Positions 1-64,000 of a stretch of 64,000 bases of DNA are shown here, piece after piece. Both the position numbers and the translations under genes were made by a program. Numbering within the stretch: position 1 is the first letter of the stretch; each line of letters opens with the position of its first letter. Origin of the DNA: Mustelus asterias (Eukaryota); contig NC_135818.1 of assembly GCF_964213995.1 (NCBI RefSeq), positions 79,422,001 through 79,486,000 of the forward strand, written 5' to 3'. The notes below the pieces were generated by a model. The model saw nothing but the letters and a program-made list of their open reading frames with translations, was not told where the DNA came from and ran no database searches.

Positions 1-207
1 CCATGACACTAAGGGGCAATTTAGCATAGCAAATACACCTAACCAGCACAGCTTTTGACTGTGGGAGGAAACTGGAGCACTCCGAGGAAACCCACGCAGA
101 CACAGGGAGAACGTGCAGACACCGCACAGATAATGACCCAAGGCAGGAATCGAACCAGAGTCCTTGGCGCTATGAGGAAACAGTGTTAACCACTGTGCCA
201 CCATGCC
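1..207 (-). mobile_element. HE1/V-SINE-like tRNA-derived SINE
   Basis: Reverse complement gives ggcatggtggcacagtggttaacact...ggttcgattcc (A/B boxes) and the V-domain tgtgtctgcgtgggtttcc. Confidence 0.85.
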
Positions 208-620
208 GCTTCCCGCGCTGCCTCTCCATAGGCTCCAGTCCAATCACAACATAGGCATGCACAACTCAATAAGACATGAGGGACACCATCAGGAAAAACT
301 CATCACAAATTCAATCCGTCTGGAGCTTTCCAGATTCTAGTGCAATGTCTTATCGACACTCCGATCTTCATTGAGTAAGGCATCTGAGCAGGCTGTTGAA
401 AAGGGTGAACTCATCAGTAGCTGCTGTCCCCTCAATTTCAGAAAACGCCGAGTGCCCCGGCTCCATGACAAGGGACACCTGTTGATCCTCGGTAACAATC
501 CCAACTCTTCCTCATAAGATCTACAGCTTTTTTTTAAAAAACACAACGATCTTCTACCTCTACAACGTTGGACAGTTGATCATGCTTTTTCCACAATTCT
601 TCTAGGCACCCATGTTAATC

Positions 621-730
621 CTGCCGTAAAGTGTGGCTTTTGCTACCAAATAAACCTGTTGGACTTTAACCTGATGTTGTTAAACTTCTTACTGTGTTTA
701 CCCCAGTCCAACGCCGGCATCTCCACATCG
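621..730 (+). mobile_element. Penelope-like element end fragment
   Basis: aataaacctgttggactttaacc...ccagtccaacgccggcatctccacatc, same family as 25802-26045. Confidence 0.65.
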
Positions 731-739
731 TAAAGTTCT

Positions 740-1790
740 CAGTCAGGACTAGATCATGGGAAGACTGGTCAAGCCTCCACCCTCCCCATCAAATCCGGAA
801 ATACTAAATCCAACCAGGTCCGCAAGCCATGTCCCTTGTATTTTAACAGGCATGACCCCTTTGGTTGCATTTGGCAATTTGTGATATTGTATGATGGCAA
901 GAAACTTGCTAAACATAAAGGCCATTGTCTATGAGTTTGCTTTTTCATTGATGATTTGAATGTTTGTTTAGCTCGTTCTGCTAACCCAATGGAAGCTGGA
1001 TGATAAGGTGCTGAACAAACATGGCGAATAGCATTTGACGTAACAATTTGCCAAAGCTCTTCTGCTGTAAATGCCTCAATGGCTGTGGCCGTGTGGTCTT
1101 CATGAATTGGGCATCCAGCCATTTGGAAAGCACATCGACCAAAATGAGAAACGCATGTCCCATGAAGCGACCTGCAAAATCTATGTGCAGTCTTGCCCAT
1201 GGCCAACCCAACCACTCCCATGGCTGCATATTCGCCGGTGGCAGCAATGCCTGCTGGGTTTCACAATTCAGGCACTGGTTGACCATTCTTTTGATTTCTT
1301 TATCGATGCTCAGCCACCAACCATAACTTCAGGTGAGTGCTTTCATCCTACTTTGTCTGGGGTGTGCATTGTGCAATTCCTGCAATAAATGCCATCTGCC
1401 ATTGCTCTTGGAGTGGCACTATAATATGAGCACTCCCCCTATAGATGCTGCCAGACCTGCTGAGATTTTCCAACATTTTCTCTTTTGGTTTCAGATTTGC
1501 TTTTATCATATCGCCATCCTTGCATTACCATCCTCTTAGCCTTTGACAATACTGGGCCTCTTTCAGTCCAAGTTTTTATGTGATTTGCTGAAACCTGCAA
1601 AGTCTCCATCATGTGTAGTGCCAAAACAATTTCTTGTGGTACTGATGGTGCGGGGATTGTTTGCGGTAGAGGTAAATGCCTCAATGCGTCCGCATTTCAT
1701 ATTTGCGTACCTGGACAATGCTGGAAAGAATAGCTGTACGCAGTTAGCAATAGAGCCCATCTCTATACCTTCACAGAGGCAATAGGTGGC
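740..1790 (-). mobile_element. Degenerate Gypsy LTR-retrotransposon pol (integrase) remnant
   Basis: Frameshifted ORFs with PWARLHIDFAG, LVDVLSKW, SAPYHPASIGLAER and a CxxC zinc motif. Confidence 0.88.
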
Positions 1791-2039
1791 AAGGTCATAA
1801 CCAGAAAATACAGATTTAAGTTAATTGGCAAGAGAATGGTGGGGATATATTCTTTTTTTATGATGATCTGAAATGCATTGCCCAAGAGGGCGATGGAAGC
1901 ACATTCAATAATAACTTTTAAAGAAAGGGAATTGGATAAATACTCAAAGGGGCGAAATCTACAGAGCTATGGGACAAGAGTGGGGAATTTGGACCATTGG
2001 TGAGATCTTTGGTCACCTTTTGTGTTGTACAATAAAAAA

Positions 2040-2299
2040 AAGTTTATTTATTAATGTCACAAGTACGCTTAAATTAACACTGCAATGATGTTACTGTGAA
2101 AATCCCCTAGTCGCCACACTCCAGCGCCTGAGGGGGAATTTAGCATGGCCAATGCGCCTAACCAGCACGTCTTTCGGACTGTGGGAGGAAACCCACGCAG
2201 ACACGGGGAGAACATGCAGACTCCGTACAGACAGTGACCCAAGCCAGAATCGACCTTGGGTTCCCAGCACGGTGAGGCAGCAGTGCTAACCACTGTGTT
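2040..2299 (-). mobile_element. HE1-like SINE
   Basis: Same family as 1-207, with an aataaac tail. Confidence 0.85.
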
Positions 2300-3233
2300 A
2301 CACAAAAATTTGAAGTACCAAACACTGGCTGAATTTACCACTGCAAAGATACCTATACCCAGGAGGTCATAAGTACTAAATAACCGAAGTAAAATTAAAT
2401 GAAAAACATCTAGAACATTTGTTGTTTCTCCATATACCAAGATAAAAGCAGAATAGCACTCATTTTTTTTTTCAGGTGTTTATCCAATTAGATTTTTAAA
2501 TCTATTCAGGATTCTGCTAACCCCACTGTTCAATATCCTATCAACTTTCTGCATTAATAAAAACCTTTCCTGATTTATGCCTTCATTCTTTTGATGATAC
2601 CCTTAAATTTATGCTTTCCAGTTACCAACTCACTGACCAGCGAAAATAGCTCCATGGTTGGACTATGAATAAATAACCATTTTTTACCCAGTCTAAAGAA
2701 GGAATATTCCTAAAGGTCCTGATCTCTCTGGAATCTTTATCTTTATTCATGAGCACTTTTTGTCAAAGAAGTTCAGTTGGATCTTTTAGTGAAATTGGGC
2801 AGCCTGAATCCATTTCCTAATCCTCACCAATTTACAACACAATCCTATCATTTGCCACTATTTTTCTGTCACACTCAAAAGAGCTACAAGGATGACTAGT
2901 TAGAGAAACTGAAATAAATATTAAAAAATAGACCAGCATATAGACTATTCTATTACTATCTCGAAAAGTTAGCTGTAAATACCCAACAATGGAGACTTAG
3001 TCAAATAACCACATTCACCAAGTGTTCCAGGGACAGGTTACGAGTCCTCCTCAAGGTCATTGAGATGGGGTCATTGACAGCTCAGAAGGGGCATTCGGCC
3101 CATTGCGTCCATGACAACTCTCCATGAAGCAATCTAGTCAGTCCCATTCCCACATTCTAGCCCCATAGCTCTTGAAGTTTCTTTCCTTCAGAAATCATTC
3201 ATTGTCTCCACTTCCACTACCCTCGTGGACAGA

Positions 3234-3478
3234 TACAAAAGTCTGAGGTCACGTACCAACTGACTCAAGAACAGCTTCTTCCCTGCTGCCATCAGACTTT
3301 TGAATGGGCCTACCTCGCATTAAGTTGATCTTTCTCTACACCCTATCTATCTATGACTGTAACACTACATTCTGCACTCTCTCCTTTCCTTCTGTATGAA
3401 TGTTATGCTTTGTCTGTATAGAGCGCAAGAAACAATACTTTTCACTGGAGGTTAATACACATGACAATAATAAATCAA
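3234..3478 (+). mobile_element. Rex1/Babar-like LINE 3' end
   Basis: Matches the 3' end of 19720-20577 (aagaacagcttcttccctgctgcc...caataataaatcaaa). Confidence 0.8.
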
Positions 3479-3479
3479 A

Positions 3480-4330
3480 AGTGTGTTCCAGGTCATTACC
3501 AGTTGCTTTGTTAAAAAAATTATTTCTTACATACCTTCTGCATTCCTTGCCCTAAAGCTTAAATCTATCCCTGTACCATCAGTTAGTGGGAACAATTTTC
3601 CTCATCTACCTTATCCAAACCTGTCATAATATTGTACACCTCTTTCAAATTTCCATTGCTCCAAGGAGAACAATTCCAGCTTTTCCAATCTAACCTTGTA
3701 GCTAAAATTCCACATCATTGGAACCATTCTACTCTGCACCCTCTTAAGGGCCTGCATATCCTTCCTTAAGTGTGATGACTAAAACTGGACAATACAATTG
3801 TGGCCTAACAGAGCTTTATAAAGGTTCAGGATAACGTTCCTGCTTTTGTACTCAATGTCTCCACTATGAAGCCCAAGATCCCATATGCCTTGCTAACTAT
3901 TTTCTCAATATGTCCTGCCATCTTCAAAGATCTATGCACATGCACCACCCACCCCTGGTTTCTTTATCCCAGCACACCCTTTAGGACGTTGCCATTAAGT
4001 ATATATTGCCTCTTCTACTCCTTTTGCCAAAATGCATCATCTCACACTTCCCTGTATTCAATTCTAGATGGGTTCTTGGTATGGGGATCAAAGGTTACAG
4101 GGAAAAGGTGGGAGAATGGGGTTGAGAAACTTGTCAGCCATGATTGAATGGCGGAGCAGACTCGATGGGCCGAATTGCTTAATTCTGCTCCTATACGTTA
4201 TGATCTTATGAATTCCATATGCCACCCATTCTGTTAGCCCATGTCCTGCTGCAGTCGATTAATATCCTCACTGTTTGTTCCTCCTCCAAGTTTGGCAAAA
4301 TCAGCACATTTTACTCTGTATTCCATTATC
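3480..4330 (-). mobile_element. Old CR1 LINE remnant with a nested CR1 tail
   Basis: Degenerate similarity to the CR1 ORF2 region at 41142-42275. Confidence 0.65.
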
Positions 4331-4702
4331 CGAGTCGTGTCTATCTGGTGAAGTGAAGCATCTTGTTATTTGTGAAAAGAGTGTTCGATCATAACATGTT
4401 GCATTAATATAGGATCTTTAACATATTAAAAACATTTCAAGGCATTTCATATGAGCGTCATCAAACAAAATGAGACACCGAGTGATATTAGGAGATATTA
4501 GGGAGCATGACCAAAAACAAGGTCAAAGAGGTTGGTTTTAAGGAGCATCTTAGATAAAGAAAGAAACGTATAGAGATTTACAGAAGGAATTCCAGAGCTT
4601 AGCATCAGGCAGTTGAAGGCATGACTGCCAATGGTAAATGATGAAAATTAGTGATGTGCAAGATGCCAGAATTATAAAGTTTATTTAAACGTTTAAAGTG
4701 CA

Positions 4703-4880
4703 GCACAGTGGCATGGGGTTAGCACTGCTACCTCACAGTGCCAGGGACCCAGGTTCGATTCCCGGCTTGGGTCACTGTCTGAGAGGAGTTTGCACGTTCT
4801 CGTTCCGTCCCCCCAACCCCCCAGTAATTTCATTGCAGTGTTAATGTAAGCCTACTTGTGACATTAATAAATAAACTTTA
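4703..4880 (+). mobile_element. Internally deleted HE1-like SINE
   Basis: tRNA-like head ggttcgattcc joined directly to the 3' tail. Confidence 0.75.
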
Positions 4881-5084
4881 AACCTTACTTATGCAATTCA
4901 TATTTAGAGGAAATCCTGTGAAAATCAAGGAATATATTGAAGTAAAATACCTATCGCCATTTTGTGAAAAACATCTTCTGGGTCATGAATCAAACTCAAT
5001 CATTTTGAAGGAAGTTTTCTCCGTTTTTAAAAAGGTGCAGACATGGTTATGTGACTAATCAATTACATATTTTTGGGACCATAC

Positions 5085-5378
5085 ACCTCCTGACTTCCCA
5101 AAGTCTATCCACCATCTACAAGGCACAAGCCAAGATTGTGTGATGGAATACTCCCCACTTGCCTGGATGATTGCAGCTCCAACAACACTCAAGAAGCTCA
5201 ACATCATCCAGGACAAAGTATCCAGTTTGCTTGCCACCACATCCACAGACATCCACTCCCTCCACCACCAAGGTTGAGTAGCAGCAGTGTGTACCATCTA
5301 CAAGATGCACTGCAGCAATCCATCAAAGATCTTCAGACAGCATATTCCAAACCCACAACCACTTCCATCCAGAAGGAA
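5085..5378 (+). mobile_element. LINE 3' fragment (longer paralogue at 27260-27835)
   Basis: Degenerate RT C-terminus (TIYKAQ..SVMEYSPLAWM). Confidence 0.7.
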
Positions 5379-5644
5379 TCTGCTTGGTCCAGCTTATTTC
5401 CCTTAATGGGTTCACTGGATCCAATGGTCAGTGCCTTGAAAAGTCTCCAATCTCCAAACGTTACATTCTCTGTCAACATAAAGAGCATTTTGCTGATTTC
5501 ACTATAAAGATAGACTCTAATTAATGCCACAGCACATTCAAGAGAATTGCACTTAAATGATTTATTTTTAACTAATTTTGCTGTTACCTTGCTAGATTCC
5601 ATGACTTAAGTCGAATAAACATGAGTGGCAAATTTGAGGCAGCA

Positions 5645-5675
5645 TTACCACCTTGTGGTGATAACTTGCACTGCA
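5645..5675 (-). promoter_or_regulatory. Candidate CTCF site with upstream motif (copy A)
   Basis: Minus strand TGCAGTGCAAGTTATCACCACAAGGTGGTAA resembles TGCAG plus the CCASYAGRKGGCA core. Unchanged in copy B. Confidence 0.5.
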
Positions 5676-6169
5676 GCAATCAATTCCTTTTGAGTTTAGA
5701 GTTTTGGAAACGTTATTCAATTGTGTGCCTGGCACAAACAAACCCGCATCACCATGCTGAAAAACTCATAATTGATGATTCAACTTACCCAATATGGAAT
5801 GTGCAATCTTTCTCATATTCCACTTATCAAAGTCCAGAACCTATCAATGCAGATTAAAAGCTTAGGGATCTCCAAGTTGTTGAAACTTAACCAACTAAAA
5901 TTACAACAGATCACTGTTACGCTTACTGTTGGTAGATCAACTAAAACTAAGCTAATCATTAGGCTTATTGTCCTAAAGAGTTATCCAGAGCACAGTAGGA
6001 AGAATTGAGGTTCCCCCCATTCTCTAACAAGTTCTAGTTCCATGAGTCAGCCAGGCCAATTATCAACAGTTCCCACGAATATTGGGATCTACCTGATTTC
6101 AGAATCAAGTAGCAACTCAACCACAGATTCCAGATCAGGTAAGGCACCTTAGAGCCACCTCAACACAAA

Positions 6170-7160
6170 ATCCTACTTACCTCCCGACAGGAGGATCTTC
6201 CTCTTCAGCAGTCACTCAATAATGAGTTTGATTGTCCACCTAAGAAACTCCATGTAACTAGACATGGGTTCAGCGGTACCTTGCATGGCTGATAAGCCCG
6301 ATCCTAGAACCACATCTATGACCACACACTTGGCAGATGTTTCCAGGTGGGTTTGATCATTGGACACTAGATTGCTGGTATTCCTTTCTCAGGCTCCTTT
6401 TCCAGGCCTCCTCTTGCCATCGGGTGTCATTGAAGAATTGTGTCCCTTCAATCAGGAGGTTCCTCCAAGTAGACCTCTACTGAGCAAGGGTCCGCCAGGC
6501 AGTCAAGCCTTCAGGGTGTCTTTGAAGCGCTTCCTTTGTCCTCTTGTTCGGGAGTGTTCTGTGAGCTGGGCACAGAAGATTTGCTTTGACAGTTGGGACT
6601 GTGACATCCTTAACACATGGCTAGCAATGGAGTTGGTTTTGGATGACCATGGCCTCGATCCTGGTGCTTTCAGCTCCTTCAAGGATCCTGATGTTAATAC
6701 ACCTGTCCTCCCAGCTGATGAGGAGAATCTGTCTCAGAATTAAATGTTTACATAAAATAAGCAGTGTATCCACCACTGTTTCTATAATCCCATGGTATCA
6801 TCAATGCCAGCCGTAATTCAGCAATAATACTGTCACCTCTGAGTTAGAAGGTCGCAGACTCAAGCCCTACCCCAGAGACGTGAAAACATAGGCTCAGGTT
6901 TTTGTTCGCAAGTCATATAGCATGAGTCGAGAGATTTTTCAACTCGCCACAAACACCTCTGGAGAAGCTGCCCCATACGAGACAATCTTCCTTTGGATGG
7001 TGGAGAAGGTTACAGGCTGCAGTCAGACTGCCACTCCCCGGACGTGGATCGGAGGTGGCAACAGGGACAACCAACTGCCAATGCAGCCTGTTTGAAAGGC
7101 CTGCCTCAGTTGTGTAGGACTTCATCCCAGTTGTTTACTTATGTTTTCGGCCCAGCAGCC
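6170..7160 (-). mobile_element. RTE-like LINE remnant (paralogue 28950-29900)
   Basis: Minus strand reads ...RTRGQRKRFKDTLKA..., typical of the RTE ORF C-terminus. Confidence 0.65.
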
Positions 7161-8639
7161 CTCACCCTCACACTCCCTCCCCATGTCCCACCCATGCCAA
7201 CTCATGCCCCCTTCCTCCACCACAATGGCACCTCATACCCTCCATATCAATTGTTGATTAAAAAATTCTCTAAAAAATTGCAAGCCTATAAAAGTGTCAA
7301 TCAGAATTTTAAAGTATCAATAGCAGAAGTTATAAGCACTTGATGTCTTTTTATCTCATGCAAATAAACATTAAGCCATTGATAAAAGAGATCACAGAAC
7401 AAAAGCTTATTACCACATAGTAAAGCTGTCAATCTTCTCCTCACCTGCATCAGCAAGAAAGTTAATCCTTTTATGGGAGTCTGGATTTGCCAGGGAGTGC
7501 CGTCTTTATTTAGAATTGTGGCAATAGTATTCAGCAGCAGATTTCTGCAATTCAGTGCAGCTTCCTTTTAAGAGCAGAAGGTTGGTAGAACCATGTACTC
7601 TCTATAACTCTGCATAACACCCTGATGAACATAAAGGCACCCAGCAGTATAGCAGATGCTCAGCCCTACACTAAATCATGTCAATAAGGCGGCAGAATTA
7701 AATCTGTGTGTTGCCTATCTCTACTGGAATTGATGCAATCAGCCCACGAATCACAACTCTCACACCCGAATAACAGCGCAAACAAACTTTAAGCCTCAGA
7801 AGCTTGCAGTCTTTTGATTTCCTTTGATTTAATCAGCTGCTAATCATTTCTCAATAAACTTGCAGTAATTATGTTTTCATCATGATTCCTTCTAATATGA
7901 ACACCATCACAGATTGAGGTGGAATGTATCTTCAGTCAATGTCTAGATTATTAAAGCTGCCCCAGAACAATGTCAACATAGTAATCTAATTTTGGGTTGC
8001 TACAACAGTTGTAAACTTTACAAGGATGGCTTTGACAACTTAGGAAATCAAATAAACTGCTCAGTTCAATTGCTGTCTTGCAATCATTCCCAGGGATCCA
8101 TTATTCTCCATGTTATTATACCCTCATGTGAATCATGATACATATTAACTCTGCAATGAAGGCAATACAAAAGCTTTATGCAAACTTCAATCAGTATCAT
8201 GTCAGTATTACCTTTAACTATCATTAGCTGTGTTCAATTTTACTGAGACTACAAAACCGTTTAATAAAATATCTTCATCATAACCCAATCACAGGTCATT
8301 TCTCTTTTGCCTCAAGTCTATGTTTGTCCAGTTTTTAATTTTCTAAACAATCAGACAGTGCAAACTTTTCCCCATCTCCCACCCGCCTCAATCCCATCCA
8401 CATCTGAGCAGAAACAATATCCCTCAAGAGACACGGCTGCCTGGACTACCCTTCACCAGACACCCAAAAATAAATTCCAATTGTTTAACAAAAATGCAAA
8501 AAATTCACAAACACACTTAAAGGTTTGGCTTCAATACCTTTGCACCACTCAATGCAGCCACCCCCAATTCCACCTCAACTAAATTTCCCCAGTGCTACCA
8601 TAATTCCCAGGACCCACCACCCAATACAGAATTGCAATA

Positions 8640-10200
8640 TACACATGAAACTGTTCAGCTCATTTATATGGAACAAAACGAGAGACCTCACTAAAACTTG
8701 AACAGAGCTAATGATTGCACCTTCTTAGTTCAAAGGGAGGAATGGGGGTGCCGAACATTAAGATCAATTAGCCTCAGATCTTAGATTCATACAAGAGTGG
8801 GTAAGAGGGGACCTCACGTCCATTTGGCTTGATATTGAAGCTGGCCAGTCTGAGTATTCTTTACAAGCTCTGTTGTTTCTTATGGATTTCAAGGCTGTAC
8901 CTGACAAATGTGAGATTCCAATAATGAGCAACGCTCAAGAGCGTAACACTCGAGCGTGGAGGACGGTCCGTAACCGAATGGAAGATTTAATTTGACTTCC
9001 GCTCTCTCTTCCATTCAGGGTAACCCAGATTTCCCACCAAGTCTGATAGACCATCGTTTCAATATTTGGAAGGTTAGGGGCCTCATTCGTTTGGGTGATG
9101 TGTTTAGTGGTGCCTCCTCGTTATCTTTTAAGCAACTGTGTCAACAATATGATATCCCCAAATCCTCTTTTTTCAGATATTTACAATTTAGAGACTTTAT
9201 TCTTAATGACAAATCTCTGCACCTTGATGCTAATGACTCATCGATAGAAGGAATCCTGATATCTACGGAACCAAAGCAATTAATCAGCAAGTTTTATGAC
9301 ACATTATGTTTGAGATACTGTGTGAATAAGTGAGACACTCTGCAATCTTGGGAGTGTGTGAATATTGATTCGGAGACCTGGGACAGTGTCTGGGAAAATG
9401 CCAATAGAATCTGAGTCTGTAATAGAATGAAGGAGACCAAACTTAAAATATTATATATATTACAGCATATTACACCAAGCTGAAGGCATAGGATAGGTCC
9501 TGCAATAGCCTCACTGTGCCAAAAATGCAAAATAATGAAAGGTGACTACACAGATTGTGTCTGGTCCAAAATTAAATCCTACTGGTCAGGCATACTTAGA
9601 GCTTGAGAAGATATTTGATACGTCCTCCAAGTTTGATCCTTTGTATTTGATTCTGGAGCTCCCAGACAAAAAGATAATTGATGCCAATGAGAAAAGGCTG
9701 TGCAATATCCCAATATTCGCAACGCAGAAGAATATCCTTTGCTCCTGGATTAGCGATAAGTGTCCTTCTGCACAGTATTGGCATTAAATTATTATGGAAT
9801 GTATCCCAATGGATTTCCTCACTTGTATACTCCGATCAAAATTGGATGCATTCGGGAACTTTTGGGGCCTCTAAATCAAATATACAGGTTCTATAACGTC
9901 TGACTCCTACAAGGTTTTCTGTAGCCTATGTAGCACTGCCTCTAATATACTATTCACGAGGGTGTGCGCCATTTCACCATGTTTCCCAGGCTTTATCGTC
10001 GTCTTCTCCTCCATTCTGTTACTTCTCTTTTTTGCATATGTCGAAGCGCCGGATATACTGAATATAGTGAACATACTGAACCAACTGTGTTGGTTCCCTC
10101 CTGTCTTTTTCTATATATGGCAAAATGATCAACCAGTTTGAGGGTGTGTTGCATTATTTATAAAAATGGAAAAACTCTAATAAAAATATAATTAAAATAC
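8640..10200 (+). mobile_element. Degenerate L1-clade LINE, 3' half of ORF2 (copy A)
   Basis: SSFIWN, KGG.GVPN, LSFKQLCQQYDIP..FFRYLQFRDF, multiple stops, AATAAA tail. Confidence 0.8.
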
Positions 10201-10868
10201 ATACATGTGAAAGAACTTGCTTCAATAAAATCCATAGCCTCACAAGTCAGATAATTCTCAGCTAATAAGATCAGCTCTTGAATGTATTAGTTATCTATTT
10301 GCTGATATTTTAGATATATCAACATCCACATTATACTGCACCTACCAAACCAGTCTGGCTCAGTGAGGAGCCTCAATGCTTGCTCTTCACATTCCCCTCA
10401 AACCATGAACAAGCAAAGATCTCAATTCCATTTGGATGCACCATGCCTAAGCCTTAGTTGTACCTGTAAATCCTTGATTTACATCATGTTGTGCTATTGC
10501 CTACGAATGCAAATAGAGCAGTTTGTTATGGAAACCGAATAATCCTCACAGTGCTGTTTTAACTAATGTTTGAATGAATCAATTTATTGGACCTTAGTCC
10601 TGCTGCTAACTTTACTTCAAATTAGAATTGAATGTTTGTGGTTGTCATTCTCTATGCCTCAACACAAACACACATAGACAACACAGCAAACAAGGAGAGA
10701 AGATAGCAGACTGTTGTTCCTTACAACACACGTCTTGGGCAGCTAAAACCAACAGCAACTATATTCTTCAAACAGTCTGTGATCTACCATCTGTATGTAA
10801 AACTGTCAGATTATTCCAAGATTGCAGTATTATAATTACACAAGATTTCCAATTGAAAACATACTTAC

Positions 10869-10952
10869 ATTCGTCTAGTCCTAACTGGTAAGCAAGATTC
10901 TGTAGCCCTCGTACCTTCTCCATTAAGTTAGCAGTAGTAAGACTTCCCAACT
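10869..10952 (-). CDS. LIN52: LIN52 copy A exon 5 (ELGSLTTANLMEKVRGLQNLAYQLGLDE)
   Basis: 84 nt, atcag|...|gtaagt, visible in ORF 10768..11004. The terminal exon (SREMTRGK...) was not found in the window. Confidence 0.96.
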
Positions 10953-11799
10953 CTGATAACAAAGGTATTTTATTAGGGCACATTATAGAAGTGATGTCAA
11001 TCATACATCAGGTACGTTCAAAATGATGCGGGTGAAAATACAAATACACAACTTAGCAAATGGCCCAAAGCACAATTGGCCGGGTTCAATTAACACATCT
11101 GGAATTGAAAATTAGTCTCTGTAACGGTGACCATGGGTTTTTCTTTAACGTGCAGGAAATCTGCCTTCCTTACCTGCTGACCTTCATGTGACACCATAGC
11201 CCTCTGAAACGGCCTTGTAAACTACTCGGTTCAGGGCAATTAGGGAGGGGTAACAAATGCTGGCCTTGCCAGAGGCACACACATACCATGAAAGAATAAA
11301 TTAACAAATAACTTTTGAAATTTGCATGACACGCTATTAAAATCTTTTTTTAAAACCATACAAAAATACTCAATTGTTAATTTCCATCTGTTTTTTATTG
11401 TCTTTCAACATAAAACATTCTGAGGTTTTACAAAGCAGAAACAGATGCCTAACAGTCCTGGCAAAATTAAGGCAAAACATGTTTGAACAGAAATGTTATG
11501 CAGGCTTTCAAAACAGGATTTGAGCCATTCATCAAACTTGAATATTTAATAAGAATTGAAAAATAATGGCTAGTTCCTCCACTATCACCTCTCTCATTTC
11601 TTTCCAGGCTTGTGTGCACGTGTGATGATGTGTGCACATTTTATACTTCTGTGTTTATGTATATATTCTGTGTAAGTAAGGGTAAAAGTGTGTGTGTGTG
11701 TGTGTTCAGGGTTAGAGAAAGGAGGTTGAGAGATTGTTGGAGTCAGATTATCTGAGGAATCTAAGGGATGAAAGATTAAAGGTGTTTTTTTTTGCATTT

Positions 11800-14690
11800 G
11801 CAATGAGGACTTGAGGCTTCTCACCCTTTTTTGCAAAGGTCAAGTTCTAAGTTGAGTATTTGTGGAGCGCTGCTGGATGCGGATGTGGATTTTGGAGTGA
11901 CGTGAAGAACAAGAAAGAAGACGGAGAAGTAGACAATCTTTCAGCTCTGCTGCTATTGGTGGATCGTTGTGGTGGTTAAAGCCGCTGACTTGAACCCAAC
12001 GGGTACAGCTCGACTCAATGCAGAGCTACAGCTGCAGCAAGTGCCCGAGCTCCAGGCCAAGGTGCGCTGAACACTGTCAGAGTGATAGTGAAGACGTCAG
12101 GAGAGGACTCGCCCCGTGAAGTGGGAGCTGTTGAATTACTGTGGATTTGAAGTTGCAGGTATCTTTTGCCTGCAAGGTTTCCCCAGTGGTACTTCGACGT
12201 CACCTTCAGAAGTGTTGTGGGATGCACCAAGCTCCTGAAGGCGGTTAGGTAGAAAGGCGACCAAGGGCCCCTATCCATCCTGACCTCAGAGCTTGTTTAT
12301 TCTGCCATAGCAGTGGAACTGGGATGTCACCTTCCACCTACACAATCCCCACATCCATGTGGTGGACATGCTCATGTTAGTCGCCAGGTATGTGGAGCTA
12401 AATGGAAACAGCACTGAAGTCAAAGACTTTGGTATTTGCACCAGCAAACTACAGGTCAAGGTGACCTTGAAGACGGACATGAATGGAGCCATCCTGCGCC
12501 CTCCCTCCAGCTTCACCATTGGAGGAAGTCAAAACCATTTCTTCTATGCAGGGCAGCCGAGAGTGTGATGCACCAGAGGCAAAAATGGACACATTGCTGC
12601 CAACTGCAGCACCATCTTCCGTAGGTTCACCCAAAACAGGTTGCAACGTATGCACAAATAATCAGTGGGGGAGCAACAAAGAAATTTACAAGGGAGACTC
12701 ATGTACAAGAACAAAGACACTAACGCAAAACATGCTGCAAAAGGAGGCAAGGCTCCTGAGCAAATTACAGAAGTTCCAGAAGACACTGACGAAATACCTC
12801 CACCTCTATTGGCAAAGGAAGAATCAAGGGAAGAGGAGTTGGCAGAACAAGAAGGGCCCTGGCTAAAGGTGATCAGCAAAACTCGTCAGCAGAAAACACT
12901 AAAGAAATTAAATGTCGCTATTCTGTTGAACAGTAAAAAGTGGCCATTTTAAGCTAACTCTTCCAATATCGCCTCCACCTAAGATGAGGAATGACAAGTT
13001 GGCAGCCACCAAGAAAATAAGCGGCTAAGCACCAATGCATAATGGGAGCCATAGAATCCCCAGACTACAGGTGATGAAGGCAACAAAAGGCCCTGGGAAC
13101 ACCAACTAACAGTTACAGATGGTGGTCGAACTAGTGGTCCCATGGGCCATCCATCTGGTCAGGAGGAAACGATTGCCGTTTCTCCAGCCTAAAGGTTTTT
13201 CACCCTGAAAGGTGTTCAGAAGGCAAGAGAGAGATAGGGGGAAATGTCCCGACTCCAGAAAAGCATGCAGAATCTGCTCAGGCTACAGTCAACGGGGTTG
13301 ATGCCAAGGAAGATCTCTAAAAGATGAAGAGCCAGCAAACCTCGTACTTTGCCTCGGACACCTCCAAGTTGATCTCGAGCTCCAGCGTCCAGTCTGTGGA
13401 GCAGGCTCGCATTTCTTCTTCTAAAAGGTGCCCAGAGAGACCTCTGTGATCAGCAACCTGAAGGAAGAAGACAGCTCCATAAAGTCATTGCAGTCTGCCA
13501 TTGAGGATCAGCAACTCTTTTTATGCCAGGCTGTCTAACCTGAAGCCAAAAGACAGCACGGCCTCCCAGTCCTCCCTGTCACCAGCACAGGTCGGCACGC
13601 TGACACATGGTTACCATTACTGCCTCACAGTGCCAGGGACCTGGGTTCAACTCCAGCCACGGGTGACTGTCTGTGTGGAATTTGCACATTCTCTCCGTGT
13701 CTGCGTGGGTTTCCTCCGGTGCTCTGGTTTCCTCCCACTGTTCAAAGATGTGCAGGTTGGGTGCATTGGCCACGTTAAATTGCCCTAGTGTCCAAAGGTG
13801 TGTAGGTTAGGTGGCACAGGTCTAGCCCACACCCTGGTCCTGCACTGCAACAGTCACCCGAGCTTTCTTCAAGTTCATCTGGAGATCAAAGATGGATCGT
13901 GTACAAATCTCTGGATGAGGGAGGGAGAAACGTACCTAACGTCGCCCTCATCCAGGTGGCCCCCTTTGTATGGGGCTGCATGAAGCTGTGTGTAAATCCT
14001 TGGTATGCAAACACCAAGTGTCATGACATAATAAGGTTCTAGAGGTTCTGTGTTGCAAAGGATGGGTCTGGCCATGCTGCCGCACAGCGCTCCAAGTAGT
14101 TGGACCGTGCCGTATCACTTCTCCCTCATGGAAAAATTTGTTCAGAAGAATACCTATCACCCCAAATCCATCAAGCAGCGGTCTGCATGTAATCTCCTCA
14201 AGGCCCTGAGGGAAAAGGAGATGGTGGATCACTTTGGATCATTTCCTGAGCAGACTGTTGAGGTTATTTGGTAGAATGCCTCATTGCCAGAACTTTGAAG
14301 CAAGCACTAATCACCTTAGTGGTGAGAAGGACACACCTGTCAAATGGTGTCCGAAGTCTCTGCGCCACCACACCCTGCTCTCAAAGTGGCTGTGAGGGGG
14401 GAAGAAATGGTTGCACGCCTCCTTATGGAGTGTGCCTTTGCAATGAGGGTTTGGAGAGAGATGCAATGGCATTTGTTGAAGTTAATCCAGAGCAGTTTTG
14501 TGATACAGGACTCTGTGCTCTATGGCCTGTTTCCAGGCACGCACAGTGAGACAAATATCAACTGCTGCCGAAGGATCATCAACTCTGTGAAAGACACTCT
14601 TTGATCTGCCCAAAACTTGTTGATCTTTCAAAGATTTGTCCTCGACCGGGTGTTGCAGACTGACATTCCAAGGTCCAGGATTACATGCTA
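11800..14690 (+). mobile_element. Degenerate Tx1-like LINE: ZCCHC3-like ORF1 remnant plus ORF2 3' remnant, with a nested HE1 SINE at ~13590-13815
   Basis: ORF1 fragments NTVRV, YFDVTF, KDFGI, PPSSFTIGG..FFYAGQPRV. ORF2 fragments HLLMEC-like RLLMECAFAMRVW and SVLYGLFPG. Confidence 0.7.
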
Positions 14691-15293
14691 CAGCATCTTT
14701 ACTGGCTTGTTTAATTTCAGTATTAACAGCAGCTGTGATCATAATGCATCTCATCAGGGCTTAACCAACTTGACTTATGCTATTTCAAAAAAGAACAAGA
14801 TTCCTCTTTATGGTTAGATACATCCGTCGTTAGCCTTCCCTCTCAAGTATTTCTATGTTCTGACTCTCTAAAAATTGAAACTAAACACTGAATCTCTCCG
14901 ACATATCGTTCCCTTTCAAATTTTGATTCCCTTCATTAACTGAGTCATCCAACACTCACTTTAACTAAACTTTGCCTTTCCATTTGCTTTTATAATGTTA
15001 TGTTTTAAAAATATTTTCCTCCAGCACTCAATCTTTTTCAGCTCCCTCCTACACTTCCTTATGCTCTTTGTGATCATATGTAGTGTTTCTTAGCCCTAAT
15101 TTTACCACATGCCTTCCTTGTAACGTGTTCTATGCTGTTCTAGGGTTCAGAAAGGTGTTAGATAAATGGAAGTCATTCCTTTTCATAGCTCCCACTTATA
15201 GCACCATGCATTAGTACTCCGGGGCCCTGGTCCACTAAACCACCCTAGGTTGAATGGCAGTTCATTAATGCAGAGATTAAGCACAGTCAATAC

Positions 15294-15360
15294 CTTTAAG
15301 CATGTCAATATCATCCTTCTCAAGTTCTGCCATCCATTTGGGTGGAGAGCTGGTAATAGG
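15294..15360 (-). CDS. LIN52: LIN52 copy A exon 4 (PITSSPPKWMAELEKDDIDMLK)
   Basis: 67 nt, ttgtag|...|gtattg, near-identical to the recalled vertebrate LIN52 sequence. Confidence 0.96.
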
Positions 15361-15619
15361 CTACAAAACAAAAATGGAAATTTGCCTTAATTTGTTAAAG
15401 TACCTCACAATTGATGCTTTACTGACTGAATTTTGCATTTTGCTTCTAGAAAAAGAGTTTGCGGGAGTGGGTGAATTAACACTGCACTTTCACTTTTGTG
15501 ATTGATACTACTCACTGGGATAGTTGGATAAGAACCATCTCACTGGACATATCACTAGAAAAATCATAGAAGGAAAGGGGATGAAAGCTGCGTTAGCCTA
15601 TTCAATATGAACTAAGGAT

Positions 15620-16600
15620 TGATTAATGGATAGGGAGCAGACAATCAGCCTAAACTAATTTAACAAGGCACCAGAAGGATCAGTGCTAAAGCCTCAGATA
15701 CTTACAATCTATATCAATGGCTTAGATGAGGAGGCTGAGTAAAATGTATCTAAGTTTGCAGATGACACAAAGTTAGGCAGGAAAGTAAGCTGTGAGGAGG
15801 ATGCAAAGAGGTCTCCGAGGAACATAAACTGATTGAGTGGACAAGAGTGTGGAAGATGGAAAATAAAGTAGAGAAATGTAAAGTTATCCATTTGGTAGGG
15901 AGGATAGAAAATTAGAATTATTGTTTTAAATGGTGAGAGACGAGTAACAATTGGAATTCAGAAGGACCTGTGACCTCGTACACGAATCACAGAATGTTAA
16001 CATGCACGTAAGCAGGCAATCAGGAAGGAAAGAAATTCAGAAAGCAAACAGTGTGTTAGCTTTTAGTACAATGGGATCGCGGTAGGAGAGTAAATAAATA
16101 TGGCTACAATTGGACAGGACATTGGTGAGACCAAACATAGAAACTCTGTACAGTTTTGTCTCCTTTCCTAAGGAGGGATATATTTGCCTTAGAGTGAGTG
16201 CAATGAAGGTTCCCAAGACCATGAGGAAACAATCGGGTGGATGGAGCTATTACAAGGGGGCATAACTATAGGGTTCGTGGTGGGAGATACAGGAAGGATA
16301 TCAGAGGTAGGTTCTTTCCTCAGAGTGGTTGGGGTGTGGAATGGACTGCCTGCAGTGATAGTGGAGTCAGACACTTTAGGAACATTTAAGCGGTTATTGG
16401 ATAGGCACATGGAGCACACCAGGATGATAGGGAGTGGGATAGCTTGATCTTGGTTTCAGATAAAGCTCGGCACAACATTGTGGGCCGAAGGGCCTGTTCT
16501 GTGCTGTACTGTTCTATGTTCTAATGAGTAGTCCAAGTCTTTATTTCATAGAGCTTAGAAGAATGAGGTGAGCTCATTGAAATATATACAATTATTGAGG
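15620..16600 (+). mobile_element. Old CR1 remnant with a younger copy-A-specific CR1 3' end (~16230-16523)
   Basis: SKFADDTK-like sequence at ~15750. The younger insert ends in (ttcta)n and is absent at paralogous ~37380. Confidence 0.75.
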
Positions 16601-16722
16601 TGCATGACACAAAATTATTTGCTATTTATTAGAGTAAAGACATCATACGATGAATACATCCCATATTTAATTTCTAAAAATTAGAAAATTATCAAGACAT
16701 CAAATTGCACAAAGATACTTAC

Positions 16723-16760
16723 ACTTTTGAAAGATGCTGCAAATTCCGCTACCCCTGGCA
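16723..16760 (-). CDS. LIN52: LIN52 copy A exon 3 (MPGVAEFAASFKS)
   Basis: 38 nt, tttcag|...|gtaagt, in frame with exons 2 and 4. Confidence 0.95.
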
Positions 16761-17414
16761 CTGAAAGAGACAATGAGATTGGGTGATTTTTTTTATATCA
16801 CTGTGAGACGTGTCAGCGTTGAAGAACAAAATAGTGTTTCACTTTGGAGATTCCCAAGGCAGATATAGCACAGGATAAAGGCAGAAAATCTCTATTTGCT
16901 CTGGCCTAATGTTGTGCCCCAGTATTTGGACACCCCTTCAGTGCTGGTGTGAATTTTCCCAATGTCTCATACCAATTCTCACCTCAGAATTAAGCCACCA
17001 AATTCGGTTCAGCTTCACATACTAGGAACTGAGTTTGGATCTCACAAATGTATTTCACATTGGACTCTTGCAACCAGCTCAGACAGGAGGTTTCTATCAT
17101 CAAGTCTTGGCTCAAATTCCAGTACAAGAATATATTAATCTATTCCACCTCTTTATGGAACTATATTTGACAACAATACACTTAAAAGAGAATTCATCTC
17201 AGTCACCTCCTATATTGTTGATATGGCAATATTCCAGCTCATAGGAACCTTACATTTCTATCAACTTTTATACAGTCCTATTGTAATTTGGAGCAAGTTA
17301 ATAAACATCTTTTAATAGTGTGCACTGTTCAACCCATGCAATTACCTGTGACTTTACAGCCCCATAATGCTGCTGTGGAATGCGACCACTCTGTGCCACC
17401 CAATCTATTTATAT

Positions 17415-17708
17415 TAAAGCTTATTTATTAGTGTCAAAAGTAGGCTGACATTAACACTGCAATGAAATTACTCTGAAAATCCCCTAGTCGCCACACTCCG
17501 GCGCCTGTCCGGATACACTAAGGGAGAATTTAGCATGGCCAATGCACCTAACCGGCATGTCTTTCAGACTGTGGGAGGTAACTGGAGCAAACCCATGGGG
17601 ACACGGGGAGAACGGGCAGACTCCGCACAGACAGTGACCCGAGCCAGGAATCGAACTCGAGTCCCTGACGCTGTGAGGCAGCAGTGCTAACCACTGTGCC
17701 ACCATGCC
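17415..17708 (-). mobile_element. HE1-like SINE, copy-A-specific
   Basis: Full head and tail. Absent at paralogous ~39130. Confidence 0.85.
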
Positions 17709-17968
17709 GGGATGCAATTTACAGACTGTAGGCTCTCCCATGGCATGCGCTGTTCCCTCCATGAAATGTTCAGATCACTCCATAGATGATGCACTATTTG
17801 CATCATATAGTGGTCATACAAGATCCCTTCTTAATCCACATGGGGTTCCTGTGTGGTGCATTATAGGTTCCATTCCTACTGATTGCTCAGTTTGAGCTAC
17901 CCATTTTGTTTTTAAATCGATAAGCATCAGTTGTATTCTATGGGTAAATCATCACAGAAATATCTTAC

Positions 17969-18043
17969 TTTGTTCTGGCCATAAATCTGGTGAAGCTCGA
18001 TCTAGTTTCTCAAAGCTCAGCAAAGACTGCTCCAAATGTGCAC
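17969..18043 (-). CDS. LIN52: LIN52 copy A exon 2 (GAHLEQSLLSFEKLDRASPDLWPEQ)
   Basis: 75 nt, cag|...|gtaag. Encodes the LxSxExL pocket-protein motif and the RASP DYRK1A site (human S28). Confidence 0.96.
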
Positions 18044-19719
18044 CTGACGGCAAAGAAGCAGAATATAAATAAGAGGCCAGGAGTGTTCAGGTCACATATT
18101 TTACAAGACATACACTGGTGGCCCAGTGGTTTTCATTTATTAACAGCAAGGCTGTAGTGGAACCGTGTATTCTCCACCATTATTTTGGCCCCAGGAGAGA
18201 AAAATTAGACAAGGAGTTAACACATTCAAATTGTCACATCCAACAGTCGAATGTGTAGAGTCCTTTCAGAATCCCACACACAATTATCAAAGCTCCAATA
18301 CTGGATTAATGGAGAGAAAACATGAATATTATCATACTTTAGCTCGAGGTCTATTGTAAACTAGTGTATCTCTTGTAACAGAGGGGATGCAGCACCATCT
18401 CTGGAGCAAGACACGATAACAGAAATTACCACTACAGCGTTACCCATTAATTTCAATATGCTAATAAAGTTAGTGAGACCAACTCAAGGATTTTAACAGA
18501 GCTAACAATTTATCTGTGATGATGCTCACAGTAAATTTATAATGACAAGCTTTTCTTTACAAAAGATGGATAACGGACAGACTTTAGAAACTTGACCCCC
18601 TCAACACAAACTACTGGCTGTCGAGCATTTTACGTTTAGATGGGCAATTTCAATGTCAAATATTGACTTAAAATCATTAACCATACAGGAAGATGGACAG
18701 ACATCTGCACATACACCAGTTTTTCTTTCTAAATAATGTACTAGGCAATCTACTAGTAAAGAAGTCAAAGCTCATAGAAACATAGGAACAGGAGAATGTC
18801 ATTCAGCTTCTCGAGCCTCTTCCACCAATCAGATCATGGCTCGGTTTGCCTCCTTTGGTTGCATATCCCTTAATAACCACCCACACCGACCAAAAATCCA
18901 CTAATCTCAAGTTTTTTAATTTTCAATTGACATTCTGTCCACCCCAACAGCTTTCTGGGGAAAAGATTTCTACTGATTTGATTTATTGTCACATGTACTA
19001 CTGTACAGTGAAAAGTATTGTTTCTTGCACACTATACAGACAAAGCATACCATTCATAGAGAAGGGAACGAGTGCAGAATGTAGTGTTACTGTTGCCTTC
19101 AAGTGAAATAGGGTTACATAGCAGCTTTTAAATGAGCCAGTTATGCAGATACAATCCAGCATCCATTTAAAAGGTCTTCCATTCTGCCCTTATTTATGTC
19201 CTGTTTTTAATGTTCAAAGCCCACATTTAGCATCTTTGTTAGGGAGACTGACAAATTTGCATAGACAGTTTCCATTATACGTGTGAACATGCAGCATATT
19301 TTTAATATTAACAGTTCAGTCAATCACGCATGGCAGTGCACTTGGGGAACCAGGGCCAAGCATAATCTTGAAATGAAGCACGGTTGAAGGACAGAAGCTT
19401 GCTGCAGTGCAGCAATTAACAGATGTACCAGGATGGTACCAGAGATGAGGGAGTCCAGTTGAAATCATAGAACTGTTGCACGTGGAGAGTGTAGAAACTG
19501 AGGAAAATGTTTCTTTACAAAGCAACTCGTTATTATCTGAAATGCACTGGGGAAAATGGCACTAGAAGCAGACTTTAATGGAATCGAATGTATACTTATA
19601 CATGTAAAAGAAAACTAAGACCATTGGGAAAGATCGGGAGAGGTGGACTGGATAACTCTTTCAAAAAGCTAACATAGGCATGACGAACCAAACATGCAGT
19701 ATGACACGACGATCAAGAA

Positions 19720-20577
19720 ATGTCTGGCCAAATTCCCCTCCAATTCGATTTTCAAGTTTGCTGACGACACCACCGTAGTGGGGCAGATCTCAAACAATGA
19801 CGAGACAGAGTACAGGAATGAGATAGAGAATATGGTGAACTGGAGAGGCAATAAAATTATCTCCCTCAATGTCAACAAAACAAAGGAGATTGTCATCGAC
19901 TTCAGGAAGCATAAAGGAGCACATGCTCCTGTCTACATGAACGGGGACAAAGTAGAAGTGGTCGGGAGCTTCAAGTTTTTAGGTGTCCAGATCACCAACA
20001 ACTTGTCCTGGTCCTCCCCATGCCGACACTATAGTTAAGAAAGCCCACCAACGCCTCTACTTTCTCAGAAGAAAAAGGAAATTTGGCATATCACACCAAC
20101 TTTTACAGATGCACCATAGAAAGCATTCTTTCTGGTTGTATCGCAGCTTGGTATGGCTCCTGCTCTTCCCAAGACCGCAAGGAACTACAAAAAGTCTTGA
20201 ATGTAGCCCAATCCATCACTCAAACCAGCCTCCCATCCATTGACTCTGTCTATACTTCCTGCTGCCTCGGCAAAGCGGCCACTATAATTAAGGACCGCAC
20301 ACACCCTGGACATTCTTCCACCTTCCTCCGTCGGGAAAAGATACAAAAGCCTTAGGTCACATACCAACCGATTTAAGAACAGCTTCTTCCCTGCTGCCGT
20401 CAGACTTTTGAATGGTCCTACCTTGCATTAAGTTGATCTTTCTCTACACTGTGACACTACAATCTGCACACTCTCCTTTCCTTCTCTATGAACTGTATGA
20501 TTTGTCTGCATAGCGTGCAAGAAACAATACTTTTCACTGTATACTAATACATGTGACAATAATAAATCAAATCAAAT
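19720..20577 (+). mobile_element. 5'-truncated Rex1/Babar-like LINE, copy-A-specific
   Basis: KFADDTTVVG...LNVNKTKEIVIDFRK and (aaatc)n tail. Empty site gatcaagaaatgcctcttc at ~42841. Confidence 0.85.
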
Positions 20578-21306
20578 ACCTCTTCAAACAGTTTTCAAGC
20601 AGAATAAGACAGCGCAGGTTTGGAATGGTTTTAAAAACAATAATAATAATTAGATGCTACAATGTAGAGCAGAGTGTGGGTTAAAAAGTAGCATTAGGAT
20701 CCCTCTGGGTGAATTGAGATTAGCCGAGCATGATATTAACTGTTCGCGTTGAGTCCCATATGAGTCTTCTTGGGAAGAATAATCGTATTAGACTTGAAAG
20801 AGTGCCAAAGAAGTCAGATGGGACTCGAAATGTTGACTCCGTTGCTCTCTCCACAGATGCTGCCTGCTTTTCCAGCACTTGCTGCTTTTAATCTGTTGCG
20901 TTATCGTCAAGTCGTGAAGCCAGACCTGTCAAATCTCCACAACAATGAAACTTCACTTTCGAAATATAACCCATAATTCGAAATAAATTAACAGAGGAAA
21001 ATAATGCCCAGGTTAAGTTAAGTAGGTTTTAACCCTCCCCTCCCTTTCCAGTCAGCTTCACTCCTGAATATCTTGTCAGGCTGACAGCTCTGACTGGGGA
21101 GGGGGGGGGGGGCTGTGGTAACGTGCCAACATTTTAAAACAGAGAATTATGACGCGATTTGTTTTCCAAAAACAAAGATAAAGCACACGTCCATTCTTTT
21201 CACTAGAGTCTGGATTGTGAGAGGATGGAGTAGAGCCGGGTGCCAGGGAGCGATGTCCGCTCAGCAGAGGCTCCTCTCTCTCTCTCAGAAACAAATTGGA
21301 ATTTAC

Positions 21307-21325
21307 CCGCACTCGGCGACGCCAT
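21307..21325 (-). CDS. LIN52: LIN52 copy A, coding exon 1 (MASPSA-G)
   Basis: Minus strand reads ggaagATGGCGTCGCCGAGTGCGG|gtaaat: 19 nt, strong Kozak context, GT donor. Matches the LIN52 N-terminus MASP. Confidence 0.9.
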
Positions 21326-22023
21326 CTTCCCAGCACCGTCACATGACCCAGCGGCAACCAAACACCAGCGACATGATTAATGCTTTTTTCCCCAGGGAGA
21401 CCGGCCTTCCCGATTTTAGAGGCGATGTCGACAGAAAAGCCTAACAATAATTTTAAAAATACACGCTGACGCCAAAACGTCGCCTTTTTGTCAAGTCGTT
21501 CGGCGGTTAGGCGCTCGGGTCTCGCGCGAGATCGCTCGCGGGGACGGGTTTGATGGACGTGGCGACTGACCAATTGGGATTGTGCATGGTCCCGCGTTCC
21601 GCAGGAAAGATCCAATCGGCTTCGACATAGGGGAGGGGGGGCGGGGGAATCTGATGGACGTTTCGACCGACCAATCAAGAAGGCGGATGGGTCCCTGAGT
21701 CCCCGCAGGAGGCATCCATTCAGCTTCGAGATCGGGAGGAAAGGGGCGGGACTGTGGAGAATTGATGGACGTGGCGGCAGACCAATCCAAAGTGTGGATG
21801 GCTTCCCGCCTGCCGCAGGGTAAGTCCAATCGGCTTCGAAAGTGGGGAAAGGGGCGGGCCCGGGATGGGGTGGGCGGGCCCGGGATGGGGTGGGCGGGCC
21901 CGGGATGGGGTGGGCGGGCCCGGGATGGGGTGGGCGGGGCTGAGTGGGAGCCGGCGGCGTCCAGTAGCGGGTCACCTGGCAGGAGCTGGTGTGTTATTCG
22001 GCAGGCGGGTTATCGGCTTTGCA
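21326..22023. promoter_or_regulatory. Bidirectional LIN52/ALDH6A1 CpG-island promoter, copy A
   Basis: GC/CpG-rich region between divergent ATGs. Five CCAAT boxes, GC boxes, E-box GTCACATGAC (21338-21347), palindrome TCTCGCGCGAGA (21520-21531), YY1-like CGCCATCTT over the LIN52 ATG. Confidence 0.85.
21851..21938 (+). repeat. 20-bp minisatellite (TGGGCGGGCCCGGGATGGGG) x ~4.4
   Basis: Directly visible. Only about one unit at the paralogous site near 44130-44160. Confidence 0.95.
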
Positions 22024-22059
22024 ATGGCAGCCATCCTCAGGACGACTTTAAGGCACAAG
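22024..22059 (+). CDS. ALDH6A1: ALDH6A1 duplicated (orphan or alternative) exon 1, MAAILRTTLRHK
   Basis: 36 nt, ATG...AAG|gtaaac, identical to 44250-44285. No exon 2 follows within copy A. Confidence 0.65.
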
Positions 22060-23429
22060 GTAAACCGGGCAGGAGCGATGAAATAGGAGGGAGGAAAATA
22101 TAAAATAAAGATCATGTGTGTGTGGTTTCATTAAAAACTCCTCAGTACAGAATGTTCCAGGGCCTCACACTGGTCGAGCTGGTCTCTCTTGCAGTCAGTT
22201 CGCACAACAGTTTATATATAGAAACCTATGTGTATTGTTTTTATTCACGGCGCATCTTATTAAACTGTTTGCAGATTTTCAATTTGGCTAATTGATCAGC
22301 AGTAATTTTTTCCCCATCACTTTTCACCCTTCCCCCTCAGCCAAACTTGTTTCTATTTATATATTCAAAAGTCGTTTTGTTTCACTCCACGTTGTCTTTT
22401 TCTACAGTTTTGCATCAATTTGTTTGTTGCTCCTCTGTTTCCCCTCCACAAGTCATGCCAAAACGTTGAATGTATTCAAGAGGCGGCTGGATATAGCACT
22501 TGGGGCAAATGGGATCAAAGGTTATGGGGAGAAAGCAGGATTAGGCTATTGAGTTGAACGATCAGTCATGAACACGATGAATGGTGGAGCAGGCTCAGAG
22601 GGCTGAATGGTCTCTTATCTTCTGTGTTTCTTCGTGAGTCGCCATTTGTTTGTGGACAGAATTTCTAAACATAGCACAGATACTTGGAAACAGCAGGTCA
22701 CTGTTCCCAGTGACTATACTTTGTTGTTGTGCCCTATGCCCTTAATTATCAGAATATTAATTGCAATTGTCTGCTGTTTTGCCGAAATAAGACTTCAGTG
22801 GTCGAATTCTTGACTCTACAGTATGGTGATTGTGGCATGTTGTATGCTGAGGCTGAGGATTTATCCCAAAACTTGAGATTGTAAGATGTCAAAGCTAAAT
22901 TTCTTAATTCGAAGCTTCCTAGTTTTAATGAGCATGCCCAACAGTCCTGTTTAATGCCTCTTTTTAAACCCTGCAGTTTATACTTGGAATGTCTGAAAGG
23001 AAAGCAGAAAATTGTTGCTGTCTTTTGCACAGTCTGCAAGCCTGTTGGTCAGATTTAGTGGTAGGCTTCCAGATCTCCCTAGTTATTGGTTCAATCATGC
23101 TGGAAGGGGTTGTGCTTGGTTCTCTGTTATACAGCATCTTTTTTCTCGCTCACCTCATCCTCTTGCGAATTTGTGGCATTGTTTCAAGATTCACACACTC
23201 ACATCCAAATGTTGCAAGTGAAGGACGATTATATTGTCAGTTTGCTTTTAAACGGTCATCTTATAATAGCAATCGGCCTCAGGGCAGATCTTATTTTTCC
23301 ACACCTTGGTCTTGTGGTTTCCTCTTCAATTGCTATAGGAGCCTCCCATTTTCAATTTAAAGTTGCCTAATAAAATTATATTTCTTCCTCTTGCTCTTAG
23401 CTTCTCTAATCCTCTTCAGTCACCACCTT

Positions 23430-23830
23430 CAGCAAGCTTTCATGCCTTAGAACATGGTCAACTTGTTGCTATTTATTGATATTCACTAAAGACATTTCCT
23501 CCGCCACCATCCTGAGAACTTCTTCATTGCTCTTCTTCTCTCAGCTAACCCACTATATCCTTCTCCAGAACAAATTTCACAACTTTTTAGTCTTTGGATG
23601 TCTTCAGTTTTGAAGGTCCATGCTTCAGCCCTGTGCACCTTCACAAGATTTCTACTCATTCCCATTCTGAATAATATTTTGTTCGGCAATTGCTTTTTTT
23701 TGCCATTAGGATGATAGCTCTGATTTCTTCATGGAAGGAACCATCTTCTGACATGATGTTTCCCAGGTACTTGGATGTGATATCTGTTCCAGCTGTTGAC
23801 CATTTATTTTCATCCCTTCTTTCCATCATT
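23430..23830 (-). mobile_element. RTE-like LINE remnant (paralogue ~46590-46970)
   Basis: Degenerate KYLG...EEIRA..MAKK and AEAWT. Confidence 0.55.
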
Positions 23831-24059
23831 TTATTTCTGTGAAGAGCCTCACACCATAGCTTTGAATACACATGCATCTAAGGTAATGATAGATCAAAAG
23901 CCAAAACAATCATATCAGCAGAGTTGAGAATGTTAAGTGAAAGAACCACTTGAATACAGTAATTCCTCCCTTAACATTGTACTTTTGTTCCTGAAAAATA
24001 CAATGTTTAGCGAGTCACGTTTTCCCATTGTGACTAATGTAATTAATTAATGGGAGCTG

Positions 24060-24430
24060 ATGTTGTAGTGGGAAGATCACTGGAGTAATAATCCAGAGGT
24101 CCAGGCTAGTGCTCTGAAGACATGGGTTCAAATCCCACCACAGCAGCTAGTTGAATTTAAAATCAGTTAATAAATTTGGAATATAAAACTGGTCTCCATA
24201 ATGGTGACCATAATGACTATTGCTGTTTGTGGTTAAAAACCCACCTGGTTCACTAATGTCCTTTAGGGAATGCATTTGCCCTCCTTACCTGGTCTGGCAT
24301 ACATGTGACTCCTGATTCACTGCATTGTAACTAACTCTGAAATAGGCTAGCCAGCCATTCAGCTCAAAGGCAATTAGTAATGGGCACAAAATCCTGGTCT
24401 TGCTAGTGATGCCCACATTCCATTAAAGAA
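24060..24430 (+). mobile_element. Deu-type SINE (related copies ~11090-11310, 25145-25485, 33865-34190, 47670-48010, and 51850-52070 on minus)
   Basis: gggttcaaatcccaccacagcag...ccttacctggtctggc...ggcaattag core recurs in all copies. Confidence 0.65.
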
Positions 24431-24754
24431 TAACAAAAAAGCTTTGAGGTTCTGCAGGAGCTTTCCCACCAGAGAAGTTTACTTTTTATTGCTAAATTAC
24501 TGCATTTGTAAACAACTTTTAAAATAGATTCAAATATATAAAAGACATTTTCTTTCTCCTTGGCTCTGCTTGCCATCTCTCTGGCTTGTGCCTATGTGCT
24601 TCCTAACCCATCCACTTGCTGACTGTTCCACTCCACAACTCCTCCCCAAAACCATTACTGTGAACAAGGGCTCAGCTCGAGGTAGGAAGCAACCTACGGA
24701 GTGAGAGCTTTGTATATCTTCAATTTTCCACAAAATCAACTTTAATTTCCCAAA

Positions 24755-25032
24755 TTCAAAGTTTATTTATTAGTTTCACAAGAAGATTACATTCACACTG
24801 CAATGAAGTTACTGTGAAAATCCCTTAGTCACCATCCTCGGGTGTCTGTTCGGGTACACGGAGGGAGAATTTAGCATGGCCAAGACACCTAACCAGCGCA
24901 TCTTTTGGACTGTGGAAGGAAACCCACGCAGACAGGGGGAGAATGTGCAGACTCCACACAGACAGTGACCCAAGCTGAGAATCAAACCTGGGCCCCTGAC
25001 ACTGAGGCAGCAGTGCTAACCACTGTGTCACC
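24755..25032 (-). mobile_element. HE1-like SINE, copy-A-specific
   Basis: Absent at paralogous ~47550. Confidence 0.8.
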
Positions 25033-25485
25033 CTCTGCGTCTCCTGCAAAGGTTGCATTGCTTTTATTTAACCTTTACCGTATCCTTAAGTTGATTCTAT
25101 TTTCGTTCTTCCTGTGACGCACCTGTTTTGCCATTGCTACTGTTGGGGGAGATGGTGGCGTGGTAGTATTGTTACTGGATGAGTAATCCAGAGACCAGGG
25201 TAATGCTCTGAGGACTCGGGTTTCAATCCCACCACAGCAGATGTCTGTAATAAAAATCTTGAATTAAGTCTAATGTTGATCTTGAAACCATTGTCGATTG
25301 TTATTAAAACCCCATCCAGTTTGTTCATGTCTTTTAGGCAAGGAAATCTCATGCTTACCTGGTCTGGCCTATACATGACTCCAGACCCACAGCAATTTGG
25401 TTGACCCTTAAATGTCCTCTGAAATGGCTTAAGCTACTCAGTTCAAGGGCAATTAGGGAAGGACAACAAATATTGGTCCAGCCAC

Positions 25486-26589
25486 TGTTGCCTGCTCCAA
25501 ATGAATAAGAAAAAAGAGGCTCTGCCCCTTTTTGAAGATGTGAATTTTCAATTTCATGCGAGTGGAACTTTTGTGATTTGAACTGAGACAGAGCAAACTG
25601 TAAAAATGCATGAGGCCATATTCTAAAGTGGAGGTGAGAAACCAACAGATTGCACCCGGGAGTGTGAAGAGAGAGACATTTCCTACAAACCAGACACCAA
25701 TTAACACTCATGGAAGAGACATTACAAATGCAAAGTACTAGATCTTGAAACAATGGCTGGCACAGACAGGCATACCCCAGACCTCTGGGCATTTTAAGAT
25801 ATGATGTGGAGATGCCGGCGTTGGACTGGGGTAAACACAGTAAGAAGTTTAACAACACCAGGTTAAAGTCCAACAGGTTTATTTGGTAGCAAAAGCCACA
25901 CAAGCTTTCGAAGCTCTAAGCCCCTTCTTCAGGTGAGTGGGCTCACCCCACTCACCTGAAGAAGGGGCTTAGAGCTTCGAAAGCTTGTGTGGCTTTTGCT
26001 ACCAAATAAACCTGTTGGACTTTAACCTGGTGTTAAACTTCTTACCATTTTAAGATAACCAGTCACTAGAAAGCGATTGCAAGTGACACAGGTGGTTTCA
26101 AGAAAGCCTTTAGCAGATGAAACAAGCTCAGGCTCTAATTTCTGAGTGAATGTGTCGCCCAGTTTGGGAAGCCAATTCCACCAGGCACCCACCAGCAAAC
26201 CGAGATCTTGTAATAATTGCAAAATCTGACCCTTCAAGAAACCAGCTAACTTAAATCTGCTGCAGAGTTTATAATCTATGCCTTCCGGACAATCAAATAA
26301 CACATCCATACATTTTTACCACTCTTTATTGGACTCTGGCCCTAATGACTGCACGAGAGCTGAATGCTTGCTGTCAGGTCTTTATTTTTCTCTGTTTAAG
26401 GATTAGTAAATTTGCTCTTTGACTCAAAAACCTTGCCTGGCTCCTTAATTGCTCTCAGTTTAGATAGTTAAATACGTTCTAAGTTGGAAAAAGACATTCT
26501 TGTGAAAAATAAACTTAAAACCTTTTGTGACTAACTAAAGATATTGAATAGAGGGGAGCCAGTCCATCCTTCCTCACCTGGTCACAGCA
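25486..26589. mobile_element. Putative solo LTR (paralogue ~48019-48959)
   Basis: Ends TGTTG...(TAA/CAG)CA with flanks ccac/ctac. Directly follows a SINE tail. Confidence 0.35.
25802..26045. mobile_element. Penelope-like insertion with ~100-bp inverted repeat and 12-bp TSD
   Basis: Arms 25840-25941 and 25947-26045. TSD CATTTTAAGATA at 25790-25801 and 26046-26057. Confidence 0.8.
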
Positions 26590-28397
26590 CTACATTGTAG
26601 TTATCTAAAGCTGTAGCTTAGCATTCAAATATTTTCCCACGTGTGTAAGTGGGAATCCTATTAGATTAGTAAAAGTTTTAAACCATTCGACGTTAAGGCA
26701 CTGACAGAACTACTAGCGTTAAGTTAAATGACATTTTAAACTAGCTTATAAGCTGATAAGATAATAGTTTACACACGTGAATGCAGTAAGAGGTTTAAAC
26801 AAGTGATTGAGTTTAAGACACATATGCTGATATTTTGAATGTATTAATGTATTGTTTAAGACATATTCATTTTAGCCAACAGCAATTTGCTGCAAAGCAT
26901 CATGGTAAAAAGGCATTAGGGTAAGTCATATTCCAAGAGAATATTTAGACTTTGGGGATATGCAAGATTTATCAGTAAAATTTTGGATGGAGATAACATC
27001 GAGGACACTTGATTGAGTTTATTCACTACCCAGATAAGATGGATGCATGCCCAGAATCATGTGTTAGTCTGGTTTTGCAGTGACCTTAAGGAAACTCATG
27101 AGATTGTCCATTTGAACTTTGGGTTGGCAACTGAGGTTACTAGGCAACACAGGAAGTGGGATCAGCCAAGACAGGAGTTAGCTTCCAAATTCTACAGACT
27201 AAGCAATGACGTGTTTTTGGGACCATGCAAAGACCCAGGATAAAATTGGAGGAGATGGATGGACAGGCCATGGTGTATTGCTCGGAATACTGTGGCGAGT
27301 AACTCACCTCCTGACTTCCCAAAGCCTGTGCACCATCTACGAGGCACAAGCCAGAAGTGTGATGAAATACTCCCCACTTGCCTGGATGAGTGCAGCTCCA
27401 ACATCACTCAAGAAGCTCAACACCATCCAGGCCAAAGCAACCTGCTTGTTTGGCACCACATCCACTCCCTCCACCACCAACGCTCAGTAGCAGCAGTGCA
27501 TACCATCTACAAGATGCACTGCAGCAGTTTACCAAAGATCCTAAGATTTTTATTTTCCAAACCCACAATCACTTCCATCTAGAAGGACAAGGGCAGCAGA
27601 TACATGGGAACACCACCAGCTACAAGTTCCCTCCAAGCCACTCACCATCCTGACTTGGAAATAGCTCACCATTCCTTCTTAGTCGCTGGGTCGAATTCCT
27701 TCCCTAACGGCGTGGTGGGTCAAGCCACAGCATGTGGACTGCAGCGACTCAAGAAGGCAGCTCACCACCACCTTCTCAAGGGCAACTAGGGATGAGTAAT
27801 AAAGGCTGGTCAGCCAGCCACGCCCATGTCTCACAAATTAATAAAACAAAACCCTTGAGAACAGGAGTCAATCGGGTTTCACACACCCTCAATTCAGGGA
27901 GGAAATCGGTATAAACCTACCAAGCCCCACCAGCAGTTAAGCTTAACGTACCCCCGTAAATTTAATTCTAAATATCTCATCATTATAATTGCTCTGTTAG
28001 CTTGTACTTCATGTAGGTTACAGTTACAAACCATTCCACAAATTGGTCTGCTTGGTCCAGATTATTTCCCTTAATTAGGTCACTGGATCCAATGGTCAGT
28101 GCCTTAAGGGAATTTCACAGTAACTTCATTGCGGTGTTAATGTAAGCCTTGTGACTAATAAAAAAAATTTTAAACTTTGAAAAGTCTCCTAGGGACTCTC
28201 CAATCCTCCAAACATTACATTCTCCTGTCAAAATAAAGAGCATTTTGCTGTGTTCACGATGAAGACAGACTCTAATTACTGCCACAGCACAGTCGAGGGA
28301 ATTGCACCTTAAATGAACATTTAACTAATTTTGCTGTTACCTTGCTAGACTTGCCTAAGCCAGTCGAATAAACATGAGTGGCAAATTTGAGACAGCG

Positions 28398-28428
28398 TTA
28401 CCACCTTGTGGTGATAACTTGCACTGCA
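28398..28428 (-). promoter_or_regulatory. Candidate CTCF site with upstream motif (copy B)
   Basis: Identical to 5645-5675. Confidence 0.5.
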
Positions 28429-31389
28429 GCAATCAATTCCTTTTGAGTTTAGAGTTTTGGAAATGTTAATCAATTGTGTGCCTGGCACAAACAAACCCTC
28501 ATCACCATGCTGAAAAACTCATAATTGATGATTCAACTTACCCAATATGGAATGTGCAATCTTTCTCTTTCCCACTTATCAAAGTCCAGAACCTATCAGT
28601 GCAGATTCAAAGCTTAGGGATCTCCAAGTGTCCAAAGGGTATTGTTGAAACTTAACCAACTAAAATTACAACAGATCACTGTTATGCTTATTGTTGGTAG
28701 ATCAACTAAAACTAAGCTAATCATTAGCCTTATTGTCCTAAAGAGTTATCCAGAGCACAGTTGGAAGAATTGCAGTTCCCCCACTCCCTAACAAGTTCTG
28801 GTTCCATTAGTCAGCCAGGCCAGTTATTCCTAGTTCCCAGGAGTATTGTGGATCTACCTGGTTTCAGAATCAAGTAGCAACTCAATCACAGATTCCAAAT
28901 CAGGTAAGGCACCTTAGAGCCACCTCAACACAAAATCCTACTTACCTCCCCTGACAGGAGGATCTTCCTCTTCAGCAGTCACTCGCTAATGAGTTTGATT
29001 GTCCACCTAAGAAACTCCATGTAACTGGACATGGGTTCAGTGGGTCCTTGCGTGGCTGATGAGCCCGATCCTAGAATCACATCTATGACCACACACTTGG
29101 CAGATGTTTCCAGGTGGGTTTGATCATTGGACACTAGATTGCTGGTATTCCTTTCTCAGGCTCCTTTTCCAGGCCTCCTCTTGCCATCGGGTGTCATTGA
29201 AGAAGTGTCCCTTCAATCAGGAGGTTCCTCCAAGTAGACCTCTACTGAGCAAGGGTCCGCCAGGCAGTCAAGCCTTCAGGGTGTCTTTGAAGCGCTTCCT
29301 TTGTCCTCTTGTTCGGGAGCGTTCCGTGAGCTGGGCACAGAAGATTTGCTTTGACAGTCAGGACTGTGACATTCTAAGCACATGGCTAGCAATGGAGTTG
29401 GTTTTGGATGGCCGTGGCCTCGATCCTGGTGCTTTCAGCTCCTTCAAGGATCCTGATAATACACCTGTCCTCCCAGCTGATGAGGAGAATCTGTCTCAGA
29501 ATTAAATGTTTACATAAGGTAAGTAGTATATCCACCACTGTTGCTATAATCCCATGGTATAATCAATGCCAGCCGTAGTTCAGCAATAATACTGTCACCT
29601 CTGAGTTAGAAGCTTGCGGACTCAAGACCAAACCCAGAGACGTGAAAACATAGGCTCAGGTTTTTGCTCGCAAGTCATATAGCATGAGGAGGAGATTTTG
29701 CAGCACATCGCAAACTCCTCTGGAGAAACTGCCCCATATGAGACAATCTTCCTTCGGATGGTGGGGGCGGACACAAGCTGCAGTCAGGCTGCGACTCCCT
29801 GGATATGGATCGGAGGTGGTGACAGGGACAGGCAACTGCCAATGTAGCCTGTTTGAAAGGCCGCCTCAGTTCTGTAGGACTTCATCCCACTTGTTTACTT
29901 ATGTTTTAGGCCCGGTTGCCCTCACCTTCACACCCCCTCCCCATGCCAACTCATGCCTCCCCTGCCCCACCCACAATGGCCCCTCAGACCCTCCATATCA
30001 ATTGTTGATAATTTTTTTCTAAAGAATTGTTGTTGCTGCAAGCCTATAAAAGTGTAAAATCAACCAGAATTTAAAATATCAATAGCAGAAGTTATAAGCA
30101 CTTGATGCCTTTTTATCTCATGCAAATAAACATTAAGCCATTGATAAAAGAGATCACAGAACAAAAGCTTATTACCACATGGTAAAGCTGTCAATCTTCT
30201 CCTCACCTGCATCAGCAAGAAAGTTAATCCTTTTATGGGAGTCTGGATTTGCCAGGGAGTGCCGTCTTTATTTAGAATTGTGGCAATCGTATTCAGCAGC
30301 AGATTTCTGCAATTCAGTGCAGCTTCCTTTTAAGAGCAGAAGGTTGGTAGAGCCATGTACTCTCTATAACTCTGCATAACACCCTGATGAACATAAAGGC
30401 ACCCAGCAGTATAGCAGATGCTCAGCCCTACACTAAATCATGTCATTAAGGCGGCAGAATGAAATCTGTGTGTTGCCTATCTCTACTGGAATTGATGCAG
30501 ACAGCCCACGAATCACAACCCTTGCACCCGAATAACAGCGCAAACAAACTTTAAGCCTCATAGAAGCTTGCAGTCTTTTGATTTCCTTGAATTTAATCAG
30601 CTGCTAATCATTTCTCAATAAACTTGCAGTTTATCATGATTCTCATCATGATTCCTTCTAATATGAACACCATCACCGATTGAGGTGGAATGTATCTTCA
30701 GTCAATGTCTAGATTATTAAAGCTGCCCCAGAACAATGTCAACATAGTAATCTAATTTTGGGTTGCTACAACAGTTGTAAACTTTACAAGGATGGCTTTG
30801 ACAACTTAGGAAATCAAATAAACTGCTCAGTTCAATTACTGTCTTGTAATCATTCCCAGGGATCAATTATTCTCCGTATTATTATACCCTCATGTGAATG
30901 ATACATATTAACTCTGCAATGAAGGCAATACAAAAGCTTTATGCAAACTTCAATCAGTATCACCTTTAACTATTAGCTGTGTTCAATTTTACTGAGACTA
31001 CAAAACCGTTTAATAAAATATCTTCTTCATAACCCAATCACAGGTCATTTTTCTTTTGCCTCAAGTCTATGTTTGTCCAGTTTTTAATTTTCTAAACAAT
31101 CAGACAGTGCAAACTTTTCCCCATCTCCCACCCACCTCAATCCCATCCACATCCGAACAGAAACAATATCCCCCAAGAGACACGGCTGCCTGGACTGCTC
31201 TTCACCAGACACCCAAAAATAAATTCCAACTGTTTTAACAAAAATGCAAAAAATTCATGAACACACTTAAAGGTTTGGCTTCAATACCTTTGCACCACTC
31301 AATCCAGCCACCCCCAATTCCATCTCAACTAAATTCCCCAGTGCTACCATAATTCCCAGGACCCACCACCCGATACAGAATTGCAATAT

Positions 31390-32945
31390 ACACGTGAAAC
31401 TGTTCAGCTCGTTTATATGAAACAAAAAGAGAGACCTCACTAAAAATTGGTCAAGTTGCACCTTCTTAGTTCAAAGGGAGGAATAGGGGTGCCAAATATT
31501 ATGATCTATCAATTAGCCTCAGATCTTAGATTCATACAAGAGTGGGTAAGAGGGGACCTCACCTCCACTTGGCTTGATATTGAAGCTGTCCAGTCTGAGT
31601 ATTCTTTACAAGCTCTGTTGTTTCTTATGGATTTCAAGACTACCTGACAAATGTGAGATTCCAATAATGAGCAACGCTCAAGAGTGTAACACTCGAGCAT
31701 GGAGGACGGTCCGTAAGCGTATGGAAGATTTAATTTGACTTCCGCTCTCTTCTATTCAGGGTAAGGTTTCCCACCAAGACCAATGGACCATGGCTTTGGT
31801 AATTGGAAGGTTAGGGGCCTCATTCATATGGGTGATGTGTTTAGTGGCACCTCCTTGTTATCTTTTGAGCAACTGTGTCAACAATATGATATCCCAAGAT
31901 CCTCTTTTTTCAGATATTTACAATTTAGAGACTTTATTCTTAATCACAAATCTCTGCACCTTGATGCTAATGACTCATCAATAGAAAGAATCCTGATATC
32001 TATGGAACCAAAGCAATTAATCAGCAAATTTTATGACACATTACGTTCAAGATACTGTGTGAATAAGTTAGACACTCTGCAATCTTGGGAGTGTATGAAT
32101 ATTGACTCAGAGACCTGAGACAGTGTCTGGGAAAATGCCAATGGAATCTGAGTCTGTAATAGAATGAAGGAGACCAAACTTAAAATATTATATATATTAC
32201 AGCATATTACACCAAGCTGAAGGCATAGGATAGGTCCTGCTATATCCTCACTGTGCCAAAAATGCAAAATGATGAAAGGTGACTACACAGATTGTGTCTG
32301 GTCCTGTGTCAAAATTAAATCCTCCTGGTCGGGCATACTTAGAGCTTAAGAAGATATTTGATACGTCCTCAGAGTTTGATCCTTTGTATTTGATTCTGGG
32401 GCTCCCAGACAAAAAGATAATTGATGCCAATGAGAAAAGGCTGGGCAATATCCTAATATTTGCAGCACAGAAGAATATCCTTTGCTCCTGGATTAGCGAT
32501 AAGTGTCCTTCTGCACAGTATTGGCATTAAATTATTATGGAATGTATCCTAATGGAATTCCTAACCTGTATACTCCGATATGCATGAATGCGGATGCATT
32601 CGGGAACGTTTGAAGCCCTTAATTCAAATATACAGTTTCTATAACATCTGACTCCTACAAGGTTTTCTGTAGCCTATGTAGCACTGCCTCTAATATACTA
32701 TTCACGAGGGTGTGCGCCATTTCACCATGTTTCCCAGGCTTTATCTTCTTCTCCTCCATTCTGTTACTTGTCTTTTTTGTACATGTTGAAGTGCTGGATA
32801 TACTGAATATAGTGAACACACTGAACCAACTGTGTTGGTTCCCTCCTGTCTTTTTCTATATGGCAAAATGATCAACCAGTGTTTGAGGGTGTGTTGCATT
32901 ATTTATAAAAATGGAAAAACTCGAATAAAAATATAATTAAAACAT
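31390..32945 (+). mobile_element. Degenerate L1-clade LINE (copy B)
   Basis: Paralogue of 8640-10200. Confidence 0.8.
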
Positions 32946-33639
32946 ATACATGTGAAAGATCTTGCTTCAATACAATCGATAGTCTATCGGTGCACAAGTC
33001 AGATAATTCTCAGCTAATAAGATCAGTTCTTGAACGTATTAGTTATCTATTTGCTGATATTTTAGATATATCAACATCCACATTATACTGCACCTACCAA
33101 ACCAGTCTGGCTGAGTGAGGAGCCTCAATGCTTGCTCTTCACATTCCCCTCAAACCATGAACAAGCAAAGATCTCAATTCCATTTGGATGCACCATGCCT
33201 GAGCCTTAGTTGTACCTGTAACTCCTCGATTTACATCATGTTGTGCTATTGCCTATGAATGCAAATAGAGCAGTTTGTTATGGAAACCGAATAATCCTCA
33301 CAGTGCTGTTTTAACTAATGTTTGAATGAATCAATTTATTGGACCTTAGTCCTGCTGCTAACTTTACTTCAAATTAGAATTGAATGTTTGTGGTTGTCAT
33401 TCTCTATTTCTCAACACAAACACACATAGACAACACAGCAAGCAAGGAGAAAAGATAGCAGGAGACTTGTTGCTAAGGAACAACAGAGTCTTGGGCAGTT
33501 AAAACCAACAGCAACTATATTCTTCAAACAGTCTGTGATCTACCATCTGTATTTAAAATTGTCATTATTCAAACTATCAGATTATTCCAAGATTGCAGTA
33601 TTATAATTACACAGGATTTCCAATTGAAAACATACTTAC

Positions 33640-33723
33640 ATTCGTCTAGTCCTAACTGGTAAGCAAGATTCTGTAGTCCTCGTACCTTCTCCATTAATTT
33701 AGCAGTAGTAAGACTTCCCAACT
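33640..33723 (-). CDS. LIN52: LIN52 duplicate copy B exon 5 (N75K variant); copy B has no terminal exon of its own
   Basis: 84 nt, splice sites intact. AAC>AAA at 33698 and synonymous GGG>GGA at 33677 relative to copy A. Confidence 0.85.
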
Positions 33724-34673
33724 CTGATAACAAAGGTATTCAAAGGCATTTTATTAGGGCACATTATAGAAGTGATGTCAATCATACATCAGGTATGTTC
33801 AAAATGATGTGGGTGAAAATATAAATACACAACTTAGCAAATGGCCCAAAGCACAATTTTGCGGTGGGGGGGTTGGCCATAGTGGTGGCAATGTCACTGG
33901 ATCATTAATCCACAAGCCCAGGCTAATGCTCTAGGACACGAGTTCAAATTCCTCCATCTCAGCTGGTGGAATTTAAATTCAATTAATACATCTGGAATTG
34001 AAAATTAGTCTCCATAATGGTGACCATGAAACTATCAACTGGGTTTTCCTTTAACGTGCAGAAAATCTGCCTTCCTTACCTGCTGACCTTCATGTGACAC
34101 CACAGCCCTCTGAAACGGCCTTGTAAACCACTTGGTTAGGGAGAGGTAACAAATGCTGGCCTTGCCAGAGGCACCCACATACCATGAAAGAATAAATTAA
34201 CAAATAACTTCTGAAATTTGCATGACACGTTATTAAAATCTTTTTTTAAAACCATACAAAAATACTCAATTATTAATTTCCACCTGTTTTTTATTGTCTT
34301 TCAACATAAAACATTGAGGTTTTACAAAGCAGAAACAGACGTCGAAGTTCTGGCAAAATTAAGGCAAAACTGTTTGAACAGAAATGTTATGCAGGCTTTC
34401 AAAACAGGATTTGAGCCATTCATCAAACTTGAATATTTAATAAGAATTGAAAAATAATGGCTAGTTCCTCCACTATCACCTCTCTCATTTCTTTCCAGCT
34501 TTGTGTGCACGTGTGATGATATGTCCACATTTTATACTTCTGTGTTTATGTATATATTCTGTGTAAGTAAGGGTAAAAGCGTGTGTGTGTGTGTTCAGGG
34601 TTAGAGAAAGGAGAGGTTAAGAGATTATTGGGAGGCAGATTACCTATGGAATCTAAGGGATGAAAGCTTAAAC

Positions 34674-35630
34674 CGATTCTCCCAAAAGTACTGAATTGGC
34701 AGGAAAACTGTTCTCGATCGCGACAGTTCTGACAGTTCAGCTTCTCACCCGAATCTCCGCACTCTGTGCATAGCAGAGAGCCCAGTCGGGAATCTCATTA
34801 AAAACCCAGGGGGCGGGGCCTATTCACGCCAGAGTTTGACAGTTCTGGAGCTCTGCGCATGCACAGTGGCCCCAAACTGTCAAATTCCCGTTTGCTGGCC
34901 AGTCCAGGATCCCCACAGTGCTGCCCCTCCAGCACCCCCATGGCCCGCCGTTCGCAGCCACCACAGCAATTCCCGGGCCAGCCCTGACGCCCCCCCCATC
35001 CCCCCTGTCCCATCCCAGAGCGCCCTGATGCCCAGGCCTCACACCACCTCCCCCCCCCCCCCCCACAGTGGCGATTTCCTCCAGACCCCCCCTCCCCCAA
35101 ATCGCTGTCCTCCATTCCAGACCGATCCCAATGCAGAGTGGCAGCCCCACCCACAATAGGCCCCATCCCCTTGACAGTGCCCGATGGGCAGCCAAGGTGC
35201 CCCCTGGGCATGGGTTCTTTGCCCCTTGGGCAGTGCCAGGGGCACAGGCTGGCATTGCCAGGGGGCCCCACCTCATGACCCCCTGGGGGGCCCCGATTGT
35301 TCCCCCCCTTTCATTCCGGCGGGGTCTCCCGCATGTTCCCTGAACATGGGGAGCTAGTCTGAACCTCGCCGGAATGAAGTACTCCTGGCAGGATGGGAGA
35401 CTGGTCCCGATAATTAGCAAATATACACATATAAAATAGATTTAAAAACAGATTTAAATGACTTATCTGCCTTCCCGCCGGTTTCCAGCGTGGTCTGGCC
35501 GGCGACTGTTCGCTGGCTCTGGGAGATGCGCATGTGTTCCTGGCACATGCGCATATCCCCGTTCAAGGCCGCAGATACGCATCTCCCGGCCAGACCCGCC
35601 AGAAAAGTGGCGGATGGGAGAATCGTGGCC
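34674..35630. mobile_element. GC-rich non-autonomous TIR element, copy-B-specific
   Basis: Ends cgattctccc ... gggagaatcg(tggcc) are inverted. Absent at paralogous ~11780. Confidence 0.7.
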
Positions 35631-36446
35631 GTTATCTTTTTGCATTTGTAATAAGGACTTAAGGCTTCTCGCCGTTTTTTGCAAAGGTCAAGTGTAAGTT
35701 CCGAGTTGAGTTTTCATGGAGCGCTGTTGGATGCTGATGTGGATTTCGGAGTGACATGAAGGACAAGAAAGAAGACGGAGAAGTAGACAATCTTTGAGCT
35801 CTGCTGCTATTGGTGGATCTTCATGGTGGTTAAAGCCGCTGACTTGAACCCAACGGGTACAGCTCGACTCAATGTTTGAGCTACGGCTGCAGGAAGTGCC
35901 CGAACTCCAGGCCAAGGTGTGCTGAACACTGTCAGAGTGATGGTGAAGACGTCAGGAGAGGACTCGCCCCATGGACCGGATCTACTTCGTGAAGTGGGAG
36001 TTGTTTGCTGTGGATTTGAAGTTGCAGAAATCTTTTGCCTGAATATCTCCGCCATATCTTTCCCTTTCAAATTTCGATTGCCTTCATTAACTCAGTCATC
36101 TAACACTCACTTTAACTAAACTTTGCCTTTCCATTTGCTTTTATAGTATCTGTTACGTTTTTAAAATATTTTCTTTTCTAGCACTCAATCTTTTTCAGCT
36201 CCCTCCTACACTTCCTTATGTTCTTTGTGATTATATATAGTGTTCTTTGTCCTAATTTTGCCACATGCCTTCCTTGTAATGTGTTCTATATTCTAAAGTT
36301 CTGAAAGGTGTTAGATAAATGGAAGTCATTCCTTTTCATAGCTCCCACTTATAGCACCATACATTAGTACTCCGGGGCCCTGGTCCAATAAACTACCCGA
36401 GGTTGAATGGCAGTTCATTAATGCAGAGATTAAGCACAGTCAATAC

Positions 36447-36513
36447 CTTTAAGCATGTCAATATCATCCTTCTCAAGTTCTGCCATCCATTTGGGTGGAG
36501 AGCTGGTAATAGG
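36447..36513 (-). CDS. LIN52: LIN52 duplicate copy B exon 4
   Basis: 67 nt, identical to copy A, splice sites intact. Confidence 0.85.
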
Positions 36514-36769
36514 CTACAAAACAAAAATGGAAATTTGCCTTAATTTGTTAAAGTACCTCACAATTGATGCTTTATTAACTGAATTTTGCATTTTGCTTCT
36601 AGAAAAAGAGTTTGCGGGAGTGGGTGAATTAACACTGCACTTTCACTTTTGTGATTGATGCTACTCACTGGGATAGTTGGATAAGAACCATCTCACTGGA
36701 CATATCACTAGAAAAATCATAGAAGGAAAGGGGATGAAAGCTGCGTTAGCCTATTCAATATGAACTAAG

Positions 36770-37790
36770 GATTGATTAATGGATAGGGAGCAGACAATCA
36801 GCCTAAACTAATTTAGCAGGGCACCAGAAGGATCAGTGCTAAAGCCTCAGATACTTACAATCTATATCAATGGCTTAGATGAGGAGGCTGAGTAAAATGT
36901 ATCTAAGTTTGCAGATGACACAAAGTTAGGCAGGAAAGTAAGCTGTGAGGAGGATGCAAAGAGGCCTCCGAGGAACATAAACTGATTGAGTGGACAAGAG
37001 TGTGGAAGATGGAATATAAAGTAGAGAAATGTAAAGTTATCCATTTGGTAGGGAGGATAGAAAATTAGAATTATTGTTTTAAATGGTGAGAGACGAGTAA
37101 CAATTGGAATTCAGAAGGACCTGTGACCTCGTACACGAATCACAGAATGTTAACATGCACATAAGCAGGCAATCAGGAAGGAAAGAAATTCAGAAAGCAA
37201 ACAGTGTGTTAGATTTTAGTACAATGGGATCGCGGTAGGAGAGTAAATAAATATGGCTACAATTGGACAGGACATTGGTGAGACCACACCTAGAAACTCT
37301 GTACAGTTTTGTCTCCTTTCCTAAGAGGGATATATTTGCCTTAGAGTGGGTGCAATGAAGGTTCCTGAGATCATGAGGAAAAAATGAGTAGTCCCAGTCT
37401 TTATTTCATAGAGCTTAGAAGGATGAGAGGTGAGCTCATTGAAATATATACAATTATTGAGAGGCTTGACACAGTAGATGCTGGCAGGATGTTTACACAG
37501 AAATCTAGACCACGAGGCCACAGTCTCAGAATAAGGGGTTGACCACTTGGAACTAAGATGGGAAGAAATATCTTTACTTGTGAACCTTTTGGAATTTTCT
37601 GCCTGAATGCTCAAGTCACTTAGTATTTTCATGTCAGAGACCAATAGATCCTTTAGACACAAGAATCATTTAGGGGTATAGCTGGAGGGCTTAGCTGAGG
37701 TAGAAAATTAGCCATGACCTTACTGAATAGTGCAGCAGGCTTGAAGGATCAGGTGGCCTACTCCTGCTCCTATTTCTTATGTTCTTGTGG
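36770..37790 (+). mobile_element. Old CR1 remnant (copy B)
   Basis: Paralogue of 15620-16600 that retains the CR1 3' end. Confidence 0.7.
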
Positions 37791-38212
37791 TATTATCTAA
37801 AACAGAGTTTCAAATAGATATAAAAGAGAAACTATATCATTCATCTCTTTCACTAGTATGGATCATTTTTGAAAAAAAATATTTTTGGCAAAGTTTCATT
37901 TCAATTTAATAAGAAAAGGACATCTATAAATATATTTTCCGACTAGAAACTATAGAATCTGAAAAGACTGAGCACTTACTGTTTGAATAGGAGCTAAGGA
38001 TTGTATAAAAGTCATTTACAATTATGGAGTTGAAATTCTTCCTGTTGATAGCTTTAACAAGCAGAATATCCCATTTTAACAGGAATTCTAATTCTGTACA
38101 AAATGATTTGCTATTTACTGGAATAAAGACATCAAATGATGAATTCACCCCATGATAATTTTCTAATTTTTAAAAAATCATCTAAGACATCAAATTGCAC
38201 AAAGATACTTAC

Positions 38213-38250
38213 ACTTTTGAAAGATGCTGCAAATTCCGCTACCCCTGGCA
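38213..38250 (-). CDS. LIN52: LIN52 duplicate copy B exon 3
   Basis: 38 nt, identical to copy A, splice sites intact. Confidence 0.85.
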
Positions 38251-39389
38251 CTGAAAGAGACAATGAGATTGGGTGATTTTTTTTTATGTCACTGAGAAGT
38301 GTCAGTGTTGAAGAACAAAATAGTGTTTCACTTTGAAGACTCCCAAGGCAGATATAGCACAGGATAAAGGCAGAAAATCACTGTCTCTCTGTCTGTCTCT
38401 CTTTGCTCTGGCCTAATGTTGTGCTGTGGAGATGCCGGCGTTGGACTTACATTAACCTTACATTTCTATCAACCTTTATACAGCCCTATTGTAATTTGGA
38501 GCAAATTAACAAACATCTTTTAATACAGTGTGCACTGTTCAACCCATGCAATTACCTGTGACTTTTCAGCCCCATAGTGCAGCTGTGGAATGTGACCACT
38601 CTGTGCCACCCAATCTATTTCATGTTGTGCCCCAGTATTTGGACACCCTTCAGTGCTGGTGTGAATTTTCCCAATGTCTCATACCAATTCTCGCCTCAGA
38701 ATTAAGTCACCAAATTCGGTTCAGCTTCATACACTAGGAACTGAGTTTGGATCTCACATATGGATTTCACATTGGACTCTTGCAACCAGCTCAGACAGGA
38801 GGTTTCTATCATCAACAGTCTTGGCTCAAATCCCAGTACAAGAATATTAACCTATTCCACCTCTTTATGGAACTATATTTGACGACAATACATTTTATAT
38901 ACTGAGTTAATCTTAGTCACCTTCTTTATTGTTGAAATAGCAATATTCCAGCTCATAGGAACCTTACATTTCTATCAACCTTTATACAGCCCTATTGTAA
39001 TTTGGAGCAAATTAACAAACATCTTTTAATAGTGTGCACTGTTCAACCCATGCAATTGCCTGTGACTTTTCAGCCCCATAGTGCAGCTGTGGAATGCGAC
39101 CACTCTGTGCCACCCAATCTATTTCATGTATTATCCTGTGGGATGCAATTTACACACCGCGGGCTCCCCTGTGGCATGCACTGTTCAGATCACTCCATAG
39201 ATGATGCACTATTTGCATCATATAGTGGTCGTACAAGATCCTTTCTTAATCCACATGGGGTTCCTGTGTGGTGCATTGTAGGTTCCATTCCTTTCAACAC
39301 TGATTGCTCAGTTTGAGCTACCCATTTTGTTTTTAAATCGATAAGCATCAGTTGTATTCTATGGGTAAATCATCAAAGAAATATCTTAC

Positions 39390-39464
39390 TTTGTTCTGGC
39401 CATAAATCTGGTGAAGCTCGATCTAGTTTCTCAAAGCTCAGCAAAGACTGCTCCAAATGTGCAC
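39390..39464 (-). CDS. LIN52: LIN52 duplicate copy B exon 2
   Basis: 75 nt, identical to copy A, splice sites intact. Confidence 0.85.
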
Positions 39465-40420
39465 CTGACGGCATAGAAGCAGAATATAAATAAGAGGCCA
39501 GGAGTCTTCAGGTCACATATTTTACAAGACATACACTGGTGGCCCAGTGGTTTTCATTTATTAACAGCAAGGCTGTAGTGGAACCACATATTCTCCACCA
39601 TTATTTTGGCCCCAGGAGAGAAAAATTAGACAAGGAGTTAACACATTCAAATTGTCACATCCAGCAGTCGAATGTGTAGAGTCCTTTCAGAATCCCCCAC
39701 ACAATTATCAAAGCTCCAATACTGGATCCATGTAGAGAAAACATAACTATTATCATACTTTAGCTCTGGCTGTCCACTGTAAACTAGTGTTTCTCTTGTA
39801 ACAGAGGGGATGCAACACCATCTCTGGAGCAAGACAGAATAACAGAAATAATTTTCACTTGACATTCTGTCCACCCCAACAGCTTTCTGGGGAAAAGATT
39901 TCTACTATTCTTTCTGTGAATAAATACTTCTAGATGAGTCTTCAAGTGAAATAGGGTTACAGGGCAGCTTTTAAATGAGCCAGTTATGCAAATATGATTC
40001 AGCATCCATTTAAAAGGCCTTTCATTCTGCCCTGTTATTGATGTTCAAAGCCCACATTTAGCATCTTTGTTGGGGAGATTGACAAATTTGCATAGACAGT
40101 TTCCATTATACGTGTGAACATAATCGCTCATGGCAGTGCACTTGGGGAACCAGGACCATGCACAATCTTGAAATAAAGGACAGAAGCTTGCTGCAGTGCA
40201 GCAATTAACAGATGTACCAGGATGGTACCAGAGACGAGGGACTCTGCTCGTGCAACAGATCGCACTCCAAACAGCAAATAAGACACCCGAGTTTAGTTAA
40301 TTATGTTAGTCGATATGTTTTGAAAAACAAAGTTTTGGTTGACATTGTGAAAGCGTGCATCATTTCTAAATCAGTGAGAAATGGGATTAGAAATGATGAA
40401 TTCCGGAGATGAGATGTTAA

Positions 40421-40847
40421 GAACATAGAAAAAATACAGCACAAACAGGCCCTTCGGCCCACAAGTTGCACTGTTCATGTCCCTACCTACCTAGGCTTAT
40501 ATATAGACTTGCCTATAACCCTCAATCCTATTAAGTCCCATGTACTCATACAGAAATCTCTTAAAAGACCCTATCGAGTTTGCCTCCACCACCACTGATG
40601 GCAGCCGATTCCACTCACCCACCACCCTCTGAGTGAAAAAATTACCCCTGACATCTCCTCTGTACCTACTCCCCAGCACCTTAAACCTGTGTCCTCTCGT
40701 AGCAGCCATTTCAGCCCTGGGAAAATGCCTCCGAGAATCCACCCGATCTATACCTCTCACCATCTTGTACACCTCTATCAGGTCACCTCTCATCCTTTGT
40801 CTCTCCAAGGAGAAACGACCGAGCTCCCTCAACCTATCCTCATAAGG
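40421..40847 (-). mobile_element. CR1 3' fragment
   Basis: ORF 40497..40832 FSLERQRMRGDLIEVYK...FFTQRVV. Confidence 0.85.
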
Positions 40848-42512
40848 ACGTTTGTCGTATGAAGAGAGATTTAACAGTTTAGGCCTATACTCTCTGGAAT
40901 TTAGAAGAATGAGGGGAGATCAAATTGAAGTATTCAAGATGATAAAACATATGGATAAAGTGGAGCGGATACTTCCTCTTGTGGGGCATTCTAGGATGAG
41001 AGGTCATAGTCTTAGGATAAGGGGTAGCAAATTTAAAACAGAGTTGAGGAGAAGCTACTTCTCCCAAAGGGTTACAAAGAACAGTACAGCACAGGAAACA
41101 GGCCCTTCGGCCCTCCAAGCCTGTGCCGCTCCTTGGTCCAACTAGACCAATCGTTTGTATCCCTCCATTCCCAGGCTGCTCATGTGACTATCCAGGTAAG
41201 TCTTAAACGATGTCAGCGTGCCTGCCTCCACCACCCTACTTGGCAGCGCATTCCAGGCTCCCACCACCCTCTGTGTAAAAAACGTCCCTCTGATGTCTGA
41301 GTTATACTTCGCCCCTCTCAGCTTGAGCCCGTAACCCCTCGTGATCGTCACCTCCGACCTGGGAAAAAGCTTCCCACTGTTCACCCTATCTATACCCTTC
41401 ATAATCTTGTATACCTCTATTAGATCTCCCCTCATTCTCCGTCTTTCCAAGGAGAATAACCCCAGTCTACCCAATCTCTCCTCATAGCTAAGACCCTCCA
41501 TACCAGGCAACATCCTGGTAAACCTTCTCTGCACTCTCTCCAATGCCTCCACGTCCTTCTGGTAGTGCGGCGACCAGAACTGGACGCAGTACTCCAAATG
41601 TGGCCTAACCAGCGTTCTATACAGCTGCATCATCAGACTCCAGCTTTTATACTCTATACCCCGTCCTATAAAGGCAAGCATACCATATGCCTTCTTCACC
41701 ACCTTCTCCACCTGTGTTGCCACCTTCAAGGATTTGTGGACTTGCACACCTAGGTCCCTCTGTGTTTCTATACTCCTGATGACTCTGCCATTTATTGTAT
41801 AACTCCTCCCTACATTATTTCTTCCAAAATGCATCACTTCGCATTTATCCAGATTAAACTCCATCTGCCACCTCTCCGCCCAATTTTCCAGCCTATCTAT
41901 ATCCTGCTGTATTGCCCGACAATGCTCTTCGCTATCCGCAATTCCAGCCATCTTCGTGTCATCCGCAAACTTGCTGATTACACCAGTTACACCTTCTTCC
42001 AAATCATTTATATATATCACAAATAGCAGAGGTCCCAGTACAGAGCCCTGCGGAACACCACTGGTCACAGACCTCCAGCCGGAAAAAGACCCTTCGACCA
42101 CTACCCTCTGTCTCCTATGGCCAAGCCAGTTCTCCACCCATCTAGCCACTTCTCCTTGTATCCCATGAGCCTTAACCTTCTTAACCAACCTGCCATGTGG
42201 GACTTTGTCAAATGCCTCACTGAAATCCATATAGACGACATCCACGGCCCTTCCTTCATCAACCGTTTTTGTCACTTCCTCAAAAAAAGGGTTGTCAATC
42301 TGTGAAATTTGCTACCCCAAAGTGCGGTGGATGCTGGGACAGAGAGTAAATTTAAGGAGGGGTTAGACAGATTTTTAATTGGTAATGGGTTGAAGGGTTA
42401 TGGGGAGAAGGCAGGAAAATGGGGATGAGGAGCACATCAGCCATGATCAAATGGTGGAGCAGACTGGATGGGCTGAATGGCCTAATTCTGCTCCTATATC
42501 TTAGGAACTTAT
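40848..42512 (+). mobile_element. CR1 3' fragment, interrupted by the 41074-42285 insertion
   Basis: SYEERFNSLGLYSLEFRRMRGD...FSQRV resumes after 42293. Confidence 0.8.
41074..42285 (-). mobile_element. Young 5'-truncated CR1 LINE with an open 377-aa ORF2 RT C-terminus
   Basis: GVPQGSVLGP and FADD motifs, no stops. TSD AAAGGGTT at 41066-41073 and 42286-42293. Confidence 0.93.
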
Positions 42513-43575
42513 GACTCCAGTTAAAATCATAAAACGATTGCACATGGAGAGTGTAGAAACTGGGGAAAACGTTTCTTTACAAAACAACTTATCTGAAATT
42601 CACTGGGTAAAACGGTGCTGGAAGCAGATTTAATGACAGCTTATTGAATGGAATTGAATGTATACTTATAAATGTAAAAGAAAACTAAGACCATTGGGAT
42701 CAGGAGAGTAGGACTGGGTAACTCTTTCAAAGAGCTAACATGGTCGGTGCAGGCTTGGAGGGCCGAAGGGCCTGTTCCTGTGCTGTAATTTTCTTTGTTC
42801 TTTATAGGCATGACAAACCAAACGAGCAGTATGACACGACGATCAAGAAATGCCTCTTCAAACAGAGTTGTCAAGCAGAACAAAATAACGCCGGTTTGGA
42901 ATGGTTTTAAAAACAATAATATGATGCTACAATGCAGAGCGTGGGTTAAAAAGTGGCATTAGGATCCCTCTGAATGAATTAAGATGAGCCGAATACGATA
43001 TTAATGGTTCACGTTTCGAGTCCCATATCAGATCATAACTCTTCTTGGGAAGAAGAATCGTATTAAACTTGAGAGTTCCGAAGTCAGATGGGACTCGAAA
43101 TGTTGACTCCGTTGCTCTCTCCACAGATGCTGCCAGCTTTTCCAGCACTTGCCGCTTTTATTATCGTGAAGTTGATGGTGATAGTATGAGGAGCAGACAA
43201 AAAAATGGGACAGATCTGTCAAATCCCAACAACAATGAAACTTCACTTTCGAAATATAATCCCTAATTCGAAATAAATTAACCCAGGGACGGAGGAAAAT
43301 AATGCCCAGGTTAATTCAACCCTCCCCTCTGCTTCACTCCTGAACATCTTATCAGTCTGACTGAGAGGGGGGGCGGTTGCTGTGGTAACCTGCCAACATC
43401 TTAAGAGAGAGAGAGAATTATGACGCGATTTGTTTTCTAAAAACAAAGATAAAGCACACGTCCATTGTTTTCACTAGAGTCTGGATTGTGAGAGGATGGA
43501 GTAGAGCCGGGTGCCAGGGAGCGATGTCCGCTCAGCAGAGGCTCCTCTCTCTCTCAGAAACAAATTGGAATTTAC

Positions 43576-43594
43576 CCGCACTCGGCGACGCCAT
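43576..43594 (-). CDS. LIN52: LIN52 duplicate copy B exon 1
   Basis: Identical to copy A exon 1, with intact ATG and GT donor. Confidence 0.8.
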
Positions 43595-44249
43595 CTTCCC
43601 AGCACCGTCACATGACCCAGCGGCAACCAAACACCAGCGACATGATTAATGCTTTTTTCCCCAGGGAGACCGGCCTTCCCGATTTTAGAGGCGATGTTGA
43701 CAGGAAAGCCTAACAATAATTTAAAAAATACACGCTGACGCCAAAACGTCGTCTTTTTGTCAAGTCGGCCGACGGTTAGGCGCTCGGGTCTCGCGCGAGA
43801 TCGCTCGCGCAAGGGGGGGGGGAAGAGAGGATTTGATGGACGTGGCAGTCGACCAATTGGAATCCGCACGTGGTGCAGGAACGACGAAATCGGCTTCGGA
43901 TAGTGGAAAGGGGGGCGGGTGGGAGATTTGATGGACGCATCGACCGACCAATCGGGAGGGCGGAAGGTGTTCCCGAGTGACGCAGGAGGCATCCATTCAG
44001 CTTCGAGGTCGGGAGGAAAGGGGCGGGACTGTGGAGGGGAATTGATGGACGTGGCGGCAGACCAATCGAACGTGTGGTTGGCTGGACACGTAACGCAGGA
44101 AGTCCAATCAGCTGGGAGATGGGGGGAAAGGGGCGGGCCCCGAATGGGGTGGGCGGGGCTGAGTGGGAGCCAGCGGCGTCCAAGTGGAGCTGGCGGGTCA
44201 CCTGGCAGGAGCTGGTGTGTTAGTCGGCAGGCGGGTTATCGGCTTTGCA
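43595..44249. promoter_or_regulatory. Bidirectional LIN52/ALDH6A1 CpG-island promoter, copy B
   Basis: Same architecture with four CCAAT boxes and TCTCGCGCGAGA at 43789-43800. Confidence 0.85.
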
Positions 44250-44285
44250 ATGGCAGCCATCCTCAGGACGACTTTAAGGCACAAG
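44250..44285 (+). CDS. ALDH6A1: ALDH6A1 exon 1 (start of mitochondrial transit peptide, MAAILRTTLRHK)
   Basis: gcaATGG Kozak context, Arg-rich peptide without acidic residues, phase-0 GT donor, head-to-head with LIN52 as in other vertebrates. Confidence 0.85.
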
Positions 44286-45296
44286 GTAAACCGGGTAGGA
44301 GCGATGAAATAGGAGGGAGGAAAATATAAAATAAAGATCTTGTGTGTGTGGTTTTTTTAAAAACTCCTCAGTACAGAATGTTCCAGGGCCTCACACTGGT
44401 CGAGCTGGTCTCTCTCGCAGTCAGTTCGCACAACAGTTTATATATAGAAACCTATGTGTATTTTTTTTAAATTCACGGCGCATCTTATTAAATTGTTTGC
44501 AGATTTTCAATTTGGCTAATGGGAAGTGTTATTTGATCAGCAATAATTTTTCCCCCATCATTTTTCACCCTTCCCCCCCTCAGCCAAACTTGTTTCTATT
44601 TATATAATCAGAGGTCGTTTTATTTCACTCCAAGTTGTCTTTTTCTGCAGTTTTGAGTCCATTTGTTTGTTGCTCCTCTTTATTTCCTCCCCTCCTTTGC
44701 CCTCCACAAGGGATCAGGTCGCCATTTGTTTGTGGGCAGAGTTTCTAAACGTATCACAGATACATGGAAACTGCAGGTCCCTGTTCCCAGTGATTATACT
44801 TTGTTGTTTTTGCCCCCATGTCCTTATCAGAATATTAATTGCAGTTGATTTGCACTTGCCAGCTGCTTAGGCGAAATAAGGCCTCAGTGGCTGTACAGTA
44901 TTGTGATTGTGGCATGTTGCATGCTGAGGCTGGGGATTTACCCCAAAACTTGAGATTGTAAGATGTCAGAGCTAATTTTCTTTATTCGAAGCTTCCTAGT
45001 TTTAATGAGCATGCCCAACAGTGCGGTTTAATGCCTCTCTTTTAAACTTTGTTCTTCCTGCAGTTTATACTTGGATTGTCTGAAAGAAAAGTAGAAAATT
45101 GTTGCTGTCTTTTGCACAGTCTGCAAGCCTGTAGGTCAGATTTAGTGGGCGGCTTCCAGATCTCCCTAGTTATTGGTTCAGTCGTGTTGGGGAGGGTTGT
45201 CCTTGGTTCTCTGTTATACAGCATTTTTTTCCTTGCTAATCTCGTCCTCTGGGAATTTGTGGCATAGATTCAGGATTCACACACCCGCATCCAAAT

Positions 45297-46341
45297 TTGA
45301 TTTATTATTGTCACGTGTTAGTATACAGTGAAAAGTATTGTTTCTTGCGTGCTATGCAGACGAAGCATACTGTTCATAGAGAAGGAAAAGAGAGAGTGCA
45401 GAATGTAGTGTTATAGTCACAGCTAGGGTGGAGAGAAAGATTAACTTAGCGTGAGGTAGGTCCATTCAAAAGTCTAATGGCAGCAGGGAAGAAGCTGTTC
45501 TTGAGTTGGTTGGCATGTGACCTCAGACTTCTGTATCGTTTTCCCAGCGGAAGAAGGTGGAAGAGAGAATGTCCGGGTTGCATGGGGGGGGGTCCTTAAT
45601 AATGCTGGCTGCTTTTCCGAGGTAGCGGGAAGTATAGACAGAGTAAATGGATGGGAAGCTGGTTGCTGGAAACTCTCAGCAGATCTGACAGTATCTGTGG
45701 AGAGAATAGAATCAATGTTTCAAGTCTGGGTGACCTTTTGTCAGAGCCCAGCATTGTGACTAACCCTGAAATATGCTAGCCAGCCATTCAGTTCAAAGGC
45801 AATTGGTAATGGGCAAAACATCCTGGTCTTGCTAGTGATGCCCACATTCCATTAAAGAATAACAAAAAAGCTTTACTGAGGTTCTGCAGGAGCTTTCCCA
45901 CCAGAGAAGTTTACTTTTTAATGCTAAATTACTGCATTTGTAAGCAACTTTTAAAATAGATTCAAATATAAAAAAGATATTCTTTCTACTTGGCTCTGCT
46001 TGCCATCTCTCTGGCTTGTGCCTTCCTAACCCATCCACAGACCGCCTCCTCCCACTTGCTGACTGTTCCGCTCAACAACTCCTCCCCAAAACCATTACTG
46101 TGAACAAGGGCTCAGCTCGAGGTAGGAAGCAACCTACGGAGTGAGAGCTTTGTGTATCTTCAATTTTCCACAAAATCAATTTTAATTTCCCAGGTGCCGC
46201 TCCTGGACACCTAAAAACCTCGACCATTTCTGCTTCGTCCCCATCGATGTAGACAGAGGCATGTTCTCCACTACGTTTTCTGAAGTCAACGACTGTCTCC
46301 TTCATATTGTTGACATTGAGGGAGAGATTATTGTTGTCACA
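45297..46341 (-). mobile_element. Rex1-like LINE insertion carrying an internal copy of local sequence
   Basis: LINE at 45297-45663 and 46203-46341, TSD CCAAAT. Empty site catccaaatgttgcaag at ~23202. Confidence 0.8.
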
Positions 46342-48334
46342 CCAAATGTTGCAAGTGAAAGACGCTTTAAGTTTTTTTTAGGTTGTAAGATTCTGTCAGT
46401 TTGCTTTTAAATGGTCATCTTACCATAGTGATCAGCCTCAACAGATCTTATTTTTCCACACATCGGTCTTGTGGTTTCCTCTTCAATTGCTGTAGGAGCC
46501 TCCCATTTTGAATTTAAAGTTGCCGAACTTCATAGTTCTCTTTCTTTCTCTTGGTCATATCTCCTCTAAACTTCCTTCAAGTCACCACTTTCAGCAAGCT
46601 CTCATGCCTTAGAACATAGTCAACTTGGTGCCACTTATTGATGATATTCACTAAAGACCTTTCTTCCACCACCATCCTGAGGACTTCTTTGTTCCTCCTC
46701 TTCTCTCAGCTAACCCGCCACATCCTTCTCCAGAACAAATTTCACAACTTTTTTGTCTTTTGATGTCTGCCATTTTGAAGGTCCGTGCTTCAGCTCTGTG
46801 CACCTCAAGAAACTCCAAATCTACCTTAACACTTCACAAGAGCTCTATTCATTCCTGTTCTGAGTAATATTTTGTTCAGCAATTGCTTTTTTTTGCCATT
46901 GGTATGATAGCTCTGATTTCTTCATAACAGTAACCATCTTCTGGCATTATGCTTCCCAGGTACTTGGATGTGATAAAAGCAAAATACTGCAGATGCTGGA
47001 ATCTGAAACAGAAAATGCTGGAAAATCTCAGCAGGTCTGACAGCATCTGTGGAGAGAATAGTCAACATTTCGAGTCTGGATGACCCTTTGTCAGAGCCCG
47101 TCATTGTAACTAACTCTGAAATATGCTAGCCAGCCATTCAGTTCAAAGACAATTAGTAATGGGCAAAACATCCTGGTCTTGCTAGTGATGCCCACATTCC
47201 ATTAAAGAATAACAAAAAAGCTTTACTGAGGTTCTGCAGGAGCTTTCCCACCAGAGAAGTTTACTTTTTAATTGCTAAATTATGTATTTGTTAACTTTTA
47301 AAATAGATTCAAATATAAAAAAGATATTCTCTTTCTACTTGGCTCTGCTTGCCATCTCTCTGGCTTGTGCCAATGTGCTTCCTAACCCATCCACAGACCG
47401 CCTCCTCCCACTTGTTAACTGTTCCACTCAACTACGACTCCCCTAAATCATTACTGTGAACAAGGGCTCAGCTCGAGGTAGGAAGCAGCCTGCAGAGAGA
47501 GAGCTTCGTATATCTTCAATTTTCCACAAAATCAACTTTAATTTCCCAGGTGCCTCTCCTGCAAAGGTCGCCTTGCTTTTATTCTTTAACCTTCTAATCT
47601 TTATCTGTATCCTTAAGTTGATTCTATTTTCGTTCTTCCTGTGACGCACCTGTTTTGCCATTGCTACTGTTAGGGGAGGTGGCAGCGTTGTAGTATTGTT
47701 ACTGGATGAGTAATCCAGAGACCCAGGGTAACGCTCTGGGGACTCAGGTTTCAATCCCATCACAGCAGATACCTGTAATTTTAAAAACCTGGAATTAAAA
47801 GTCTAATGTTGATCATGAAACCGTTGTCGATTGTTGTAAAACTCCATCCGGTTCACTCGTGTCTTTTAGGGAAGGAAATCTCGTGCTTGCCGGGTCTGGC
47901 CTATACGTGACTCTGGACCCACAGCAATTTGGTTTGACCCTTAACTGCCCTCTGAAATGGCTTAAGCTACTCAGTTCAAGGGCAATTCGGGAAGGACAAC
48001 AAATATTGGTCCAGCCACTGTTGCCTGCTCCAAATGAATAAGAAAAAAGAGGCTCTGCCCCTTTTTGAAGATGTGAATTTTCAATTTCATGCGAGTGGAA
48101 CCTTTGTGACTTGAACTGAGACGGAGCAAACTGTAAAAATGCATGAGGCCATATTCTAAAGTGGAGGTGAGAAACCAACAGATTGCACCTGGGAGTGTGA
48201 AGAGAGAGACATTTCCTACAAACCAGACACCAATTAACACTCATGGAAGAAACATTACAAGTGCAAAGTACTAGATCTTGAAACAATGGCTGGCACAGAC
48301 AGGCATACCCCAGACCTCTGGGCATTTTAAAATA

Positions 48335-48608
48335 TGATGTGGAGATGCTGGCGTTGGACTGGGGTAAGCACAGTAAAAAGTCCCACAACACCAGGTTAAA
48401 GTCCAACAGGTTTATTTGACAGCACTAGCTTTCAAAGCCTCAAGCTTCCTCTTCAGGTGAGTGAGGACTTGTGTTCACAAACAGGGCATATAAAGACACA
48501 AACTCAATTTATAAGATAATACCATTTTAAAATAGTAAGTCTCACAACAGCAGGTCTTGTGAGACTTCTTACTGTGCTTACCCCAGTCCAACGCCGGCAT
48601 CTCTACAT
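48335..48608. mobile_element. Two adjacent Penelope-like insertions in opposite orientation
   Basis: Three copies of CATTTTAAAATA (48323, 48523, 48609) delimit two fragments. Confidence 0.75.
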
Positions 48609-49414
48609 CATTTTAAAATAACCAGTCACTGGAAAGAGATTGCAAGTGACACATACGGTTTCAAGAAAGTCTTTGGCAGATGAATCAAGCTCTATAATTT
48701 CTCCCTTTCTCACTCTCTCTTTGAGTGAATGTGTTGCCCAGTTTGGGAAGCCAATTCCACCAGGCACCTACCAGCAAACCGAGATCTTGTAATAATTGCA
48801 AAATCTGACCGTTCAAGAAACCAGCTAACTTAAATCTGCTGCAGAGTTTAAAATCTATGCCTTCCGGACAATCAAATAACACTTAACAAAATAAACTTAA
48901 AAGACTGAGGAGATTGAATAGAGGGGAGCCAGTCCATCCTTCCTCGCCTGGTCATAACACTACATTGTAGTTATCTACTGCTCCAGCTTAGCATTCAAAT
49001 ATTTTCCCATGTGTGAATTATGCATGCATATGTTCTTTCTAGGCACTAACCCCGTTATCCTCCTCACCCATCCCATTTGCCAGCCACTTGTTTGCATCTC
49101 AAATTTTCAGAAACGTGTGATGAACAATTTTGCATGCTGCCTTTTATGGTTTCATGGTTGTCCTTGAATAAGTGTCTTTTAAAAGCTTCTATAATTTGTC
49201 CCCATATAGCTAATCCCCTCTAATGTTGTTGCCAACTAATCTTTTCTTATCCCAACCAAAGTTCCCAACAACTTCAGTTTCTTTATATTTGTTTCAGGTT
49301 TGCTGACTGACTCTGGCTTGTTTTCTCCAGGTCATTCACACTACCTCAAAGGTGTCTGCAGTCCAATTCTGATCCTTTACACATCTGGGATTTTAGTTGC
49401 ACTAAGATAGTCAC

Positions 49415-49738
49415 AAGCATTTTCCCAGGGTGGAAGAGTCAATTACTAGGGGGCATAGGTTTAAGGTGTGAGGGGCAATGTTTAAAGGAGATGTACGAGG
49501 CAAGATTTTTACAGAGGGTGGTGGGTGCCTGGAACTCGCTGCCGGGGGAGGGAGTGGAAGCAGATACGATAGTGAGTTTTAAGGAGTGTCTGGACAGATA
49601 CATGAATAGGATGGGAATGGAGGGATATGGTCCCCAGAAGGGTAGGGGGTTTCAGTTCAGTCGGGCAGCATGGTCAGTGCAGGCTTGGAGGGCTGAAGGG
49701 CCTGTTCCTGTGCTGTAATGTTTTTTGTTCTTTGTTCT
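49415..49738 (+). mobile_element. CR1 3' fragment
   Basis: FLQRVVGAWNSLP and (ttctttg) tail. Confidence 0.85.
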
Positions 49739-52700
49739 AAGATTGGTGGCCGTGTCTCCACCTGCCTGGGCCTTCAGCTCTGGCATTTCTCCCATAACTT
49801 CTCAATGTTTGTCTCCTTCTATACTGCTACGTTGACCGAGCTTTAGTTAAGCTGTTTGGCTTGGTGTCAAGTTAGTCTGATAACAGACTTCTGAAGCGTC
49901 TTGGGACATTTTATTACGTTAAGTAAACTATATAAATGCACATTGTTGAATTTCTCCCCTCAACATGGCACTTTTCTTTCCTGACAACCTTCTACCTATC
50001 TGTAGCAGTCTCCTCCACCTATCTTTACTGATGTGCTCTCCAATAATAGCTCAACCATTTCACTACTCTGTGACAGTGTGTACACTATATATTTCTCTCT
50101 CTCTCCTCCCCCCCCCCCCCCCCCCCCCAAAAATAATCACTTTTAATTGCTTTGGAGAATCAAGGCCTTATACTTTGTACTGCAATTAGATAATTGTGGC
50201 ATAATTTTAATAATTATTGCTTTTAGGTGTACAAGTCTTCAGCTTTATTTGCTTTTGAGTGTATTTTAATTTCACTTTTCAGGTGCGTGCTTTTTAGTTA
50301 AGTTATTTGAGTTCCCCTGGGTTCAGGAAAATGGAGCTTTCGCAGGGTGAAGGCTTAGTTTTTTTTCCCCCCTCAAAACATTTCACATCAAAACTAATTC
50401 ACTAATTTTGTGGAGTACTCGTGAGCTGGAAAAGAAGCACCTGAGAAATTTCTGTAGTCAAGATAGCAGCTCCAGTGTGTTTATGGTTACATATACTTTG
50501 TCATCTGTACTTTGCTTGTTCCTGACTACAGTTTAAGATTATGATGTTTCTGTTGAGAAGCAGCCACCTCAAGTGGCCAAAATTCTGGTGGTTGTATGAG
50601 GTTGACTGACTGACTGTTTTGTTGCCTCAGTGCACCATGTTGTGGGGTTTGTGATACTGAGCTCTACATCCTGGGGAATCTTTAGTGTAGGCCTAAAGCA
50701 TGTGTGAAGTGACTTGATCCCCCACCACCATCACCAGGAAGGGGGATGTAGTGATGAAATCGAGCCGCTATTGGTGGGATTGTGTAGGTTCAATAACATC
50801 TTGCCTGCCTGTTGCTGTAGCTGTAAAATTGCATGTTAAATAGACAAGAAAAGGGACTTTGTTCATCCACAGGATTAAAGCTGCACATTTTGGTGACATT
50901 CATGCTTCAATAAGCAGTTAACTTGAATGAGCTTTCAAGATCACTGCTTTCTGCAGGAAAGGTTCTTGTGACACAAATAATGCATTTTTGATTAAAAGTA
51001 AAAGCTTTACTGTACAATGCCTCTGTCAATCTTCACTTAACAATTGAGTATAAAGTCTGGTTTGGGTAAGCAAACTGTGTTCCTGCTGGGAAAGAGTGTA
51101 CATTCCAGCAACGCTTTTGATAGTTTGGATTTCTCATTCAGACACTCATCTGCCAAAAATGAGCAATGAATACCCACACATTCATGCTTGAATCTCTCCA
51201 ATCCAGATTCTTCCCTGCTGCAGCACTGAACAACTAACTAAAGTAAGAAATAGCATAATACATCATGGTCTGTCATGGGGGACATCATCTGTTTCTTGAG
51301 CTGTTAACATTGTCTGGCTCATGGAATTGCCCTCACGTAGCCAGCATGTCCCCAGCAATGGCGCCTCTTTCTCTCTCTCTCCCCCCCCCCCCCCCCCCCC
51401 AACTAGCTTTCCTTTTCCCTTTTGGCAGCATCCACAGAATGGGGGTCAGCTTTTACACTTGTTCACGATCCCTATCTTTCACCATCTCTCAAACCCTCCA
51501 TTGCTTGTATTACAAGACTGCTTCTATGGTTGTATGATTCTATGGTTAGTCTCCACTGAGCCTTGGGTTGAACATTGAAAAAGTCAAAAGTGTTATATCT
51601 CAACAGAAATGCCAACTCCATACTCTGGACATTAGTTCAGCCTTTCTTCTTGACCTCTGCCCTGGTGAAGCAGATGCTCAGATCTTCAGCTTCTTGTTAA
51701 ACCTCAAGCTGGGCGTCCGTATCCTTTCCATTACACCTCCTAGGTGTTAGCAAGGAAGACTTTGTCGTTTCTGGTATCTAGATCGATGCCAGATAATCCA
51801 TCCAGTTTCATTCCTTTCAGACTTTTTACTGGTTTGATATAACTGACCTGAGCCATTTCAGAGGGCATTTAAGAGTCAACCACGTTACTGTGGATCTGGA
51901 GTCACGTGCATGCTTAAAAGCCGTTAGTGGACTATCAACAATGGTTCCTTTAATTCTAGATTTTTATGGAATTAAATTTCACCATCTGCCATGGTGGGAT
52001 TTGAACCCAGGTCCCTAGAGCATGAACTGAGGTCTCTGGATTATTAGTCTAGTGACAATACCACAACCGCGCAGCCTCCCATTCTGGAATTCTTTTCTCC
52101 CATCCTTTGCACATCTTCACCTCCTTTTCCTTTTTAATGCACTTCTGTGAATCCACCTCATTGACCTCCCACCTCCTTTGACTAAGCATCCACTTTTCTT
52201 CTTCTTAGCTTCTGAAGCACACTAGGGAGGTTTATTTCTACATCAGAAGTGTATGAATAGAAGTTGCTGAATTGGTACCTTATATTAAATTTTCAAACCT
52301 CAGTTTTGCATCCACATTATAAGTTAGATTTTGAAAATTGCACTTCTTTCATATGTTCTGTTAAAATGAATTGAAATGGGGTGAGAGTTAAGGATGGAAA
52401 TGATCTCTTGATGGGGAAGTTCAATCCCTCATCATAGAACTCACTTTTCCCAGAGGTGATGATACTCCAAGTTGTCACAGCAGAGTTTATATCTCACTTT
52501 CATAACTCTTAAATGAGGTATTCATCAATTTCTGATAGCTCAACTGGCTTATGGTGACTGAATGAATCAAATTCTTTAATTCTATGGATTTGTGGATTTT
52601 TATTGTTTCTGGAATCTGACGCTGATTTTTTTTTCCTCTGTGAAATACAAGCCACTGGTCTTGCTTAACAATATTTATTAGATTCTGTTTTGAAGTTCAG

Positions 52701-53832
52701 CTGAAAGAATTTGTCTCTAGATTTCTTTTACCGTTTTATTCTAAACGGGGCATGTGCCCTTCTCAAACTTTACCACCAGTTTATATAACTGAAACATCTG
52801 ATCTCTGTGCTACAGGTATGTAAGTGAATTTTGGATTCTGGTGATTTGGTTCAGGAGCCTAACTGAACCAAATAGTAGCTCTTTTGAATGTGTATGGTAA
52901 TAAGTTAATTTCCCTTCCAAATATCACTTACTGGATTGTACTATTTTTTTGAAGTTGCGACTTAGATTCTTCAATTTCCATTATTCTATCTAAAAAACAA
53001 ATGGGCTGAAATAATACAGACATGGAAAATTAAAGTCAGCTCCACTTTCAATAACTATAGCTGAAATTGCCAAAGATTTCTCTCTGCCATGGAAATTCCA
53101 AAGAACAAAACCCTGCTTTCTCGAAAAACAGACACCTTTCTGGATTAGCTGAAGGCTGCTGACTCTCCACTCAATGCCAGCATAGAGTACGTGACCACTC
53201 CTAACACAGCTCCCTTCATCCTTTGAAATCACCTTTCTCAAAATATGAAACCCTTTTATGTTCTCCTTATGGCCACCACTTTTGGGTACTTTATATGGTT
53301 TTGATCTTTCTCGTGTTTTAAACCTTTTTTGCTTCCCTTTGAAATTTAATGACAGAACACAATGCACTTTCTTTACCTCCTAATGCAAATTTCTGCCAAT
53401 GCCTTATTTACTTGTAGAACTTTGAAGGCTTTCACACCTAATCCCTTTGTCCTCAACTTTGTAGACACTCGGGCCCCAGCTTAATTAAATTAGTCACACA
53501 CGCAGGTGTGCGCACACACGGCCCCCACGAACCTGCTTCACAGAATACCACAGTAGATCCCAAAAACATTTTTAAAAATAATACCCTCTTCACAAAGTGG
53601 TTAAGTTTTTAGCACATAGAGCTAAATCTAATCTAATCTAATGTAAGCTGGAGAAAAGATTGAAACAACCTCCAAAAAGAAAGAAGCTGGGCTGGAAGGG
53701 AATGTGAACTGTTGTTTGGAGGTGGGGAGGGGAAAGAGATGAAATGCAGGGATTTTGATGCAGCTGAAACAGTGAAGAGGAGTTTATTGCATTGTTGAGA
53801 TACATAATGTTCTTTTCTATCTTTCGTTTCAG

Positions 53833-53874
53833 ATCATTTCACCATTGGGCCGTTTGTGCTATTCGTCATCTGCG
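53833..53874 (+). CDS. ALDH6A1: ALDH6A1 exon 2 (IISPLGRLCYSSSA)
   Basis: Polypyrimidine tract plus tttcag|42 nt|gtaagt, phase 0/0, transit-peptide-like RxxYSS. Confidence 0.8.
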
Positions 53875-55479
53875 GTAAGTTTGAGCCAGCGCCAACTGCC
53901 CTATAAAATTAGGAAGAGAATAGTAATATGATAGAATTCAAAAAGATATTGACCATTCAGATTTCCTTTGTATTATCCTCCTTTCTCAATTGTCTGTTGG
54001 GGTGCCTGCAGTTTCAAGTACAGGTAACAGTTTACCAATGGAGGAACTAATTCCGGTGAAATCTTTCCCTCCATTTTATTGACATCTTCATCCTTCCTCC
54101 AGTCCTGGTTTCCAGCATTTCCCCAGCTGCACCTACGTTGCAATACCTTCACTGCTTCATAACTGGCATAGAAAATTTGGATCAAATTTGGAATCTCTTG
54201 CAAAAAGCTTTTAGAACAAAGAGCAGATAATGAAAGTCAGGACACACAGAAGAGTTGGCACGAAAGTACAACGAAAGAAATGATGAGAGATATCACAAAA
54301 CAAACCCAGCTGGCAATAAAAACACTTTTCCAAAATATATTAGAAGCAAGAATATTAGGATGGGGCAGTTAAGAGCCACATTTGGGGTGGAGAGGGGGAA
54401 CTTTAAATATTTTGGCTCAATTTTCACAATTGGATATTGGAGTACCCTGTGCTAATGGCTTTAGCCCATTACTCTGTTTCAAATCATAGAATTGTACCAG
54501 ATGAGGCCATTTGGCCCTCTGATTTGTGCCAGTTGATTCAAAGGGCAATTTAGTTAGTCCCATCCCTAACTCTTTCACCATAACTTTGCAATTTTTTCAT
54601 GCTCATATAAATTGAAAAATTAACTTGTGCTTGGTGGAGTTTGGAGTTTTCCCTCTCTTGCCCTTTAGATCCTCTCGTTGTTTAATGGCTGGTGCAGACT
54701 CAGTGGGCTGAAGGGCCTCTTTCTGTGCTGTAGAATTCTGACTCAATGACTCTTGAACACCTCACACCCCTACATGTTCAGTACATACGGCATATTTCTT
54801 CCCAAGCAGGTGCTTATCAATCTGCCTGTGCAGAGTAATTACACAATCATGTTCAAAACTGTCTTTGCACTCCAGTTCAAATACTCTTTGACAACCTTCT
54901 ATCTCATGAGACAGTGGTTTGCTCCATGGTGGTCAACTATGTTAAACATCACCTGTTCCAGCTTCGGAGGCTCATTCTCACATGGCTGTGTCTGTTGCAT
55001 TTGCTGAAGAGGAAGATCGTGAGTGGGCAGGTGCTGGCCTAACGCTGGGCTTTCATGAGCTGAGTAATCAGTTAGCAAATTTATTAGGTGATAATTGTAC
55101 ACCAGCTTAAGCAGGGACCCCTCACCTTCACAAATCATAGAATCTACCAAGCTTACTGACTTAGGGTGAAAAACTAAACCATTTTCCGTTTTGCTATAAA
55201 CTGGATCTTTCAAGATCATTTTCAAGCAACTTGCACCTTCCAGGGATCCTAAGAAAGACGTTAAAGAGGAAAAGTTCTTGATTTGTGTAGATTCCATGAA
55301 ATGAAATTCATGTTGAAATTGCTAGCATTAGGATTCAGCTGCCTGCAATGTCAAAATGCCAAGTTAAAATATTTCAAATAGTGTTTGTTATTTTCCCAGG
55401 CCACCAATTTTAATTGAGTCAGCTCAAGTGTATCTGTATTTTGATGTTCATTTGCAGACTGTCCCATTTTATTTTGCAG

Positions 55480-55554
55480 CCAACAACAAAATTATTTATT
55501 GATGGAAAGTTTATTGAATCAAACACCTCAGAATGGATTGACATTCACAACCCT
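55480..55554 (+). CDS. ALDH6A1: ALDH6A1 exon 3 (PTTKLFIDGKFIESNTSEWIDIHNP)
   Basis: 75 nt, AG/GT, typical ALDH N-terminus. Confidence 0.95.
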
Positions 55555-56198
55555 GTAAGTGTGTGTTTTTACATTGATTTTTACATGAACATTCTAGAAG
55601 ACTGAATCATACAGCATGTAGCTGAATAACCCACTGGTTATTGGGCTGGAAACATGGTGCTGAGGCATTACTGTGATGAGGAATAAAAATCCTCGAGTTG
55701 TGTATATGATGTGAAATCTTCCTCTTTCAAATTAGTTTTTAAAAAATAAAGTTAGTGATTTTGAAATATCCATGGAACATGAGGCGAAAGTGGTAAATTA
55801 TGAAGGAACGGTATGCTAATTAGCCGAGATGAGAAGCCTGTTGGAGGACCAGCATAAGGCACTGGAAAGGAACTCCCTCGCTGAGATAAACAAAGGAGTT
55901 TCTGCCTGGTGTTTCTGTTATCGCAGATGTGCAAATCCAGGGAGTTTCTCCTTGTGCTCCACCGCAGAGTGCCTTGGCGCTATCATTTAATCATTTTGTG
56001 GTTCCATTGAATGCCGTTGTATCCTACGTATTGACAATTCGAACATTTAAACAGTAATAGCTAGAATTTTATGATCCCTACAAGTTCTCGCACACTTTTT
56101 TCATTTTCTGAAGTACAGACTGTTTTTTCACTTACAATGGGAATTCGGGGATCTGTTGTGATCATTTGTCCTGCTATTTCTGAACTTGCTGCTTCTAG

Positions 56199-56360
56199 GC
56201 AACAAATGAGGTGATTAGCAAAGTCCCAAAGGCCACTCAGGAGGAGATGCTTGCGGCCGTGAATTCCTGTCAGCGTGCTTACCCCTCATGGTCAGAGACA
56301 TCAGTACTGAGTCGGCAGCAGATTTTTCTAAGGTACCAGCAGCTCATCAAAGACAATATG
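56199..56360 (+). CDS. ALDH6A1: ALDH6A1 exon 4 (ATNEVISKVP...LIKDNM)
   Basis: 162 nt, AG/GT. Confidence 0.95.
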
Positions 56361-56993
56361 GTAAGTGATACCGTACCAGATGTGTTAATTAGTATTTAGG
56401 GGAAGCCTTAAATTTGAGGGATGGGATTGGGAGAATCCTGTGAACAGGTAAATGGTCTCTGGAAGCACAGAATTTTGTTTGCAAGTCTTTCTCGCATTTA
56501 CCCGTCCCTTTACTAAGAGCGTTTGTGAATGTTGTTTTGAAGGGAAGATTGTCTCCCAATTTCTCGGACCATGTGCTTGCTAATTTTTCAGGAAAGTGTT
56601 CTCACTTCAGTGTAAGTCTGAAGCAGGTGCTTAAAGCCACATAAGTCCAAATCAAAAATACCTAGGGGCTAATTTTAACCTTGCCCATCTGTGAGAATCA
56701 TGCGCTCAATCTGATTTTGCCTTTACTTGCCTTTAGCAGAAAGGAAATCTGTCAGTTTCCTGCTGGGCAAGTTAGATTAAAGTTAGCTCTCCTGTTTTTT
56801 CCTTCTCACTGGGAAAGTGATTGTCCTCCCCTTGCCATTTTTCTGTAGCAGTGCTGTGGAGCACCTGGTGTTTCATATCCTGGGCTCAAACCCTCATCTT
56901 ACCGTCCCCTGCCTGAGTGTTATCCCTTCTGGTTATAATCACTTGGTTTTTTTGCACTTGGCTTTAACAATTTCTTTCTTAACCCTGGCTCAG

Positions 56994-57072
56994 ACTGAAA
57001 TCGCCAAGCTTATCACAAAAGAGCAAGGCAAAACATTGGCAGATGCTGAAGGAGATGTTTTCAGAGGCTTGC
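56994..57072 (+). CDS. ALDH6A1: ALDH6A1 exon 5 (TEIAKLITKEQGKTLADAEGDVFRGL)
   Basis: 79 nt, AG/GT, MMSDH-type EQGKTLADAEGDVFRG. Confidence 0.96.
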
Positions 57073-57189
57073 GTGAGTAACGTGTGGAATCCCAAGTAAA
57101 TGTATTATAAAATGATTTCCTGCTGAAATTTTAACCTCCATAAATTTCACATGTATAGTTACAGATAAAGAAGGAAAGTTTTTTTTAGC

Positions 57190-58235
57190 CCAAAGAACAA
57201 AGAAAATTACAGCACAGGAATAGGCCCTTCGGCCCTCCAAGCCTGCACTCGCCATGCTGCCCGACTGAACTAAACCCCCTACCTTTCTGGGGACCATATC
57301 CCTCCATTTCCATCCTATTCATGTATTTGTCAAGACGCCCCTTAAAAGTCACTACCATATCTGCTTCCACTACTCCCCCTACAGGGAGTTACAGGCACCC
57401 ACCACCCTCTGTGTAAAAAAAACTTGCCTCGTACATCTCCTTTAAACCTTGCCCCTCACACCTTAAACCTATGCCCCAAGTAATTGATTCTTCCACCCTT
57501 GGAAAAACCTTCTGACTATCTACCCCTCATAATCTTGTAGACTTCTATCAGGTCGCCCCTCAACCTCCGTCGTTCCAGTGAGAACAAACCAAGTTTCTCC
57601 AGCCTCTCCTCATAGCTAATGCCCTCCATACCAGGCAACACCCTGGTAAATCTTTTCTGTACCCTCTCCAAAGCCTCCACATCCTTCTGGTAGTGTGACG
57701 ACCAGAATGGAACACTATATTCCAAGTGCGGCCTAACTAAGATTCTATGAAGCTGCAACATGACTTGCCAACTTTTAAACTCAATGCCCCGGCTGATGAA
57801 GGCAAGCATGCCGTATGTCTTCTTGACTACCTTCTCCATCTGTGTTGCCACTTTCAGTGACCTGTATACATGTACACCCAGAACCCACTGCCTATCAATA
57901 CTCCTTAAGGGTTCTGCCATTTACTGTATATTTCCTATCTGTATTAAACCTTCCAAAATGCATTACCTCACATTTGTCCGGATTAAACTCCATCTGCCAT
58001 CTCTCCACCCAAGTCTCCAACCGATCTATATCCTGCTGTATTCTCTGATGGTCCTCATCACTATTTGCAAATCCACCAACCTTTGTGTCGTCTGCAAACT
58101 TACCAATCAGTTACATTTTCCTCCAAATCATTTATATATATATATATGTATATAATATGAGCAAAGGTCCCAGCACTGATCCCTGAGGAACGCCACTTGT
58201 AACAGCCCTCCATTCAAAAACGCTTCCACTTCCAT
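57190..58235 (-). mobile_element. CR1 LINE in ALDH6A1 intron 5
   Basis: ORF 57516..57920 LVRPHLEY...SLERRRLRGDLIEVYK. Confidence 0.9.
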
Positions 58236-58490
58236 CATAATCCATAGTACCGTCCCCTCCAAATCTCTTGTGAACTTCTTGAATGATTCCAGAATACTTA
58301 TGTCATTTGCAAAATACTTTTTTCCTTTCCAGTGTTTTGTGCCTTACTTTACCAAGAATGTTAAAATTGTCTTTCAAAAATCTATTCTGGTTATTTCTCT
58401 TGTACAACTCAAATGACAGTAAGCAGTGTAGAGGTTTTAATGTGTCCTCTGTGATAATACTTAATGATATCTTTGCTTTTCTCCCTACAG

Positions 58491-58793
58491 AGGTTGTTGA
58501 ACACACTTGCAGTATCACATCATTAATGCTGGGTGAGACCTTGCCCTCCATCACCAAAGACATGGACACGTTCACTTACCGTCTGCCGATAGGAGTGTGC
58601 GCTGGCATCACTCCCTTTAATTTCCCAGCCATGATTCCACTCTGGATGTACCCTATGGCTTTGGTATGTGGAAACACCTTCCTGCTCAAACCTTCGGAGC
58701 GTGTGCCGGGAGCAGCCATGTTGCTGGCCAAGATGCTGCAGGACGCAGGAGCTCCAGATGGAACCCTCAATATTATCCATGGGCAGCATGATG
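58491..58793 (+). CDS. ALDH6A1: ALDH6A1 exon 6 (includes GITPFNFPAMIPLW and KPSE)
   Basis: 303 nt, AG/GT, ALDH NAD-binding motifs. Confidence 0.97.
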
Positions 58794-59602
58794 GTAGGAA
58801 ACTCAACAACTCTGTAAATGGTTTAAAATCTTTGAAGTTGACCTATCCCTTATCATTCTAAACACCTGTCTGTCGCTCTTCAAACAGTCTGGATAAATAA
58901 TTGTGGTATTGAGCGTCATCATTGTGAGAGTTTCTTCGTGACGTGAGGTTAGCGAGTTCCTCTTGCAGTTCACCACCAGATCTCTCTCTCATTTCATTTT
59001 CTTGTAGTTAGAACTGACCCCAGGGTGTTGATTAATCATGTTAAAATTGACCATGTTTTGAGTTTTGACGGCCACAGCATTTCTTTATGAATAACCTGAT
59101 GTTCTTCAACTTGTCTTTGTGCTTCCATTAAAGGAATTTGGATCATTACTTGGGTTTTTAGCCAGGTTAGCATGTTGTTACAGGTTGATGGCCATAACTT
59201 TCTTCTGTGGCTTATTGAAGAAATTCTCTTAAAGAATCTTGACAAATAATATAAAGCAATTCCTAGACAGCTGCCTGTGATGGTTTAAAATGGAGAGAGG
59301 AGAAAATGACACTTGGTATGGCATTTAAATTAGTTTTAAATATCATGTATAGTTATGAGGGGTAATGAATTATTGCTGATTTTTCTCATATAGCATGTAC
59401 TAGTCCACAGTGGTTTGGAAACTCAAGATGCAAGACCAAAAAATAGTGCAATACTTTTGATACCAAAGTAGCATTTTTCCAAATCAATCTGCCCCCCCCC
59501 CCCTCAATTAACCTTACAGCGTTGCTGCGTTGCCTCTAGCTGTGCCCGTAGACTGCAAAAATGGGAATAATGCAATAAGTTTTCTTTTTTGCCTTTTTAA
59601 AG

Positions 59603-59724
59603 CTGTAAACTTCATCTGTGACCATCCAGCCATAAGGGCTATCAGCTTTGTTGGTTCCAATCAAGCAGGAGAGTACATCTACACAAGAGGTTCCAAAAAC
59701 GGCAAGAGAGTCCAATCAAACATG
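59603..59724 (+). CDS. ALDH6A1: ALDH6A1 exon 7 (VNFICDHP...ISFVGS...RVQSNM)
   Basis: 122 nt, AG/GT. Confidence 0.96.
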
Positions 59725-60786
59725 GTGAATATCCTTTTCATTCCCTTGCACTTGAACATTTTTATTCTATTTCAGAGCAGCTGGGTGGAGGATTAAATTT
59801 GTACCTGATTTGAGAAGGGTTATTTCATTCCTGTTTTTAAAAAAAAAACAAGTTCAATTGTTTTTAGTTTAAACTAACAAGGCTGGTAATCTGGATACCT
59901 TCACATGCCCCTATAGGATCACTTGGTAATTGGAAGCTCAGTCGAACCACATTGTATCTCTTCACTTTTTTGCTTGTTGCAGTGTGACAGTTTATAATAC
60001 CTGAGAGTCAGGTCAATCTTTTCTAAATTCACATCTGAAAGAGCTATTGTGTCATACGCTACTGCTGTACATAAACTTGTAAAGAAGCTGGGGAAAGGGG
60101 GAGATTATTGCAGAACATTGCAAATGCAACAAAGTTCGAGTGGGAAGGGAGGAGAATTCCTTAAAGGACAGTTAGTAAGTTGGCTGATAAGTTTGTTGTT
60201 TTTCTCAGTACTCCTGCGAGGTTATGCAAAGTATCTATCTACCTCCCGCAGCATGCAGGTTCTGACCATGGGTCCTTTGCCTTCTGTGTTGCTGAGTTCC
60301 AGTTCTCTGTTCTGCTGTGGTAGGGTTACCAAGCACAAGCCCTGCGAGAGAGATAAGATTGAATCACAAGAAACACGATCCCCAGACCATGCCGTATGGG
60401 CAATAGTCTGAGTGTAAATGATCCAGCCACCTCTTGGCTGCAGGGCATGTCTGACTTAGGAGATCATCACAACTTGCTCCTGGTAAGATGCAAGTCCTAC
60501 TCCAAACTGTAGATGGCAGGAGACAAACTCTTTGCCATCACGGTCTGGTAGTACAGAAGAGGTTCTTTTGTAAGAAAGTCTTGTTTTTCTAGCCATACTA
60601 ATTAGAGCCCTAGAACTTCAATCCTTCCAGCTCTCCTCTGTTCTGTGAAGGTTTCATTTTTTTAAAAATTCTTCCTTCAATGAGTGTAAATAGTGGTTTG
60701 AGCCTGATTTTTACCACATAGCCGCTTGGAGAGTGCAGGGAGGTGCCTTCATTTTACTTTTTCCTTTATCTGTGAATTCCTTGTAG

Positions 60787-60976
60787 GGTGCTAAAAACCA
60801 TGGAGTCGTGATGCCAGATGCCAACAAGGAGAACACGATGAATCAGCTGATTGGAGCAGCTTTTGGTGCAGCTGGACAGCGTTGCATGGCCCTCTCAACC
60901 GCTGTCCTGGTTGGGGAAGCTAGAGATTGGTTGCCTGAACTGGTGGAAAGGGCAAAGAAACTGAGAGTCAATGCAG
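60787..60976 (+). CDS. ALDH6A1: ALDH6A1 exon 8 (GAKNH...[11 protein letters not shown], catalytic Cys)
   Basis: 190 nt, AG/GT. GAKNH and GQRCMA are diagnostic of MMSDH. Confidence 0.97.
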
Positions 60977-61664
60977 GTGTGATTACGCTTTCAATGCAAT
61001 GGATGAAAGAGAAATTTGATTAAAAAGTGAAAGTAACTCTTGTGTGGCCCCAGTGCAAAGATGTGGGGTACAGGGGCAATCGGATGGACTGCAGGACCTG
61101 TTCCCGCAGCCACATTTTTGTTCTCTATAGTTGCAACCATATGAAACAGACTTTTCAGAGTAAATATGAAGCGTGCTCTCCTACCATCAAGAATGGAGGA
61201 GGTATGACCATAATTGGCATTTCTTGTCTATTCTGAGTTGTCCAGGGTTTTAACCCAAAGACACTGGGATGCTATAAAGATGCCAGGAATGCCAATTACC
61301 ATGAACTGGTCCAAAATATTTTTCGAAGGAATAACCAAAATAGCTTCTAAGTTCTTCAGTGTGACAAAATGATCTTATTGGGTGAAACAATTTTATTAAA
61401 TCTTTACAAACTGGCTAAATCCATTACTTCACTAAATAAGATAAATAAGTTTTTATTTGCGAGCTGTCCTTATCAGGCTATTAACAATATGTTCTATTGG
61501 AGTTTGTGATAAGGTGGAGGAACAAGGCAGAGCAACCTGCTTAATATATGTTCTGATTACAGCCTAACAGGCCGCTTGCTCTACATTCCTTCCGCACAAT
61601 GTTAGGAAAAAGTGGTTGGCTTCGTTAATCAGGTGTAATTTTTTTGTTTTCTCCCTGATCCCAG

Positions 61665-61846
61665 GTGACCAGCCAGGCTCGGACCTTGGTCCTCTGGTCT
61701 CCCCTCAGGCAAAGGCCCGCGTGTGTGATCTGGTCCAGAGCGGAGTAGAGGAGGGAGCCAAGCTGCTGCTGGATGGCCGGAAGATCCAGGTGAAAGGATA
61801 TGAAAACGGAAACTTTGTGGGGCCCACCATCCTTGGATCAGTAAAG
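61665..61846 (+). CDS. ALDH6A1: ALDH6A1 exon 9 (DQPGSDLGPLVSP...FVGPTILGSVK); gene continues beyond the window
   Basis: 182 nt, AG/GT, in frame. Confidence 0.96.
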
Positions 61847-62274
61847 GTGAGAAGAACGTAGATTTTTTTTGCCAGCCATCCGTTGATCAAGACCAAGCTT
61901 TCAAGCGGTATCATTTTTTTTGCTGCTCAAAATGGCCATGTGTCCAAGCCAGCTATCGCTCATGACAAAGATTACAATGTAGTTTATTCATATTCTGTAC
62001 AACTGTGCCAACTGGTAACTTGCACTAAAATAATCTGTGGGTATTTGTTGGAAGTAACTCTGGGGATGCTTAGAGTTCCATGCATGTTCCAGGAATTGAG
62101 CTAACTTAGATTTGCAAGATGGGAGAAGATTTAATAATTTATTGTTTTATCCAATTACTAGAATAGTCAACATCTCCCCTTGGTTTGCAAGCATGATCCT
62201 AAGCTTTCAGTTGCCTGTCATTTTAATGCATTGTCATTTCTGTCCTTGGCCTGCTGCAGTTTTCCAGTGAAACT

Positions 62275-62750
62275 TAACACAAGCTTAAGGAACAGCATCT
62301 CGTCTTGCAGTTAAGCACTTTACAGCCTTCCAGACTCAACATTGAGTTCAACAATTTCAGACCATGAACTTGGACCCCTGTTTTGATTCTTTTTTGCCAT
62401 GTACCGATTTGAATCTTGTTTTTCATGGGTTTTGCTTTCAGACAGAGCTGTTCTTCCATTATTCTTCCATTCACACACACCATGAATAGATGCTTTGTTT
62501 TGTTACTCCAACCATTACCTTTCTCTTTTGTTCCATGATATCTTTGTCATTTAATTTCTCCTGCTCCCTATCCCAGATCTTCCGTTTGTTCCTCCCCCAC
62601 CCTATCAATGACACAAAATCCATCACATCTCAACCCTTCTTCAGAACTGAAAGTAGCATTCGACTCCAAACATTAACTCTGCTTCTCTCTTTGTAGATGC
62701 TGCCAGATTTGCTGAACATTTCCAGCATCCACAATATTTTGTTTTCAGTA
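62275..62750 (+). mobile_element. Old Penelope-like 3' remnant
   Basis: KLKEQHLVLQLSTLQPSRLNIEFNNF resembles a GIY-YIG C-terminus. Followed by an agatgctgccaga...tccagcat tail. Confidence 0.6.
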
Positions 62751-63009
62751 AAATAGTGGTTACTTTTATTAACCAGATAACAAGATACCCAGATTTGACT
62801 AAAAGCTTGGACTACCCTGAACTGCTGATGAGGCAATCTCTTACCTTGCCATTTCAGTCAAGTCTGTTGAACCTTAATGCGTGTATGAATTTGCCAGTTT
62901 ACGCTATATTGCTTGGACAAGGCCAGATGATTCCCTGCATTGGAGGGGAAGGAAGCAGCAGCTGCAAAATAGTAGCATGAAATAAAGAAAATCACCAGGT
63001 GTGGGAGTT

Positions 63010-63600
63010 GAACACAGCAACAACCTACATTTATGTAGCATTTTTGACATGGAGAAACATCCAAGGTGCTTCATGGAAGTGTGATCTGACAGACATTGAT
63101 AATGCCTAAAGAAGGGAATATTAGATAGTGTGATAAAGATTGATCAAAGAGACCGACAGACCTCGATGAGAATCTTAGAGGGAGAGGTAGAACGATTAAA
63201 GGAGGGAACTCTAGAGCTTGGAGCCTTAACAGTTGATGGCATGGCTGCCTGTGATAGGAGAAAGATAGTGGGTGATGCAGAATCCAGAGTCATGGCAGCA
63301 ACAAGTTCATTGGATGTTTGAAGGGCTGGATCGGGTTAGAGATGGGGAAAGGCAAGGCAGTTTGAACAAGGGGATGGAAATTTACATCAGGTGTCGGTAT
63401 ATGCCAATGAAAGTTGGGGTGATTGATGGAGTGAAGGTAATGTGGATTAGGATATGACCATCAGAGTTGGATGAGCTAGTTAATCATGGCTGACCAGCAG
63501 AATGTCTGGAGGTGACAGAGGCACAGATGAAGCATATGACAGCAAATAAGCTGAGGCAGGGACAGATTCAGGTGATGTTAGAGGTAAAAGTGGGAGTTTT
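63010..63600 (-). mobile_element. Highly degenerate L2-like LINE remnant
   Basis: Tail and composition resemble 4400-4680 and 49740-49950. Confidence 0.4.
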
Positions 63601-64000
63601 TGATGGTACAAATTTGAGGTCCTGGTAGAAATTGGGGAAGGAAGGTTTGTCCAAACTCTATGGCAAAGGAAATTGTGATGCCAATCTTCGATAAGAAGCC
63701 AGTTAATTGTGGCCAGTTGGCTTTAATTGAATCATTGGTGTGCAACCCCTGCCTGTGGTCTGGATTTAAAATATAAAGCACTTGTAGAAACACCAGCGTA
63801 TCAGGTTTGGTTAGTATGAATAGCTAAAGGACAGGTAATGCATGATCAGCCTTTATATTTGTATTATTTTGAAGAAATAGGTAAAGAAAATGCATAGATG
63901 TGATTTGGATTTTCGATAAGTATTAGATAGGGAAGGATTGGGAAGAACGTGACCATGGTTAGGGATACTTGGAGAGTTGGAAGAGGGCAGTGATCTGTGT

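Follow-up and report, generated by a model that had tools for sequence, protein, structure and literature searches.

Partial tandem duplications within a gene, such as MLL-PTD, repeat a block of exons in which the final donor keeps the reading frame when joined to an acceptor upstream of it. The BRCA1/NBR1 pair, as described in the relevant reports (10.1101/2025.11.08.687349, PMC1382208, PMC8674783), lies head-to-head on one shared promoter in other mammals, and in primates, where that promoter was duplicated, both duplicates stayed bidirectional. Here we analysed a 64,000-nucleotide window of the Mustelus asterias genome (NC_135818.1, positions 79,422,001 to 79,486,000) containing LIN52 and ALDH6A1, and we find an architecture that is already known in kind, as it matches the primate BRCA1/NBR2/BRCA1P1/NBR1 locus.

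Self-BLAST and two alignments resolve the window into two direct tandem copies, A and B, of a unit of ~22 kb (Table 1), with a main aligned block (5444-11077 versus 28197-33858) matching at 92% (E=0 in self-BLAST). Each copy holds LIN52 exons 1-5 on the minus strand, a promoter, and ALDH6A1 exon 1 on the plus strand, and the duplication ends in LIN52 intron 5 on one side and in ALDH6A1 intron 1 on the other. The initial annotation had described a unit present twice with start codons and splice sites kept and had suggested a self dot-plot; self-BLAST, both alignments and inspection of the exons agree with it, and the ATGs and AG/GT splice sites of the duplicated exons are unbroken in both copies. 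It also holds true that ALDH6A1 exons 2-9 occur once, to the right of copy B (53833-61846), and that the last exon of LIN52 is missing from both copies, since none was found anywhere in the window. The repeat does not occur a third time at the right end of the duplication and the junction segment matches neither flank, so a breakpoint formed by recombination between flanking repeats is not supported. Searches of this DNA returned no Rfam matches and no tRNAs.

Table 1. Features of the duplicated LIN52/ALDH6A1 locus (positions within the window).
Feature	Position	Strand	Remarks
Copy A	5053-26645		Part of LIN52 intron 5, promoter, part of ALDH6A1 intron 1
Junction segment	26646-27196		551 bases, 36% GC, no N, unique in window
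Copy B	27197-49015		Same content as copy A
Near-identical intronic tract beside LIN52 exon 4	15381-16119		9/739 aligned bases differ (1.2%)
Promoter A	21326-22023		698 bases ATG to ATG; CpG island, 61 CpG, o/e 0.97
Promoter B	43595-44249		655 bases ATG to ATG; CpG island, 55 CpG, o/e 1.02
LIN52 exon 1 coding part, A	21307-21325	-	19 nt, ATG at 21325
LIN52 exon 2, A	17969-18043	-	75 nt; acceptor phase 1, in frame with exon 5B donor
LIN52 exon 3, A	16724-16761	-	38 nt
LIN52 exon 4, A	15294-15360	-	67 nt
LIN52 exon 5, A	10869-10952	-	84 nt; Asn at invariant site (10927); synonymous difference from B at 10906
LIN52 exon 1 coding part, B (inner)	43576-43594	-	Identical to A
LIN52 exon 2, B	39390-39464	-	Identical to A; one T-to-A in acceptor pyrimidine tract
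LIN52 exon 3, B	38214-38251	-	Identical to A
LIN52 exon 4, B	36447-36513	-	Identical to A
LIN52 exon 5, B	33640-33723	-	Synonymous difference at 33677; Asn-to-Lys at 33698
ALDH6A1 exon 1 coding part, A (inner)	22024-22059	+	GT donor intact; all 36 bases as in B
ALDH6A1 exon 1 coding part, B	44250-44285	+	
ALDH6A1 exon 2, single copy	53833-53874	+	
ALDH6A1 exon 3, single copy	55480-55554	+	
ALDH6A1 exon 4, single copy	56199-56360	+	
ALDH6A1 exon 5, single copy	56994-57072	+	
ALDH6A1 exon 6, single copy	58491-58793	+	
ALDH6A1 exon 7, single copy	59603-59724	+	
ALDH6A1 exon 8, single copy	60787-60976	+	
ALDH6A1 exon 9, single copy	61665-61846	+	

Of 14,915 aligned bases, 915 are not the same in the two copies (6.1%; K2P distance 0.064), and 23 segments of at least 40 bases, spread over 18 sites, are confined to one copy (10 to A and 13 to B). 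The proposal that many of these are transposable element insertions stands in part: 19 of the 23 are similar to sequence found elsewhere in the window, yet not every segment is such an insertion, as some reflect a loss from the opposite copy or a local duplication; a search for target-site duplications was too crude and was set aside. Two haplotypes of one locus laid in tandem by the assembly would likewise show kept exons and diverged introns, and neighbouring partial gene copies with conserved exons are a likeness to the heterotype false duplications treated in PMC9516828. According to that paper, however, false duplications show ~1.5-1.8x background heterozygosity and are mostly separated by gaps, whereas here there is no gap, the window being free of N, and the divergence is not near the allelic heterozygosity of two other sharks. 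In those species, the school shark, with SNPs at 0.72% and structural variants at 2.0 per 100 kb (PMC13434710), and the epaulette shark (pi=0.002; PMC10587355), sequence diversity is ~8 to 30x lower than the divergence between copies A and B. The copies differ by 6.1% substitutions and, per 100 kb, at ~80 sites with large indels. Because these differences far exceed shark allelic variation, and with a junction segment that resembles neither flank, an assembly artefact is highly improbable, and the initial view that the duplication is real is upheld.

Divergence is unevenly spread along the copies (variance 46 versus 12 expected), and the near-identical tract beside LIN52 exon 4 is probably a gene-conversion tract. 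Within the duplicated coding exons only 2 of 319 bases differ, against an average of 20 in random windows of equal size (p=0.0003). Under a null in which one copy was released from constraint, 8.5-12.6 differences would be expected (p=0.004 to 0.041 across four variants), and the excess of conservation holds when exon 4 is left out (p=0.041). Runs of identical bases are centred on LIN52 exons 1, 2 and 3 (153, 97 and 93 bases, respectively); taken by itself, ALDH6A1 exon 1 shows no significant conservation (0 differences against 1.4 expected, p=0.25). Synonymous differences are also few (1 versus 4.3 expected, p=0.07), and therefore conversion rather than selection at the protein level may account for exon identity. 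Judged by this pattern of differences, gene conversion accounts for part of the sameness of the inner exons, those that face the other copy. A rate of 7e-10 per generation would turn the K2P distance into 46 million generations, which is implausible, and we therefore limit the date to stating that the duplication, on its divergence, is old.

Promoters A and B share three units of ~100 bases, which contain CCAAT and GC boxes, and both gene-proximal ends are kept in each promoter. CpG sites are common to both copies at 54 of 71 positions inside the island versus 95 of 252 outside it (Fisher p=9e-9), and CpG decay is not asymmetric between the copies (6 versus 3, p=0.51). We saw no decay of either half in either promoter. 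Promoter A is collinear with ALDH6A1 exon 2 through copy B, and promoter B with the direction of LIN52 exon 6, which lies outside the window, through copy A. The reading that we favour, with a probability of about 0.6, is that of an old duplication in which both promoters still act in two directions and the inner exons have been kept by conversion and some purifying selection. A tandem segmental duplication copied the whole bidirectional promoter together with the 5' exons of both genes. Of the outer directions, that of B leads into an uninterrupted ALDH6A1, whose exons 1-9 are present, and that of A presumably into an uninterrupted LIN52; to this extent the geometry first proposed for the locus stands. 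Both promoters appear to have remained free of methylation and, as at BRCA1/NBR1, are most likely still active in both directions, and therefore the inner directions probably still give RNA. ALDH6A1 exon 1A may serve as an alternative first exon or yield a short terminated RNA, and LIN52 exons 1-5B may yield an early-ending transcript or be spliced on into copy A or exon 6. As the difference pattern suggests, the copies would be kept alike by gene conversion from time to time and by a degree of purifying selection acting on inner LIN52 exons. Uncoupling of LIN52 and ALDH6A1 is a possible consequence of the duplication.

The initial annotation had gone further, suggesting that the duplication could leave one gene to each promoter or give each gene two alternative promoters. 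The latter is compatible with the sequence; the functional split is not supported, as each promoter is collinear with both genes, no promoter half has decayed and the inner exons are more conserved than dead ones should be. In its strict form, with promoter A serving only LIN52, promoter B only ALDH6A1, and dead inner exons looking intact through conversion and slow shark evolution, this partition is unlikely. Tracts resembling gene conversion do exist, the inner LIN52 carries an Asn-to-Lys change at an invariant site, and inner transcripts would converge over ~21.5 kb, which should favour silencing. ALDH6A1 intron 1 has six sense AATAAA motifs in copy A versus two in copy B, with four unshared in A and none in B (small numbers), and in the native gene such motifs are scarce on the sense strand (6 sense versus 24 antisense); this is a weak hint that the ALDH6A1 direction of copy A may terminate early. 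Against these points stand the symmetric preservation of both promoter halves, the centring of the identity runs on LIN52 exons with an excess that survives removal of exon 4, and the primate precedent, in which both duplicates remained bidirectional.

The identity of ALDH6A1 (methylmalonate-semialdehyde dehydrogenase) is borne out by matches to named orthologues, and the translation of exons 1-9 is identical at 397 of 397 residues to a named shark protein (P0130, 524 residues). That P0130 has two accession numbers was considered as a mark of two first exons and dismissed as unspecific, as P0122 and P0129 also have two. The ALDH6A1 5' UTR has a copy-A variant near 21997, matched in copy B by a position near 44223. 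Accession numbers of LIN52 and ALDH6A1 are neighbouring in two other elasmobranchs, which indicates neighbourhood only.

LIN52 in copy B keeps 94 of ~112 codons open, with one amino-acid change and no stop, frameshift or broken splice site, and Pfam LIN52 (PF10044) is matched by exons 2 and 5 of both copies, the exons scanned, at 27-31 bits against a cut-off of 22. At the altered site in exon 5, Asn is found in all 203 named LIN52 sequences, a set drawn from records other than those of M. asterias, and therefore the Lys of copy B fits relaxed constraint on that copy. A His common to both copies occurs in none of the 203 (162 have Asp and 41 were not matched by the pattern). In a predicted whale-shark LIN52 structure of low confidence (mean pLDDT 58.7), which offers a hint only, the Asn is modelled in the first turn of a helix at 68-84, and another helix (95-102) falls in the exon 6 part. 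Protein searches and LIN52 cluster look-ups found no LIN52 annotation for M. asterias. From 20 named LIN52 proteins of sharks and rays we took the C-terminal tails as queries (19 in all, since the remaining protein ends with exon 5); downstream of exon 5 in the window they gave no convincing minus-strand match to exon 6 or to any other conserved last exon; the best matches lay on repeats or on the wrong strand.

Could copy B make a LIN52 protein of its own? Inner LIN52 might be a selected, translated unit expressed from promoter B, with the normal protein coming from promoter A, and its product, either doubled (~200 residues) or lacking the last 18 residues, would alter DREAM versus Myb-MuvB assembly. 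The doubled form would join exons 1-5B to 2-5A and 6 and carry two p107/p130-binding (pocket-protein-binding) motifs; the truncated form would keep pocket-protein binding with an incomplete LIN9/B-Myb-binding region. The inner exons and splice sites are conserved, the p107-binding peptide lies in exon 2 and the LIN9/B-Myb-binding piece of solved structure (6C48 chain B) reaches from exon 4 to exon 6. A join of exon 5B to exon 2A is in frame and open for 182 codons and one to exon 3A is also open and in frame, while joins to 4A and 5A hit a stop. Yet no doubled form appears among the best 120 of 454 protein matches of 67-216 residues, and neither repeated motifs nor Lys at the site appear in any of the 203 named sequences, both sets consisting of records other than the species' own. 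Moreover, a transcript from B would have to pass 12 minus-strand AATAAA motifs over 5.1 kb, as well as an active promoter, to arrive at exon 2A. We consider both the distinct protein and its selection and translation doubtful; if true, one duplication would have given a shark lineage two promoters that can be tuned separately, together with a new isoform of a DREAM/MuvB subunit.

On the favoured reading of two promoters that still act both ways, the locus would repeat, independently and in nature, what happened to the BRCA1/NBR1 promoter, in a distantly related lineage and with a different pair of genes, one for a subunit of a cell-cycle complex and one for a mitochondrial enzyme. Because copy-specific variants make up 6% of bases, each read is in principle assignable to a promoter and direction, and a direct test is therefore possible of whether a bidirectional promoter, once duplicated, uncouples its genes or only doubles them. 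LIN52 is extremely conserved, and with five of its six exons kept a second time, an altered MuvB subunit may result. Annotation from short reads can mis-assign exons at this duplicated locus.

Set beside the BRCA1 locus as its reports (10.1101/2025.11.08.687349, PMC1382208, PMC8674783) describe it, the shark locus shares a tandem duplication ending in an intron of each gene, and promoters that have a complete gene on one side and a 5' fragment of a gene on the other, with shark LIN52 probably complete. The head-to-head starts lie less than 1 kb apart (698 and 655 bases), as in BRCA1-type spacing. The two loci differ in that the BRCA1 unit is ~4.4 kb and its copies are set apart by 32 kb of intervening sequence, whereas the shark unit is ~22 kb with 551 bases between, and in that the inner copies at BRCA1 are a lncRNA and a pseudogene, in contrast to the largely open reading frame of inner shark LIN52. 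The Caenorhabditis nurf-1 split (PMC6752949) resembles the shark case in that a duplicated common middle segment can part two functions with neither gene duplicated whole; there, however, exons common to two isoforms on one strand were duplicated rather than a promoter between genes, and the duplicated part evolved faster, whereas that of the shark is nearly unchanged. Finally, shark LIN52 is like an intragenic partial tandem duplication in that the exon 5B donor is in frame with the exon 2A acceptor. Unlike the MLL-PTD type, the duplicated block carries its own promoter, and therefore unduplicated LIN52 mRNA can still come from promoter A.

Self-BLAST of the window returned a direct-orientation chain of matches at an offset of 21-24 kb (5084-26645 against 27305-49015), whose starts were pushed out to 5053 and 27197 by one short match, and the 551-base segment between the two copies has no match elsewhere in the window. 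Together with exon mapping, this confirms the initial annotation of a ~22-kb unit (LIN52 exons 1-5, the promoter and ALDH6A1 exon 1) that is present twice with splice sites intact, and in each copy LIN52 exons 2 and 5 exceed the Pfam LIN52 cut-off in a profile search. ALDH6A1 exons 2-9 lie right of copy B as proposed, and the translation of exons 1-9 equals P0130, a named shark ALDH6A1 protein (XP_078090485.1, XP_078090486.1; full length 524 residues), at 397/397 residues; for comparison, ten other named shark and ray ALDH6A1 proteins show 12-37 differences over 370 residues, which places the window in a shark. The LIN52 last exon, described as absent from both copies, was not found in the window. 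LIN52 and ALDH6A1 are neighbours in two other elasmobranchs, where adjacent accession numbers show neighbourhood, and are arranged head to head in human.

Positions and properties of the duplicated unit, its exons and associated features
Feature	Position	Strand	Details
LTR-element remnant	772-1328		left of copy A; broken integrase-like frames; Pfam matches weak, below cut-off
Copy A	5053-26645
LIN52 intron 4 segment	12173-14887		A-specific, 2715 bases
Low-divergence intronic tract	15381-16119		just 9 differences/739 bases
LIN52 exon 2 region	18038 and 39459	minus	His in both copies
Promoter tandem units	21551-21860 and 43834-44140		~95-114 bases, three per promoter
Minisatellite	21852-21938		A-only, 20-base unit, 4.3 perfect copies
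Copy B	27197-49015
LIN52 intron 4 segment	34673-35636		B-specific, 964 bases, GC-rich with small CpG island
Local duplication	38416-38621		B-only, 206 bases, 97.7% like 38960-39129
Reverse-transcriptase frame	41142-42311		B-only, 388 residues without stop (Pfam RVT_1, E=5e-23)
LINE-like pieces	45291-46341		B-only, 1051 bases, flanking a 91% copy of 47016-47561
LIN52 exons 1-5		minus	both copies; 19, 75, 38, 67, 84 coding bases; AG/GT intact
ALDH6A1 exon 1		plus	both copies; 36 coding bases
ALDH6A1 exons 2-9	53833-61846	plus	single occurrence

The duplication of the bidirectional promoter is real and old. Across 16 collinear blocks chosen by hand, the copies differ by 915 substitutions in 14,915 aligned bases (6.1%, K2P 0.064), a divergence profile reproduced by an independent global alignment, and the window contains 0 N bases. 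The accessible text of earlier reports gives, for two school shark individuals, an SNP density of 71.8 per 10 kb and a structural-variant density of 2.0 per 100 kb (PMC13434710), a pi of 0.002 in the epaulette shark (PMC10587355) and, for false duplications, about 1.5-1.8x background heterozygosity and mostly gap-separated copies (PMC9516828). Because two alleles would likewise give diverged introns and conserved exons, the reading of the tandem copies as an assembly artefact is rejected, as highly improbable, solely on their divergence and the missing gap, in support of the earlier claim of a real duplication.

Copy-specific sequence of at least 40 bases occurs at 18 sites (10 segments in A, 13 in B), alongside 158 smaller indels, and 19 of the 23 segments are similar to other window sequence; the two large ones in LIN52 intron 4 have little or no such likeness. 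The initial claim of many copy-specific TE insertions stands in part, in that one B-only segment carries a reverse-transcriptase frame, a fairly young LINE fragment within LIN52 intron 1B, but another is a local duplication.

Judged by composition, both promoters, taken here as the ATG-to-ATG stretches between LIN52 exon 1 and ALDH6A1 exon 1, look alive. Promoter A holds 61 CpG in 698 bases (o/e 0.97) and promoter B 55 in 655 (o/e 1.02), and each retains three ~100-base units with CCAAT and GC boxes. These units represent an older internal triplication; the triplicated middle has drifted and is the most diverged portion, and the ends near both genes are nearly identical between copies. CpG sites present in either copy are common to both at 54/71 positions in the island versus 95/252 outside it (p=9e-9), with no asymmetry in island losses between copies (6 versus 3). 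The A-only minisatellite adds GC boxes beside the ALDH6A1 start of promoter A, which is one of the two inner directions (promoter A toward ALDH6A1, promoter B toward LIN52).

Over the 319 bases of the six coding exons in the duplicated unit, A and B show 2 differences, against a mean of 20 in same-size random windows of non-exonic alignment (p=0.0003); the inner exons are free of decay. Under a null in which one copy is released, modelled by thinning the random windows (8.5-12.6 differences expected), p is 0.004 with the full set of six exons and 0.041 without exon 4, and LIN52 alone gives 0.010 and 0.027 at two thinning factors; a Poisson estimate using the local flank rate gives p=0.016. Against selection as the whole cause, A-B divergence is strongly over-dispersed (variance 46 versus 12, 71 windows), one intronic tract is nearly unchanged, synonymous differences are low too (1 versus 4.3 expected, p=0.07), and ALDH6A1 exon 1 taken by itself carries no information (p=0.25). 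Gene conversion between the copies is therefore likely, and selection on copy B has moderate evidence behind it. The only amino-acid change, from Asn to Lys in exon 5B (exon number, then copy), is derived, since the site is Asn in 203/203 named LIN52 sequences, many of them isoforms and so non-independent (203 of 236 ids used; 33 unnamed or fragmentary rows excluded). The His of LIN52 exon 2, Asp in 162/162 matched named LIN52 sequences, is lineage-specific and either older than the duplication or spread by conversion.

By geometry, the path leftward from promoter B runs through exons 1-5B and then copy A toward exon 6, and that rightward from promoter A runs through copy B up to ALDH6A1 exon 2; either promoter is therefore collinear with the whole of both genes, with the two inner units converging across roughly 21.5 kb. 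Joining ALDH6A1 exon 1A to exon 2 would leave the protein unchanged. LIN52 exon 5B joins 2A or 3A in frame and open, and meets stops with 4A or 5A; a 5B-2A joining plus the 18 last residues known from other sharks would give about 200 residues. A distinct LIN52 protein made from copy B is unlikely; no doubled protein occurs among the best 120 of 454 matches, the LIN52 records retrieved being those of other species. According to the accessible text, the p107-binding peptide corresponds to LIN52 exon 2, and exons 4-6 correspond to the LIN9/B-Myb-binding piece whose structure is solved (10.1101/788265, PMC9424243), so a B transcript that stops early would miss the last part of the Myb-binding region. 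A weak hint that both inner units terminate early comes from AATAAA counts: 6 sense versus 24 antisense in the native ALDH6A1 stretch 44286-64000, a strand bias; 6 sense in ALDH6A1 intron 1 of copy A versus 2 in B; and 12 that a B-LIN52 transcript would cross in the 5.1 kb ahead of promoter A, with equal counts in the two LIN52 bodies (12 and 12). In many of the named LIN52 isoforms from sharks and rays, exon 5 is followed by unrelated tails (protein handles P0175, P0196, P0207, P0224, P0271, P0328-P0334), and annotated forms without the usual last exon are therefore common.

On this sequence evidence, the most likely state, to which we assign a probability of about 0.6, is that of two live two-way promoters whose inner copies would still be transcribed and partly homogenised. 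The initial annotation had offered either one promoter per gene or two alternative promoters for each; collinearity of each promoter with both genes fits the latter, and a clean partition is unlikely given that both CpG islands are kept, both promoters look alive and the inner exons are undecayed.

A literature search, judged by its listing and with most subscription papers and supplements outside its scope, yielded no publication dealing with the locus in this shark. From the portions of the sources available, the nurf-1 split offers a looser parallel (PMC6752949), and the shark duplication belongs to the BRCA1/NBR1 kind, with which it shares its architecture. In catarrhine primates, a tandem duplication whose ends lie in introns, one in each gene, copied that bidirectional promoter, mouse having a single copy; BRCA1 and the lncRNA NBR2 are driven by one duplicate, NBR1 and the pseudogene BRCA1P1 by the other, and both duplicates have remained bidirectional (10.1101/2025.11.08.687349, PMC1382208, 10.1101/2025.03.11.642677, PMC8674783).

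Follow-up and report, generated by a model that had tools for sequence, protein, structure and literature searches.

A tandemly duplicated LIN52/ALDH6A1 promoter unit in Mustelus asterias and a predicted read-through isoform of LIN52

The duplicated unit and its two genes

Within the window (the whole 64-kb stretch of Mustelus asterias DNA that was analysed), collinear self-alignment identifies a ~22-kb direct repeat, in which exons 1-5 of LIN52, a cell-cycle gene encoding a subunit of MuvB/DREAM, occur twice on the minus strand. The duplicated unit also includes the head-to-head promoter common to LIN52 and ALDH6A1, and the features of the two copies are as follows (unstranded where no strand is given).

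5084..26645, duplicate copy A, comprising LIN52 exons 5-1 with part of intron 5, the shared promoter, and ALDH6A1 exon 1 with ~4.6 kb of intron 1 (self-alignment; 15512 of 21562 nt aligned to copy B)
27305..49015, duplicate copy B, content and orientation as copy A (self-alignment; 16170 of 21711 nt aligned to copy A)
26646..28046, junction zone where ALDH6A1 intron 1 of copy A meets LIN52 intron 5 of copy B, to which the breakpoint is placed
43576..43594, minus strand, LIN52 exon 1B, coding part, 19 nt, phase 1 (splice/ORF mapping)
39390..39464, minus strand, LIN52 exon 2B, 75 nt, LxSxExL motif and RxSP site (PF10044; 4yos_E match)
38213..38250, minus strand, LIN52 exon 3B, 38 nt, ending in phase 0
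36447..36513, minus strand, LIN52 exon 4B, 67 nt
33640..33723, minus strand, LIN52 exon 5B, 84 nt, ending in phase 1; proposed junction donor (PF10044)
21307..21325, minus strand, LIN52 exon 1A, coding part
17969..18043, minus strand, LIN52 exon 2A; proposed junction acceptor
16723..16760, minus strand, LIN52 exon 3A
15294..15360, minus strand, LIN52 exon 4A
10869..10952, minus strand, LIN52 exon 5A, ancestral Asn75 (PF10044; 6c48_B positions 24-50)
21326..22023, promoter A, a CpG island flanked by the start codons of LIN52-A and ALDH6A1-1A
43595..44249, promoter B, a CpG island flanked by the start codons of LIN52-B and ALDH6A1-1B
22024..22059, plus strand, ALDH6A1 exon 1A, coding part, identical in sequence to 1B, with a phase-0 GT donor
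44250..61846, plus strand, ALDH6A1 exons 1B-9 overall (Pfam Aldedh; RefSeq XP_078090485.1)
44250-44285, 53833-53874 and 55480-55554, plus strand, ALDH6A1 exons 1B-3
56199-56360, 56994-57072 and 58491-58793, plus strand, ALDH6A1 exons 4-6
59603-59724, 60787-60976 and 61665-61846, plus strand, ALDH6A1 exons 7-9

The repeat breakpoints are intronic (LIN52 intron 5 and ALDH6A1 intron 1), and the junction zone is largely unique sequence, with one 283-nt block that matches 5084-5377 and no N gap. Since the introns of the two copies are 5.7% (9,712 columns) and 8.8% (3,014 columns) apart and carry many copy-specific insertions (eight A-only and six B-only blocks of at least 150 nt), the repeat is probably genuine, with an age in the tens of millions of years. 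An assembly artefact, with two haplotypes placed in tandem, would account for near-identical exons beside diverged introns, the pattern expected of two alleles, and for a derived D-to-H change common to both copies. Nevertheless, the intron divergence and the 14 copy-specific blocks lie outside the allelic range of published heterozygosity: 3.2-4.2% is itself termed exceptionally high in amphioxus (extract of PMC12862219), and several sharks stand at the low end for fishes (extract of PMC9826928). Together with the unique, N-free junction, this makes the artefact very improbable. No account of a LIN52/ALDH6A1 duplication in sharks was found among titles and abstract openings in open-licence PubMed Central and bioRxiv, and Rfam gave 0 matches across the 64-kb window.

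Both promoters retain the character of CpG islands, with a CpG o/e of 0.97, six CCAAT and seven GC boxes in A (21290-22060) and a CpG o/e of 1.01, five CCAAT and five GC boxes in B (43559-44286). Both islands have been kept, as the copies differ at 13 of 50 CpG sites there, whereas 92 of 148 differ across LIN52 introns 2-5 (P=1.4e-5, Fisher test). Promoter B is the own promoter of a complete ALDH6A1 gene, of which exons 1B-9 encode 397 residues that all equal those of RefSeq XP_078090485.1, the gene extending beyond the window; exon 1A is without an exon 2 of its own. As the promoter and exon 1 of ALDH6A1 lie in the repeat, promoter B is explained without any LIN52 function. The sequence-only reading had omitted this half of the unit; the LIN52 splice it put forward is feasible.

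Reading frame and proposed splicing path from exon 5B to exon 2A

Splice sites are intact in both LIN52 copies (GT at all ten donors and AG at all eight internal acceptors), and 1 of 86 core splice positions differs between them. The phases after exons 1-5 are 1, 1, 0, 1 and 1, exons 2-5 sum to 264 nt, and each half of the proposed junction (the end of exon 5 and the start of exon 2) is present twice on the minus strand. Re-derivation of the coordinates upheld the earlier proposal that exon 5B joins exon 2A in frame, phase 1 to phase 1, with the addition of 264 nt (88 aa); the junction codon is TGT (Cys), the peptide GLDECAHLEQ is recovered by translation, and the joined frame comprises 182 stop-free codons through exon 5A. 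The variants quoted for distinguishing B from A are likewise correct and constitute the sole two differences in 283 coding nt, namely N75K (33698) and a silent change (33677), both in exon 5B. The in-frame phase is barely above chance and unremarkable: the frame would likewise be kept by three of four duplications that include the promoter and end in introns 2-5, and by 6 of 10 blocks of internal LIN52 exons.

Exon 2A is indeed the next LIN52 acceptor after exon 5B, but it is not the next AG acceptor, 15 others of at least 8 bits preceding it. It has the top score of the 16 acceptors in the path above this 8-bit threshold, on an approximate matrix. An internalised exon 1A was considered and rejected: of the four upstream acceptors with positive scores, not one yields an exon whose length is a multiple of 3. 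A splice from 5B to 2A would excise the following intron.

18044..33639, minus strand, hybrid intron of 15,596 nt, predicted

Within it lie exon 1A and intron 1A of ALDH6A1, in antisense orientation, as well as promoter A and LIN52 exon 1A. Thirteen AATAAA signals occur in the 5,987 nt of new path, where the density in native LIN52 intron (27 in 36,307 nt) predicts 4.45 (P=7e-4), and promoter A opposes the read-through direction, as it would fire ALDH6A1-1A against it. Several good acceptors, among them 32153, 27578, 25955 and 22992, lead into a short frame, with a poly(A) signal within 25-220 nt. LIN52 intron 5 after exon 5A extends beyond the window end; nothing credible as exon 6 was detected in the window (six-frame motif scan; short-tail tblastn, among the matches listed), including the interval between 33640 and copy A, where a terminal exon for copy B would be sought. 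LIN52 exon 6 would thus lie left of position 1, off-window.

These properties of the path could mean that promoter-B transcripts practically never reach exon 2A and end instead within the hybrid intron, at a cryptic last exon or poly(A) site, or when they run into promoter A, leaving a LIN52 truncated after exon 5 that is either degraded or occupies the p107/p130 cleft as a soluble decoy. Apart from the AATAAA excess and the acceptors with nearby poly(A) signals, this is consistent with the frequency of termination in intron 5, seen in 108 of 166 named LIN52 representatives (a sample biased to odd isoforms) and, for the decoy, with the sufficiency of LIN52 residues 13-45 for pocket binding (extract of PMC4421984). 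Set against it, AATAAA differences at aligned A/B sites are balanced (3 A-only, 3 B-only), with no selection signal for or against read-through and hence no sign of a selected stop; native intron 5 likewise contains poly(A) signals, yet must itself be read through; and cryptic exon pairs are about as numerous in the new path as in native intron 5. Such complete failure of read-through is a serious contender, albeit an unlikely one.

Conservation of copy B and the predicted protein

The exons differ at 2 of 283 nt, whereas flanking sequence at a distance of 21-200 nt differs at 69 of 1405. A neutral copy B would be expected to show 8.4 exon differences where 2 are seen (P=0.010), a test that falls to P=0.12 using the rate of the slowest intron. 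Identical intronic runs reach 242 nt, a length attained in 0 of 500 permutations, and point to gene conversion or other patchiness; the B exons thus appear better kept than neutrality predicts, with conversion as a confounder. N75K falls at a site that is Asn in all 276 named proteins matching the motif there, and neither Lys75 nor His at residue 9 occurs in any of 297 named LIN52 proteins; these counts cover named proteins, excluding 18 unnamed hits, from a set that does not contain the LIN52 models of Mustelus asterias itself.

In both copies, LxSxExL (residues 14-20) and the RxSP phospho-site Ser24 are intact, a motif defined in PMC4421984 (in the extract consulted), and LIN52 exons 2, 5A and 5B match the crystallised peptides 4yos_E/4yoo_X and chain 6c48_B, the latter in exon 5A. 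Three of the four exon peptides scanned (exons 2, 5A and 5B) exceed the PF10044 cut-off, exon 4 (22 aa) giving no match. The exon-6 segment has 13 consecutive positions invariant in 24 of 24 aligned LIN52 proteins and would supply 18 of the 68 residues of the LIN9-binding chain 6c48_B; copy B, and hence the first repeat, is without it, so its C-terminal LIN9/B-MYB-binding region is incomplete. In the whale-shark LIN52 model, the final helix (88-103) is almost wholly exon 6, although at low confidence (pLDDT 54) this carries little weight. The two motifs and one complete C-terminus foreseen by the sequence-only reading are therefore borne out for the motif, intact twice, whereas the exon completing the C-terminus is absent from the window. 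As to the new MuvB architecture it envisaged, given the poly(A)-rich path, the opposing promoter, the missing exon-6 segment and a MuvB stoichiometry measured mainly as 1:1:1:1:1 (extract of PMC9424243), the product is more likely a normal LIN52 with a putatively expressed 88-residue N-terminal extension.

A doubled LIN52 was found in none of the 297 named proteins, nor were repeated motifs. A search for it gave 454 hits of 67-216 aa, the best non-self score being 220 bits among the best 120, against 362 for a doubled control. Of 306 candidates (89-2000 aa), 302 were hit by a query of exon 5B with in-frame intron, the best at 53 bits against ~45 for ordinary hits (best 120 of 302; without a score control). 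These searches score cluster representatives, under which longer members exist (203 aa under 153; 253 under 123), and cover large clusters in the members listed, 15 at a time, so the doubled-protein negatives are incomplete.

Two further fates of the B exons are to be weighed here. Exon 5B might join exon 6 directly, making B an alternative promoter for a normal-length LIN52 with N75K; this would account for the constraint on B coding sites, and the 5B donor, of the same phase as 5A, is compatible with exon 6. As it requires skipping four intact exons with good splice sites, and K75 occurs in none of the 297 named proteins (the species' own models lying outside that set), it is very unlikely. 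Alternatively, doubled LIN52 could be the main, selected product, its two motifs strengthening or bridging p107/p130 and shifting DREAM versus MMB. The preservation of B exons and splice sites beyond neutral over at least ~27 million years, the open frame and the weak, tunable wild-type motif (deliberately so, according to the extract of PMC4421984) agree with this. It is improbable in view of the chance-level phase, the sufficiency of ALDH6A1 to account for promoter B, N75K at an invariant site, the incomplete searches in which doubled LIN52 was not found, and the turnover of surplus LIN52 at the protein level (extract of 10.1101/199539). A major double protein is disfavoured by the 13 AATAAA and the opposing promoter in the 15.6-kb path, by the first repeat lacking the invariant exon-6 segment and by the 0 of 297 doubled proteins. 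Distinctly unlikely, too, is the joint reading that selection has preserved the B unit in a shark lineage over tens of millions of years for a ~200-residue LIN52 with two phospho-regulated p107/p130 motifs and one LIN9-binding end, and that this forms a natural two-handed DREAM adaptor from the ALDH6A1 promoter, both promoters being able to serve both genes.

Proposed fate of promoter-B transcripts and known counterparts

We favour, at a probability of about 0.5, the reading that doubled LIN52 is a minor, tolerated in-frame read-through isoform of a known kind, predicted from the DNA. An ancient tandem duplication of ~22 kb copied the shared promoter, LIN52 exons 1-5 and ALDH6A1 exon 1, and would have left both genes whole, LIN52 from promoter A and ALDH6A1 from promoter B; for ALDH6A1, exons 1-9 are present in the window, whereas for LIN52 this presupposes the off-window exon 6. 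Because ALDH6A1 requires it to remain active, promoter B would also fire into the LIN52 block of exons 1B-5B, to which no terminal exon belongs. The resulting transcripts may meet mixed fates: some would be cut short, whether by a cryptic poly(A) site or on meeting promoter A, while others would read through, exon definition joining 5B to 2A and then to exon 6. The in-frame mRNA would encode ~200 residues, with an extra 88-residue segment bearing a second p107/p130 motif, and this protein would join MuvB by way of its second, complete LIN9/B-MYB-binding end. B would be kept intact by selection against harmful missense changes in translated exons, together with patchy gene conversion.

This minor-isoform reading is favoured by the direct repeat, the open frame, the intact splice sites, the best-scoring 2A acceptor, the kept CpG islands, the exon constraint, the single splice change in 86 positions and published precedents. 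It is weakened by the AATAAA excess, the 16 of 23 cartilaginous-fish LIN52 models without exon 6 after exon 5 (predicted models, odd isoforms being over-sampled), the lack of a doubled protein, the loss of significance at the slowest rate, the conversion-like runs and N75K.

Precedents indicate that a 5B-2A splice is possible and is the default for tandemly repeated exons: transcripts of a DMD exon 14-17 duplication carry the order 16:17:14:15 (extract of PMC7350004), and read-through chimeras favour joining the second-to-last exon to the second exon within 30 kb (extract of PMC4450057). A lengthened LIN52 with a repeated middle could be spliced at this locus. In the same DMD duplication, circular RNA yields a look-alike junction (PMC7350004, same extract). 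The human LIN52 circular RNA hsa_circ_0000554, of ~280-nt span in extracts of PMC6603403 and PMC8307310, is irrelevant to an exon 2-5 circle.

As in KMT2A-PTD and DMD, an exon block is directly repeated with intronic breakpoints, and as in KMT2A-PTD (extract of PMC11082951) a later exon would lead back to an earlier one in frame, here over 264 nt without a stop. However, those are recent disease alleles in one gene, whereas the shark repeat is old, diverged and germline, and its repeated mRNA is predicted; it also spans a promoter, a first exon and part of ALDH6A1, so that an intact single-copy transcript would still come from promoter A. In mode of action it resembles a PTD, but it falls outside the strict definition, since it takes in the promoter and ALDH6A1 exon 1. 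Similarly, the same-strand units less than 30 kb apart, with a 15,596-nt intron, resemble the cis-SAGe '2-2' pattern (PMC4450057, as extracted), by analogy with which the splice would be possible; in contrast to it, the partners are two copies of one gene, the path contains an opposing promoter, and the upstream LIN52-B, whose kept CpG island is common to ALDH6A1, lacks a terminal exon of its own within the window. Partial and chimeric duplicates (extract of PMC3449122) share the feature of one duplication partly spanning adjacent genes, and truncated copies may there gain 3' ends; unlike those, the genes here are head-to-head on opposite strands, giving no two-gene fusion frame, and each gains an extra upstream promoter and exon block.

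The mechanism is thus already known, the frame is close to chance, and double RNA and protein are predicted from sequence. If the double protein is real, the locus would be a natural experiment on whether DREAM assembly is tuned by how many pocket-binding motifs a LIN52 carries, each of the 297 named proteins examined having a single motif set; it would also be a long-standing germline parallel to the partial tandem duplications of disease. If no such protein is made, the locus shows a two-way promoter duplication leaving both genes whole, each with an extra upstream exon block. With respect to the LIN52 family (PF10044), the shark copies conform in exons 2, 5A and 5B and depart from it in His9, Lys75 and a first repeat without exon 6.

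Organisation and age of the duplicated unit

Self-alignment of this shark DNA resolves a direct repeat of two copies, A and B, and the duplicated unit is centred on the two-way promoter of LIN52 and ALDH6A1. The relevant features are as follows:

about 5084-26645: copy A, with LIN52 exons 1-5 on the minus strand
about 27305-49015: copy B, with LIN52 exons 1-5 on the minus strand
22024-22059, plus strand: ALDH6A1 exon 1A
44250-44285, plus strand: ALDH6A1 exon 1B
44250-61846, plus strand: the nine ALDH6A1 exons

These nine exons encode 397 residues, identical (397/397) to RefSeq XP_078090485.1, with which the other 11 cartilaginous-fish proteins compared agree at 353-377 positions. LIN52 exons 2, 5A and 5B pass the Pfam PF10044 cut-off (the peptide of exon 4, too short, gave no match to this profile); exon 2 aligns with both the 4yos_E and the 4yoo_X peptide, and exon 5A with positions 24-50 of chain 6c48_B. 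The LIN52 duplication described in the sequence-only reading is borne out, but the ALDH6A1 half of the unit had been overlooked: exon 1 of this gene is also doubled, with 36 identical coding nt and the same donor, and exon 2 onward is single copy. Because only this exon is doubled, ALDH6A1 runs whole from promoter B, and LIN52 would run whole from promoter A, with its exon 6 presumably off-window (a search of the 64-kb window did not find it). Since exons 1A and 1B share a phase-0 donor, the mirror case arises in which 1A could splice ~31.8 kb to exon 2 (53833), across LIN52-B in antisense. The identical ALDH6A1 protein stands under two RefSeq accessions, which fits alternative first exons, yet is also found in other species.

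An assembly artefact is unlikely as the source of the repeat, because divergence lies above the allelic range (5.7% of 9,712 aligned columns in LIN52 introns and 8.8% of 3,014 in ALDH6A1 intron 1, poorly aligned columns masked), copy-specific blocks of at least 150 nt occur (8 A-only, 6 B-only) and the window contains no N bases. Both values exceed the amphioxus heterozygosity of 3.2-4.2%, which is termed exceptionally high (PMC12862219); that of several sharks is low among fishes (PMC9826928). Five shark rates from the latter source, possibly underestimates according to their authors, place the duplication, according to which region is used, at 27-184 or 44-292 million years.

The promoters, i.e., the CpG-island regions between the two start codons of each copy, have CpG observed/expected ratios of 0.97 and 1.01 vs 0.36 window-wide, and 13/50 CpG sites differ between copies in the islands vs 92/148 in LIN52 introns 2-5 (P=1.4e-5). 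Since both islands have been kept, transcription into LIN52-B is likely; the survival of promoter B requires no LIN52 function, as the whole ALDH6A1 runs from it. Across 22-43.6 kb, transcription from promoters A and B would converge. Promoter A alone carries a 20-bp GC-box unit repeated 4.3 times (21852-21938), and a 230-nt run identical to copy B (21197-21428) spans the LIN52 5' UTR and exon 1 and extends into the beginning of intron 1.

Exon 5B-to-2A splicing and its competitors

In both copies, LIN52 exons 1-5 retain intact GT/AG sites with phases 1,1,0,1,1. As proposed earlier, joining exon 5B (33640) to exon 2A (18043) is in frame, with Cys encoded at the join and 264 nt added. The reading frame is open for 182 codons through exon 5A, and the splice would remove a 15,596-nt hybrid intron (18044-33639, minus strand). 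This anatomy stands within limits: frame retention is near chance (3/4 comparable breakpoints and 6/10 internal blocks are in frame), exon 2A is preceded by 15 other acceptors of at least 8 bits, although it scores highest of the 16 (approximate matrix), and exon 6 is off-window. Among the LIN52 acceptors, that of exon 5 is weakest, with 4.2 bits in B (33724-33745, minus strand) vs 1.4 in A (10953-10975, minus strand; approximate matrix).

We read the locus, with a probability of roughly one half, as an old promoter-including partial duplication in which part of the B transcripts would yield an in-frame exon-repeated LIN52 isoform as a minor product. Transcripts of DMD duplications include tandem exon blocks (PMC7350004), KMT2A-PTDs are in-frame intragenic repeats (PMC11082951), and read-through chimeras of <30 kb favour joining the penultimate exon to the second, exactly the pattern of 5B-2A (PMC4450057). 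The locus would work like a partial tandem duplication and like a '2-2' read-through, but because it lacks one defining feature of each class, it is placed among partial gene duplications (PMC3449122) as a new case; no comparable LIN52 case was found in the protein collections or literature searched.

Termination of B transcripts within the hybrid intron is a possible though rather doubtful alternative. The newly created part of the read-through route (5,987 nt) holds 13 AATAAA vs 4.45 expected (P=7e-4), an excess arising partly because the stretch is A-rich antisense of an intron, and the active promoter A would obstruct the route; the equivalent in B has 6 AATAAA in 4,730 nt, and the turnover of this signal is balanced, 3 occurring in A alone and 3 in B alone. 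A further point against read-through comes from the 23 cartilaginous-fish LIN52 models fetched, which are predicted and biased toward odd isoforms: exon 5 is not followed by exon 6 in 16 of them but is in 6, and the remaining model is partial. A doubled LIN52 was not found in the protein collections, where cluster representatives only were scored; these searches never returned the LIN52 of this species, for which the negative is therefore weak. Direct splicing of exon 5B to exon 6 is very improbable. The hybrid intron also contains a near-perfect palindrome of ~206 bp (25840-26045; one long hairpin, z = -29), which resembles a local repeat copied in inverted orientation, only part of the palindrome being present in B.

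Constraint on copy B and the predicted protein

The copies differ at 2/283 coding nt and 1/86 core splice positions vs 69/1405 flanking positions 21-200 nt from exons. Under a model with A constrained and B neutral, 8.4 coding differences are expected vs 2 seen (P=0.010), and 5.3 amino-acid changes vs 1 (P=0.03); P becomes 0.023 with block resampling and 0.12 at the rate of the slowest intron. Divergence is patchy, and gene conversion may contribute to the similarity, because identical runs lying wholly within introns extend to 242 nt, a length that none of 500 permutations equalled; runs of 145-242 nt at 15508-16007 and 6311-6554 are candidate tracts. The sole amino-acid change of B, N75K, falls where Asn occurs in 276/276 named proteins matching the motif. 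Constraint on B is moderately supported, and the evidence does not indicate which product would be selected; maintenance of a doubled protein by selection is improbable. Codon 9 (39459 and 18038, minus strand) is His in both copies vs Asp in 238/238 named motif-matching proteins, reflecting either a substitution in the lineage that preceded the duplication or transfer between the copies by conversion.

By analogy with P0367, the source of 18 residues added to the 182 from the window, the doubled LIN52 would have about 200 residues. Both repeats have the LxSxExL motif and RxSP site; upon phosphorylation these bind the p107/p130 cleft, for which residues 13-45 are enough (PMC4421984). The first repeat ends before the exon-6 segment, in which 13 consecutive positions are invariant in 24/24 aligned proteins from amphioxus to birds and which would correspond to the last 18 of the 68 residues of 6c48_B; a low-confidence structure model (pLDDT 54) that places the final helix in exon 6 contributes little. 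The B-MYB site is formed jointly by LIN9 and LIN52 helices (10.1101/788265), MuvB occurs chiefly as a 1:1:1:1:1 complex alongside some oligomer (PMC9424243), and excess LIN52 is turned over (10.1101/199539). The doubled protein would probably enter MuvB via its second repeat, the additional pocket motif being flexible.

Two Stegostoma tigrinum LIN52 models (P0131, P0190) show the first five residues twice at the N-terminus, which suggests that a short segment at the start codon is locally repeated in that species. Retroelement fragments occur in intron 1 of copy B (41145-42311, minus strand; reverse-transcriptase frame, Pfam RVT_1) and at 772-1260 (minus strand; weak integrase match, under the cut-off), and small local duplications lie within copy B (45664-46205 / 47016-47561 and 38454-38625 / 38960-39129).
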